Below the pieces are notes generated by a model, which made no database searches, had not been told where the DNA came from, and saw only the letters and a list, made by a program, of their open reading frames with translations. A stretch of 54,542 nt of DNA, counting the filler, from Jimgerdemannia flammicorona (Eukaryota), in assembly GCA_003990765.1 (NCBI GenBank). It is 3 parts of 3 records of this genome, joined end to end, with 100 filler letters (N's around TTAATTAATTAA, not from the genome) between each part and the next. Parts side by side here need not be neighbours in the genome. Positions count along the whole stretch, not along the records: positions 18,216 to 36,330 come from RBNJ01002300.1; positions 36,431 to 54,542 come from RBNJ01002301.1; 1 more part is not named here. One strand, written 5' to 3'. A program made the translations under genes and the position numbers. Below, one piece after another: positions 1-54,542 of the stretch (positions are counted from its first letter, which is position 1; each line of letters starts with the position of its first letter).

Positions 1-1094
1 AAAAAAAAAAAATGACATTCCAAATGTCAGCACGGATATGGGTATAGATCTCAGTGGTCATGTTTGTGTATTTGGAAGTTGTGGTTGTTATTTATTTTGG
101 TTCTCTGATTTGACGCATCTCAGTGCTCAGTATATGCATTTAGTCCTGATTGGTAAGATTCCGTTTGTATAAATTTTGTGTTCTGTGACTTCGTATTGAC
201 TCAGCTTTGTGCATTGTGACTTCAGTTTGACTTAGCTTTGTGATCAAGCAGGTGATTTCCAGATTTGTTCAGAGGTCATGTGTGATTTCAGTGGCTTGTT
301 CAGAGGGTGACATGTAATTTTGGTGGCTTGGAGGTTGTGCACTTACAATATTCATTGCTGTCCATATCAATAGTCTCCTTTTACTAAAAATGCTGCAAAA
401 AGTATTATCTGAGTTTTGTATCACCTGAATGTTACTGGTGAAAGGTGTCACACACCAATGAGGTCTCTTCTATTGCTGCCAATGTTAATACTGTTCATCA
501 TTTCTTTATTGCTAATTGCTTCTTCTTATTTTGCCTCTATGAGACTAAGACTAATCATATTGCTACCACTGCTCACACTATTACTACTGCTCTCTCTTTA
601 GTCTCTTCTGAGGTCTTAGTCTCTAAGGTCATTCAGGCCAAAGCCACTACTACTGGTCCCAAGTCTTCCAAAACTCATTCCTCTAAAGACTCTTCAGCCT
701 CTTCTCATTCTCTCTTACTAGCTACAAAGGTTAAAAGCAAGAGGACTTCTTCTTCTCTTGGACTTTTTTTGAGAGGAGTAAGGTAGACAACTACAAGCAG
801 ACTCCATCTGAATGCCAGACTTTATAGCTACAGACCTTCATGCAGTCTTTGTACTCAGAGACACAGGGGGAGCAGAACTCAGAGGAGGCAGCCAAAGAGA
901 AGGAGGGGGAATATAGACATAACAGTATTTTGGAGAAAAAGAAGGAGGTAGCAGCAGAAGTAATAGCAGCAGAAGAAATACTATTATGTGGGCAAATAGA
1001 TTTGGCAGAGTGTCAGTAGGTCCAGTAGAGGTGGCCAGAGCAGACAGAGCAAGACCAGAAACCTGCAGGTGGATATTAAGGATGTGATCTCAGT

Positions 1095-3628
1095 AAGAGG
1101 CAAACTTTCTCTCAGCTTAGTTCTTCTCTGGTGTCTTTATTCTATCTTAGATTCTATTACTACTTCTGGTGTACTCTGAGTGATTCCTTATGTTGTCCCT
1201 CCTTTGTCTTTTCCAGTTGCTTGTCTTGAACTTTCAGATTTATTCTTCTTCTAGAGCTCTTCTGTTCTCTTTCTCTTAGGCTGACTGCTTCTTTTCTCTC
1301 CTTTAAACTTTTGCACTTTCTTTGGATCCTTGCTTTATCTTTCTGATAACTCATTCTCAATTCTCCTTTATTAACCTAGCTTGTCTTAAGTGCTTCTGTT
1401 ATACTCTTAATCTTGTTATCTTTTTTGAAGGTCATACTGAGTTGCTCTCTTATTACTTTGTTCCTAGTAAGTAGGTCTTCTCTCCTAATATCTCTTCAAA
1501 CTGCATATTCCTTGATATGGCTTACTCACTAACTCTTCTGGGTTATGCTCACTCTTACTTGGTTTTGGGCTATGCTGTATATACTATACTTAAATTAGTC
1601 AAGCAATTACCTTCACATTTACTTATAGTTACTAATAAGAACCAAGGTTTTGCCCTCATTCTATGATCACTTTATCTTAGTAGCCTTACTGCTCTCCTCT
1701 GTATTATAGTCTATGAGCTATATACCTTTAGATTGGATGAGATACTCTCTCTTCTCCAGGTTGATCTAGCTTGTACAGTCTCACTTTTAGATTCTTCATT
1801 TGTATCTCTTATTTTTCACTTCTTCTAAAACTCTTTGTTTTTACCAGATATTTGTCTCTTAGGTTTTCTATATTCTTCCTAAGGTTCATAAGCTCACTTT
1901 GGCTTAGTATTATATTATGGCTGCTTATTACTTACCTATAACTGAGATTTTGAAATAGTTATCTTGTTTCTTTCTCTCTTAGATATATAACCCTTTTTCA
2001 GCACTATCTTGGGTCTGAGTATACTATTCTGCATGATACTCAGGAGCTCATATATCTTTGTTCTATCATTATATCTGTTTATTGTTTTTCTCATTTGGTT
2101 TCTAATGATTTCTCCTCCTTCTATACTACTATTCATTTTGATGAGATCAATGGCTGTCTTTATTTCTTAGATTCTATTATTTTTTCCTTAGACTTCTTGA
2201 TTTTATTAATCTTGATTATTGAGCTTATGCTCCTCATCTACTGCTCTAATTACTTCAAATTGGCTCTTAGCTCCTTTTATCAGACTTCTGATATTACTAT
2301 GAAAATAAATTATACCCCTACTCTTGTCAACCTTGTTGACCTGGCCTATAAACTTTGTGCAATTCATAATCCTTCTTCACCTCTTGCCATTGCCTTCTGG
2401 GCTAGAGATATCTTCTTTTACTAATATATTGATAACTTTAATATCTTCACTATTGCTGGTATTGATATATATAGTATGTTTTATAATATCTATTCTCTCT
2501 ATCATTTAATTATATACTTAAGTACTCAGTATGATCAGTATTCTCTTTTTGAATCTTTCTATTTCTCTTTCCTCTTTTTGAACTATTATTTATTCCAAAT
2601 TCCTGTTCCCAACAGTTTCCTAACTATTATTCCAATTATCTATATCATACTCTTTATGAGTATATTCATGATAAGGTTCATTATCTTGCTTTATACTACT
2701 TTCATCATTCTGACTAAGTATCTGCTGTTTAGATTCTTGGTCTATTGCTATGTCAACTCTATTTCTATTATTCATAGCCTACTTGCCTCTGTTGAATAGT
2801 CTGTTATTTACTCTTCTCTTCTCTCTCCTTCTTACTCCCCCTTCCTTCTTTCCCTTCTCCCTTACCCATTCTATACTCTCTCTTCATTCTCTCTCTCAAT
2901 TCTCATCATACTATTTGATTAAGCTTTCTGAACTATACAATATCCTGATACTGTTCTGCACTCTTCTCTTTTATATCATAGTCTGTTATCTCTTTCTCAG
3001 TATTCTCTTATTATTTATTCATATCTTTTTTCTATTTCTTTTCTTATTCATTACTCTTATTTTATATTTTTGTTACTTTCAGATATCTCTGGCTTTGCTG
3101 GAGAAGATTAAAAAACATCCTAGTCCCCTCCAGAGTCTTGTGCTCACTCTAGAATCTTTAGCCTTCACTTCACTTTCCTCTACTACCTTCAGTCTCTTGG
3201 CTTTATCTTAGGCTCACTATGGCTCACTTTGCTTGATCTCTACCTCTTGCTCTTACTCACCTCTCTGGGGTCTGCAAATGTTTTTTAATCTCAATTTAGA
3301 TTTATTTGTTTATTTGTTTATTTCTAATTTTTATACTTACTCTGAGATTGGCTCTCTCTTATCTTTATATAATATAAGGTTCTTAATTCAGTTATCTCTA
3401 TGTTGTGATATGTTATTCCTTTTTGGAACTTTATATTTATATATAAGGACTATGTTTTTATATAGTAATAAACAACAGATACAATTTCTATCATGTTCTT
3501 TGTCCATTCTTATTTCTCATCTTCTTCATATATTACCTCCTCTCTGTCTTCTTTGACTTTGGCTTGAGCTTTACCCCTAGATCTTCTGGTCCTCTCCAGG
3601 CTTCCATTGTGTCCCCTACTTCTACTGT
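1095..3628 (+). mobile_element. Degenerate Penelope-like retroelement (PLE), RT without a C-terminal GIY-YIG endonuclease, plus 3' UTR
   Basis: Manual translation through stops and frameshifts gives PLE RT motifs in order: IVTNKNQG (ADK motif, ~1631), FYILPKVHK (~1866), NDFSSFYTTI (DFxxLYTxI, ~2107), QTSDITMKINYTPTLVNL (deaminated QxxGIAMG..APxLANL, ~2281), FF.*YIDN (YIDD, ~2425). ORF ends GED-TAA at 3109-3111. 5' boundary approximate. Confidence 0.75.
3106..3290 (+). repeat. Deaminated copy of the PLE 3' UTR hairpin
   Basis: GATTAAAAAACATCC ... AAATGTTTTTTAATC arms; interior is a CpG-mutated version of 18470-18650. Confidence 0.8.
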
Positions 3629-4857
3629 TGGTCTAGTCTATAAACTTTATATAATTTGTGATTTTTCTTCATCTTTTGCCATCATTTTCTGGGCTGGAGA
3701 TATTTTCTTTTGCTAATATATTAATAATTTTATTATCTTTACTATTACTAGTATTGATATTCCTAATATATTTCATAGTATCTACTCTCTCTATTATTCA
3801 ATTAATTGGGTACTCAGTATAACTAGTATTTCCTTTTTAAACCTTTTCATTTCTAACTATTGTTCTAATTATCTACATTATACTCTTCATGAGTATATTT
3901 ATGATAAGATTCATTATCTTGCTTTATGCTACTCCTATTATTCTGACTGAGTGTTTGCTATCTGAGTTCTTGGTAATTTTGTAGTCTATTGCTATATCTA
4001 CCCCATTTCTATCATTTGTGGCCTACTTGCCTCTATTGAATAGTCTGTTATTTGCTCTTCTCTTTTCTCTCCTTCTTACTCCTCTCTCTTTCCTCTCTCT
4101 CCCCTTATCTACTTTATACTTTCTCTTCATTCTCTCTTCCAATTCTCATCATACTATTTGATTAAGCTTGCTGAGCTATACAATGTCCTGATGCTATCCT
4201 GTACTCTTCTCTTTTACATCATAACCTGTTATCTCTTTCTTAGTGCTCTCTTATTGTTTATTCATATCTTTCTTCTATTTCTTTACTTATTCATTGCTCT
4301 CATTTTGCATTTTCATCACCTTTGAGTATCTTTGACTCTACTAAAGAAGATTAAAAAACATCCTGGCCCCCTCCAGGGTCTTGTACTTATTCTAGAATCT
4401 TTGGTCTTTGCTTCACTCCCCTTTGCTACCTTCAGCCCCTTGGCTTTGCCTTGGGCTTACTGCTCAGCCTCTACTCCTTGCTCTTACTTACCCCTCTAGG
4501 GTTTGTAGATGTTTTTTAATCTTGATTTGGATTTGTTTGTTTATTTGTTTATTTCTGATTTTATACTTGCTCTGAGATTGGCTCCCTCTATCTTTATATG
4601 ACATGAGGTTCTTAATTTAGTTATCTCTATATTGTGACATATCATTCCTTTTTACAACTTTGTATTTATATATAAGGACCACACTTTTACATAGCAATAA
4701 ACAACAGATATAATTTTCACCCTGTTCTTTATCTGTCCTTATTTCTCACCTTCTTCATATCTCATCTCCCCTCTATCTCCTTTAACTTTGGCTTAGACTT
4801 TGCCCCAGACCTTCTGGTCCTCCCTAGACTTCTGTTGTGCCCACTACTTCTACTGTT
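3629..4857 (+). mobile_element. Second, 5'-truncated head-to-tail copy of the PLE
   Basis: Aligns by eye with ~2335-3628. Both copies end in ...CTACTTCTACTGTT. Same hairpin arms at 4349-4363 and 4507-4521. Confidence 0.85.
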
Positions 4858-5150
4858 CTTTAGCTTTTAACTTAGATTTTGAACTGAGGTTTATTCACTC
4901 AAATCTCTGAGATATTTTATATATATGTATAAGTGTGATTGCTATCTGATTGTTATCTGGGTAATTATAAAATATACAGTAAAGCTAATTATAGAAGATG
5001 TGACCTCTTGATCCTTTGGGAAATTGTATATTCCTGGGGAATAGCATATTCTCAGAGAATGTCTGATTATTTATATAAATTATTGATACATGTGGATAAC
5101 TATGTGGAGTAACTATGCTAGGTGTTCTTTGTACATCATTCAGCTATACT
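4858..5150. mobile_element. Possible LTR fragment related to the Gypsy LTRs
   Basis: CTGAGGTTTATTCACT followed by a TATA-like stretch, as at ~26573 and ~32043. No complete termini seen. Confidence 0.3.
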
Positions 5151-5820
5151 ATAATGTTCGCTTATCACACTATGCTTGGATTGAGCGATCAAAGTCATGA
5201 CAGTGTAAACCTTGTCCAGAAAGTCAGTCCATGGTTAATCCCATTGACAGAAAAGGCACAAGTATGGCTGCCTTTATCCAGATGGAAAGTCACCACATGT
5301 CACTCTGAGGAGTGACGCCATAGTCGCGACCACTACATTCCGATCATTGTTCGGTCAACATTGGAATGTCCATGCCGATAGTTTGTCACACATGTAGGAA
5401 TCGAAGTTAGTGAACTCCTCGCTCATCAACCCTGTCATTTATTTCATACAATCCAACGAACTCGACCACTACATCCCATTCGCACAGCCTCTCCCGAGCG
5501 GCCGTCGCCACTCGGACGCCAGCGTCCCAGCAGAAAGTGCGCCATAACCTTGCCATCGTCTGAGACGACAACGCGCGAACCGACCTTCGATCTTGATTTC
5601 CTCGATACCCGGACGGGTGACCCGTTTGGCACACAGGGTTCTTGAATGCGTGGTGACAAATGGCCATGTAGTGTGGAGACGTCTCCACAAACCCGTCGAC
5701 CGCTTTCATGAGACTCTTCGTGAGGTCCAAATGTCTATCATGTCCGGCAACAAGTTATTTCCCAGCCGAATTTTGCCCTCGCATCCCCGGAACCACACTA
5801 GCGACATCACGTAAGACATC

Positions 5821-6930
5821 ACGACCCCCCCCCCCTACACCAATCCTGAACAAGTTATCCTCACTTTCCTCACCATTCCTCCTCCACCGACTCCCCCTCT
5901 CCTGCCACAACCTCCTCCCATTATTCTTCGCATTTCTAACGCATCGCCCACCACCTCCTCTTCCACCACCATCTCCACCTCTCCACTCGTCGCTACACAC
6001 TACTCGAGGTGGAATTCTACGTGCGAGATGCGTCCTCGCGCCACCTCGACCCTTTCACGCACGGGCTGATCAGCTGCGGCACGGGACGTGGTACTTTCAC
6101 CGGGTCGGGATGTCGGAAGGGTTCAAGGGCGGGACGCGCAAAAGGCTGGACGTGACAATCGGGGACGAAGCACGGGCTGCCAGGGGCGGGATACTAATTA
6201 GGGCGATGAGGAAGGTTGACGGGACGAGGAAGGTGGTTGAGGGGTATGTAATAGAAATTTTGGAGGCGCGGACGGTGAAGGAGTTGGTGGAAGAGACGTG
6301 GGAGGGCAAGGTGGAAGTTTGGAATAGAGAGGGTGGGCTGTGGATTGAGAAGGTGGGTGGCGGATGTGAGTGTGCGGAAGAAGGTGATGATGCGGCGGCT
6401 GAAGAAGATGAGGACAAGAAGTCATCGAGCGCGACCGAAGCGGCAGATGACGCGGCGACTAAGGCATTGGCATCCACATCCACGTCCACGCGTAAAAGAT
6501 CTCGCTCCGACATTACCACCACCGCTACCGCCGACCCTTCCTCCTCTTTCTCCTTTTTCACCGTAAAACGGCTTAAACCGACTGGCATTCCAACCATCCG
6601 ACAAAACCCTCCCCACCCCTCCACACCTCCTCCCGCGTCGGCCTGACACTGACGAACGTCATGCCGACGACGCGCTCGCGTCCTAAGTTTGTGCACAGAC
6701 CATACCGGTACATGCAGCACCCGCACCTTCTGCGGAAGGGTCGGCAGCTTTTCGTGCTGGCGATGGTCCCCAGCGAGGCAGGTGGCGGCCGTAACGGGGG
6801 CGGGGGAGACGGCGGTGGAGGGATGGAAGAGAGATATCGAGAAGGAGAAGAAAAAGGGAAGGCAGGTACTCAAGGAATTTGTTGGGAAGAAGGCAAAGAC
6901 CCTTGGAGCCGTGAGGTGCGTACTCGAATC
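5821..6930 (+). pseudogene. 3-methyladenine (methylpurine) DNA glycosylase-like pseudogene
   Basis: Across frames: RYTLLEVEFY..HLDPFTHG / DQLRHGTWYFHR..FKGGTRKRLDVTIG..GGILIRAM..VVEG / HTSSRVGLTL..FVHRPYRY. In-frame TAA at 5937-5939 and frameshifts near 6065 and 6610. Ends approximate. Confidence 0.65.
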
Positions 6931-9900
6931 CGAAGATCAAGAAGAGCCCCACTTTCCTCGACGTCCCCGTTTCCCCGTCAACATAAATTCATTATGGCTT
7001 TTCACTGCTCATCAGCAACATCCAGGGTCACGACATAATTATGTAAAAAGCAACAATCGATTCCGCCTTGCCCTTGCCGTGAGTCATCCACCTCACCTTC
7101 CACGTCAGAAATGGAGCGAGTCCTCGCCAACGGTGGTATCACGCGCGCTCAAGCGGACGCCACAGATGCCGACAGATCCGCCCTCCTCGCCGCGCAATAC
7201 CGAGTATATACCTCCTGTGCAGCGGATGGACGACCTCGTCGTGCTCGAGGCCTTGTATATACGACTCCCGGTTTAGGACGGCACCAGGGCCGATTCGCGG
7301 CGGTTCTGGTACCGTTGTTTAAGGACCTGGTATCGAGGGACGGTGAACGGGCGTCGTCATTGGGTGGCGGCGGATGCGGGGAATTGGCGGGCAGTAAAAG
7401 ACGAAGTTAGGGAAAACTTCGGGTGAAAGAGGCAGTGGAGGTTTTCGACATGGCTGGTAGTTTTTATTAAATAAAATAAAATAAAATCACAACAAATAGC
7501 GCGTAGCGTCGTAAACTAATTCATGCCCTATTTGTATTCTCTGCTGAAACTTGCTCAAACAAATACATTGTATTTAGTCATTGGGATTATCAACAGGTAG
7601 GGAAGAAGAAAAAATCTCCTTTGGGAGTTACCGGGAGCCTGGGCGTTCAGCCACATCCCAATGAGCGAGTTGAAAGCGCACATTTGACAATTAGACAGAA
7701 GCGATTTCTTACATGTTTCCTCTACGAATTATAAATAGCGCAACTAAATGTAACCAAACAAAAATTAATAAGCAAATGCTTGCAGAAAGAGGACTAGACA
7801 AAAACGCAAACGATTTCCAAAGATAAAGACCCCACCGCACAATTTTTTTTTTTTTTTTTTTTTTTTCTCCCAATGCTCGATTACGACATGGGCTAGATGG
7901 CCTTCCTGATGAGGCGCGCCAAATAAAACGAATCAACTGGGCTTAATCCAAAGTTTATCTCAAGTATATATGGTATGGCAAAAATTGGGCCCTTGCCATT
8001 ACTAAAATCACCCCATTCCTAGGTTTGGCCGTCCCGCCATTTATCAACACCCGACCTGCCTATTAATTACGCCTCAGGCATCATGTATTGCCTATTGCGT
8101 GTGCACACGATCTAGGTTCTTACATCATCCACGAAATACCCCGGATTACCAGATGCGTATTGCAGGGTATTGCAGCGGAGATGAAATCGACACTTATCTC
8201 AGCCACAGCTTACAACCCGAGCGCGCCGCAGCGTACGCTGGGGAAATCAGCAAAAAAAAAAAAAAAAAAAAAAAGCCACCTAGTATTTTAAACGGTTTAA
8301 ATCACGAAATAAAAAATGTAAATATCGACGATATCATCTACATTCGAGTAGATAAGGTCTACAGGGACGTTGGGCTCACGTGACACACCGGACCCCAGGT
8401 TTCCTCTAATATATTTCGCACCCGGTAGAGGGAGTTCCTCCAGTGATCGACATGGAGAGCCACTCGAAAAGAAGGCGCTTTGGACTGGCCGAGTGTCGAG
8501 AAATCCCAAGGTGGCTGGGGTTTTCGTTTGCACAATTGCGGTCCTTGCATACGGCGGGAGGAGGCCGAAGGAATATAGAGATTCAAGGAATAGAATGTCG
8601 AGAGGAGACGCTCTCTGCCCCCCTGGGAGCAGAATCCTGCCCAACTGGTGCTACGAAATCGAGTGGGAAACGCGATGAACTGTAAATCTCGCTCTTGGAA
8701 CCTTTCTCGATTTCACCGATCCCTCCGAATGTGGTGTGCGACGTTATCTCGTTCGTCTATCAGAAGAATGAGAGAATCCCAACCTTCGTGCGAAGTGGTA
8801 TTGTTTGCGCCGTCTGGAATATAATTAAAAGCTTCTGAACTCCAATTACGTGGTATCGCTACGAATCAACGAATACAACAATATCCTTCCCACTTTTCCA
8901 CCCTCAAAAAAAAGGGAGGGGGCGGGGGGCAGGAAGTATCTAGACCTCGTTGGACTTTAATGTATTGGCTGAAAGACCAATTGTACATTGCATAGAAATG
9001 CCTGTTTGCTCACATTGATGGACGAGGTGCTTTTTTCGAGTGTTCATCTTTATGCTGCCGCATATACACATGCCAAAGTATCGCGAATCCTCTGTAAAAT
9101 TTTCACATAAGGAGAAACTTGGAGTACAACTAGGCCACTTTATAAACTTTTGCCAAACGATATCCTGTTTCGAGCCTGCATCACAAAAATCGCACGGTAT
9201 ATCTGATATCTCTGGATCAATGTTTTGCAGAAATGTCAACTACGCTACGACAGCCCGCAATCCTTCGTAAGTGTACGAGTTCCAACCCCTCGTAAACTGC
9301 ACGTAACAAACCAAAAACTCCTCATAAGTGACGAAATAAGTGTACATAACAAGTATGTATATTTGGGTGAAACACACGGTAAAACCGGCCCTCTATAAAG
9401 TGTATATACATATGAAGGGAGGGCGGTGGTAATGAAAAACGCGTACGACTGTACGGGAGAGCGCGACGAGCGTGGATGTAAAGCGCAAACGACGATATGT
9501 CCCAATGTACGAGATACATGTAAGAAAAAGGCGCGCAAGTGCGCTAATGCCATGAGTTACATTTGCTCAACGTCTTAAACATTGGTGTCAAAGCGTTTTG
9601 GCATTCAACACCCTACATATATATATGTTCTTTGACTGTTCTGATATCATTAGAGTTGTCTTTTTTATTATTATATAATACTAAGATTAAAATAAGACTA
9701 CAACTAAAGCTAATTTACTAGTCCAGAGTCCTAGAAAGATCATGAACCACGACGACTAAGCGCCGAACGATGACGCAGAGGCAATGAGCGACGACCAAGA
9801 ACAGAATGACAGTGAACGACGACTAGACCCAGCAGCGATAAACAACTAAGCGCAGAACGACTATAATACCCAAGTGGCTTCTAACCACCGCGAAATAATT

Positions 9901-11612
9901 TCAGAATGACCCCAAGACCAAGCCACAGCGAAAATGACCTCCGAAGATGCGACGATACAACCACTGCGAAGTTCTAAGAGGTATTCACAGAGCGATTTCA
10001 TTGCAGCAGGGTATATGGAGTATAGTGCGTTCATGGCAGGGTGCCTTGTGGCAGTGGGATTATGGCAGTTTGTCGTTACAGCAGGGTGTAGAGTGTGGAC
10101 TTGGGCAAGGAAGGTAACCTTGGTTCCGTGGGAGGGGGGCCATTGTACATTGTAAGGGCATGTGCTTCAAAATTGAGGCGTCTCGACAAGGGTTCTACGC
10201 AAGTTGAGGGGCTGAGGGGCTACGCACGGATTTACTCGGGTTCCCATGTGGTCAGTTATTTTTGGGTAGGAAAATAAGTGCATTTAGATAGGGTAATAAA
10301 ACTCAGTCCGAAAACATCGCAAGGCCCTGAAGTATCCAAGGATTCGGTGGCCAATTTCCTAGCAATCATTTTCCGTGTGTAACCCTGATGTTATTGAGCC
10401 CAATCCAGATACCAGCACCAGATACCAGAAAAATTCAGCTGACAATGATGAGCTGGCTGTTTATTCCAATAAGCATAAACTAAAATCATGAAAAATTGTT
10501 CTCTATATGATTAACTTCCGCATTGTTCCCCACTATTTTTCGAGACTAAATTCTATTCTGACAGAACAGGATAACGTGCTTGTCCATAAAAATAAGGTAC
10601 ATTTTCAGAATATACCCACCAGTGGCGAACAGCTTGAGCAGAGTTCTCGTACGAAGGAAACTACCTTTGCAGTCCATCAGCAAGGGCTGTCCTACCCCTG
10701 TAGATCTGGATTGTGGCACCCAGGGTTTCAATTTAGCAAGCGGTCGCACCCAAAACGGGACGGATCAGCGGCCCGACAGGCTCAGCCGATATGTGTGAAG
10801 CTGGCAGATTACGTGAGCGTGAGACATGAGTGTAGCATACGCTAGGGAAACGGATCTTAGATGGGTTTCTTTTGTCATTGGGTGTTAAGGGAACGGATCC
10901 TAGATGGCTTTCCTTTGTCATTGAATGTTAACTATCCTCTTAATCCGAATTCTGCAGGATGGCTGGTACGGTGACCAATCTGACATGGGTTTTTCGAACA
11001 CAGATTTCTAGTTGTTGAATCTTCTTTCTCTATCTTGGGTTGAACATCGTGGACAGTCTGGCGATAGAAGATACAGTATTCGTACAGCATGGAGAATGAC
11101 CATTATCTCCATTCTCGGTATTAAATACCCCCCTCATGGCATTGCGTGGATGTTGCGCACAAGCCGTTCAGTTTGAAAAAACTATGTGTATATGGACCAA
11201 CCACCAGAAAGAAAGGTGAATCCAAAAAAGTTTGACGGCTAGCGTTTACAACGCGTACAAAACATAGACGAATATCAAATCGCTGATTCTTACAAAACGT
11301 CCCTTGAATAAGGTCATTAGGAGCACAAGATCAATAATGATGTCACAAACGTTACACCTCGCTTAGTTTAGTGCTTCAACAAGGCACAAGGCCAAAGAAA
11401 ACAGTCTTGTATAACCGGTTTTTCTACGCTGCTAAAATGCAATACTCCTTAATCGTGTCACACAAGCCACCATCGATCAGACAAATACTGGACCCGTCAG
11501 CGTTGGCTCCTTTTCAAGACCCACCCATCCGCAGGTTCAAAGAACCCGAAAACAACGCCCCTCTTGACTCTGAAGAGTTCTCTTTATCGTATCATATCGT
11601 CCCCGTCGTAAC

Positions 11613-14600
11613 ATGGCCAAAACCCGTCGGATATATAACTATCTCCTATCTGCCGCAGTGGTCTGCTGTACCATCTGGAGAGTAGGAGCAGCTACATCGT
11701 CCAGCGCATCGAGCCCGTCGGTGATAGCATCCTCGTTGGTAGGGGTCCCGTTAAGCAGTGCTCCAACTCCAACCACAACAGCGAATGCCCTCCCGATCAA
11801 CCTTCCGATTTTACCATCCAATGCGGCGGAGCTAGTGCAGCTGAACGTCGGTATCGTACTACCGGACCCGTCTAAACTCATCATCAACGATACCTCTGAT
11901 CTAGCCCTGGTCGGGGGTGGCATTGCAGCGATACAATTAGCTGCTATGGAGATCAACAACAGGAACCTTATACCTGGCGTGTACGTCAATCTCACCTACG
12001 GACTATATGGATGGCAGGTACGATCAGATATCCATCGAAATTTTTGACCAAAATCCATCTTTTGAAACCGATCCCTTGTATTTTTATTTTAGAGCGATAA
12101 TGACAAGGCAAAGTCAATTTTTGCCACGTCAGATCTGATTCGATCAAATGTGAGGTATGTCATTGAATTCGCATTTTTCCAGGAGCGCATATTTGACAAT
12201 ATGATTTCTAGAAAATAAATGAATATTTTCCAATACCCTACCAGCGCCGTAATAGGCGATGCGTACTCCGTGTCGACATTCTTGTCGGCAGCTATGACTG
12301 GGAAAACCAATATTCCTCAATGCTCTTTCGTTGCAGGTAAATGTTCATTTCTGATCCCGTGTTGTCTTTGCTATAATGCTTGTCAATCGTTATTCGATCT
12401 GCTGCTGAAATCTATCGACTTGTCAGTCGTTATTCGATCTGCTGCTGAAATCGCCACTTTCATATCGACTAATCAAGACCTCGGTTTACTTATCCATTGA
12501 TACTCAATTCAGCCAACGAACAATTGAGCGACAAGGCACAATATCCAACATTCTTTCGGACGGTCCCTACAGCCTTGCTTGGAGATCCACTAGTGACTCT
12601 CTTTCAAAATCAAAGCTGGACGACCATTGGCGTTATATACTCGCCCGACGATAATGCGAAATCCCGTGAGTGTGGTTTTGTGGTGTTGTCAAATCAACGT
12701 CGATGACGTGTCGCATATCCTAACATTCAGCTTTGTTACAGTCACCTCCCAATTAGTATCGAAGTGCAAGGACGCAGGCATAACAGTTGATTTTCAGGAA
12801 ACGACATCTATCTTAGGAATTAGTGCTTTACAACGTGAGTTACTTATTGCCTTATTGCTTCCTTTTCCGCTGGGCAAATGAATACTGATTGACATGCGTT
12901 GCGACCCCTAGCTGTATGGCAAACAATGAATAACTCTTTGGCGAGGGTGATTGTCGTCATACAAGTTGGACCAGTTGATCAGGCCCATTTTTTCATGGCT
13001 GCACAGTAAGATATATAGCATTACATCTGCATGTGTTGCTCGCTTGCCCTTTTTTTTTTTTTTTGAAAATATAATGCTCACATTTTCTCATCGAATCTTG
13101 CAATCTAGAAAACAGGGATTCATGACTGACGACTATGTCTGGATTACTGTCAACCCTATTGCGGAAGACATTGCAGTTGCAGTCCTGAACAACACCACCC
13201 CAGCTACGACAGATGCGACAGCTCTGCTCAACCCGTTTGATGGGATCATTGCTCTGAACCAAGCGTGGAATTGTACGTACAATTTGACATTGGTTTTGAT
13301 ATTACTTTGTGGGCGCGTATGCTCACCGAACCTTTGCTACACAGTGACAGGATTACCTGAATACGACCAATTCCTTGCCAAGTGGTCTCAATTGCCATCG
13401 AACATGTATGTATCGTCACGCTCAGAATTGCGGCGACTATATATGATAAACGAATATCTGTTTGACAAAGATTATATTCCATTATCAAATTGATAGATTC
13501 TACGACCAGGCACCCGACTTCTTGCCACATAATCAGCCACAAGGTATTTATTGTTCCATTGTATTTGCTAATGTTAGCCGCATTTTGGTATTGGCAAAAA
13601 TAAATAACTTGGTTTATACACTTGCAATTTTTCAAAGCCTATTCCTGTATGTACGTCCTTGCATTGGGAATAAATCAAGTAAGCAAATACCCTGGAAAGA
13701 AAGAAATACGGTCCAATGTATAGTTCGAAAGTAACGTACGTTTCTCACCAACCCTTTTGTATTTGACTTTTGTGTAAAAGATACTCAATAACTACCCTGG
13801 AGGGCGACAAACTGGTCTTCGTGATTTAAGCAAAGGGCTTTTCAACCAGAACGCGGGCCCGTTGACGCCTCTACTTTTTAATACGAATTGGACTGGCCCA
13901 GCAGGTGCGTAAACAAACTTGTGTGGATTAAAAACAACTTGAATGATATACTCATTTGCTAATTTTTATTAATCCACCCTTTGTATGTAGGGCTAATGAA
14001 TTTTACTGCGACTGGTAAGCACCTTCATAATCTTGTCGAATACACACAATTTGAATCACGAGAGATGCATCACTCATCAAATTGTCCCGTATCTGCCAAA
14101 TTACTCCTTAGGTGACCTTTTCGCGGCGTACGTGTCTATTGCTATTATCGAGTTTGTGATGTAGTGCGAAAGCAAAGTTTTCTCACAAAATGAGATTCAC
14201 TGGTACTGACTGGCGTCTTTTTGGATTATACAGGAATTTCGAATATCTTTATGTCAAGAACGGTACCTCAGTTAAATTTGCTACTAAATATGGCAGTTCA
14301 TTCAACCTCGTATTGCCACCGTACTTTCATGATGGAACCTCCAATGTAAACCATTTTCGCCACTATCTGCATCATCAAGTCTCTTGATCTTATATCACGT
14401 CTAACCGGCATCTCCACCACCCACAGACTCCAAAGGATCGCGCCAATCCTGCAAGTGTGTATCTTTCTTACCAAAATATCTGCCAGTTGTTATTTGTTCT
14501 TGCACGGAGCTTCCGTTCTCAACAATCCACTACATGCTCACATTATCACAGTTGTGAATCCGCTTCTCACAAGCCTTGGTATTATCATCATCTTGGCCAT

Positions 14601-16307
14601 CTGTGCCCTTGGAGCTCTATGTTGTCTCGTCATGATGCTGATTATCGTTCTAAACCGGAAGGCCGCTGTCGTCAAAGCTTCAAGGTGAGTTCCTGGGAAA
14701 GGTGACATGAGCGTCAACACTCGGTATCCATCTAACTGAGACACGATTGACCTTGCATAGCCCACTTTTCTGCTGTTTTGAGCTGCTGGGTCTCATGTTC
14801 GCGTTCGGATCTATCGCGTCGTACACCTTGATTCCGACCGTGGCGATCTGCTCGCTGCGACCCATCTGCTTGGCCGTGTCATTTGTTCTAGTATTGGGCA
14901 ACATTATTGCCAAAACTTTTAGGATATACCGCATCTTCGACAACTCATTCGCCTTGAAGTCGAATACCATCACCAATCGATATCTTTCGACCATCGTTAT
15001 CGCATTGCTAGCGGGAGCTTTGGTTACAGTCGGGTTGTGGTTAATCCTGGATCCGCCGGTGCCGATGTTGGCCGCGGTTAATAGTTTGTCGTCTGCTTGG
15101 ACTTGTAATTCGAGATACAGCACTGTGGGTCGTGCATCGATTTTTGAGATCCTTTTAATTATTTATTTGGGATCGATGGTGCTTGTCGCCTCAATTTTGG
15201 CTTACAAGGTAAGTCATTTATATTTACACTTAACCGCCGAGGTTTAAAGTCGAATGCTGCGACTAAAACCTGCACTCTTACGACCCCAATGCACAGACTC
15301 GTGGAGTGGATGATATGTTCGGAGAATCAAAGCAGATCGCGTTTGTCAGCTAGTAAGTTGTTGCTCGTTACGTGAACGTTCAGTATGCCACAGGGGACCG
15401 AAATTGACCACGATTTTATCCTGTTCTGTACCATTAGCAATATGATGATCGCCGGCACCATCTGCATCCCGACATTATTCCTCCCGAGCGCCGAATTCCT
15501 GGCGTCGTATTACCTTTGTATCTGCGCTCTACTTTTTGCGACAGTTTTTGCCCTGATCGCACTATTCGTACCAAAGATGATTGCCATCGTTAAACACCAT
15601 AAGCTGAAGAAGCATACTCGTCCGACGACGACGCATGCGACGAATAACACGTGGGATGCAAGCAAGATCACCTTGAGCGCCATCGTGCCCAAGTTCGACA
15701 TGGTTCTCGATGCCCATGAAGGAGTGCTACCCGTCAGGATCCAGAAGAAAAATATGCCCTACTTCTCACGGTGGCAGACAAAGAAGCTAGTAGTTATTAC
15801 TAAGATGGGCTACTTCATGTTAATTGATGTAAGTGTTCTGCCAATCCGTCCTTGTGCTGTACCAATCCCCAAGGCCAGCAGCATAAACTGCAAACAGCCA
15901 AACAACTGGTTACGTCATGTTCACCGATGGCTCATAACCGTTGCTTTGCACAATGTCAATCATCGTAGCGCGAAACCCGCAAGGCGTCACCGTATCAATT
16001 CGTTTCATGCAAGGCGATCACAACGAACAATCACGACGACTATATCTTCCAAGTCACGGGGGTCGACAATCTTGAGTTCTACTTCCAGGTCAAAGACGCC
16101 ATGAGCCTCGACAAATGGGTCCAGCGGTTTCAAAACAAGCAACTTGACCCCAGAAGGGATTTTTCCCCTCCACAATATAGCCATACCACCCCGAACTCGA
16201 GTAACCATTCGGAGGAGCTCGGCGATGAGGACGACCTCGGGTTGAATCTCTTCAACAAGCCGCGGAATCGGTTGACTGAGTGGCGCCGCAAGGACAATGA
16301 CGTTTAA
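11613..16307 (+). CDS. Class C (GABA-B/mGluR-like) GPCR: signal peptide, ANF/periplasmic-binding (Venus flytrap) domain, 7TM_3, C-terminal PH-like domain; about 20 exons
   Basis: Spliced over GT-AG introns (e.g. exons 11613-12017, 12093-12154, 12245-12336, 12513-12665 ... 15969-16307). Motifs: AIQLAAMEIN, VSAVIGDAYS, IPQCS, LSDKAQYPTFFRTVP, YVWI, AYSCMYVLA, VVKASSPLF, IIAKTFRIYRIF, ESKQIAFVSY, LFVPK. Confidence 0.9.
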
Positions 16308-17370
16308 TCTGTTTCAATCGGGTTGTTACGTATTATACTGATTTTTGAATGTAAATAAGTAACCTGTATATGTATCAATATTGTATCATCTCTCTTAGTC
16401 GTTCACGCATTTGGTGTTAGCACCATCCATCCCAATTCTCGCATCACTTTGTCATTTTAAAAAGTATAGTTTAATGGAGTATCGGAAGTTCATGACAAAT
16501 GTAATTTCCCTTAATATCTTTTTGTACCCGAAATACCAACAATGATTCTTCGTTCTCATCAAATGTGGATATTGTATCGTTTCGAGAGAGAGAGAGAGGC
16601 CGAATTTTAAGCTGATAAAAGCAAAGTGATTGCCTCCATCGGCGCATCGAGGTTCATGCAACATGAAAATGCGTTCACTTTGGTGGGCACCTCATAGACG
16701 GCATATCGGATCTCAAGTTTGCATCCAAGGTTGTGCTATTTTTATTTCAGCGATGGTCCCACAATCGATGTTTGTGCTCGTGAGGCGGCGGCGGATATGT
16801 ACATAACCAAGAGCGTGACCAAAGCTTGTAATTATGTTCCGACAGCTTGGGATGAAGGCGAAAAAAGGGAAAAGCGACACACGAATATGAAACAGGCTCG
16901 ATGGTTTCCTTTAATGGAAGGGACTCGTTATGATGCGATCGCTCCGTGATCGGTCAAACAAAATTAAAATATTGGTATAAATTATAATGACTATTAAAAA
17001 TCATTAAAATTATTATGTTAGTGTAAATGTATTTATAAAACTTTATTATTTCAGTTATTAAGTTCCATTTTCGGACGGTAGTAGTTTTATGTCAATCTCG
17101 GACCATAGTCGAGAAGATGAGTCTGTCAGTCTCCTCCTGCAGCATGGAGTGCCCCAAGCCGGCGTTGCAGAGATTAGCAAGGTGCGAAGGGATTGGTCTT
17201 AGAGATTGTAGAGGCAGAGAATGAATGTTTGGAAGTGTGGAATCGTAGGGTCACGCTGGGAGGCTAGTGTCGGCAATTCGGAGAGGCCGGAGGGCTGCAG
17301 AAGTCCGGATGTATGGGTGAGAATCACAACAAAACAAACCGATGATGGACCGAAATCTTAGTCTACTCAC

Positions 17371-17559
17371 CTAGTTCACAAAGTTGGAAAGCACGAGCGT
17401 GATGGCGAGCCACGGGATAAAGAACCCAATACGGATTACAAAACATATACCCACCTTGAAGCCATGCGTTATGCCCGCGCCACTTGTGTTTATGATAATA
17501 TTCGGGTCGAATCTTCGCGGTTTGGTCGTTGGGTTGACAGCGGTAGGCTTATCGTCGTT

Positions 17560-17598
<39 letters not shown>

Positions 17599-17703
17599 AG
17601 CCGTATAGTGCTGTTTTCGACTTGGCTTCTTCGCCTTCGAAACGCGACGCGTCGTCGCCTCCGCAGCTGTCGTGTCGTCTTGATGATTATGCAGTACAGG
17701 GGT
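17371..17703 (-). other. Open frame resembling the C-terminus of a Pro/Thr-rich, possibly GPI-anchored protein; 5' part not resolvable
   Basis: 111 codons ...APPTPTPTPTPTPTNDDK...NTSGAGITHG...IGFFIPWLAITLVLSNFVN*. The (GGCGTC)n repeat at ~17561-17596 encodes the PT repeat. Upstream frames contain stops. Confidence 0.35.
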
Positions 17704-18115
17704 CTAGAGGCGGTTGCGCGGGCGTCGTTTGGTTCGCCGGGGTTATCGCTTTCGTCGAGCGCTGCCCCTCGTTTTCGCGTTCGGCGGCCTGGTTGGACCT
17801 GCTATTCGTTCTTACTAGATCAAATTTCGTTTTCCCCTCGAATTACATATTAAGTTGGGTCCTACCCATTTTTCTCTGTTGAGGAACGGCATCATGGTTC
17901 CATGATCGTACATCTCGTTCAAGCCTCAACCCTTCCTGAGATTTGCAAATTATATTTGCGAGTGCGGGCAGGGGCCATCCGTGCTGTTATTCTTAATTAA
18001 GTAGGTCGTAGGATTCTTTGCTCGGCATCAACTCGTCTATCACACAAAATCAGTCAACACCTCACTTGTCTTTCACCTTCAAGCGTGGGGCTTGGCTTTT
18101 TTTTTTTTTTTTTTT

Positions 18116-18215
18116 NNNNNNNNNNNNNNNNNNNNNNNNNNNNNNNNNNNNNNNNNNNNTTAATTAATTAANNNNNNNNNNNNNNNNNNNNNNNNNNNNN
18201 NNNNNNNNNNNNNNN
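18116..18215. other. Artificial contig spacer
   Basis: 44 N + TTAATTAATTAA (stops in all frames) + 44 N. Confidence 0.98.
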
Positions 18216-18975
18216 CTCTCCCCCCTTACCCTCTCCATACCCCCTCTTCTTTCCCACCCCCGATTCTTGTCGTACCATTCGATCATGCTCGCTGGGTCGC
18301 TCAATGCCCTGATACCGTCCTGCGCTCTTCTCTTTCACACCATGGACTTTTATCTCTTTCCCGACGCCCTCTGATTGCTTGTTCGCATCTTCCTTCTGTT
18401 TCATCTTCAATCCATCGCTCTCGCTTTACATTTTCATCACCTTCTGGTGCCTCCGGTTCTGCCGGAGAGGATTAAAAAACATCCTTGCCCCCTCCGGGGT
18501 CTCGCACTCGCTCCGGGGTCTCGGCCTTACTCCGCTCCCCTCTGCTGCCTTCGGCCCCTCGCTTCGCTCGGGCTCGCTGCGGCTCGCTCCGTTTCAGCCT
18601 CACCCCTCGCTCGCGCTCACTCCTCCGGGGTCTGCGGATGTTTTTTAATCTCGATTTGGATTTGTTTTGTTTGTGTTTGTTTGTGATTTTTATCCTGCAA
18701 CTGGGATTGGCTCCCCCTTTATCTCCGCTTATCTCCGGCGGTCATGTGGTTCCTAATTCAGTTCGCCCCGAGTTGTGGCGCGTCCTCCCTTTTGGGACAT
18801 CGTATTTTGTATATAAGGACTGCGTTTTTACGTGGCAATAAATGGCTGATGCATTTTCGGTTACGTTCTTTATTCATTCCCCTTATACACGCTCTTCCAC
18901 ATGTCTTCCGTTCGCTTTGACACTGGCTCTGGGTTCGCTCCCTTGGCTCCAGCTGGGCCTTCTTCCTCCTCTGAC
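18216..18975 (+). mobile_element. Third, CpG-intact PLE copy (ORF C-terminus and 3' UTR), cut by the contig end
   Basis: Open frame PILVVPFDHARWVAQCPD...RRPLIACSHLPSVSSSIHRSRF...GED* aligns with 2890-3111 and 4140-4354. Followed by the hairpin, a TATATAAG and an AATAAA. Confidence 0.8.
18470..18650 (+). repeat. 181-bp GC-rich multi-branch hairpin closed by a perfect 15-bp inverted repeat
   Basis: GATTAAAAAACATCC (18470-18484) pairs with GGATGTTTTTTAATC (18636-18650). Interior has CCCCTCCGGGG stems and CGCTTCGCTCG/GCTCGC motifs. Confidence 0.9.
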
Positions 18976-18989
18976 ATATCTTTATTATA

Positions 18990-21900
18990 ATAATCTACTC
19001 CAAGAAATAAGACAAGAGACTATCAGTCAATGAAAGCATCAAGCTAATACTAGAAGAATTCAAGGATGTCTTTCCAGATAAGCTACCTGGTCTACCATTT
19101 ACATGAGAAGTTGATCATAAAATCAAACTGACCCCAGAAGCTGTATCACTCAAGAAATACATATACTACATATCACTACTCGAAATTGAAGTAGTCAAGA
19201 AGGAACTAAAAGAACTACTAGTATAAGAAGCCATTCAGCTAAGCAAATCTCCTTTTGGCTCACTAGTCTTATTAATCAAGAAGAAGAATAGTACCCTATA
19301 AATGTATATAGACTATCATGTACTCAACAAACTCACTATCAAGAACTGCTATCCACTATCTTTGATTGATCAAATCTTTGATGCTCTCAAGAATGCCAAG
19401 CACTTCACTAAGTTAGACCTTATGTCAGAATACTACCAGATTTGAATTAAGCCAGAAGATATTCCCAAGACTATATTCATAACTCCCTTTGGACTCTATG
19501 AATTCCTGGTCTTAGCATTTAGTCTCACCAATATACCTACCACATTCCAGACCCTGATGAACAAGATATTCAAGGACCAACTATTTATTTTTCTGTTAGT
19601 ATATCTTGATGACATCCTGATCCTTAGTGCAACTAAAGAAGAATACCTCAAACATATTTGAATAGTCCTAGAGATCCTGTAAAAACACAAGCTTTATACC
19701 AAGCTCAAGAAGTGTAAGGAACAAGTTGAATATCTTAGCTACATTATCTCTGCATAAGGAATTCAAGTAGACCCACACAAGATAGAAGCAATTGAAGAAT
19801 GGCCCATTTTGTCAAACCTTACAGAACTCCAATTCTTTCTTAGTCTAGCTAGCTATTACTACTACTTTGTCAGAAACTTCTCTGATATTACTGAGCCACT
19901 AACTAATCTTATGAGGAAGGCTCTATACTCAGACCACTATGTACTCTACATCTGGGACCTCTTCTGTCAACAAGCCTTTCAAGAACTCAAAAACCACCTG
20001 ACCTATGCTCTAGTCCTGCATAATGCAGATTAAGGCCTAAAATTCATAGTCACCACTGATGTGTTGAATTTTGCCATTAGAGCAGTCTTGTTATAATATG
20101 ATGGCAAAAAACATCACTCTATTGCTTTTGAGTCCCACAAGCTAGCCCCAGCTGAACAAAAGCTAGCTACTCATGAGAAGGAACTACTAGCAATAATATA
20201 TATACTAGACCACTAACAATGCTATCTAGAAGGTGTTGAGTTTGATGTCATTACTGATCATCAATCTCTCAAGTACATCAACACCCAATCTACTCTATCA
20301 TATCTATAAGCCAAGTGGAGCCTCAAGCTTCAAACCTTCAATCCAATGATCATCTATAAGCCTGGCAAGACACTTGTAGTACCAGATGCCTTATCAAGAT
20401 ACCTAGACCTTGCTATAATCATATAAGTCACCTTGGCATCAGAATTTCTAGACCAAATCAGGCAAGCTTATAAAGAAGACACAGTTGCTACTAGAGTTTT
20501 CTTGAATGAACTCAAGGATATATATACTATTGAGAACAATCTGATCTATTATTAAGACCAAGTCTATCTACCTGAAAACATGAACCTATGCTATAAGGTT
20601 TTGCAAGAACACCATGACTCCCCTCTCACCAGTCATCTGGAAATTGAGAAGACTATCAAGAACATCCAACACTGCTACTATTGGCTAAATATGGTCAAGG
20701 AAATCAAGAACTATGTTGCCAGCTGTGATCTATGTCAGTACAATAAGTCTACCAACTAAGTATCTGCTGGTTTGTTACAACTACTGTCAATTCCTACCAA
20801 GAAGTTTGAGCAAGTCACCATAGACTTTATAACTCAACTACCATGAACTAAATCTGGTACTGATACTATCATTATATTTGTTGACTGCCTGACCAAGACT
20901 ATGGTTGCTGAATCAACCACTACCAATGCTACTGCATCCAAGATTGCAAGAATCTTCTTCAAGTCTATCTTTCATCACTATGGTCTACTCTGAGTAATTG
21001 TTAGCAATTGTGACCCCAAGTTCACCAGTCACTTCTAACAAACTCTTTTCAAGACTCTGGGAACCCATTTGGCTATATCTACTGCCTTTTATCTACAAAC
21101 TGATAGACAAACCAAGCACATAAACAGAACTCTAGAACAAATACTTAGAAACTATATTTCTTATAAGCAAGATGATTGAGACATCTATCTGACTTATATA
21201 GAGTTTGTATACAATAATGCTGTCCAATCATCTACTGGTCTTTCCCCTTTCCAGTTACTCCACAGTCAAGATTCTGAGACCCCTACAAGTCTATTCTCTT
21301 TTAAGAAAACCAGTCAAATACAAGTCCCAACTACCAAGAACCTTATAGATAAAATGGATGAACTACTCAAGATTGCTACTATGAATCTTCAAAAGGCTCA
21401 ACAGTATTAAGCTAAGTATGCTGACAAGAAATGCTATGATATTACTTACACTATTGGAGATCAAGTCCTACTATCTACTAAGAACCTCAAGATATAATCT
21501 CAAGTTAACTGCTCTTTGAACAAGTTTCAACCCAAGTATATTGGACCTTTTGAGATCACTGAACAAGTCTCTGCATCCTCCTACCACCTCAAGCTATCTG
21601 AAACCATGAGAGTACACCCAGTCTTCTATATGTTATACCTCAAAACCTAGAATCAGTCACTACCCTACCCTGGTCAAATTTCTAAGTCTTCTGTCCCTGT
21701 GATTATTGAAGACTATATTAAGTATAAAGCTGAGAAAATTCTCAACAAATGAATTCACTACCACTGCCCTGAATACCTAGTCAAGTAGATGGGTTATCCT
21801 GAATATGATGCTATCTAGGAACTACTGATCAATCTCAAGAACTCTCAAAATCTAGTTCAAGACTTTGAGACAAAATATATTGCTCAATCTCTATAGTGAC

Positions 21901-22660
21901 TTCCTTGGATTATTAACAATCTATGACAAAGACCAGTGTCTTATACATTGGAAGTTTACTTTGAGATCTCAGAACCAGCAGAATATTTAATGAACAAAAA
22001 GTCCACCAAAATGAGGCTACTAGCTGAGTTCAAACCTCTTCCAGTTGGTTAGTCTGGTAATAGACCCTCTCTCCTATACAAGAATGGCCAATCCCCACTA
22101 ATGTACCAATACAAGTTTGAGAAATTTTGATTAAGTATATCTAATCTTATATTACTTAAGAACTCAACAAGGACATTAGTTCTTAAAGAGAGAGAGATAT
22201 AATAATTTTATAGTTATATTTAGTCTTAGTATATTTTCATATCTTTTAGTTAGTCTTTTCTTATCATTTCTTGAACATTCTACTATATTCCATCACCTTA
22301 TACTTGCTTAGAAATCTTCTCTCAGCACCTAGATATCACTAGAACATTCTTGTCTTTCCTTGATGCCAAGTATCTTATTTTAACTAGTCATAGAACCTTT
22401 CAGAACATTGTAGAATAGTATTAGTTAGCTTTGCCAAGAACCTATTTCTTGGCATTTCTCTTTCTTTCCAAGATCCTTCTGGATCTTTCTTCAGATTATA
22501 TACAAATATCCTTATTTTCTGCCTAAATAAAGCTCAGAATATTTTCTCCCAGAAATCCTTCAAGAACACTTGAACCTTTAAGTATCTCTTCAAGCTACTT
22601 TAGGCCAACTAGAACTTCCTGATTTAGCTACTTCCTCTTAAAGAAACTAGAACTATTATA
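18990..22660 (+). mobile_element. Decayed Ty3/Gypsy chromovirus (RT-RNaseH-IN-chromodomain, PPT, 3' LTR); 5' end missing
   Basis: [73 protein letters not shown]. Many stops. Purine tract at ~22185-22197. Confidence 0.9.
22198..22660 (+). repeat. Putative 3' LTR of the chromovirus
   Basis: Follows the purine tract; contains TATATA and AATAAA. Termini appear deaminated (TATAATA...TATTATA), so boundaries are approximate. Confidence 0.55.
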
Positions 22661-22771
22661 GCCAGTATCAAACTCTATTCCAATTGCTTAAAAAAATATA
22701 TTATTGTTAGATATATTATCTGTTATTATAGTTAATATCTAGAGTGAAAGATTAATAATTTGAAATATAAG

Positions 22772-22890
22772 TTTTTGAAAATTCTGACCTTTTTTGAAAA
22801 TTCTGACCTTTTTCAAAAATTCTGCCCTTTTTCAAAATCCTGCCCTTTTCAAAAAATCCCAAAAATCCCACTCTTTTTCAAAAATCCCAA
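22772..22890. repeat. Degenerate ~19-bp tandem repeat (TTTTGAAAATTCTGACCT type) followed by poly-T
   Basis: Visible direct repeats. Confidence 0.7.
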
Positions 22891-23050
22891 CCATCCTAAC
22901 TTTTTTTTTTTTTTTTTTTTTTTTATCTTTTCAAAATATGATCTATATACCTTTATCTGTATGCTAAAATCTCAAACACATCTTCCAAAAATATCAGTAA
23001 GATTTTTACCCAAATGAGATTCTAATAGCTTAACAAAAGCAATTAGTATA

Positions 23051-24619
23051 TAGTGATAGTCGAAACTGTAACAATGTTTAGTTTTTATTAATATTTAATT
23101 ATATTATAATTCCAATATAAAATATTTTACATCAGAATTTTAACTATTAATAGACTAGTATCTGAGCTTTTGAATAGTATATGTTTTATTTTATTTGGAT
23201 AATTATAGATATTAATATAACTATTTTAAGTGAAATTATCCATTGGTACACTTTTGAGCCTTTTTGGTATATAAATCTTTTTTTTTTTTAGTGCATACAT
23301 TTTATATGCTATCAATATCCAAATTTTTACCATCACTGTTTCAGACATTCTTTACAACTCTATAGTGTTTTTGAATGATATCAATTTAGTTCTATTGTTC
23401 CAATTTCCCAATTAGACCATAAATGTTTTCCCCAATAACTTAACGAGTTTTCAGTCGATTTTGATGGTCTTGGTGTCATTGGAAAGCCATTCTCGAGAGC
23501 TTTCCAAAGATACCAAGAGCATTAAAATCGGAAGAATATTCACCGAGTTGGCAAGGAAATCATCTAACTCGCCGATTCCGAAACGAACGTTTTCCGTGAA
23601 TTTTCATTCGATTTTAATGTTTATAATATCATTGTGAAGCTCTCTATCAAAGCTTTCCAATGACACCAAGATCATCGAAATCGGATGAAATCTCACTGAG
23701 TTATGGAGCAACTGAATTTTAGTGTTCTGGTTGCATGGTTCGGTTTCTAGGTTGCGCCATATCCATTTATGGGCGTCATGGATGGCCGTCATGGACAGTT
23801 CAATCAAATTTGTATTGTGCCTTGAGGTTTTTTTTGCTTTCATATATATACCTGCCTTTTGAGGGTTCTTTTTACTGTACTGATACTCATCTTTATCTAC
23901 CTTTTGAGTTCTTTTTACTGTACTGTACCAATTGGACTACCAAATGTTTTCCTCGACAACTAGTGAGATTTCATCCGATTTTGATGATCTTGGTGTCATT
24001 GGAAAGCTATTATAGAGAGCTTCACAATGATATCATAAACATTAAAATCGAATGAAAATTCACTGAGATTTTGAGGAAAACGTTCGTTTCGGAATCGGCG
24101 AGTTAGATGATTTCCTTGACAACTCGGTGAATATTCTTCCGATTTTAATGCTCTTGGTATCTTTGGAAAGCTCTCGAGAATGGCTTTCCAATGACACCAA
24201 GACCATCAAAATCGACTGAAAACTCGTTAAGTTATTGGGGAAAGCATTTAGGTCTAATTGGGAAATTAGAACAATAGAACTAAATTGATATCATTCAAAA
24301 ACACTATAGAGTTGTAAAGAATGTCTGAAACAATGATGGTGAAAATTTGGATATTGATAGCATGTAAAATGTATGCACTAAAAAAAAAAAAAGGTTTATA
24401 TACCAAAAAGGATCAAAAGTGTACCAATGGATAATTTAACTTAAAATGATTATATTAATATCTACAATTATCCAAATAAAATAAAACATATACCCTTCAA
24501 AAGCTCAGATACTAGTCTATTAATGGTTAAAATTCTGATATAAAATATTTTATATTAGAATTATAATATAATTAAATATTAATAAAAACTAAATATTGTT
24601 ATACTTTTGGCTATCACTA
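23051..24619. mobile_element. Non-autonomous foldback DNA transposon with ~650-bp inverted arms, Tc1/mariner-like ends
   Basis: 23051-~23698 is the reverse complement of ~23962-24619. Flanked by TA on both sides. The right terminus, read inward, is TAGTGATAGCCAAAAGT, consistent with a deaminated Tc1-type CAGTG..GCCAAAA end. Confidence 0.85.
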
Positions 24620-25049
24620 TATAGTTGAGTTATCAATTCTGACAGATCTAATATATATTAATTTTAAGAAATTCATGCATATTTGGAGATATCTATATAT
24701 CAACAGTGAAGGATATTTGACCTTATATATTCTATTTTTGAATATAATAAATAGATATTTAACTTGAAAATAGTTGAATTAATATTCAATATCAAAATAT
24801 TAGATCTTATCTATAGCATAATTTTGATAGTATCATACTTCTGTTGAAAGGCCAGTTTAATTTTATTTTGTATAGTTCTAGCAGAAAGTATAATAATATC
24901 TGGTTTTAAAAGGGAAAAAAGATCTTTCAACTTTAAATTCTCAACAATTATAAAAGTCTGACTATTACTGATAATCTAGTAAATAAGCTTTTCTTGAAAT
25001 AATAGTATAGAGAATTTTAGCTATTTTGAATATTATAAAGTAATAATAA

Positions 25050-25051
<2 letters not shown>

Positions 25052-25090
<39 letters not shown>
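25052..25090. repeat. (TAA)n microsatellite
   Basis: About 13 TAA units. Confidence 0.95.
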
Positions 25091-25093
<3 letters not shown>

Positions 25094-25129
25094 CAAGTTA
25101 TATAAAAAATATACTTATGAAAAAAATAA

Positions 25130-25561
25130 CTCTATCTCTCCTCCTCCTTGATAACTCTTATGATACTTATTAAAATGTGCCCATAAATTTGTTGTTGAAC
25201 TACCAATAGTCTTATATAATATGTACTCTACAGTAGTTATATTTGTTTCAAACATCTTCATTTTCTATATACTTCTTTGTGAACTCCTTCTAAATATCAG
25301 AGTATTCTTTTCCTTTCTCAGACCATAATAAGATCTGTGATGAGACTATACTTGATGTAGCTATACTTACATCTAATACTGAAACTATTACTATAGTATT
25401 CTCTATAGATAGTAGTATTAAAAGTGCATTAGATATGCTTGATTACTTTGAGAGAGTATTGTTATATATTAAACTGTATGTATGAATTACTATTATATTT
25501 AGATTCAAATTAAATTGAATTGATGTCAAATTTGATTTAATTCAATTCATTGAGAGTACTA
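25130..25561 (-). mobile_element. 5' remnant of a hAT-like transposon (BED zinc finger plus terminus)
   Basis: Minus strand YKTIGSSTTNLWAHFNKYH matches the BED-finger GsTsnLxxHLxxxH pattern. Terminus ...TTGAGAGTACTA at 25561 matches the MITE TIR at 32671-33026. Confidence 0.55.
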
Positions 25562-26393
25562 CTCATAGTATTATCTAGATCTAATAGCTATTATTAGATT
25601 AACTTAGTTTGTAGGTCTGTTTTTAGATTATCTATAGTTAGTTCTAAGTCTAAGATTGGTCTTGAATCCAACTTTACAGAAGTGTGTTTTTAATACTATC
25701 TTGACTCAGTAATCTACTGCTATTAGTTGTAATAACTCTCTTTTAATCTATCTCTTATCTGTAGATAATCAGAGTATTTTGAGAAATTACTTAGAGACTT
25801 AGTATATAAGTATATATGTATATCAAGAAGTCTTCAATATGAAAAAATACTTACTTAAAAGTAGTTATAGTAGTAATGTTCTTTCTTAATAACTATAGTT
25901 ATAAGGGTCTTATTTTTTATCTATATACAGACTAAATTTGTCTTATAAAAAGAGATTTTTTTAAGTTTTTGAATTTATATACTAGTTTTTAGTTTTGGTA
26001 AAAGTTAGCTAAACTTCAGAAGTTTAGTCAGAAATACTAAAGTTACTTAGGTGTTATTACTAAAATTTAGAAGAATATATATATAAAAAAAGAACTTGAT
26101 TTTTATATTAAGAACTGAATTAAAACTACTTTATTTTAGATAGAAATACTGAGGATATTTATATAAGTTGGCTAAGTAATAGTTCACAATTTCTGACTAA
26201 GTATGAGTAATTAATTTGATAACTATGAAAGATCTTTATAATTAGAATAACTAAATAGATTGTTAGGTAAATATATATATTACTATAATAGTTACTATAA
26301 TACTATTATAGTATTACTGTAGTATTATATGTTCAAGAATAAGCTAGATATTATTTTCTATATTATTTATATTATTTGTTATATTTTATATAT

Positions 26394-26869
26394 TGTAACA
26401 TAGTGGACACTTACTCTTGAAAGTACGTCAAATTTCTGTATCTTGAAAACTTAACTGTTCTGACTCTCGCAGAGTCTCTTGAAGTTGTACAGGAGGGTGG
26501 GTGAGTTTGAAGTGTATCTGTCCGCAGGCTTACTAGTTTCTTTGCTATCTCTTTGCTTTGAACTATTTCAATCTGAGGTTTATTCACTTGAAGATACTGA
26601 GTTATTTATACAAGTTTGCTAGCTATGAGAGGGTAGCTAAGTAATAAATGAGTCATTTGGACTTTGTTGAAACATTTGGACAATGTCTAAATACTATACT
26701 AAATCGGAGTATTCAATTTGGATAATGTCTAAAATTTAGACAATGTCTAAGGATTTGGACAATGTCGAAATCAAGGACAGCTAACTATAAGGCTATACTA
26801 CTTTGGGACTGGGTACGATCAAGTGTCTATTCCCTATTTCCTTCTTCCAAATTTGGCTGTACCATCACA
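26394..26869 (-). repeat. 3' LTR of element 1
   Basis: TGTAACA...TCACA; matches 31864-32339; internal GACAATGTCTAA repeats. Confidence 0.95.
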
Positions 26870-26871
26870 AC

Positions 26872-27344
26872 TTCCTCCTAAATGGATGGTCTTGTCCCTG
26901 AGGTATCTATTCAAACTCCCAGGCTTCAATGGTCTGTATGGTCTTGTACTGTGCAATTTTCTATATGACTGTTTCCCAATGATATCTCTTTACTTTCTCA
27001 AAGTCAGTGGGAGTTACTCCTCTCAGGTAGTCTATCACTGCTTCATCTTCTCAGAATAACTTGTAGATCCTTTTGGCAATAGTGATCTGTGAGTAGGAGA
27101 GTTGACACTTGGCAATCCAGTATTCCTTGGTCTTTACTGGATCCTGATTGAGCACCTGTCCAAGCTTGAAGTACTCTTGGAATTCTGTGTGATACTGATA
27201 GGCTCTAAAGTGCGAGATCCGAGAGAGATGAGTCTGCACAATACTCTGAATATCCTTATAGTATGCCTCTATGGTTGGAGGCTCAGTGGTGTGCCATTGT
27301 CTTTTGATGGCTCTTTGGGCAGCACTAGTGATCTTGAGTGCCAT
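26872..27344 (-). pseudogene. Accessory ORF of unknown function between pol and the PPT of element 1
   Basis: MALKITS...FQEYFKLGQVL...ITIAKRIYKLF*EDEAVIDYLRGVTPTDFEKV. Similar to the LTR ORFs of elements 2 and 3. Confidence 0.65.
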
Positions 27345-27359
27345 CGCAGTACTTTTATT

Positions 27360-30300
27360 ACTGGCTATGATATTTCTTGAGTCAGTTTTGGTGAATGGTG
27401 GTGGGGATTATTGTGCCTGAGGGTTTTCATAGCCAAAAGGTGGTCTCTTTTATATCTTGCACAAGGTAAGGTCCTTCCCACTTGGGCTCCAGTTTTCATG
27501 ACCATGAAGCTTCTACTATATTCCAATACACTAGGACTTTGTCTCCTATCTTGATAATCTCCAAGGGCTTGTGGGTCTTTTCCGCATTCCTCCATTGTAG
27601 TGTCTGCGCCTTGGTTATGTAATCCTCAGCCTTCTTCCTGATTTGGTATAGTCTCCATATTTCCATGTCCTGTTGATAATCATTTGTATCCATTCTTCCA
27701 GATATTGGGGCATCTTTTGCTGTCCCAGGTATGTGATAATTCCATAGTAGAGCTCCTTATTCATGATTGATTTGTTGGTTGGAGGTAGTTTGAGGTGTCC
27801 GTGAGAGAGTATCTATATTGAAATTTGTTCTTCCAGGGCGGTGCATGATGGTTACATCATAGGCTTGTAACTTCATTATCTATCTGGCATAGATTCCCTT
27901 GGGTTGTCCAGTTGTCAGTAGCTAGGTGAGAGCTGAGTAGTCTGTCTGGATGGTGAAGTATCTTCCGGTCAGATAGTAGTGGAACTTTTCCACAGCCCAG
28001 ATGACTGCAAGGCATTCCAACTTGTAGGACTCATATTCTTTTTCAGCTCCTCGGGTTCCACGGCTAAGATATGCAATGACATACTCTTTTTTGTCTTCTT
28101 TTTGAGCCAGGACTGCTCCTAGTCCCTGTGCACTTGTATCTGTCTGAAGGATAAATTCTTGGGTCCAATTGGGTCGTCTGAGGATGGGTACCTGAGTTAG
28201 TCTGATCTTGAATTCATCAAATGCTTTTTGTTGTCTGCCAGTCCACTGGAACTTGGTATCCTTCTTGTTGAGTTTGTAGATTGGACCTGTGATGTTGGAG
28301 AATCCTCTAATGAACCTGCGATAGTAGGAGGCAAGTCCCATGAAGGCTTGGGCTTCTGTGACAGTAGTGGGCCTTGGGTATGCTACTACCACTTGTATTT
28401 TGAGGGGGTCCGTGTGTGTTCCATCTCGATTGATAATATGGCCAAGATAGAAGATCTCAATTTCTGCAAACTTGCACTTCTTGGGTTTGATATAAAGGCC
28501 ATGTTGTCTTAGTCTCTCTATTATCTACTGTATGTGCTGCAGATGTTCCTCAGGTGTCTTGCTGTAGATGATTACATCATCGACATAGACCATCATCCAT
28601 CTTCCCATGTCATAGCAGAAGATTTTGTTCATCATTTGCTGAAAGCTTGCTGGTGCATTGCACATTCTGAATGGCATTCGTAGGTAGATGTAGGTTCTGT
28701 CTGGGGTGATGAAGGCTGACTTTTCACTTGCCACTGCTGTGAGTCTGATTTGGTGGAATCCTGAGTATAAGTCCAAGGTGCTGTAGTACTGTGCTTCATC
28801 TCCCAGTGTTATAAGAATGTCACTGATGAGCGGCAGTGGTTGGCAATCCTTCTTGGTGACTGCATTGAGCTTTCTGTAGTCAACACAGAGCCTTGGGGCA
28901 AATTCTCCAGATTTGCTTTCTTTTTTTGGGGCTAGTACAACTAGTGAAGACCAGGGGCTGCTAGCTTCTTTGATGATACTGGCTTCTTCCATCTGCTTGA
29001 TTTCTTCTCTGAGCCATTCTTGGTAGGCTGGTGGGACAGATCTTGCCTTCTGGTAAATTGGTTCAGTGTCTCCGGTATCTACCTCATGATAGTAGTGTGG
29101 GGTCTTTCCCTTGATATCCTTGAAACCCGTGACAAGGACATCCTTGAATTTGTGGAGTATTTTCTTGAGTTCCTCCTTGAGTGGAAATTTGTCTCCAATG
29201 GTGTAACTGTGCTTGCTCGTGTTTTCCTCCTTCTTATACTCGAGTTCAGTGATCTTGGTGCTGGCGAATACTCCTCTTCCTGTGGATCTGAATCCTTTCT
29301 TTCCTCTTTTCATTTCCTCCAGATTCTTGACTTCTATGATCCTTGGCTGTATGATTGGAAAGATCAACATCTGTGCCAATCGGTCCTTCTTCTTGACTGG
29401 GAATGGAATTGTAGGATTGTGGTTCCTAGCAATGAGTAGAATTTCTCCAGTATAGTCTGAATCAATGACTCTTCCTTTGATTGTGATTTTGCTTCTAGCC
29501 AGGCTGCTTCTTATCTTGAGAATCCTGACATGATCCTTTGGGATGGTCATCTCTAGTCCAGTTGCGAGTAGGGTGGTTGTCTGGGGTTCGAGTACAGTTT
29601 CTTCTACTGTAGCGATGTCCATTCCAGCTATATTTTCTGACTTGTATTCTAGCAGGACTGCATCAGGGTAGATCTTTCGAATTTTGACCTTGATTTCTTC
29701 TTCATCATCACTGTCCTCCAGGAGGGCTGGTGGTTCATCATCTTCCTCCTTCTTGTCTTCTCTGGTCTGTTTTTTGAGAGCTTCCTGCCTTCTTGCCTGG
29801 TGGATCTTTCTGATTCTGATGGTGCACTGGTAGCAATCATTGATATGCTCCATACAGTACATCCTGATCCCATGAGGACAGACTCCTTGTGGTGTATAGC
29901 CTTCTGCCATCTTTTTGCACCATTCTTCTTCACTCATCCATCCAACTTTCTTCTTCTTTGGAATAGTCACCATATAAGCTCCCTCTTGCTCACTCTCTTC
30001 TTCCTCCATATCGGGCAGGACTCCTTTGTTAACATTAATGGGAATTCATATCTTCTGTCCCTGGTAGGTGATCTGCATCTTCTGAGCATTGAGATCGATT
30101 ATCGTCTTGGCTTTGTGAAGCCATTGATTGCCAATGATGATGTCATAGTTGGTGGCATTGGTTACAATTACATCTACTGAGATTGTTACTCCTCCAATCT
30201 TGATGGGAACATCTCAGATCTTCCCCAGAGGTGTGGCTCTTGTACCATCGGCTGTGACAAATACTAGCTTAGTTGCTTCTTCCACATCTCAACCTAGGCA

Positions 30301-31743
30301 GTCTGCTGCCTTCTTACTGAGGAGACATCCTCTTGCTCCTGTGTCAATGATGGCTTCAAAGACTCAATCCTCAATTTGGCATGTTGCATAAGCAGAGGTT
30401 TTGCGATTGTCCTCACTTTCTTCTTCTGAGTCCTCTTGAACATTATTGGTCTCAGTTATCTTCCATCCTTGTTCCTTGGTTGTTTCAGCAAGTCCAAACC
30501 TCATTTGCTATCTGAATGTTGGGATTTCTGCGAGCTGACCAAAGGTTGCATTGACCTTTTGTTGACTGAGATCCTTGAAGATATCATACTTGAAGGTCTT
30601 GGTCTTGCGAAGCTTCTTTTCTTTTTCTCCTTCACTGGCTGGAGTGGTTCCTCAGATGATATCTTGAACTGCTTGCTCTAGCTCAATATCTTGGTCCATC
30701 TCTTTGGCTTGGCTTTCTGTATTAGTTTCCATCCGCTTTTCCACTGGGTTCTTCTTGGGTCTTCCTGGCAGTCTCTTGTAGGGTTCTTTGCGAGCATCCT
30801 TCTTGGTGGTCTGAGCAGGATAGGCCTCCCATTTCTCTTCATCGGATTCTCCAATTTCTTCAAAGGTGATTGTATTGGCCTGCTCCTTATTTCATATGGC
30901 ATTGCTTGGTTGAGCCTTGCATTTGGTTTCACTCATACATTCATAGGAGTAGTGGCCTTCTTCTCTGCAGCTGTAGTAGGTACCTTTCTTCTTGTCTGAG
31001 GTGGCGGCAAACTTCTGAACAGGGCAGCAATCTCTTCCTCAGATTTCCTTTACCATATCTCCCAGGTGGGTGGTCATTTCAGCAAACCTTTTGGTGAGTT
31101 CCTCCATAGGGTCACTGTTCTTTTGCTGCTCTGTAGCTTTTGGCTGAGGTGTGTTTCGATTGATCATTGTGGTGGGGATCATACTGGTTGCCTTGGGTGC
31201 CTCGATTCTGACTCCTGTAACTCTCTCTATTATATCATCTTGTGGGTGTCTGGCTATCCAGTATCGCTGAGCATAGGTGACCTTTTGTGGCAGATCCAGA
31301 ATCACTAGTGATGAGCAGATGGCCATGGCTATTTCTGGATGGACTCCTTTCATGAAGGTTGCTTCAGCTACTTGATCTCAGATAGCAGCAGCATAATCTG
31401 CAAGAATTATCTGATATTGAATTCTGGTATAGAATGTGTTTGGATCCTCACTCATTCCTTGGCACATTGTATTGAGCTGATCCTTCAGGGCTTGCTTGAT
31501 CTCATCTGTGTAATATGTGTTTCGGAGCCAGGTCTTCTGTGCCATCAGTATGGCATCTGTATTATTTCCTGCATGGGTTGTGGCTGTGAATACTGCTCTG
31601 GCAGGGCCTCGTAGACTGAAGGGCATGAGGGCTACTTGCTGTGCTGCTGTCAGGGTCCTTACAGCAGTATACTGCTCGAAATCATCAATGAAGGTGATGA
31701 TTGATTTATCTGAGATATATCTATGAAATACTGGTAGTCTCAT
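27360..31743 (-). pseudogene. gag-pol of element 1 (disrupted)
   Basis: ORF pieces 31378-31743 (gag), decayed knuckle YYSCREEGHYSYEC, protease at ~30330-30365, 28525-30009 (dUTPase-RT), 27922-28392 (RNase H), integrase C-terminus at 27496-27660. Confidence 0.9.
29278..29694 (-). other. dUTPase domain within pol of element 1
   Basis: All five motifs: AGMD, RSSLA, VIDSDYTGEI, DRLAQ, RGKKGFRSTG. Confidence 0.9.
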
Positions 31744-31863
31744 ATCTATTTTGTCTGGGTATTGGGGCTTGGTTTGTATGATTGTTCGAGTGGTGGCAGT
31801 TGTTTGTTGTTCAGCTTAAAAGTGAGGGATTCATCTTGAATCACCAGCCAATGGGCACCAAGT

Positions 31864-32339
31864 TGTAACATAGCAGACGCTTACTCTTGAAAGTATGTCA
31901 GATTTCTGTATCTTGAAAACTTGACTATTCTGACTCTTGCAGAGTCTTTTGAAGTTGTATAGGAGGGTGGGTGAGTTCGAAGTGTATCTGCCCGCAGGCT
32001 TACTAGTTCCTTTGCTATCTCTTTGCTTTGAACTATTTCGATCTGAGGTTTATTCACTCGAAGATACTGGGTTATTTATATAAGTTTGCTAGCTATGAGA
32101 GGGTGGCTAAGTAATAAATGAGTCATTTGGACTTTGTCGAAACATTTGGACAATGTCTAAATGCTATACTAAATTGGGGTATTCGATTTGGATAATGTCT
32201 AAAATTTAGACAATGTCTAAGGATTTAGACAATGTCGAAATTGAGGACTGCTAACTATAAGGCTATACTACTTTGGGACTGAGTGCGATCAAGTGTCTAT
32301 TCCCTATTTCCTTCTTCCAAATTTGGCTGTACTGTCACA
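31864..32339 (-). repeat. 5' LTR of element 1
   Basis: Same length and sequence as 26394-26869 apart from mostly transition differences. Confidence 0.95.
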
Positions 32340-32670
32340 ATATTACTTATTTATAATATCATTACTAGGTTATATAATTATTCATCATATCTTCTTTATT
32401 GTCACATCTTATCTATTCACTCATTCTATTATAAATAATATAAAAGTATGTATATCTATATATCAGATCTAACAATATCAGAACTGAGTAAGAAATAGTT
32501 TTCTAAATAGTAAAAAAAGTCTGAGGTAAAAGAAAACCTCCCAAACTAATTAATAAAAAGCAAAAAGAATTCAAGATAGAGTGAATAAAGAACTAATATG
32601 TGAACTCTCTCTCAAAAGGACTAATATATAGACTAAGGTCTAAAAAGATCCCAATTCTACTATCTGAGGC

Positions 32671-33026
32671 TAGTACTCTTAATAAATCAAATTGAATCAA
32701 ATTTGATCTAAATTTGATTCAATTTAATTAAATTAAAGATCTAATTCAATTTAATTCAAAGCTAATTTAATTTGAAATTTAATTTAAATCCTATTTTTCA
32801 AAATATAATAACCTAACAAATATATATCCAAATTTAATAGTCTTTAGCTTATTAGATTTCTCTATATAAGGTAAATCTAATAAGCTAAAGATTATTAAAT
32901 TTAAATTTGAATATATTTTTATTGAGTTATTACATTTCTAAAAATAGAATTCAAATCAAACTCTCAATTTGATTTAAATTTAATTCAATTTAAGTAACTT
33001 TCAATTTGATTTATTTGAGAGCACTA
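32671..33026. mobile_element. hAT-like MITE with central palindrome
   Basis: TIRs TAGTACTCTTAATAAATCAAATTGA / TCAATTTGATTTATTTGAGAGCACTA; ~30-bp inverted arms at ~32829-32902. No clean TSD. Confidence 0.7.
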
Positions 33027-34838
33027 TCCAAGCTTACAGATCTTGATCATATTGCTATAAGAACTGTCTAATAAGAAAGATCCCACTCTTCAAGCCTATA
33101 GGCCTTGATTATATTACTATGTCAGCTCTTAGTTCTAGTTAGATATAGCTAAAATACCAGCCTCTATACTACTCTACTCTTAGCTAGCCAATTAAAAGGC
33201 TCTACTGAGATAGTACTCACTATATCCTGATAGCTATTATTAGTCTAATATCTGACTGGTTTATTGTAATTACTCTTCTACCTATCTATAATGATTATCT
33301 TTTCTCTCATTCTGATACTATCTAAAAAATAGTTATCTATACTAAAACTATACTTATCAGAAAGCTTACTAAAGTTCAGAGAGCTCTACTATAGATATTA
33401 ATAATTTATATATAGGTAATCTATACTGGTACTTAATATCCAAGATCAGTCAACTTTCTATATAGTCTATAATATAATATAATGATGTCTTATTAATAAT
33501 TATAAAAGAAAGAAGATGCTATACTAAAACAGATATACTTTAGATATAGCTAGAGATATCAAAAACTATAAAAAGTAGAAAATACTAATCTAATACTAAT
33601 AAAGGAGTAACTTATCACTATTGTCTCTTTCTTACTATTCTATAATAGATATAGCAAACTAATTCAAGATAGAGAAAGTAAAAGTTAGAAAAAGAGAACT
33701 CAGAAGATTATCTACCAAAATCTATACTATCTTTTATATTTGATAATAGAGTAAAACAGACATCTTGATCAGTGTGAGTAAGAGAGCTTGTATATTGGTC
33801 AAAAAATATATTACTGACTTTCACTATATTTTACTCAAACTGAAATCCTCCAAGTCTAAAATATATCCTAGATTGACCCAGATTTATCTGACCTCTATCT
33901 ATTCTAGATAATTTTAAAGCTGATAAAGATACTAGTACCAAAGTTGAGAATGCTAGAGATGCCAGAGATACTAAGGATACTGAGAATACTAAGAATGCCA
34001 AAGATACTGAGGATGCCAAGGATACTGAGGATATTGGAATACTCTCTGAAATTTCCTCAGGAGATAAATAATAAAGAGTATTGAATTGGTCAAAAATTGG
34101 ATAAAGCAGGAGAATTTGTTATCATATTCAGCAAAAAGTATTGAAAAGAAATGAAGCCATCTCTATAATAGTTATTTCATATTTCTCCCATTTATTTTAT
34201 CCTAAAATTATTGAGAGATATGATACTGCAATATATCTCTCCAGCATAGATTAAAGTATAGCTAGCTGATATGTATATAAGTTCTAGTTCTAGCTCAAGC
34301 TTTATCATGTAATCTAGCTTTCTGAACTTTGAATGTCTTTTCACAAATATCTATCAAAACCTGGCTTACTTGATCTTCCAATATCTCTCTTCAAATAATG
34401 AGAACAACTTTCTCTATATCAGCATTCAAGAGAATATAATTGCAGTATAAATTTAGAATACCAGCTGATAAAGTAGAGGACTCCAAAAATGTCATAGTTT
34501 AAAAACAATTTTGATACTCTTTTTCTAAAGACTTGACAGAATATTACCATTCTACTTCTTTTAAATTTTGTATATAAAGTGTTATTGTCTGGCCTTCTGG
34601 AAGATCAAGCCTTGGAATTTTCAATATTTCAAAATTCTGTAGACTTGAGATACAGAACTGAGTCTGGATAAATTTGATCTTGAGATTTTACTAATCTATC
34701 TAATATTAATATTATTAATCTAAAAAATCTATTAATAATATTTTATATTGATCCTTCTTCATTTTCTAAAAATTAAAATAAAAAGCAAAATAATCTTGTA
34801 AATAATTTAGATATGTACTCCTATACCCTCTCTTCCTT

Positions 34839-34839
<1 letters not shown>

Positions 34840-34898
<59 letters not shown>
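34840..34898 (+). repeat. Poly-A tract
   Basis: About 59 A. Confidence 0.95.
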
Positions 34899-34902
<4 letters not shown>

Positions 34903-36079
34903 CAGAAACTTACAAAATTCAATTATATATTTTCTAACCCATTAGAGGAGAGCTCTCAGAAAAATAAAAATGCCATAGCTTAAACAATCTCTTATTGTAA
35001 AGACTCTAAATATTTTCTAAAGTGTATCAATTCCTTACTCCATATTGATCACATAAACTAGTGAGCCTAAAAACTTTTCCAAAACATCACATTCTAAGGG
35101 TTTTCCAAAATCTAACCTGGGACCAACTCCACCAGATGAAAGGATTGAGGGAATTGCTAAAGCAGCCTCTAACTTTCATCTTAAAGCAGTCAGTAATTCA
35201 CTTGGATTGAAATCAGCAGGAATAAAATTATCTTCTATTTTGCAACAATGTACTAGAAGAACCTGGTAGTGCAAAGAGAGGAATTGTCAGAACAGAAAAA
35301 AAAAAAAACACAACTGATAAGGGATGCTGAGAGATATGAGAGAATGCTGGAGAATATTAAAGACTGACTGTAAGAGATACTTCTCCAAAGAGAGAGGATA
35401 TCATTGGTATAAATTGGGAGTTACCTTTCCAACTGACCTTCAGTTATTCTTACAACATCCCCACTATGGCAAGATAGGTGAGTCTGACTGCTAGAAGTCC
35501 TCCTCCTGAGAGTGAATACTAGAGGCTAGCTGGAAGAGGTTCTCTGCCAAAGCAAGAGTATGTAGCCAGTGTAAATCAGGAGATATATCTCTGATTGACC
35601 TTCTTAAGATACTAAAGACCAGCTATAAGAGGTTCTCCTCCAGAGAGAGAGTACATCTTCAGTGCAAATTGAGAGACACCCTCCCAAATAGTCTTCTGAA
35701 TGAAATACTGAAGACAGACTACAAGAAGTCCTCTTCAGAAATAAGAGAGTATATTTTTGATATAGATCAGAGGATACTCTCCCAACTAGTCTTTGTGTTA
35801 TTAGTATATTATCATGGCAAACATTAGCTTGGCAAACATCAGCTTGGCAAATATTAACTTAGTAAACATCATTATGGGGAATAAATATAACATACTAAAA
35901 GCAGTGAGACAAGGTGAGGTAAGGTGAGACAGAGTGAGGCAGATTAGAGAATATACTATGAAGTATCTTGAATAGAGAGTGCAGATGGTCTTTTCAAGTA
36001 GTGAGGTATATCAGGGGTCAGAATGGAGTATAGACAGTCTTTTCAAGTGGTGATATATATGAAAGATGAGCTGCAAGAA

Positions 36080-36315
36080 ATGGAGAGTGAGGGAAGTAAA
36101 GTAGAGTAAGTGAGAGAAGCAAAGTAGAGTGAGTGAGAGAAATGAAGCAGAGCAAGTAAGAGAAATGAAGTGGAGTGAGTGAGAGAAATAAAGTAGAGTG
36201 AATAAGAGAAATAAAGTAGAGTGAATAAGAGAAATGAAGCAGAGCAAGTGGGGGAATAAAGCAGAGCAAGTGAGAGAATAAAGTGGAGTGAGTGAGGGAA
36301 TAAAGTAGAGCAAGC
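36080..36315. repeat. Degenerate GA-rich 21-25 bp tandem array
   Basis: Units such as GAGAAATAAAGTAGAGTGAATAA and GAAATGAAGCAGAGCAAGT. Confidence 0.75.
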
Positions 36316-36330
36316 AAAAGTCTCTCAAAA

Positions 36331-36430
36331 NNNNNNNNNNNNNNNNNNNNNNNNNNNNNNNNNNNNNNNNNNNNTTAATTAATTAANNNNNNNNNNNNNN
36401 NNNNNNNNNNNNNNNNNNNNNNNNNNNNNN
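36331..36430. other. Artificial contig spacer
   Basis: 44 N + TTAATTAATTAA + 44 N. Confidence 0.98.
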
Positions 36431-36706
36431 TATCCTGTGCAAACGATTTTTGAGAAGAAAAAGGGCTATACGTATTGCTAGGATGATGTAATCGTGTGAG
36501 AGAGTGTTTGACCGTGCATGAGTGAGTGGTATTTACACGGACAAACTGGATAATCAAGGTCCGAACATATAAGGAAAGCGGAAAAGGGAGGCGGGCGAGA
36601 AAGAAAATACGTAACGAAGTTCCGTAATTTAAACAACAACAAGCAATCTCACCCCCAATTCACAGACCAGTCGACATTGTTCAAACACCTTTCACCTACA
36701 TGCTCC

Positions 36707-38885
36707 TCACTCTTCCTCGCCTTCCCAACCCTCCACCAGGACCTCGGGTTCTTTACGTTTCTCCTTAATCGAAAAACTCCACCACCACGTCCCCACAGCC
36801 ATAAAACTCAAGAACGCCCACATAAAATGTACTCTAACGATCCATGGGAATTTCTCTTCGTCCAACGCCCAGCTATACAGAGTCCCGCATAGAGCCGGAC
36901 CGATGGCCCTTATTCCGCTAGCCATGCACTGCCCGAACCCGTTAATGGTTCCGAGAGCGTTGAGGGAAGGCGCTGAATTGGCCACGAGCATTATGGAGCT
37001 GGTGTACACGACGACGCTGCACATGACCTTGGCCGCCAGGCATACCATGAGTCCTACCCAGACGTAGGGACCCTTGAGATGGCGCAGAAATCCCTGACCA
37101 AAGTAGAGTGGGATGTAGACGGAGAGACCGAAGCGAAAAACGGTGAGTGTTCCCCAACGACTATGCAAAAAAGGCCAGAGGAGCAGTTGCATGAAAAGAG
37201 TCATTACACCGCCGAGAGAGAGGGAGATGCCGATGTCTTTGGAGGTGAAACCGAGACCACCATCGGAGGGAGGAGTTGCGGCCCAGATGGAATAAAGGCC
37301 GTCGTACATGATGGTTTGGAAGCAGACGAGGACGTAGGCGGTAATTGTGATGACAACAGGGCGCGTCAGCACCGAGCAGAGGGTTGGTTTGCTGGGTGTG
37401 ATGGTGGTGGGGTCGAGGGTGAGGGTAGAGGAGGGGAGAGGGGAACGGAGGGAGGGCGGGGATGGCTGGATGGTTGGGGTGGAGGGGATGGATATGGATG
37501 GGGGCCGGCGAGCTGAATGGGCAGGAAAGGTGTGATATTCAGCAGGCACGCCGGCGCCGGAGGGCGTCGCGGTTCCGGACATCAGAGGCCGTCGTTCTGC
37601 GACCTTGTCATCTTCCTCACTTTCATCCTCACCGTCCGAATTCCTACTCTTCATACCCAACGTCTCCTCCAGAAAAAAGATACCAAACACCAGTCCGACA
37701 GTGCATAAACTTGCACCGACGAAACATGGCAAGAAGTATGGGTATGTCTCAAGCAAGCTCGTAATCCATCCTCTACCGCCAAACACGGCGGGGTACTTCT
37801 CGACGGGATGGTTGAGGAAGCCGCCAAGGAAGGGACCGACGATGTATCCTATGCCGGATAAGAGTGGCATAAGGGAGAAGGCATGGGCGCGCTGATTGGA
37901 CGAGTGATCAACTGTCAGCTCAGCGATCATGGACTTGAAAGACCCGAGGTTGCCGTTCAGCAGACCGCCGAGCAATCGCGAGGCGAGCGCCCAGGTATAC
38001 GTGGGCGATAAGCCAAAAAGGAGGATTGAGATGATCGTGCCGAGCAAGCCTATGAGTATGACGGGGCGACGACCTACAAATTGGTAGGTGGGGATTTAAA
38101 GGAGGGTTGAGTGATATTGTTTAAAGGTATGAGGAGTTGTTTCGTTGAACAGATCATTGAGAGTCGAGGGGGAGAAACCATACCAATTCGGTCTGATATA
38201 TATCCCCACGGAAGACCTAGACAGTTGATGAGTTAAGAGGATATTTTAGCAAGGAATAGGAATGGGGTCAGTTCCGGCTAAACCTAATTATAAGGTTTGT
38301 CTCGACTGACGAAAATCAATGCAACGATTACAAATCAAATCGTGATCTCTTCCGATCCCTCGCATATCGTTTCTATTCCTCCCATGGCATCATTTTGGTC
38401 GCATGATTTCATTAGATAAGTAACAGTTTTCCGGATGTTCCATGAAACTCACCTGAAAAGAATTGGGCGGCGGCGATACTGGACGCCATGTAACCGACGT
38501 AGTACCCTATCTTATTGAGGTCGTCGGTGATGTTGAAGTCTCTCACCATCTGCGTGAAAAATAATGACGGGAGGTGACGGTTATTAAATCCAATAAGATT
38601 AAGCGAAATAAAAAAATAAAAAAAAATAAAAAAGAAAGAAAAGAAAAAAACCTCCCAGCCAAATTAATACACAACAGGAGTTACTTACAAAATAGATAAA
38701 CGGTAATAGGAGGGTCATGCAGATGGGTTCCTGGAATGAGGTGGTTGGTGGTTTCGGTGAGGACGACGAAGAGCTCGCGAAACGAGGTCACGCAGGGTGG
38801 TTATACGTACAGGGAAATGACAAACACACAGAGTGAACAGCTGCCTTGTGGGGAAGGGCAGATCTCTTGTTCCAGCAGTCGTCAT
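36707..38885 (-). CDS. Major facilitator superfamily transporter (DHA1/TetA/ZIFL-like), 537 aa, 5 exons
   Basis: Exons 38885-38811, 38730-38689, 38549-38453, 38216-38184, 38073-36707 total 1614 nt in frame. MFS motif A WGYISDRIGRRPVI, RLLGGLLNGN, GPFLGGFL, YPYFLPC, multiple TM helices. Confidence 0.92.
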
Positions 38886-40089
38886 GGTTGGGGTATGGTG
38901 TGTGTGCGGGTAAGGATGGGGGCATAAACATGTACACAAAAATGTACGGTTTACTTCTCGAGGCTGACGTGAGTTGTCAATTTTTCCATTCTGGGAAATT
39001 GACATGTTGATTGACGTCAATTAATTAGGCTGAGACGTCGCTGAGCCACCAGTTATTCGGAGATGTTATTGCGTGACGTCTTGTAGTAATGCCCATTCAA
39101 TATTTGAATATTTGGCATAAAAGATTTACAACAACCTGCAAACCAACTGTACCCAAGCAGCCTAAATAATGTTACTAAAAAAAAAGGTATATCTTGTGGT
39201 AAATGAATATCTAACATATACCTTATTTGTCCCATAACTGTCAAAGTGAAGTTAATTCATGTCAACAAAAAAAAAAAAAAATTATGGGTGATCAGTCCCT
39301 ATCTTATTTACTGGCTTACAATTGGTTTGGTGGTTGCCGGCAGACAACTTTGATCAGACGATGCTAGTCACATGGCATTAAGGGTATTACGGCACATCGA
39401 ATTTAGTACACCTGGAGCGGATACCGGTATAATCATTGGCAACCTCACAATCGTCTACACGGAAACTGAAACACTTCGTTCCTTCGGAAATTAAATTTCC
39501 CTTCACAAGATCCATCATGTTTGTAGCCCTCTTGAACTGGCGAAAAATCCAAAATTTCAAGGCATTCAATAATCCATATATATACTAATTTAAGCAAGTA
39601 AAGGGACTGATAATGAGATCGAACAATTCCATCATTAGAAATTCTGTATTTGTTTTTATTTTTAATTGTAGTATTTCTTCCGACCTTGCTGATATATCAT
39701 ATATACATCTACAACTGTAGTGACTTTTTTTTTTTTTTTTTTTTCACTCGAAAGATTACATTTCTGCGCAGAAGTCGTGCTTCCGTTGACAACACACTAC
39801 ATTTGTTCGAAGTTCGGGTTTTCATTTCATTATTCCGCCCGTTGTAACGACGTAGTGGCATAGTGATGTAGTGGTGCGTATTGCTAACTTACTAACGTTT
39901 TTTTCTTCCTGCTCCTTTTCTACATGACTTACCGCCTCTCAACGGGTTTAGTGTGGTACTTCCATCCCTTGGCCTGGTTCAGCGAAGATCTACTTGGCAT
40001 ATTTATAATTTTTTTTTTTTTTTTTTGTTTTTATGTGTTTATTTCGACGTGGTGGGCTTGCCATTCGTATTAACATCGTCGCTGAAAAG

Positions 40090-41130
40090 TCACCGGGAAT
40101 GGCTCATCTCGCTCCAAATGTCATGAGGTTCTTCATCTAAAACTTCAGGTTCAGGTAAAGGTAAAATCCCACATCGCCTTATTCTTATACTCACGGAATC
40201 ACTCATCCTCGATTAGTGCGGTAACCTGGGCGCCAAAAAACGCGCGCACCTACGCCTTCCCCTCCGCTCGGTCATTTCGTCCCAGTTCCATCGCCATCGT
40301 TGTTCCAGGAAGGGTACATGGCACATAACAACGCCGGGCACGTTCCCGTGCACTTCCAGTCGATCAGGATGACGCGCATGCCGCTATTAAAAGTTAAGGA
40401 GACGGACGTCCGTACGCTTGAGGCTGCAGCCCTCGACGGCCAGGTTCTTCAGGTCGAACGTCGAGGCCAGTCGGGCGAAGCTCTCGAATATGTCGCGGAT
40501 GTCGGAGGAAAGAGATTTCGCGGCACACGACTGCGGACAGGTATTCGCGCCAGAAGACCCACGGCCCCTGTTGAGGTCATTGGCGCCGCGCTCTTCGACG
40601 AAGAAAGGGCGAGTGATAACCGAACATGCAAGCCGATTGTGTAACAGCTGTCCGTCCTGTAGAGGCCGCCAATTTTGGGGAATGTGAGGCGGAAGAGATC
40701 GAGGGCGATATAGACTACCTGGCGTAGTACTTGCTGCTTCAGATTCTGTGACACATGTCGCACAAAATCATCCCCGCGGCCTTCTCAAGCAGCATGTACT
40801 CGGCTCCCGACGTCCTCCAGGACAGAAGAATAGATTTGAGGTAATGGAAGGTGGCGACCTTACTCTCCATCTCGAGGTGGTGGAAAACGGGAAATGCAAA
40901 GCGAGCGATACAGTCAGAGCTACCATTCATGGTAAAAAGATAAATATTGAGAGGGGCGACTTCTTTGAGCTAGGTGATGGACGTGCTCAGCTTGTGGAGG
41001 CACTTGCTGGCAGTCTGCTACAATAAGGATATATGAACGACAGAAATTCACTTTTAGTATCGGAGGAGTCGTCCTCTACGTCTGTGGCTTCATGGGGGAG
41101 GGGGGCTCAGCTAAGGTCTACGTCGGTCAT
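40090..41130 (-). pseudogene. APH-family (aminoglycoside phosphotransferase/choline kinase-like) pseudogene
   Basis: Across frames: IYLFTMNG..CIARF..MESKVATFHYL..GAEYMLLEKAAG / LFRLTFPKIGGLY / ILIDWKCTGTCP..YPSW. Several stops and frameshifts. Ends approximate. Confidence 0.65.
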
Positions 41131-43559
41131 CGGCGGGTAATGAGTTAAAGGGGAAAGGTCAAAATCCACATTATTAGTCACAAGACGTATGGGATCATGT
41201 GTCAATGCATTTTCCACTATAAGTTTCACTTCCCAGCATGTTCCATGGCTCATTTTCGCCACAGCACGATAGGCCCGCTCTCTGTCCTCTGGGCCATGAT
41301 GGTTAACCGTCACTAGTTGTCATTTGGATAATTGTCATTCCAATCTCGGTAACCATTGTTAGATATCTAAATATGATTTAGCAGCAATCGGTTCCGAAAC
41401 AAAAGGCGGGTTTAAAGGGATCCTGTCCCATGCGATCAGTTTGAAACATTAAATTCAAATTATGCATTGAGTGATTCAAAAAGGAAATTAAAGAAGTATA
41501 AATAGCAACGGTATTGCAGGTCAGATCCTGTGTCGCCTTTTATACTCGGTTTAGTCGATCGATTACCATTCCCATCTCTCTGTCTACAACATTGAAACGA
41601 GCAACATCTAGTTTCGCACTGTTCCACCGCATTACTATTCCTTGAACTGTGGAACCATACGTTAATAAAGCAATCATCCAGTCGGCAAAACGTATGTTCA
41701 ACATTTATATTAATTGAATGTGAATTAACCCAAAACTGAACTGCCATACAATACTCCACAGAGAATCTAGTGATTGGATATTTCTTCTATAATTTAGATT
41801 TTTGTGGATGATCTACTGGATTTCATGCAAGGCAATTACGATGACTACTGTTCAAATGAAACGAAGCTTAAGCTGCGTTAACATATGCTAATTACTGATA
41901 ATTATCCCATTCTTGAATTGAAGTATGTCTTGTTTTTTATGTTCTGGTATAGCTTAGCACTTGTTTAAATCCGCCTGTGCCTGAGACCATCGACTTCTTC
42001 CTCTCACCTCAAACCAACTGGAGACGAATATTGGCTAGAAGAACGTCCAAGCACCTTAATCGTAATCTTGAATGTTACGCCATTGCTCCTAGCGGAGAGA
42101 TTTCCATCTCCAATGCTTTACACGTGACTTTGTCCTTGCCTCTGATAGTCTTTGCATACTACAAAACTATATCCGGTGCGAACCACACACTTGCATTGTA
42201 CACCACACACCACATTATAAGATATACGGAATAAGATGACACACACCTCTAAAGAAATGTGTATTTATGACCAGAAGATGCTCCCTGCCAGAACTATCAA
42301 CTTCTTTCTTATCTGAGTCACGATCTGTGGGTCAAAGATTTATAGATTTTGGCCGGCTCTCGAGATCCAGCATCGTTCACAGTCCTGCCAAAGAGCCAAT
42401 TTTTTTACAACAATTTATCCATCGTTCTAACGCCCATATCTGTATGTGATACGAATTCTCATCTATTATCCTTTTTTTTTTTTTTTAGTGACCGTCGTAT
42501 TGTTTGAGGCGCGCATGGGACTGTTGTTGGAGAGGATGTCGAGGATGCGAAAATTATTAGGAATGCTGATTTTGTATATAGAAGCAACATATAATTAACA
42601 GGCGACCATCTCAATTCCTCAACGCGTACGCAGGAGCGAAAGATGCCTGCCATAATTTCAGAATATGATTCTCCAAACTCACTGACCTGCCAAGATCTTG
42701 AGTGTCAAGAGGCCTCGAATTTCAAATCGTGCTATGCGGAGAAAACCCGGAGGTTGCAACAAGATATAATAGGAATAAAATAAGCCAGTCTACTCTCCAA
42801 TCATCTGGAATATCCACATGTGAGCCCGCCTTATGTATCAGCGCTTACATAATATTTCGATTTCCGGCATGCACCAGAAAGCTCTTTGCCTTTTATAAAC
42901 AGCGCATTGTTTCCTGCCCCTTACATTCTTTATCTAAAAGCCTTGTACATATTAATGCCTCTACTTACAATAGAGAAAGCATAGAAAAATTCGATTGTAA
43001 ATGCTGCATTTGTATCTTCACAAAATCATAATAGATACATATCTAGCTAATCTGAGTATATCTGGATATGAAATAGCTGTATTGTAGAATACTTAAAAGA
43101 TAGGTGGAGAGAAGCAGCATTTTTATTAATACTAACTTATGTGCTTTTACATATACTGATGATGTTTACAGAATGATGTAGTCTGGCTGTGCCCCACATA
43201 TTGAGTTGCTATAACTAAGATATTTCAACACTCCTGCTCAATGAGATATATGTCCCAGAATATACAAATAAAAGAACTAACTAATTATGACCAACTGGAT
43301 GCTATTTAGATGACTGAAAAAGCTCAAAATTCCCTGCTTATAAGTATGAAAATAGATAAACAAGGTAGTGATAAAATGAAATCCTAAGTAATGTTAATAA
43401 TGTAAATCCAGATCTATTTACAAATAAAATGATATAAGCAATATTAAAGAGATATAATTGCAAGATATAGTGAAAGGCCTTTTAGTGTTCTGAAAAACTT
43501 TCAATTATTACTGTATTATTATTATTACTTACTGCTTGCTGAGGTATAGTTCCCATTAG

Positions 43560-44321
43560 TATAGAGTTGTCCATAAGTCTCATTTCTTATATATATAAGT
43601 CAAACTTTGCCTTTGAAAGAACTTTAGTCAATAAATCTGTCATCATATACTTCATTAGAGTGTATTCTAGATATATAGTGCTGTTTTCCACATATTCTTA
43701 TATGAAATAATATTATATATCAATATTTTTTATTCTTGCATAATATATAGAGTTCTTTACTATAGTAATTATCGATTAATTATCTTATTGGAGTAGTATA
43801 GAGTGCCATTGATTATATTCTATGTAACTCTTTTAGCAGTTTTCAAAGTTATATAGCTTCCTTTATTACTATTGACAATGCTTGATACTCTACTTGTATA
43901 AAGGATATTACCACTGAGGATTTCTTGTATATTTGCTACAAAATAGCTCCATTTTTGCTAATTTTGAAGAGATATCTGGTCATAGACTATCTGTCATTCA
44001 GGTTACTGATCTAATTAGTATTACATATATCAGATAATCTTATAGCACTCCTACTTAATCTGTTATTACTTGAATATAGTATATAGTATACTATATCTTT
44101 GATATATCTTAATTATCATCTAATGTGAATTATTATATCAGAATGAGTACTATATCACTTTGTTGACTATATATGATATATCAGACCTTATCTTGAGTAT
44201 AAGATATATAAGAGATCCCACAACTTACTGATAGGAGATATTATTATTTTTAAATATAGTATTACTAAACTTCTTAGTCTTACAGATATCTCTATAGGGA
44301 CTCTGATAGGTTTGTATTTAC
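43560..44321 (-). mobile_element. Ty1/Copia relic, RT C-terminus and RNase H
   Basis: VGSLIYL..RSDI; DN*SII..KN..ARIKNIDI*YYFI*E..MMTDLLTK (deaminated DNQSA..RTKHIDI..ADLLTK). Confidence 0.8.
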
Positions 44322-45776
44322 TGTTACGTAGTGGTCGCTGAGTCCTTCAAATATGTCAGATTCTCTTCAAGGTATATCTCTTAGACTAACTCAAGTTGTT
44401 ATAAGCAAGTTCTTATTGGAGTGCCTTCTCAAGATCTTATAGTCCTCTAACTTCTTATCTTTAACTATCTTGTTATCTCTTAGATTGCTTGCAAGGAAGT
44501 GTGTGTATTGCACTGAGAGGAACTGACTTTATTTCAGAGGAAATAAGAGAGGTATTTATACAAAATATAATTCAATGGTTGCTAAGATATAAAGCTAAAT
44601 ATAAATTCCAATAACTAAAACTACTAAGTTCTAGAGCTGGCATTATTTAGTGTCACATCAAAATACTGGTGCTGGAATAATTTTGCATTACCTCAGAATG
44701 CCGGTGCTAGTATTATCCAATATAACAAAGAACTTAGAGCAGAAAGTTCAAGATTATAGGGGCTTCATCATCATCATCACTGAAGGAGATGAGATCCATG
44801 AATTTATCCTTTTCACATACTTCGATGTTATGTGGGATGACGTCATCGATGACATCATCATGTTTGGCTGTGGTGGGGAAATCGGGGACAAGGTCTGGAG
44901 CTCTCCAGTCTATGAGGTTCTCTTCCACAAAATAAGGAACAAATGTGGGGTCTTGGGGAGATCTAACCCAGATGCTTGGGCCTTAGAATACTGAGATCAA
45001 TTCTTGCAGGAATTGATCTGGGTTGTCCTGAAGAATAGGGTGCCAGAAGTCTTCTACTTCTTTGCTATTGAGGGTGATAGTGGACTGGGCTTCTGTAGCC
45101 ATCCTGGCTTCTAGTGCATTGATACGGTAGGATGATAGGTCTCTGAAATCTGAGACTCTAACATACTCCAAGTTGGGGATCGACCATGGTGCATGTCTGA
45201 AGATCTGATAGATCTTCTTAGCTGTCCTTATTTTGCATATATCCATGGGAGTGGCATCTTGTAGCTATTGGGTGCTGGCCTGTGGGAACTCCCAGCAGAG
45301 GAGGTTTCCTATTTCATACTCCTGCCATATTTGGAGGCATTTGGTAGCAATGGTGATCCTTGTTTCCATTTCACGGCAGTAGAGGATAAAGTGATAAGGG
45401 TCTGCAGTACTCAGGTTAACACTAGGAGTCCTTCTTGAGTGGGTCCTTATAGCTCTTCTGATGTCTTGAAACATCCTTTCCTCGACTGAGATACCTTGGT
45501 GATTCCTTGACCTTGAGGTTTGGCAGGCGGCAGGTATTTTGTTTGTGGTATATCTTTGAGCTATTTTGGGATTGGTGGTTCTTGTTGGTTGCTGCTACTG
45601 CAATTCCTTGATTCTTCTTTTATATTCTTCAGGATGCTTGTGCTGTGGTCACAATGACTCACAGTTGGTCATCATTGCTTATCTCATATGCCATATGATC
45701 TTGTGCTCCGATCTGATGGCTTATAAGGAAAGGCTATCTCCTGTGCTGATGTCATCATTCTGGAGTCACTGTTACA
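44322..45776 (-). repeat. 3' LTR of element 2 (1455 bp)
   Basis: TGTTAC...GTTACA; matches 51480-52933. Confidence 0.95.
44734..45537 (-). pseudogene. LTR-encoded accessory ORF, 3' LTR copy
   Basis: ORF-track pieces 45265-45474, 44983-45246 and 44734-44928 share one frame. Start mutated to ATA; two internal stops. Confidence 0.8.
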
Positions 45777-46129
45777 TCTTCCTCCTGAATAAGAATCTTC
45801 CTGAGTATCCTTATTCATTGGTCCAGTCCTGAAAAATTTGCTGATCCCATAACCTCTAGCAAGGGGTCAAAAACTGGTATTTATGGGCTAGCATCTTCTC
45901 TTTGTATTTTGGCATGATGGTGAAGGGTCGCTCCCTTCATATAGAGCAAGGGCCTGATTCTGATCTTGACCAATCAGTTGATAGTTCGAACTCCTCTGAC
46001 TGTGAAAGTCTCATGGATGAGTAGTTGCCAGTGCTATATCCCTTAGAGAATGGTCCAGACAGATAGCCTGCTAGTCACGGGATATGCTATTATGATTCAC
46101 AGACTAGAATCTCATGGGCGGTCATCACA

Positions 46130-49100
46130 TTTTGCTTCTTTTGTATAGGTTCATAGTACTTCTTGAGTCTATTCCTATGTACCATGGTAGGCAGTATGGT
46201 CCCTGAGATTTTTCTAAGCCAGAAGGTAGTTTTCTTGATATCTTGCACATAGAAGGGTCCTTCCCATTTGGGCTCCAGTTTTTATGACCATGAGGCTTCT
46301 ATCATATTTCAATACAGTAGAACCTTTTCTCCAATTCAGATAGGTTCTAGGGCCTTGTGATTCTTTTCCACATTCTTCCTTGTCAGTGCTTGTGACTTGG
46401 TGATGTAATCTTCAGCCTTCTTCCTAATTTGGTGTAGTCTCCGGATTTCTGCATCAACCCATCTCCAAGTTAGGTCTAGATTTATGACTGAGGTTCTATT
46501 AGAATCTTCTTCTCTGAAGAGCAGCTCTCTTGGGGTAAAATGTGTACTCTGTGACCATATATCTCATAGAACAGAGAGGGCAGTTGGGAGATAGTTATCC
46601 CAATTATCATATATCTCTGAGATCTTTGCTAGGATGTTCTTGAGGGTCTTATTGGTTCTCTCTGTCTGTCCATTTTCTTGAGGGTGGTATGTAGTGGTCT
46701 CGATGTACTGGATCTTGTATTTCTGATACATTATCTTGTGGAATCTATTGACAAATTCTGTGCCATGGTCTGTTGTGATTTGCTTTGGTGTCTTGTAGTG
46801 GCAGATGATTTCTCAGTGTAGGAAATCGGCTATAGAGAGAGCATTGGCTTCTTGTAATGCTCCTGTCTCTATCTATTTAGTGAAGAGGTCTACAATAACT
46901 ATAATATAGTGGTTTCCTGATAGTGTTACTGGTAGTGGTCCAATGATATCAATTGTGATGTGGTGGAAGGGGATAGGTTCAATTCTTGATGATCTGGGTG
47001 CCTGGTCTTGCTGATCTTGTTTCTGTTTTTGGCACTTGTCACACTCTTTGACAAATTGGCACAGGTCTTCTTCCATCTTGGACCACCACATGGTTCTTCT
47101 TGCCTTGTCATATGTGTTGGTTCCTCCTAAGTGTCCTTGCTCATGTACTTCCTTCATTACTTGATACTTCTTGTATTCAGGTATTACTAGCTTTCCTTCT
47201 TTCCTGAGTATAGTGTTGTCTAATTCAAAATGTTTCCAAGTCTGGTTGATGATGGTGATTGTCCAGGGTTTGAGATGGTTGGGCATCTTCTGCTGCTCAA
47301 GATAGCTAATTAATCCATAGTATAGCTCCTTATTCATGTTGAATAGTATTGATAGAGATGTTTCAGGGTATCCTTGAGAGTGCATCGGTATTGGGGTTGG
47401 TCTTTCCTGGGCAGTGCTTGACAGTACAGTCATATTCTTGCAGTCTGTAGATCCATCTGACATATATTCCTTTGGGGTTCAGAGTGTGAAATAGCCAGAC
47501 AAGAGCAGAATGGTCTGTTTGAATAGTGAAGTGTTTTCCAACTAGGTAGTAGTGGAACTTGTCTACTGCCCAAACTACTGTTAAGCATTCAAGCTTGCAT
47601 GACTCATAGTTCTGTTCTGCTCCACAGGTACCTCAGCTTACATAGGAGATGACATATTCATGTCTATCTTTCTTCTGAGCTAGGACCACTCCAAGTCCTA
47701 TAGCACTCACGTCTGTCTGCAGGATGAATTCTAGGGTCCAGTCTGATCTTCTGAGGATGGGTGCTTGGGTCAACCTGGTCTTGAGTTCATTGAAGGTTTC
47801 TTGGCACTCCTTGGTCTATTTGAATTTGGTCTCCTTCTTCAGTAGCTCATAGATAGGTGCTGTAATGTTAGAGTATCCTTTGATGAATCTTCTGTAGTAG
47901 CTGGCCAGTCCAAGAAAGGCATGAACTTCTGTAGTTGTTCTGGGTCTTGGGTAGGCTGCAACAGCCTCGATCTTCATGGGGTCTGTGTGGATTCTGGTCT
48001 GGTTGATGAGGTGTCCTAGGTAGGCGATTTCTTGAGCTGCAAACTTGCATTTCTTGGGCTTGATGTAGAGGCCATGCTCCTTGAGCCTCTTGAGGGCTAG
48101 CTGTATGTGATTGACATATTCCTGTGCAGTGTTGCTGAAGATGATCACATCATCAACATAGACAAAAAGCCATTTTCCAATCTCATTGCCGAAGACTCTG
48201 TTCATCATTCACTGGAAACTTGCTGGGGTATTGCACATTCCAAATGGCATTCACAGATAGATATAGGTGGCATCAGGTGTGATGAAGGCTGATTTCTCAC
48301 TGGCATCTTGAGTGAGACCGATCTGATGGAAGTCTGAGAACAGATCCAAGGTAGTGTAGTATTTGGCTTCACTTCCAAGGGTGGTAAGGATTTCTTGAAT
48401 ATTCAGTAAGGGCTGCCTATCCTTCTTGGTGATGGCATTGAGTTTCCTGTAGTCAATACAGAGTCTTGGTGCAAACTCTCCAGGCTTGCTTCCTTTCTTC
48501 AGGACAAGGATAATGGGTGAGGCCCAGGGGCTGATAGCTTGCTTGATGATTCCAGCTTCTTCTATTTCCTTGAGTTCGGCTTGCAGCCATTCTCTGTAGG
48601 CAGGTGGTATGGGTCTGGCTTTCTGATAGATAGGCTTGGTATCACCAGTGTCAACTTCATGGTGGTACTTGGGTTCTTGATTATGGATATCCCTAAAGTC
48701 TGTAGCAAGTACTTCTTTATTCTGGTACAGAATCTTGAGAAGTTGTTCCTCTAGGGGAAAGTTTTCTCCAATGGTATATGTGTGCTTGTTCTGATCCTTG
48801 TCTTTCTTGTGCTCAAGTTCAGTAATCTTGGTGGTGGCATAGGCTCCTCTTCCAGTAGATCCAAAGCTTTGTTCTCCTCTCTTGGTCTTGATAAGTTCAG
48901 TGGCCTCTATGATCTTGGGCTTCTTGATTTCGTGGATCAGCATCTGGCCAATCCTGTCATGCTTCTTGACTTCGAAGGGAGTGGTGTGGTTGTGATTTCT
49001 GACTATAAGAAAAATCTCACCAGTGTAATCAGGGTCAATTACTCCTCCTTTAACTGAGATTTCACTTTTGGCCAGACTGCTCCTGGTCTTGATAATTCTG

Positions 49101-51359
49101 ACATGGTTTTCTGGTAGCTTGACTCCTATTCCAGTGCCAAGTAGGGTGGTGGTCTGTGTTTTGAGGGTAGCATCTTGGATGCTGGCAAGGTCCATTCCTA
49201 TGGCTCCTTCAGTCTTGTATTCTGGGATCTTGGCTTTAGGGTAAAACTTCTTGACCTTGAGGGTAATGTCTGATTCTTGTTCCTCCTCATCATCACTGTC
49301 AGCTTGAAGCTCTGGGGGCTGGTCATCTTCTTCAGCTTTCCTTTTTGCTTCAGCAGCTTCTTGCTCATATTTCTGTTGGCAGATTTTCCTGACTTCACTG
49401 ATATAGGCCCAGCAGTCATTCAGGTGTTCAGAGCAGTACATTCTAGTACCATGGGGGCATCTTCCTTGAGGGGCATACCCATCGATGATCTTGTTATACC
49501 ACTGCTCATCTGTGAGCTTGGGTGTCTTGTTCTTGTTCTTGTTCTTATTCACTGAGTGCATGAAGACCTCTGTGTCTTCTTCATCTCCTTCCTCCATGTC
49601 TGGCAGGACTCCTTTGTGGACATTGATAGAAACTCATACCTTTCTTCCTCTGTAGTTGATCTGCATCTTCTGAGCATTGAGGTCAATGATGGCCTTGGCC
49701 TTGTGAAGCTATTGGTTGCCAATGAGGATGTCATAGTTGGTGGCACTTGTAATAATCACATCTACTGGGATGATAGCTCCTCCTATCTTGATGGGGACTT
49801 CTTGGATTTTGCTAAGGGGGGTAGCTTGTGTACCATCTGCTGTGATATAGACCATTTGGTGGACTCTTCAATGTCCCAACCTAGGCAGTCAATTGCCTTC
49901 TTACTCATAAGGCATCCTCCAGCACCAGTATCAATGATGGCATCAAAGATACAGTCTTCGATCTGGCAGGGGGTATAGGCTGATGTCTTGCGCTGGTCTT
50001 CAGATTCTTCACCTGAGTTCTCAGATTCTTCTTGTACATTGTGAGCTTCTACAATCTTGTACTCTTGATTCTTGACAGTAGTTGCAAGTTCTACTCTTAA
50101 CTGCTGTCTGAAGGCAGGGACTTCAGCTAGCTGCCTAAAAGTGACATTGATCTTCTATTCCTTGAAGTCCTTGTAGATGTCATACTGGTGGATCTTGGTC
50201 TTACGCAGCTTCTATTCCTTCTTGCTCTCGCTTTCTCCTGAGACTGGAGTAGTGCCTTCGATAATTTGGTTGGCAGCTTCATCTAACTCCATGTCTTGAT
50301 CAATCTCCTCGTATTGGGTCTTGCTTTGAATAGTGATAGCTGGAGTCTTTTTTGGTCTTCCAACTGGCTTGCTGTTGCTCTTCTTGTCATAGGGCTTGGA
50401 CCAGGTTCTGGTTCCTTCGGTAGTAGGGTAGAATTCGAGCCCCTCATAGTATTCTTCATCATCAGTGTCACTGATCTCCTCAATGACTACTGTATTAGTT
50501 TGTTCTCTAGTTCTGCTAGCATTACTTGGTTGGGCTTTGCGTCTTGTTTTGGTCATGCAACTCTTTGCATAGTGGCCTTCTTCTCTACATCTGAAGCATA
50601 TGATATTGCATTCTTCTGTAGCAACTGCAAATCTCTGCACTGGTCTCCTGTTGGTGCTTCAGACTTCTCTACAATATCACCAAGGTGTGCAGTCATCTTG
50701 GCAAACTGCTTGGCAAGTTCTTCCACTGGGTCAGCTTTGGCTGTCTTGGGGGTAGGTGGGGTTGGTTGTCTGTTTACAACTGTGGCAGGTAAGATACTAG
50801 TTGGCTTTGATGGCTCTATCTTTATGCCAGTTATTTTCTCCATTGAGTGTTCAGCAGAGTGTCTGGCAGTCCAATATCTCTGTGCAAAGACCACTTTCTG
50901 ATCAAGGGTCAGTGCAGCTGGGGTAGACCAGATTGCTAGGGCAATTTCAGAGTGAACTCCTTTGAGGAATGTTGAATCTGCTATTTGTTCCTTGAAGGCA
51001 TCATCATAGCCAGCCAAGACAATCTGGTGGCAGATTTGGGTATAGAATAAGTTGGGATCTTCACTAAGTCCATGGCAGATAGTATTGATTTGATCCTTAA
51101 GAGCTTGCTTGATCTCTTCAGTATAATATGTTGTTCTGAGGAAGGTCTTCATGTTGGCAAGTTTGACTGCATCTGCACCAGCAATGGTGGCTGCATTAAA
51201 CTTGTTTCTGGCAGGTCCTCTGAGGCTGACTGGTAGAAGAGCCAATTGAGCATCCACTCCAAGAGCTCATATGGTGGCAAATTGTTCAAAGTCTTCAATG
51301 AAGGTCAGGATTGACTCTTCAGTAGTATATCTATAGAATGTGGGGGAGTGTATTTCCAT
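46130..51359 (-). pseudogene. gag-pol of element 2 (disrupted)
   Basis: gag 50553-51359, CCHC at ~50557-50600, protease at ~49910-49950, 48251-49597 dUTPase-RT, 47816-48208 RT, 46873-47463 integrase N-terminus. Confidence 0.92.
48851..49261 (-). other. dUTPase domain within pol of element 2
   Basis: IGMDL, RSSLA, GGVIDPDYTGEI, DRIGQ, RGEQSFGSTG. Confidence 0.92.
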
Positions 51360-51890
51360 CTTGTCTTGAATTCTTACAGGGGTGACTCTTGTAGTCAGGG
51401 TAGTTGTTGTGGGGGTTGTTTGTTTTTCAGCTTGAAAGTGAGGGATTCATCTTGAATCACCAGCCAATGGGCACCAAGTTGTCACATAGTGGTCACTGAG
51501 TCCTTCAAATATGCCAGATTCTCTTCAAGGTGTATCTCTTAGACTAACTCAAGTTGTTATAAGCAAGTTCTTATTGGAGTACCTTCCCAAGGTCTTATAG
51601 TCCTCAAACTTCTTATCTTTAACTATCTTGTTATCTCTTAGATTGCTTACAAGGAAGTGTGTATATTGCACTGAGAGGAACTGACTTTATTTCAGAGGAA
51701 ATAAGAGAGGTATTTATACAAAATATAATTCAATGGTTGCTTAGATATAAAGCTAAATATAAATTCCATAACTAAAACTACTAAGTTCCAGAGCTGGCAT
51801 TATTTAGTGTCACATCAAAATACCAGTGCTGGAATAATTTCACATCACCTCAGAATGCCGGTGCTGGCATTATCCAGTGTAACAAAGAAC

Positions 51891-52691
51891 TTAGAGCAGA
51901 AAGTTCAGGATTATGGGGGCTTCATCATCATCATCACTGAAGGAGATGAGATCCACAAATTCATCATTTTCACATGCTTTGATGTTATGCAGGATGATAT
52001 CATCGATGACGTCATCATGTTTGACTGTGGTGGGGAAATCAGGGACAAGGTCTGGAGCTCTCCAGTCTATGAGGTTCTCTTCCACAAAATAAGGAACAAA
52101 AGTGGGGTCTTGGGGAGATCTAACCTGGATGCTTGGGCCATGGAATACTGAGATCAATCCTTACAGGAATTGATCTGGGTTGTCCTGAAGGATAGGGTGC
52201 CAGAAGTCTTCTACTTCTTCACTGTTGAGAGTGATAGTGGACTGGACTTCTGTAGCCACCCTGGCTTCTAGTGCATTGATACAGCGGGATGATAGGTCTC
52301 TGAAATCTGAGACTCTAACATACTCCAAGTTGGAAATTGACCATGGTGCATGCCTGAAGATCTGATGGATCTTAGCTGTCCTTGTTTCATATATATCCAT
52401 GGAAGTGACATCTTGTAGCTCTTGGGTGCTGGCCTGTGGGAACTCCCAGCAGAGGTGGTTTCCTATTTCATACTTCTGCTATATTTGGAGGCATTCGGTA
52501 GTAATGGTGATCCTTGTTTCCATTTCACAGCAGTAGGGAATAAAGTGATAAGGGTCTGCAGTACCCAGGTAAACACTAGGAGTCCTTCTTGAGCGGGTCC
52601 TCATGGCTCTTCTGATGTCTTGGAACATCCTTTCCTCGACTGAGATACCTTGGTGATTTCTTGACCTTGAGGTTTGGTGGGTGGCAGGCAT
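51891..52691 (-). pseudogene. LTR-encoded accessory ORF (~266 aa), 5' LTR copy
   Basis: Pieces 52479-52691, 52161-52400 and 51891-52157 share one frame. Its two stops fall at different sites from those of the other LTR. Confidence 0.8.
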
Positions 52692-52771
52692 TTTGTTTGT
52701 GGTAAGTCTTTGAGCTATTTTGGGATTAGTGGTTCTTGTTGGTTGCTGCTACTGCGGTTTCTTGATCCTTC

Positions 52772-52778
52772 TTTTATA
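52772..52778 (-). promoter_or_regulatory. TATA-like box upstream of the LTR ORF
   Basis: TATAAAA about 80 bp before the ATG at 52691, conserved in the other LTR. Distinct from TATAAAT (~51712-51718) and AATAAA (~51686-51691) further downstream. Confidence 0.5.
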
Positions 52779-52933
52779 TTCTTCAAAATGCTTGTGCTGT
52801 GGTCACAATGACTCACAGTTGATCATCATTACTCATCTCATATGCCATATGATCTTCTTGTGCTCCGATCTGGTGGCTTGTAAGGAAAGGCTGTCTCCTG
52901 TGCTGATGTCATTATTCTGGGGTCACTGTTACA

Positions 52934-53576
52934 TTACTTATGCTAAATCATTCAAGTATAGTCTGAATATATGTAGCTTATGATAAATATATAGTATATT
53001 TGTTCATATTACATATAATTGATATTTCAAGAAGATAGAATACATCACTCATAGTTATCATCTTGAATTTCTAGTATAGTATTATCTTTACATTATTGAT
53101 CTTTCACCATTCTAATCAGAATAATATTATTAATCTAAATTCTTAGGTATACTATTTTTGAGAATATATATCAAATATATATATATATATCAGCTTTACA
53201 ATACTTAAATTTATGTCTAAGAGGTATTTGTTGATTTTTTGATTCCACAGTTTTACTGCTAATTTGATACTTTAGAGACCTTTATATAATTTGTATATAA
53301 GCTCCTTTTGCTTATCATTGTATAGTTTGTATCCTTATGGTTGCTAAATATATATATAGCTCTATTATTCAAGAAGACTGTCTTAATATCTATTTAGTAA
53401 ATTTCATAGTCAAATTAAGCTCTGATTACAAGAAGTATTCTAGATAAAGTAAACTTGAATACTGGAGAAAAGGTCTTATTATAGTCTATGCTATATCTTT
53501 GTAAATATTTCTTTACCACAAATCAAGCCTTATATTCCTCTATACTCCCATTACTATTATGTTTAATTTTATATAT
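52934..53576 (-). mobile_element. Ty1/Copia relic, RT N-terminal part, continuing 43560-44321
   Basis: YKA*FVVK..IDYNKTFSPV, QIDIKTVFL..YI*QP*GY, YLS*ATYIQTILE*F. Confidence 0.8.
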
Positions 53577-54542
53577 TGTGACATCTACAATTGACCCTGT
53601 CCAAATTCGGAGTACCCTGTGACCACAAGATCAGATGACATAATGGCGTGACAATCAAATAGACAGCCTGACCCATTAGGTGATCATCCCAAAAGGAGAC
53701 AAGAAGATCCGAGCCAAAATGAAGACCACGTTATTTAAGGAACCCTGCTTCGCCTCAGAGATCGGCACCAAAGAACCAAGTACCCACCACACAATACCTC
53801 CCATTCACCAAACCAACCAGACCTCCCGCTGCTCTACCCCTTTGCCTGGCCCAAAGACCCTGATCTTTGAAGCTATCAAGAAGGCCATCTGGTGCCCAGA
53901 TACTTCCGAACACTTGAACTTCTATACTGAGGACCTTGGACACTTCATCAACTACCGGTATATAATGACCCAATAGCTCAAAGACACTACCGAATGAATG
54001 ACCCTCTGGCATGACTATGAAATTAGATACCGCCTTTGCAATGAGACTCAAGAAGGAGACCAGGAAGACCTCATTGCCGAAATGTTAACCACCAGTTGGC
54101 TAATCAAGAGAGCCCTCCGTGTCCATCAAATCTTCTGCCATATTCCCTGGACTATAGCACACTTGCAAGGAGTAATAGCTGGCAGCCTCTCCCGCCTTTC
54201 AACTGAAGATGCTGACTGGATAGAATCTGAAGTAGCCAATGCTATTGGCAGCAACTGCATCACCATAGGAAGCCAACAAACTGAACCTACTCAGCCAGGT
54301 TTTCACACCACCCCACTCTGAGACAACCATCAAGGTCACCTAATGAGTCTCATGGAGATATTTGAAGGACCGCCCATCACTATAGAAATACCTGTTGGAG
54401 CTACTCCAACCACCTACCACCCTGTCAGCCACAATTCACACCTCATCATTTGGGAACCGAATCAAGAGGAAGCCCAAGAAGTTCCTGTCTTTAAAGAGGA
54501 AACCCAAGAACTCCAAGACCCTGCCCCTGAAGAAACCCCCTC
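53577..54542 (+). mobile_element. Probable LTR of a third related Gypsy element carrying the accessory ORF, cut by the window end
   Basis: Begins TGTGACA, interrupting the Copia RT. One frame from ~53794 (ATA, IPPIHQT vs MPATHQT) reads through three stops and is similar along its length to the element 2 LTR ORF. No partner LTR is visible. Confidence 0.7.

Follow-up and report, generated by a model that had tools for sequence, protein, structure and literature searches.

A probable 3' accessory gene, placed within the LTR in at least one element, of dUTPase-bearing Ty3/Gypsy retrotransposons in Jimgerdemannia flammicorona

A single protein family is encoded by three retroelements (E1, E2 and E3) in the window, by which we mean the whole 54,542-nucleotide stretch of J. 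flammicorona DNA analyzed here, filler included. It is very probably an accessory gene encoded by one lineage of dUTPase-bearing Ty3/Gypsy retrotransposons, always positioned after pol as the final gene of the RNA genome. To find an accessory gene inside a terminal repeat is unusual and hints at a self-encoded regulator. We tentatively propose that the 150-residue domain common to the family has a new all-helical fold and acts in trans, as a dimer, to regulate the element's own expression. The combined explanation, lineage gene plus regulator, is the best we can offer, with a likelihood that we place clearly short of even.

Architecture of the elements

E1 and E2 are canonical Ty3/Gypsy retrotransposons, as an earlier reading of this DNA made from the sequence alone had proposed. 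Both have LTRs, a 4-bp target duplication (ATAT in E1, GTAA in E2), a PBS, a PPT and a PR-dUTPase-RT-RNaseH-IN pol (Table 1). In each pol, dUTPase and RT domains are found together with RNaseH or integrase domains. The paired LTRs are 93.5% identical in E1 and 92.5% identical in E2. The two elements are collinear from the 5' LTR end to the end of integrase, with 68-78% nucleotide identity, and their homology stops 3 nt before the E1 accessory ORF. The E1 integrase is shorter than that of E2 by ~780 nt.

Table 1. Coordinates of the retroelement features in the window
Element	Feature	Position	Strand	Details
E1	3' LTR	26394..26869	-	476 bp, TG..CA
E1	PPT AGGAGGAAGT	26870..26879	-	abuts 3' LTR; ORF stop 27 nt before
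E1	Accessory ORF	26907..27368	-	153 codons + stop
E1	Family peptides	26991-27182	-	
E1	Internal region	27369..31863	-	gag, PR, dUTPase, RT, RNaseH, integrase
E1	5' LTR	31864..32339	-	476 bp, TG..CA; then PBS/leader
E1	AATAAA, 5' LTR	32049-32054		
E1	TATATAA, 5' LTR	32076-32082		
E1	U3 repeats	32125..32240	.	five copies, near-palindromic 18-nt motif ATTTRGACAATGTCTAAA, upstream of LTR TATA box
E2	3' LTR	44322..45776	-	1455 bp
E2	Promoter/poly(A) module, 3' LTR			TATAAAT 44554-44560, AATAAA 44528-44533
E2	Accessory ORF, 3' LTR copy	44734..45537	-	267 codons + stop
E2	Family peptides	45133-45327	-	
E2	TATAAAA before ORF, 3' LTR	45618-45624		same box as in 5' LTR
E2	PPT AGGAGGAAGA	45777..45786	-	directly 5' of 3' LTR, hence upstream of ORF
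E2	Internal region	45787..51479	-	PBS, gag (CCHC), PR, dUTPase, RT, RNaseH, integrase, then ~330 nt non-coding
E2	5' LTR	51480..52933	-	1454 bp
E2	Promoter/poly(A) module, 5' LTR	51686..51718	-	TATAAAT 51712-51718, AATAAA 51686-51691
E2	U3 tandem units	51783..51887	.	three to four 35-nt units with CCAGNNCTGG cores, between ORF stop and LTR TATA box
E2	Accessory ORF, 5' LTR copy	51891..52691	-	ATG retained
E2	TATAAAA before ORF, 5' LTR	52772..52778	-	81 nt upstream of ORF start
E3	LTR-like terminus TGTGACATC and leader to ORF start	53577..53793	+	TATTTAA at 53732
E3	Accessory ORF	53794..54542	+	runs off window end
E3	Family peptides	54007-54201	+	

E1 and E2 carry the accessory ORF on different sides of the PPT. 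In E1, it begins at the end of integrase, where it overlaps the last pol codons, and stops 27 nt before the PPT that adjoins a short LTR; the E1 3' LTR contains no accessory-family ORF in an HMM search of the six-frame window. In E2, each LTR contains the whole ORF, whose start is 239 nt from the LTR terminus. An ORF of the E2 type, located just after the PPT, belongs to U3 and is copied into both LTRs. Both arrangements make the ORF a 3' gene of the RNA genome. These placements agree with the sequence-only reading, which further proposed that the gene had shifted across the PPT. The opposite sides are plain, and a shift, in either direction, is weakly supported by this comparison. Similarity is seen between the E2 LTR terminus and the 35-nt unit repeated after the ORF, with a score that was reached by 24 of 2000 shuffles.

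E3, a putative Gypsy element, is represented by an LTR-like terminus 217 nt upstream of its ORF start, compared to 239 nt in E2. The DNA upstream of this terminus (52934-53576) is AT-rich and non-coding, with no PPT. The E3-type ORF probably also follows a PPT directly and lies within U3, as in E2, with the window ending inside it. A fourth Gypsy relic, recognized by an integrase C-terminus near 21.3 kb, gave no real match in a search with the accessory-family HMM, which fits a lineage-specific gene.

One protein family under purifying selection

Similarity among the three ORFs is far beyond chance. All seven peptides on which the family was originally proposed are present at the positions given for them, and the motifs said to be common to E2 and E3 (F..I..A, HFI.Y, DN and L...F.GP) are seen in their alignments. 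The E2 and E3 proteins match by BLASTP at 3e-19, with 29% identity over 199 aa. E1 is more distant in pairwise protein comparisons (0.002 to E2 and 0.31 to E3). In profile-profile comparison, hhalign joins the E1-type profile to the E2/E3-type profile with 89.9% probability (E 1.7e-6, 104 columns). An HMM trained solely on six distant relatives from databases finds all four ORF copies of the window, at 6.8e-16, 4.8e-13, 1.8e-9 and 5.4e-7, while its next-best match in the six-frame window scores 0.078. HMMs devoid of any E1-type sequence match E1 at 1.4e-16. The proposal of one family is thus borne out.

Public data hold intact homologues of all three ORF types: six proteins with E<=0.01 among 193 candidates, nine with E<=0.1 among 10, and three with E<=0.1 among 131. 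They span 153 to 342 aa, with full ORFs of 153, 247, 271 and 325 aa among them. A metagenome relative of E2, L001, has an intact ORF of 322 codons. The accessory protein has no match in Pfam, PDB, PHROGs or NCBIfam.

Comparative sequence data support the view that the ORF is a real gene under purifying selection, as had been suggested. The dN/dS ratio between E2 and L001 is 0.21-0.22, with dS saturated, compared to 0.49 between the two decaying LTR copies of E2. Differences at the three codon positions number 105/71/143 for the first pair and 26/16/24 for the second. The E2 copy in the 3' LTR has ATA in place of its start codon and two internal stops, and the copy in the 5' LTR has two internal stops and a one-codon deletion. 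Each of these decay events, including all four stops, is private to one copy, so the ORF was open when E2 inserted. Divergence is much faster in the ORF than in pol, with an E1-E2 identity of 58% in PR-dUTPase-RT against ~24% in the accessory protein.

There is very little chance that the ORF is conserved non-coding LTR or 3' untranslated sequence that merely resembles a protein. Stops do occur in all four window copies (two in E1 and three in E3), and the ATG is lost in three of the four, having decayed to ATA in E1 and E3 as well. However, tblastx similarity between E2 and E3 is confined to a single frame pair, and their amino acid identity persists where no DNA similarity is detectable. Third-position differences are in excess, intact homologues exist, and the fold is predicted with confidence.

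A predicted helical dimer

The 153-aa form is modelled confidently by AlphaFold2 as seven helices (pLDDT 88.6, pTM 0.80), whereas the model of the long form is poor (pLDDT 42). In a test for copies of one chain, the protein scores 0.45, versus 0.01 for the best of three controls. The mark used in this test was reached by 21 of 30 same-chain pairs and none of 23 solved single chains from microbes, and by 17 of 29 same-chain pairs and none of 30 solved single chains from eukaryotes. Runs of the predicted dimer agree in at least 81% of contacts, with partner pLDDT of at least 64, and place the conserved helix 40-76 at the interface. General helical packing may account for the pass in this modelling test.

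The core domain is about neutral (net charge -6 to +3), and the long forms add tails with net charges of -22 to -33 (P0004, P0005, P0006, P0008, P0019 and P0024) in which F, L, I or W stand between acidic residues. C-termini recur as acidic words with aromatic or aliphatic residues (..DDVWHQL, ..EDFVDI, ..SFEDI.. and ..DLISF..). The short E1-type protein ends in ...EAWEFE and does not have the long acidic tail. E2-type proteins have an arginine-rich N-terminal stretch, RRAMRTRSRR, that is unconserved in the E1 and E3 types.

Structure searches with the model return no close relative: the best VIA-align Z is 4.2, and Foldseek finds nothing at E<=0.001 in PDB or BFVD. ParB-family cores superpose weakly on residues ~61-153 (VirB, Z 3.6; SopB, Z 3.5 and 3.2). 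These ParB-like matches score no higher than the unrelated helical proteins around them.

The sequence-only reading had placed the gene in the env position or inside the LTR. As a location downstream of pol, the env position is correct for E1, but the chance of an env-like gene is negligible, since the proteins are all-helical, acidic and 125-342 aa long, match no viral fold (best BFVD E 0.83) and have no hydrophobic segment in any of 13 members checked (maximum Kyte-Doolittle 19-residue mean <=1.07).

Promoter signals and a possible regulatory circuit

A TATA/AATAAA module, TGTATAAATACC..TGAATAAACCTCAG, is conserved across the E1 LTR, the E2 LTR and L001, and lies downstream of the ORF. Because the E2 ORF sits in U3 upstream of this module, its 5' copy is out of reach of transcription from the promoter of the LTR. 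A second box, TATAAAA, precedes the ORF start by 81 nt in E2 and by 65 nt in L001, and GAATATAAAAG at this box is conserved in L001 despite saturated dS. It is a candidate promoter for the accessory gene itself, although TATA-like words are common in AT-rich DNA. Its position suggests that each LTR, including each solo LTR, could be a self-contained gene ending at the LTR poly(A) signal. A TATA-like box also precedes the E1 ORF. It falls within conserved integrase codons (VQDIKETT in E1, VQDIKKTT in E2), which makes a promoter explanation unnecessary there.

In the proposed regulator, the all-helical domain would pair through its long conserved helix, and the dimer, if it forms in vivo, would recognize lineage-specific palindromic repeats in U3. 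Long forms, which add a conserved middle piece as well as the acidic, hydrophobic-studded tail, could use the tail to recruit host machinery. Candidate binding sites are the five near-palindromic 18-mers in E1; these and the 35-nt units in E2 are located just upstream of the TATA box, and the repeats, like the proteins, vary from one lineage to the next. The charge and composition of the long tails and the weak fold echoes of ParB-family DNA-binding cores are consistent with this reading. Against it, neither structure nor sequence searches give a significant match in support of DNA binding, the core is close to neutral, unlike many basic DNA binders, and the short E1-type protein does without the tail. 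Repeats in U3 are also a common feature of LTRs, where host factors may bind them.

The same features can be read in other ways. It is possible, though rather unlikely, that the protein is an adaptor or counter-defense factor of the Nef type. The helical dimer would then attach to a host protein, its acidic tail would carry short linear motifs, and the protein would redirect or neutralize a host factor, for example one of silencing or restriction. Many protein-binding modules have an about neutral helical core, the recurrent C-terminal words could serve as such motifs (perhaps sorting motifs, or Atg8-binding-like [W/F]xx[L/I] motifs preceded by acidic residues), and rapid divergence relative to pol fits an arms race. 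However, acidic tails readily give rise to such short words, which fit activation domains equally well, and the dN/dS ratio, at least between E2 and L001, indicates constraint rather than positive selection.

Copy-number control is improbable. Here, protein made from every LTR and solo LTR would repress its own family, either in transcription or in the assembly of particles, a form of self-limitation known from the p22 restriction factor of Ty1. Carried in the LTR and possibly with its own promoter, the gene would rise in dose with copy number, and a dimer with palindromic U3 repeats suits a repressor as well as an activator. Yet tails of this acidic, hydrophobic kind resemble activation or interaction regions more than they do a repressor, and E1-type elements carry one gene copy each, outside the LTR.

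We give a similarly low likelihood to a structural or replication cofactor, such as a protein that associates with Gag or integrase, or a chaperone of nucleic acids in the particle, acting for example in packaging, nuclear entry or targeting. In E1, the gene comes directly after integrase, whose stop it overlaps, the N-terminus of the E2 type is rich in arginine, and neither E1 nor E2 has a Pfam chromodomain, which makes a separate targeting factor conceivable. But this basic stretch is not kept in the other types, and an LTR position with a possible promoter would be odd for a stoichiometric particle component.

It is equally doubtful that the ORF is a passenger, that is, a captured host gene or fragment that is useless to the element or kept only because selection sees the host copies. 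Foreign ORFs are captured by LTR retrotransposons such as the bdelloid elements described in PMC5408684, and the remote relatives P0026-P0033 could be host genes. Nevertheless, the ORF is kept at a common position of the RNA genome in three lineages that are saturated at synonymous sites, was intact at E2 insertion, and in L001 adjoins the same LTR promoter module.

Comparison with known systems

Among known genes, the transactivators encoded at the 3' end of complex retroviruses come closest to the proposed regulator. MMTV sag, HIV/SIV nef and foamy-virus tas/bet are 3' accessory genes placed within U3 or overlapping it. Like the accessory ORF, they are last in the RNA genome, extend into or lie in the U3 of the 3' LTR so that they are duplicated in the provirus, and are dispensable for core enzymology. 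Our model is foamy-virus tas, a gene driven by an internal promoter of its own, whose product is an activator that binds DNA and contains an acidic activation region. In contrast to the retroviral genes, the accessory ORF resides in a Ty3/Gypsy element without env, and its product shows no resemblance in sequence or fold to viral proteins in a search of BFVD.

VirB (3vwb) and SopB (3mky/3mkw) are dimeric proteins that bind repeated palindromic sites. Their superposition on the model covers 78-89 residues with scores that are within noise for helical proteins, and there is no sequence signal, so the likeness is a lead rather than a family assignment.

Extra ORFs also exist in plant LTR retrotransposons. 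Those of bdelloid (PMC5408684) and fungal elements ('add. ORF', PMC2864245) are, as described there, family-specific, downstream of pol, and of unknown or auxiliary function. Bdelloid ORF3s of Juno, Vesta and TelKA, located between pol and the 3' LTR, comprise env-like, GDSL, DEDDy, coiled-coil and transmembrane types and typically form separate transcription units (PMC5408684). The accessory family matches none of these domains in Pfam, and none of the ORF3s described in that source is placed inside an LTR as the E2 ORF is. By the description in PMC3485330, ORF0 of the grass elements Retrosat2, RIRE3 and RIRE8 is likewise an orphan extra ORF of Gypsy elements with unusually long LTRs, evolving much faster than gag-pol with Ka below Ks; unlike the ORF in U3, it lies in the internal region of a plant element, upstream of gag-pol. 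The dUTPase between PR and RT in E1 and E2 is shared with the bdelloid elements (PMC5408684) and, judged by the domain layouts given in PMC2864245, with PosPlaTy3-5 of Postia placenta and with Phanerochaete and Tuber elements.

A single family of accessory proteins

The ORFs at the 3' ends of elements 1, 2 and 3 (E1, E2 and E3) very probably represent an accessory gene that is encoded by the elements and maintained by selection. The sequence-only reading had assigned these ORFs to one protein family, and all seven peptides that it quoted are present where it had placed them. The E2 and E3 products match over 199 aa with 29% identity (BLASTP 3e-19). Their similarity is confined to one frame pair in tblastx comparisons, with no match at the DNA level. 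Pairwise matches to the E1 product have E values of 0.002 (E2) and 0.31 (E3). When profiles are compared, E1-type and E2/E3-type sequences align over 104 columns with 89.9% probability (E 1.7e-6).

Intact relatives of each type are found in databases. For the E2 type, six of 193 candidates reach E<=0.01, among them proteins of 247 and 271 aa. At E<=0.1, nine of 10 candidates belong to the E1 type, one of them with 153 aa, and three of 131 to the E3 type, one of them with 325 aa. A profile search of 1.84 billion representatives returns 16 proteins at E<=0.001, among which are six remote small proteins with the core motifs (P0026, P0027, P0029, P0030, P0032 and P0033). P0031 proved to be a spurious profile match, a bacterial Ig-domain protein. 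In P0028 (152 aa), the match is limited to the middle piece of the long, acidic-tailed E2/E3-type forms (..GYLEGLIDLFRGP..), and an acidic tail comes after it. The P0028 record may be a fragment, or else the C-terminal module may also exist apart from the helical core.

The family alignment A5 contains 20 of the 30 database proteins and no sequence from the window. It omits P0028 and P0031, together with fragments and near-duplicates (P0007, P0009, P0013, P0017, P0018, P0020, P0022 and P0025). Subset HMMs from A5 were run against the six-frame translated window; their rows keep full-alignment columns, which is possibly a slight help. An HMM of the six remote proteins alone matches only the four ORF copies (6.8e-16, 4.8e-13, 1.8e-9 and 5.4e-7), with the next match in the window at E 0.078, and this bears out the assignment to one family. 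An HMM lacking E1-type sequences matches E1 at 1.4e-16.

A candidate fifth copy at 21327-21506 (E 0.05-0.08) is instead the integrase C-terminus of another Gypsy relic. The C-terminal part of this integrase, from a fourth and different Gypsy-like element, occupies 21180-21750 on the plus strand (..GDQVLLSTKNLKI..KFQPKYIGPFEI..). No family ORF is detected downstream of it, near 21.3 kb. With the narrower alignment A4, 380 pattern matches yield one locus, the metagenome contig L001, and viral contigs yield no relatives among 48 pattern matches with alignment A1 or among 332 with A4.

Elements that carry the gene

A Pfam scan of the 105 stop-to-stop ORFs of at least 90 aa in the window reveals two minus-strand Ty3/Gypsy elements, E1 and E2. 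Both have paired LTRs, TG..CA ends and target-site duplications, and Pfam domains on the minus strand run from the gag zinc knuckle through pol in the order PR-RT-RNaseH-IN. In each, a PBS (TGGTGCCCATTGG...) lies 3 nt past the 5' LTR, and a PPT adjoins the 3' LTR (AGGAGGAAGT in E1, AGGAGGAAGA in E2). The window contains no tRNA gene. The PBS/leader ACTTGGTGCCCATTGGCTGGTGATTCAAGATGAATCCCTCACTTT is identical in E1 (31818-31863) and E2 (51434-51479), whose LTRs are otherwise unrelated except at their ends.

Accessory ORF copies and the two elements with paired LTRs
Feature	Position	Strand	Description
E1 LTRs	26394-26869 and 31864-32339	-	476 bp, 93.5% alike, TG..CA ends, ATAT duplication
E1 Pfam domains		-	dUTPase 1.6e-22, RVT_1 7.1e-20, RT_RNaseH_2 1.4e-32
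E1 ORF	27368..26907	-	153 codons
E2 LTRs	44322-45776 and 51480-52933	-	~1455 bp, 92.5% alike, TG..CA ends, GTAA duplication
E2 Pfam domains		-	zf-CCHC 6.4e-5, weak aspartyl protease, dUTPase 5.2e-26, RVT_1, Integrase_H2C2 6.4e-17
E2 ORF, 3' LTR copy	45537..44734	-	267 codons
E2 ORF, 5' LTR copy	52691..51891	-	266 codons
E3 ORF	53794 to beyond 54540	+	runs off window end

E1 and E2 are collinear over a stretch that takes in the final 40 nt of the 5' LTR and runs up to the integrase end, with 68-78% nucleotide identity. Their PR-dUTPase-RT proteins are 58% identical, and the homology ends 3 nt short of the E1 ORF. Swapping of 3' modules between the two elements was considered and set aside, since unequal rates can also yield an identity of 58% in pol against about 24% in the orphan ORF. 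About 780 nt of integrase is missing in E1 (~27660-27930) relative to E2 (46450-47230), so E1 was non-autonomous or the deletion came after insertion. In E3, a single LTR-like terminus is seen, at 53577; the DNA upstream of it is AT-rich and has no PPT.

Position of the ORF relative to the PPT and LTR signals

The ORF of E2 lies downstream of pol and spans approximately nt 240-1043 of the 1,455-nt LTR, ahead of a conserved TATAAAT about 1,217 nt and an AATAAA about 1,244 nt from the LTR 5' end. A conserved module consisting of TGTATAAATACC, 14-16 nt and TGAATAAACCTCAG is common to the LTRs of E1 and E2 and to L001. It is located downstream of the ORF in all three, some 220-240 nt from the LTR 3' end in E1 and E2. 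From the TATA box we infer that this module acts as the LTR promoter and that its poly(A) signal coincides with the start of transcription. If so, the E2 ORF resides in U3, upstream of both signals, and enters genomic RNA by way of the 3' LTR alone, which would make it the last gene of the RNA. On the same reading, the ORF would be the last gene in both E1 and E2, located before the PPT in one and after it in the other.

The ORF may also have a promoter of its own. TATAAAA occurs 81 nt upstream of the E2 start codon and is kept in L001, 65 nt ahead of the ATG, despite saturated synonymous sites; in E3, TATTTAA lies 62 nt ahead of the ORF start. These TATA boxes suggest separate initiation, in which case each LTR would be a complete gene. 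A TATA-like box ahead of the E1 ORF was discarded as promoter evidence because it falls in integrase codons common to E2.

Repeats are found just upstream of the LTR TATA box in both elements. The U3 of E1 contains five near-palindromic 18-mers; in that of E2, a 35-nt unit with CCAGNNCTGG occurs in three to four copies. This unit, which comes after the ORF, is similar to the E2 LTR terminus (local score 18, reached by 24 of 2,000 shuffles; the best of 26 other E2 LTR windows scores 16). The similarity hints weakly at a duplication that placed terminal U3 sequence upstream of the ORF.

Selection on the ORF and decay of its copies

Selection is seen by comparing E2 with L001, which carries an intact E2-type ORF of 322 codons. 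The Nei-Gojobori dN/dS for this pair is 0.21-0.22, a value that is approximate because dS is saturated (~1.6-1.7). Differences fall 105/71/143 by codon position, with an excess at third positions. For the two decaying E2 LTR copies, the same method gives a dN/dS of 0.49, and their differences are evenly spread over codon positions (26/16/24).

All four copies in the window have decayed, with two or three internal stops apiece. No E2 defect is common to both LTR copies; the ORF was therefore open at the time of insertion. The two E2 ORF copies differ at 66 positions, 59 of them by transitions. The start codon ATG has become ATA in three of the four copies, at 27366-27368 (E1), 45535-45537 (E2, 3' copy) and 53794-53796 (E3). 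These changes are of the C-to-T type, such as may arise by deamination or a RIP-like process.

Predicted structure of the protein

Neither the 16 database proteins scanned nor the 20 members of A5 reach the cut-off of any family in Pfam-A, NCBIfam or PHROGs, and a sequence-profile search of the PDB finds no relative, the best match being a designed protein (E 0.14). AlphaFold2, run on A5, predicts seven helices for the 153-aa form (pLDDT 88.6, pTM 0.80). The model of the long form P0005 is poor (pLDDT 42) and was left unused. With the 153-aa model, neither the PDB nor BFVD yields a Foldseek hit at E<=0.001, and VIA-align finds no match at Z>=5 among 48,161 chains (best row Z 4.2). A confidently predicted fold without a known relative makes the protein a clean target for structural and functional work.

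Weak VIA-align rows pair model residues ~61-153 with ParB-family cores (VirB, Z 3.6; SopB, Z 3.5 and 3.2). This likeness to DNA-binding proteins is a lead only, and A5 members give no Pfam signal for a ParB-type HTH. The ESM Atlas yields no cluster at or above 0.9 for P0005 or P0027; helix-hairpin-helix rows at 0.76-0.78 were rejected, as they fall under the level reached by shuffled proteins.

The prediction for copies of one chain scores 0.45, and the best of three controls scores 0.01. The mark applied in this test is reached by 21 of 30 microbial proteins solved as pairs and none of 23 solved as single chains; for eukaryotic proteins the corresponding figures are 17 of 29 and none of 30. 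Contact agreement between runs is at least 81%, with partner pLDDT at least 64. The modeling thus supports a protein that pairs through its conserved long helix. The helical core is approximately neutral, and the tails of the long forms, in which hydrophobic and acidic residues are interspersed, have a net charge of -22 to -33.

Retroviral or errantiviral Env was rejected as an identity for the product. In 13 of 13 members checked there is no transmembrane segment (maximum 19-residue hydropathy <=1.07), and the proteins are all-helical, 125-342 aa in length and without a viral fold match in BFVD at E<=0.001. No match to a known retroviral accessory protein is found in BFVD, PDB or Pfam, though a distant relationship may exist.

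Possible functions and parallels

The preferred, though tentative, proposal is that the product acts in trans to regulate the LTR of its own element. The protein would bind as a dimer to the U3 repeats, and the acidic tail would recruit host machinery. Alternatively, the product might serve as an adaptor to host factors or in counter-defence, repress copy number, or act as a cofactor in the particle; the ORF might also be a passenger gene.

A more specific version, which we regard as improbable, makes the LTR itself the gene: it would combine a TATA box of its own with a selected ORF (270-340 codons) and use the LTR poly(A) signal. The product, with a helical fold not seen before, would bind DNA as a dimer and act as a transactivator (or repressor). 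Its targets would be the lineage-specific palindromic repeats located a few dozen bases further along in that U3, downstream of the ORF. Any solo LTR that recombination leaves behind would then stay a working copy. Such an arrangement would be a self-contained regulatory circuit borne by a retrotransposon, with protein and site co-evolving, and a strategy of complex retroviruses would have been invented independently, outside the retroviruses of animals.

Expression from the LTR would have wider consequences. Solo LTRs would be gene copies rather than inert scars, and gene dose would follow the history of the element. Annotation pipelines that mask LTRs would hide a protein family, and the sister arrangements before and after the PPT would be a natural experiment on movement of the LTR border.

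The retroviral genes sag, nef and tas are 3' accessory genes that reside in or overlap U3, and the class that they share with the E2 ORF is positional, not a sequence family. For a copy-number repressor, the restriction factor Ty1 p22 is a parallel. Extra ORFs in LTR retrotransposons are already known, with functions known for few, and none of the papers listed by literature searches describes a selected protein gene within U3, or any gene inside the LTR, of a retrotransposon. Basidiomycete and Tuber Gypsy elements contain dUTPase, and the figure 3 legend of the same fungal study lists an 'add. ORF' of unknown function (PMC2864245). Bdelloid elements are reported to combine dUTPase with diverse ORF3s between pol and the LTR (PMC5408684), Retrosat2 has an ORF0 upstream of gag-pol (PMC3485330), and dUTPase is listed as enriched among Entomophthora TE domains (10.1101/2023.09.13.557621). 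Crapaud LTRs are described as variable in their 5' halves, and that description does not mention an LTR ORF (PMC10787394).

Sequencing runs and other features of the window

Two small sequencing runs, X1 and X2, whose RNA label is a guess, were compared with 36431-54542. Short contigs (records 6, 7, 11 and 15) match the E2 LTR ORF with 19-35 other letters in 269-404 nt. These matches establish no more than the presence of related LTR sequence in the runs, and say nothing of start, end, strand or level. In the 35-nt repeat region, X1 contigs contain 18 letters that the window lacks (44620/51774 joint); in the acidic tail region, they pass over 88 nt (51962-52051). Copies thus vary in the number of repeats and in the length of the tail.

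The identical masked pattern of 44 N, 12 bases and 44 N occurs at 18116-18215 and 36331-36430. A gene with a 7tm_3 (class C GPCR) domain (7.4e-23) lies at 14350-15244 on the plus strand, spread across two or more frames. On the minus strand, 36710-38850 is occupied by a gene for a host MFS transporter (Pfam 8e-20). Contigs from both runs skip 80-139 nt within it, at 38549-38689 and 38729-38810, and these skips, which have CT..AC ends, look like introns.

Follow-up and report, generated by a model that had tools for sequence, protein, structure and literature searches.

The window, meaning the whole stretch of 54,542 nt of Jimgerdemannia flammicorona DNA that was analysed, holds a degraded Ty3/Gypsy retrotransposon (element 2, minus strand, 44322-52933), a sister element (element 1) and the start of a third, different LTR-like unit (Table 1). 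The LTRs of element 2 begin with TG, end with CA and are 92.5% identical over 1454/1458 nt, and a 4-bp target duplication, GTAA, stands at both sides of the element (52934-52937 and 44318-44321). The junction between LTR and polypurine tract was also recovered as a loose end at position 52934 in other copies, in sequencing runs X1 (6 contigs) and X5 (3 contigs). Pfam domains of the internal region occur in the order gag(CCHC)-PR-RT-RNase H-integrase, with a dUTPase inserted between PR and RT; the region contains many stops and frame changes, and all of its reading frames are broken. By its LTR ends, target duplication, primer-binding site, polypurine tract and domain order, element 2 is a Ty3/Gypsy (Metaviridae) element. 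The dUTPase lies between protease and RT in both elements of the window, as is described for the dUTPase-bearing fungal Ty3/Gypsy elements PosPlaTy3-5 of Postia, those of Phanerochaete and Tmt1 of Tuber (PMC2864245); the lineage hosting the gene described below is probably fungal Ty3/Gypsy. Unlike element 2, these fungal elements are not said to bear an ORF in the LTR in the consulted passages of that paper (PMC2864245). ARAGORN found no tRNA gene in the whole window, an Rfam scan of 44000-54542 returned no family, and a scan for bacterial-type promoters and terminators, irrelevant here, stayed at chance level.

Table 1. Features of the window, with positions counted along its full length
Feature	Coordinates	Strand	Description
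Element 1, sister Ty3/Gypsy	26393..32340	(-)	478-nt LTRs at 26393-26870 and 31863-32340, without the LTR gene
3' LTR, element 2	44322..45776	(-)	1455 nt; preceded by polypurine tract, followed by GTAA duplication
LTR gene, 3' LTR copy	44734..45537	(-)	ATA for ATG; pseudogene, stops at codons 91 (TAG) and 185 (TAA)
Element 2 internal region, degraded	45777..51479	(-)	Pfam: gag (zinc knuckle), protease, dUTPase, RT, RNase H, integrase
Polypurine tract AGGAGGAAGA	45777..45786	(-)	directly before element 2 3' LTR
Primer-binding site TGGTGCCCATTGGCTGG (starts TGGTGCCC)	51460..51476	(-)	TGG-initiated, 3 nt past element 2 5' LTR
5' LTR, element 2	51480..52933	(-)	1454 nt, TG...CA; direct repeat with 44322-45776; followed by primer-binding site
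AATAAA, LTR poly(A) signal	51686..51691	(-)	downstream of gene stop codon; 3' LTR counterpart 44528-44533
TATAAATA (TATA2), putative genomic RNA promoter	51710..51717	(-)	downstream of gene stop codon; 3' LTR counterpart 44553-44560
LTR gene, 5' LTR copy	51891..52691	(-)	266 codons and stop; ATG kept; pseudogene, stops at codons 71 (TAG) and 177 (TAA)
TATAAAAG (TATA1), candidate LTR gene promoter	52771..52778	(-)	87 nt before ATG; 3' LTR counterpart 45617-45624
Third, different LTR-like unit, start	53579..54542	(+)	begins TGTGAC; TATTTAAG at 53732-53739; continues past window end
Third LTR gene copy, distant, subfamily D	53794..54540	(+)	249 codons in one frame, cut by window end; tblastn E 1e-10 to 7e-20

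Both 1.45-kb LTRs of element 2 carry the same sense-strand frame of ~267 codons, as an earlier note on this DNA had claimed. The frame contains 2 stops; the other two sense frames have 8 and 21, and the antisense frames have 9-25 each. The two copies are separated by one in-frame 3-nt indel and no frameshift, and each of the four stops is a sense codon in the opposite LTR, which bears out the uninterrupted two-LTR consensus that had been read from stops at different codons. The loss of the ATG from the 3' LTR copy had not been recorded in that note. Identity of the 5' LTR copy to the intact proteins P0003 and P0004 is 70-82%.

The unit at the end of the window is preceded by neither pol nor a purine tract and is therefore a 5' LTR or a solo LTR. 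Its copy of the gene has ATA in place of ATG and 3 stops, without a frameshift, is 74-76% identical to three proteins, P0021, P0023 and the intact P0022, and has TATTTAAG 62 nt ahead of the start position. When 9 family proteins were searched against the window with tblastn, matches were obtained at the three LTR sites only, the internal region of element 2 being without a copy. All three copies are pseudogenes within dead elements, so that protein expression from the window itself is unlikely.

Intact relatives of 271-342 aa were found in public metagenome protein sets, which consist of called ORFs and are biased toward intact copies. A sequence search returned 6 family proteins and a profile search 11; those of full length comprise P0004 (271 aa), P0020 (342 aa) and P0022 (325 aa). 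Two more, P0010 and P0012 (323 aa), came from a cluster look-up, and an all-against-all search of representatives returned 5 proteins of 138-342 aa, every one a family member. Neither 1.84 billion representatives nor a search for longer forms yielded a homologue that was fused, longer or set in another context. The proteins form four subfamilies, with identities of 23-61% between and 56-98% within them. At the DNA level, a metagenome scan yielded 1 confirmed locus (L001) among 80 pattern matches, and a scan of viral contigs for further loci yielded none (0/72).

Comparison of the window copy with L001, which belong to two subfamilies, gave pS 0.67 and pN 0.27, with 89/63/128 differences at the three codon positions; the dN/dS of 0.19-0.20, calculated with dS saturated and L001 as the single intact DNA relative, is not the value near 1 that the earlier note had named as refuting its reading. 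Between the two LTRs of element 2, a single dead element, the differences were 25/15/23 and the ratio 0.49. At the position of the codon-71 stop, other copies in four sequencing runs gave the sense reading at depths of 654/751, 86/86, 25/30 and 835/835. Both of the indels listed from these runs inside the frame were of 3 nt (2/2), and 7/8 outside it were of 1 nt; substitutions inside the frame fell at third codon positions in 14/27 cases (counted by eye among the 40 listed of 244). Retention of the gene by purifying selection across at least four subfamilies is supported by these sequence comparisons. Additional ORFs (aORFs) are recognised by their presence in most copies of a family and by conservation between families, and the gene agrees with this in its four subfamilies, its dN/dS of 0.2 and its many copies in the four runs. 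The frame is thus very probably a real protein-coding gene of a previously undescribed family, under selection and situated inside an LTR.

Two other accounts of the frame were weighed against this conclusion. A non-coding frame, arisen by chance or left as a relic, would fit the stops in both element 2 copies and the lack of a recognised domain or fold, but is already so disfavoured as to be barely credible: dinucleotide shuffles produced any frame with two or fewer stops in only 1/5000 cases, intact frames of 271-342 aa persist in four subfamilies at identities down to 23-31%, and a dN/dS of 0.2 is accompanied by a third-position excess and by listed indels that are all in-frame within the gene. 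Slightly less improbable, though still very unlikely, is that the intact members are domesticated or captured host genes and the LTR copies one-off transductions of no use to the element. Such an origin would be compatible with the lack of a known function and with homologues that come from short contigs only; against it, the frame stands in an LTR context at three units in the window and in L001, run X1 contains thousands of contig pieces, with LTR-to-purine-tract junctions, and the homologue searches above returned no longer form or other context. Base composition (A 0.30-0.33, GC3 0.47-0.50) is like that of gag and pol and unlike that of a host MFS gene (A 0.18, GC3 0.65), which suggests that the gene has long been resident in the element. 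The MFS gene itself is similar to clusters of fungal proteins.

The N-terminal ~60 residues of the encoded protein form a basic portion, with a pI of 10-12 in three of the four subfamilies. The protein further has a helical core (~150 residues), a strongly conserved WNPxLQDNPDQ(F/W)L...F(Q/E)GPxI segment and an acidic tail that is long and rich in bulky hydrophobic residues, the last confirming the acidic C terminus reported earlier. Hydrophobic segments are absent (the highest Kyte-Doolittle mean over 19 residues is 1.07), and the protein is soluble. The profile and fold searches that the earlier note had called for were run and gave no Pfam, PDB-sequence or fold match. Pfam searches of window pieces and 5 intact homologues returned at E<=1 only PF23304, a chance-level hit on P0010 (E 0.23, 12 bits, cut-off 27); a PDB sequence profile search gave no match; Foldseek gave no fold match at E<=0.001 against the PDB (two models) or BFVD, the models being mediocre (pLDDT 52-58); and hits in the ESM Atlas (scores up to 0.83, TM up to 0.33) were noise. 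In a wide VIA-align comparison the best Z was 5.4, under the helical noise level. Helix-turn-helix DNA-binding domains were scattered in the same comparison at Z 2.6-3.7 over residues ~54-115, and may be taken as a lead only. Origin as a duplicated gag/pol fragment was rejected, since hhalign of the family profile against gag gave a probability of 0.05% (E 0.82), no Pfam retroelement domain was present and the tblastn matches were confined to LTR sites. Judged by its composition, the protein may be a trans-acting nuclear regulator or adaptor that aids the element; a more specific role, as an activator of the LTR promoter or an anti-silencing factor, is put forward only tentatively.

The signals around the frame agree with those described in the earlier note: the TATA box placed ~80 bp upstream is TATAAAAG, and a second TATA and an AATAAA lie downstream in both LTRs, the 3' LTR having the signal layout of the 5' LTR. 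From TATA1 to the start codon the 5' LTR contains no ATG, and upstream of TATA1 it contains 6. The order TATA1, ORF, TATA2, AATAAA recurs in L001, a sequence that runs from TATA1 to past AATAAA and, having no poly(A) tail, does not demonstrate a short mRNA. GAATATAAAAG (TATA1) is identical at L001 positions 1-11, and L001 also has an identical ACAAACAAA(A)TG, although synonymous sites are saturated. Element 1 is 68% identical to element 2 at the nucleotide level over 4.3 kb, retains dUTPase, RT and RNase H, and has after its 5' LTR a primer-binding site string identical to that of element 2; tblastn with the LTR gene family gave no match in it. The TATA/AATAAA module is common to both elements, with a spacing from TATA2 to AATAAA of 26-27 nt in element 2, L001 (1218/1244) and element 1 (32080/32054), and in element 1 it includes the sole TATA. 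Since the ORF-less element 1 thus points to the downstream module as the usual promoter and poly(A) signal of the LTR, we infer that the gene and the TATAAAAG upstream of it are placed in U3. That the ORF lies wholly within the LTR is read directly from the sequence; the borders between U3 and R follow from predicted transcription start sites and are themselves predictions. An accessory gene in the LTR, as the earlier note had proposed, therefore stands as a very probably real and selected gene, putatively placed in U3 by comparison with element 1, while its copies in the window are all pseudogenes.

In the layout proposed for an intact LTR, TATAAAAG comes ~155 nt after the LTR start and is followed by a leader of ~80 nt free of ATG and by an ORF of 270-340 codons; after a further ~175 nt come TATAAATA, AATAAA and U5. 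From any LTR copy, an mRNA of ~1.05-1.1 kb would start at the upstream TATA, pass through the ORF and be polyadenylated at the AATAAA of the same LTR. Genomic RNA would start at or just beyond the AATAAA of the 5' LTR, so that this signal would be ignored; it would contain the gene at its 3' end only, and reverse transcription would then copy the gene to both ends. Selection would act on the lineage of elements and not on the host, copies in dead elements decaying like the remaining element. To the real gene, its layout in U3 and a promoter of its own, taken jointly, we assign a probability of roughly 0.6; that the gene has a promoter of its own is held at slightly better than even odds. Among the runs listed as containing the stretch none was recorded as RNA; the four runs examined consist of contigs only, and no transcript start, end or level can be read from their depth. 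In one of them, X10, which is only presumed to be RNA, stretches between the stop codon and TATA2 are without cover, and these, in contigs, are not to be read as transcript ends.

For MMTV sag and HIV nef, the 5' LTR promoter drives a spliced subgenomic mRNA, and a real gene lacking a promoter of its own might likewise be read from such an mRNA, derived from the 3' portion of the genomic RNA. The layout would allow this, as the ORF is 3' of pol in genomic RNA, and in the 5' LTR a CTAAT resembling a branch point, with a TAG after it, stands ~35 nt ahead of the ATG; however, the CTAAT...TAG is changed in the 3' LTR and absent from L001, where TATAAAAG and the ATG-free leader are conserved, and the listings from the four runs, whose contigs are weak for splice detection, show no splicing onto the leader. 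Expression by splicing is accordingly considered unlikely. Less likely again is that TATA1 drives the genomic RNA itself, with the ORF as first cistron in a very long R/leader (ORF0-type) and TATA2 a relic. TATA1 is conserved and the first AUG downstream of it is that of the ORF, and a precedent exists in the ORF0 upstream of gag-pol in the rice Retrosat2 family (PMC3485330). Such an arrangement would nevertheless leave the TATA2-to-AATAAA spacing, kept in element 2, L001 and the ORF-less element 1, unaccounted for, and an RNA from TATA1 would meet the AATAAA of the 5' LTR, requiring read-through and an R of ~1.05 kb. A gene in U3 with its own promoter is therefore retained as the preferred reading.

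Among known systems the closest in location is MMTV sag, which encodes a superantigen from within U3 of the LTR of a betaretrovirus, and such a place inside U3 means that the gene is duplicated at both provirus ends. The present frame is likewise a coding frame within what the TATA2/AATAAA module indicates to be U3. The likeness ends with location: whereas Sag belongs to the type II membrane glycoproteins, the protein described here has no hydrophobic segment and no sequence or fold similarity to it, and the host is a Ty3/Gypsy retrotransposon without env, with a candidate TATA box inside U3. Foamy-virus tas/bel1 and HIV/SIV nef are 3'-end accessory genes reaching into U3; here, by contrast, the whole proposed transcription unit, and not just part of an ORF, would lie within the LTR. 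Tas, expressed from an internal promoter, binds DNA and activates through an acidic domain at its C terminus, and the basic N terminus, helical core and acidic-hydrophobic tail of the LTR gene protein may be likened to it by analogy, with no homology above chance in Pfam (E<=1) and no BFVD or PDB fold match (E<=0.001, model pLDDT 58). The VANC anti-silencing proteins of the Arabidopsis VANDAL DNA transposons offer another analogy, as trans-acting accessory proteins encoded by a transposon and serving its family; it concerns the proposed kind of role only, the proteins being unrelated.

Additional ORFs of LTR retrotransposons, including Grande gene23, those of RIRE2 and Retand and env-like ORFs, are placed by a review in the internal region, on either side of gag-pol, some having their own promoter and some giving nuclear products (PMC7264820); brtn of Boty is a further example, taken from a citation. 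The gene resembles these in being a lineage-conserved extra gene with no known function and no database homologues, and differs from those in the review in lying inside both LTRs. None of the wordings 'in the LTR', 'within the LTR' or 'inside the LTR' occurs in this review (PMC7264820). A literature search for LTR-borne ORFs in LTR retrotransposons, within whose reach the Tmt1 and brtn papers and supplements did not fall, returned only MMTV.

These results indicate that an LTR is able to hold a gene beyond its control signals. LTRs usually count as non-coding control modules, to be masked ahead of gene calling; with a conserved gene in U3, part of the proteome of such genomes would be hidden, and every LTR, solo LTRs too, may be a gene copy. 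It is conceivable, though doubtful, that each LTR, solo ones included, constitutes a complete gene (TATA, ORF, poly(A)) for a new, independently arisen trans-acting factor. Were this so, the factor would turn on the genomic promoter of the family or disarm host silencing, scattered LTRs would together supply helper protein to the whole family, and the regulatory genes of complex retroviruses would have an equivalent among retrotransposons. The gene in the LTR is in itself a case of convergent evolution with those complex retroviruses whose genes lie in or over U3. Accessory proteins of this sort may reveal new mechanisms of conflict between element and host, such as promoter activation, anti-silencing or RNA export. 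The family provides a tractable retrotransposon accessory protein without known homologue and, as intact natural copies exist, is directly testable.

The interval 44322-52933 (- strand) holds a whole Ty3/Gypsy LTR retrotransposon, now dead (element 2), whose LTRs start with TG, end with CA, are 92.5% identical over 1454/1458 nt and are bordered on both sides by a 4-bp target duplication, GTAA. Pfam domains in its interior run from a gag zinc knuckle through aspartic protease, dUTPase, RT and RNase H to integrase, every one of them disrupted in frame by stops and shifts. Both LTRs carry one sense-strand frame (the LTR gene) with two stops each, at differing codons; the earlier note had described this frame correctly but overlooked the loss of the ATG in the 3' copy. 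The two copies are separated by a single in-frame 3-nt indel and zero frameshifts. The frame has 2 stops versus 8-25 in the remaining five frames, and only 1 of 5000 dinucleotide shuffles contained any frame with ≤2 stops. In the layout that the earlier note had outlined, a TATA box (TATAAAAG; TATA1) lies upstream, 87 nt before the ATG, and a second (TATAAATA; TATA2) and AATAAA follow the stop codon at ~175 nt and ~200 nt, respectively.

Features of the retroelements and host-like genes in the window
Feature	Position	Strand	Details
5' LTR, element 2	52933..51480	-	direct repeat of 3' LTR
3' LTR, element 2	45776..44322	-	direct repeat of 5' LTR
Primer-binding site, element 2	3 nt past 5' LTR		TGGTGCCCATTGGCTGG
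Purine tract, element 2	directly before 3' LTR		AGGAGGAAGA
LTR gene, 5' LTR copy	52691-51891	-	ATG start; stops at codons 71 and 177
LTR gene, 3' LTR copy	45537-44734	-	ATA replaces start; stops at codons 91 and 185
dUTPase (PF00692), element 2	48251-49633	-	between protease and RT; E 5e-26
dUTPase (PF00692), element 1	28525-30045	-	between protease and RT; E 2e-22
LTR-like unit enclosing third copy	begins at 53579		begins TGTGAC; third copy starts 215 nt inside
Third LTR-gene copy	53794-54540	+	single frame of 249 codons; ATA at start position; 3 stops, no frameshift
MFS transporter, host-like	36707-38095	-	open over 462 codons; PF07690 8e-20; most Atlas neighbours fungal
Class-C 7TM receptor fragment, host-like	14711-15247	+	PF00003 7e-23

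Searching the X-read translation of the LTR frame against a set of 5.8 billion proteins gave 6 matches, including P0003 (82% identity, 247 aa) and P0004 (71% identity, 271 aa, full length), the remaining four being partial. Cluster look-up added P0010 and P0012 (323-aa full-length forms), an exhaustive search of representatives yielded 5 proteins (138-342 aa), all of the LTR-gene family, and a profile search yielded 11, with P0020 (342 aa) and P0022 (325 aa) as intact examples. On a 21-row alignment these metagenome proteins form four subfamilies, with identities of 23-61% between and 56-98% within them. The protein sets consist of called ORFs and are thus biased to intact copies; despite this bias, uninterrupted frames of 271-342 codons this divergent do not come about in the absence of selection. 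The sole intact DNA relative in the selection test was L001, a metagenome contig, compared by the Nei-Gojobori method. Against it the window copy gave pS 0.67, pN 0.27 and dN/dS 0.19-0.20 (a rough ratio, dS being saturated), with 89/63/128 differences by codon position, so that the between-subfamily comparison proposed in the earlier note does not return a value of about 1. The LTR pair of the dead element, which diverged after insertion, gave 25/15/23 and a ratio of 0.49, and the contrast between the two comparisons is clear despite the saturated dS. With intact homologues in four subfamilies as well, a real accessory gene inside the LTR, as had been proposed, is well supported by the sequence data.

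Logan contigs from four runs (one soil metagenome, two of 'organism A' and one of 'organism B') were placed on 51300-53100 at 85% likeness, and the family was found to be abundant (2128, 243, 195 and 52 contig pieces). The codon-71 stop is a sense (Trp) codon in other copies (depth 654/751, 86/86, 25/30 and 835/835). Among the differences listed (40 of 244), both indels within the frame are of 3 nt, 7/8 outside it are of 1 nt, and 14/27 in-frame substitutions, counted manually, fall at third codon positions. The window copy differs from those in the runs X1, X4, X5 and X10 overwhelmingly by transitions (in X1, A>G 47, G>A 30, C>T 25 and T>C 21, with 9 transversions), an excess that would fit the decay of a silenced repeat by deamination. 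Of the four stops carried by the two LTR copies, three are G/A or C/T transitions from the sense codon of other copies.

A third, distant copy near the window end was found by tblastn (E 1e-10 to 7e-20, ~28-32% identity). Its identity with the subfamily D proteins P0021, P0022 and P0023 is 74-76%, P0022 being the intact 325-aa form, and TATTTAAG lies 62 nt upstream of its start position. Since this copy sits inside a different LTR-like unit, the gene-in-LTR layout recurs in a second element family. That unit and the element 2 5' LTR stand head to head, with 645 AT-rich bases between them (52934-53578). All three copies in the window are pseudogenes within decayed elements.

Elsewhere in the window, very AT-rich blocks lie beside the sister element, element 1 (22001-26000 and 32001-36000, GC 0.24-0.32, versus 0.42-0.52 in the bodies of genes and elements). 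Another dispersed repeat family (2838-4806, 18202-18501) is present as 300-nt copies (67-82% identity; 2838, 4081 and 18202) and as 218-nt copies (3360 and 4589). The N runs at 18116-18215 and 36331-36430, 44 bases, paired, with 12 bases between, are record-joining filler.

Element 1 (26393-32340) is 68% identical to element 2 over 4.3 kb of nucleotide sequence, has an identical primer-binding site and also encodes a dUTPase, which is already known in some families of fungal Gypsy elements (PMC2864245). Its LTR is just 478 nt long, with a single TATA box, AATAAA 26 nt behind it and no trace of the LTR gene by tblastn with the family proteins; present in element 2 and absent from its sister, the gene was thus either acquired or lost in one lineage. 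In element 2 and L001 the downstream TATA/AATAAA is a matching module with the same spacing (26-27 nt), and because it is common to these two and the ORF-less element 1, it probably serves as the usual promoter and poly(A) signal of the genomic RNA. Genomic RNA would start ~25-30 nt past TATA2, at or just beyond AATAAA, so that the poly(A) signal would work only at the 3' end, and the LTR gene with its upstream TATAAAAG would be located in U3.

Independent transcription of the LTR gene from TATA1, a candidate promoter, is plausible. The window element and L001, between which synonymous sites are saturated, agree exactly in GAATATAAAAG and in the ACAAACAAA(A)TG context, and no ATG occurs from TATA1 to the start codon versus six in the 155 nt upstream of TATA1. 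A TATA1 transcript would include the LTR AATAAA and should end there, at ~1.05-1.1 kb. The gene may instead be expressed from a spliced subgenomic mRNA, but the branch-point-like CTAAT...TAG ahead of the ATG shows no conservation, which speaks mildly against that route. Alternatively, TATA1 may drive the genomic RNA, and the ORF would then sit in a long leader; the module shared with element 1 would give that role to TATA2. L001 (1-1345, subfamily B) starts exactly at GAATATAAAAG, extends ~95 nt beyond AATAAA and has no poly(A) tail; it is thus DNA or read-through and not the proposed short mRNA.

A gag origin of the protein was rejected (hhalign of the family against gag, probability 0.05%), and tblastn matches of the family in the window are confined to the three LTR sites, which disposes of a simply duplicated gag/pol fragment. 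The base composition of the gene is like that of the element and unlike that of the host MFS gene, and the protein-set searches turned up neither longer homologues nor any in a host context; for these reasons the gene is, judged by sequence, a long-standing resident of the element and not a recent capture. Pfam has no family for the protein, a PDB sequence search returned no relative, and a sequence scan found neither a transmembrane segment nor a signal-like N-terminus. AlphaFold models were modest (P0004 pLDDT 52, P0010 pLDDT 58), that of P0010 having a helical core (residues 14-165, scores 60-96) and a disordered tail, and fold searches with the models gave nothing beyond noise. The N-terminal 60 residues are basic, with a pI of 10-12 in three subfamilies out of four, and the C-terminal 70, in keeping with the acidic tail noted earlier, are strongly acidic (pI ~4), with F/L/I/W clusters amid D/E. 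High conservation and low model confidence coincide in the top-conserved segment, WNPxLQDNPDQ(F/W)L...F(Q/E)GPxI, of both models, which suggests a partner-binding motif; no catalytic-looking pattern was seen among the invariant columns of the family alignment. We infer a trans-acting regulator or adaptor that is soluble and probably nuclear; its most likely role would be to activate the LTR by means of an acidic activation tail or to counter host silencing.

MMTV sag is a gene inside U3, nef and the foamy-virus bel genes extend into U3, and foamy-virus Tas is driven by its own internal promoter. Full-text searches of open-access articles for LTR-borne ORFs in retrotransposons returned MMTV only. 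The review PMC7264820 places the extra ORFs of LTR retrotransposons in the internal region and has zero occurrences of 'in the LTR', 'within the LTR' and 'inside the LTR'; PMC3485330 puts Retrosat2 ORF0 upstream of gag-pol. The element 2 ORF is of the same kind as such additional ORFs, but is placed inside the LTR. What would be new here is thus an additional ORF that lies within an LTR, has a candidate promoter of its own and encodes a new protein family.
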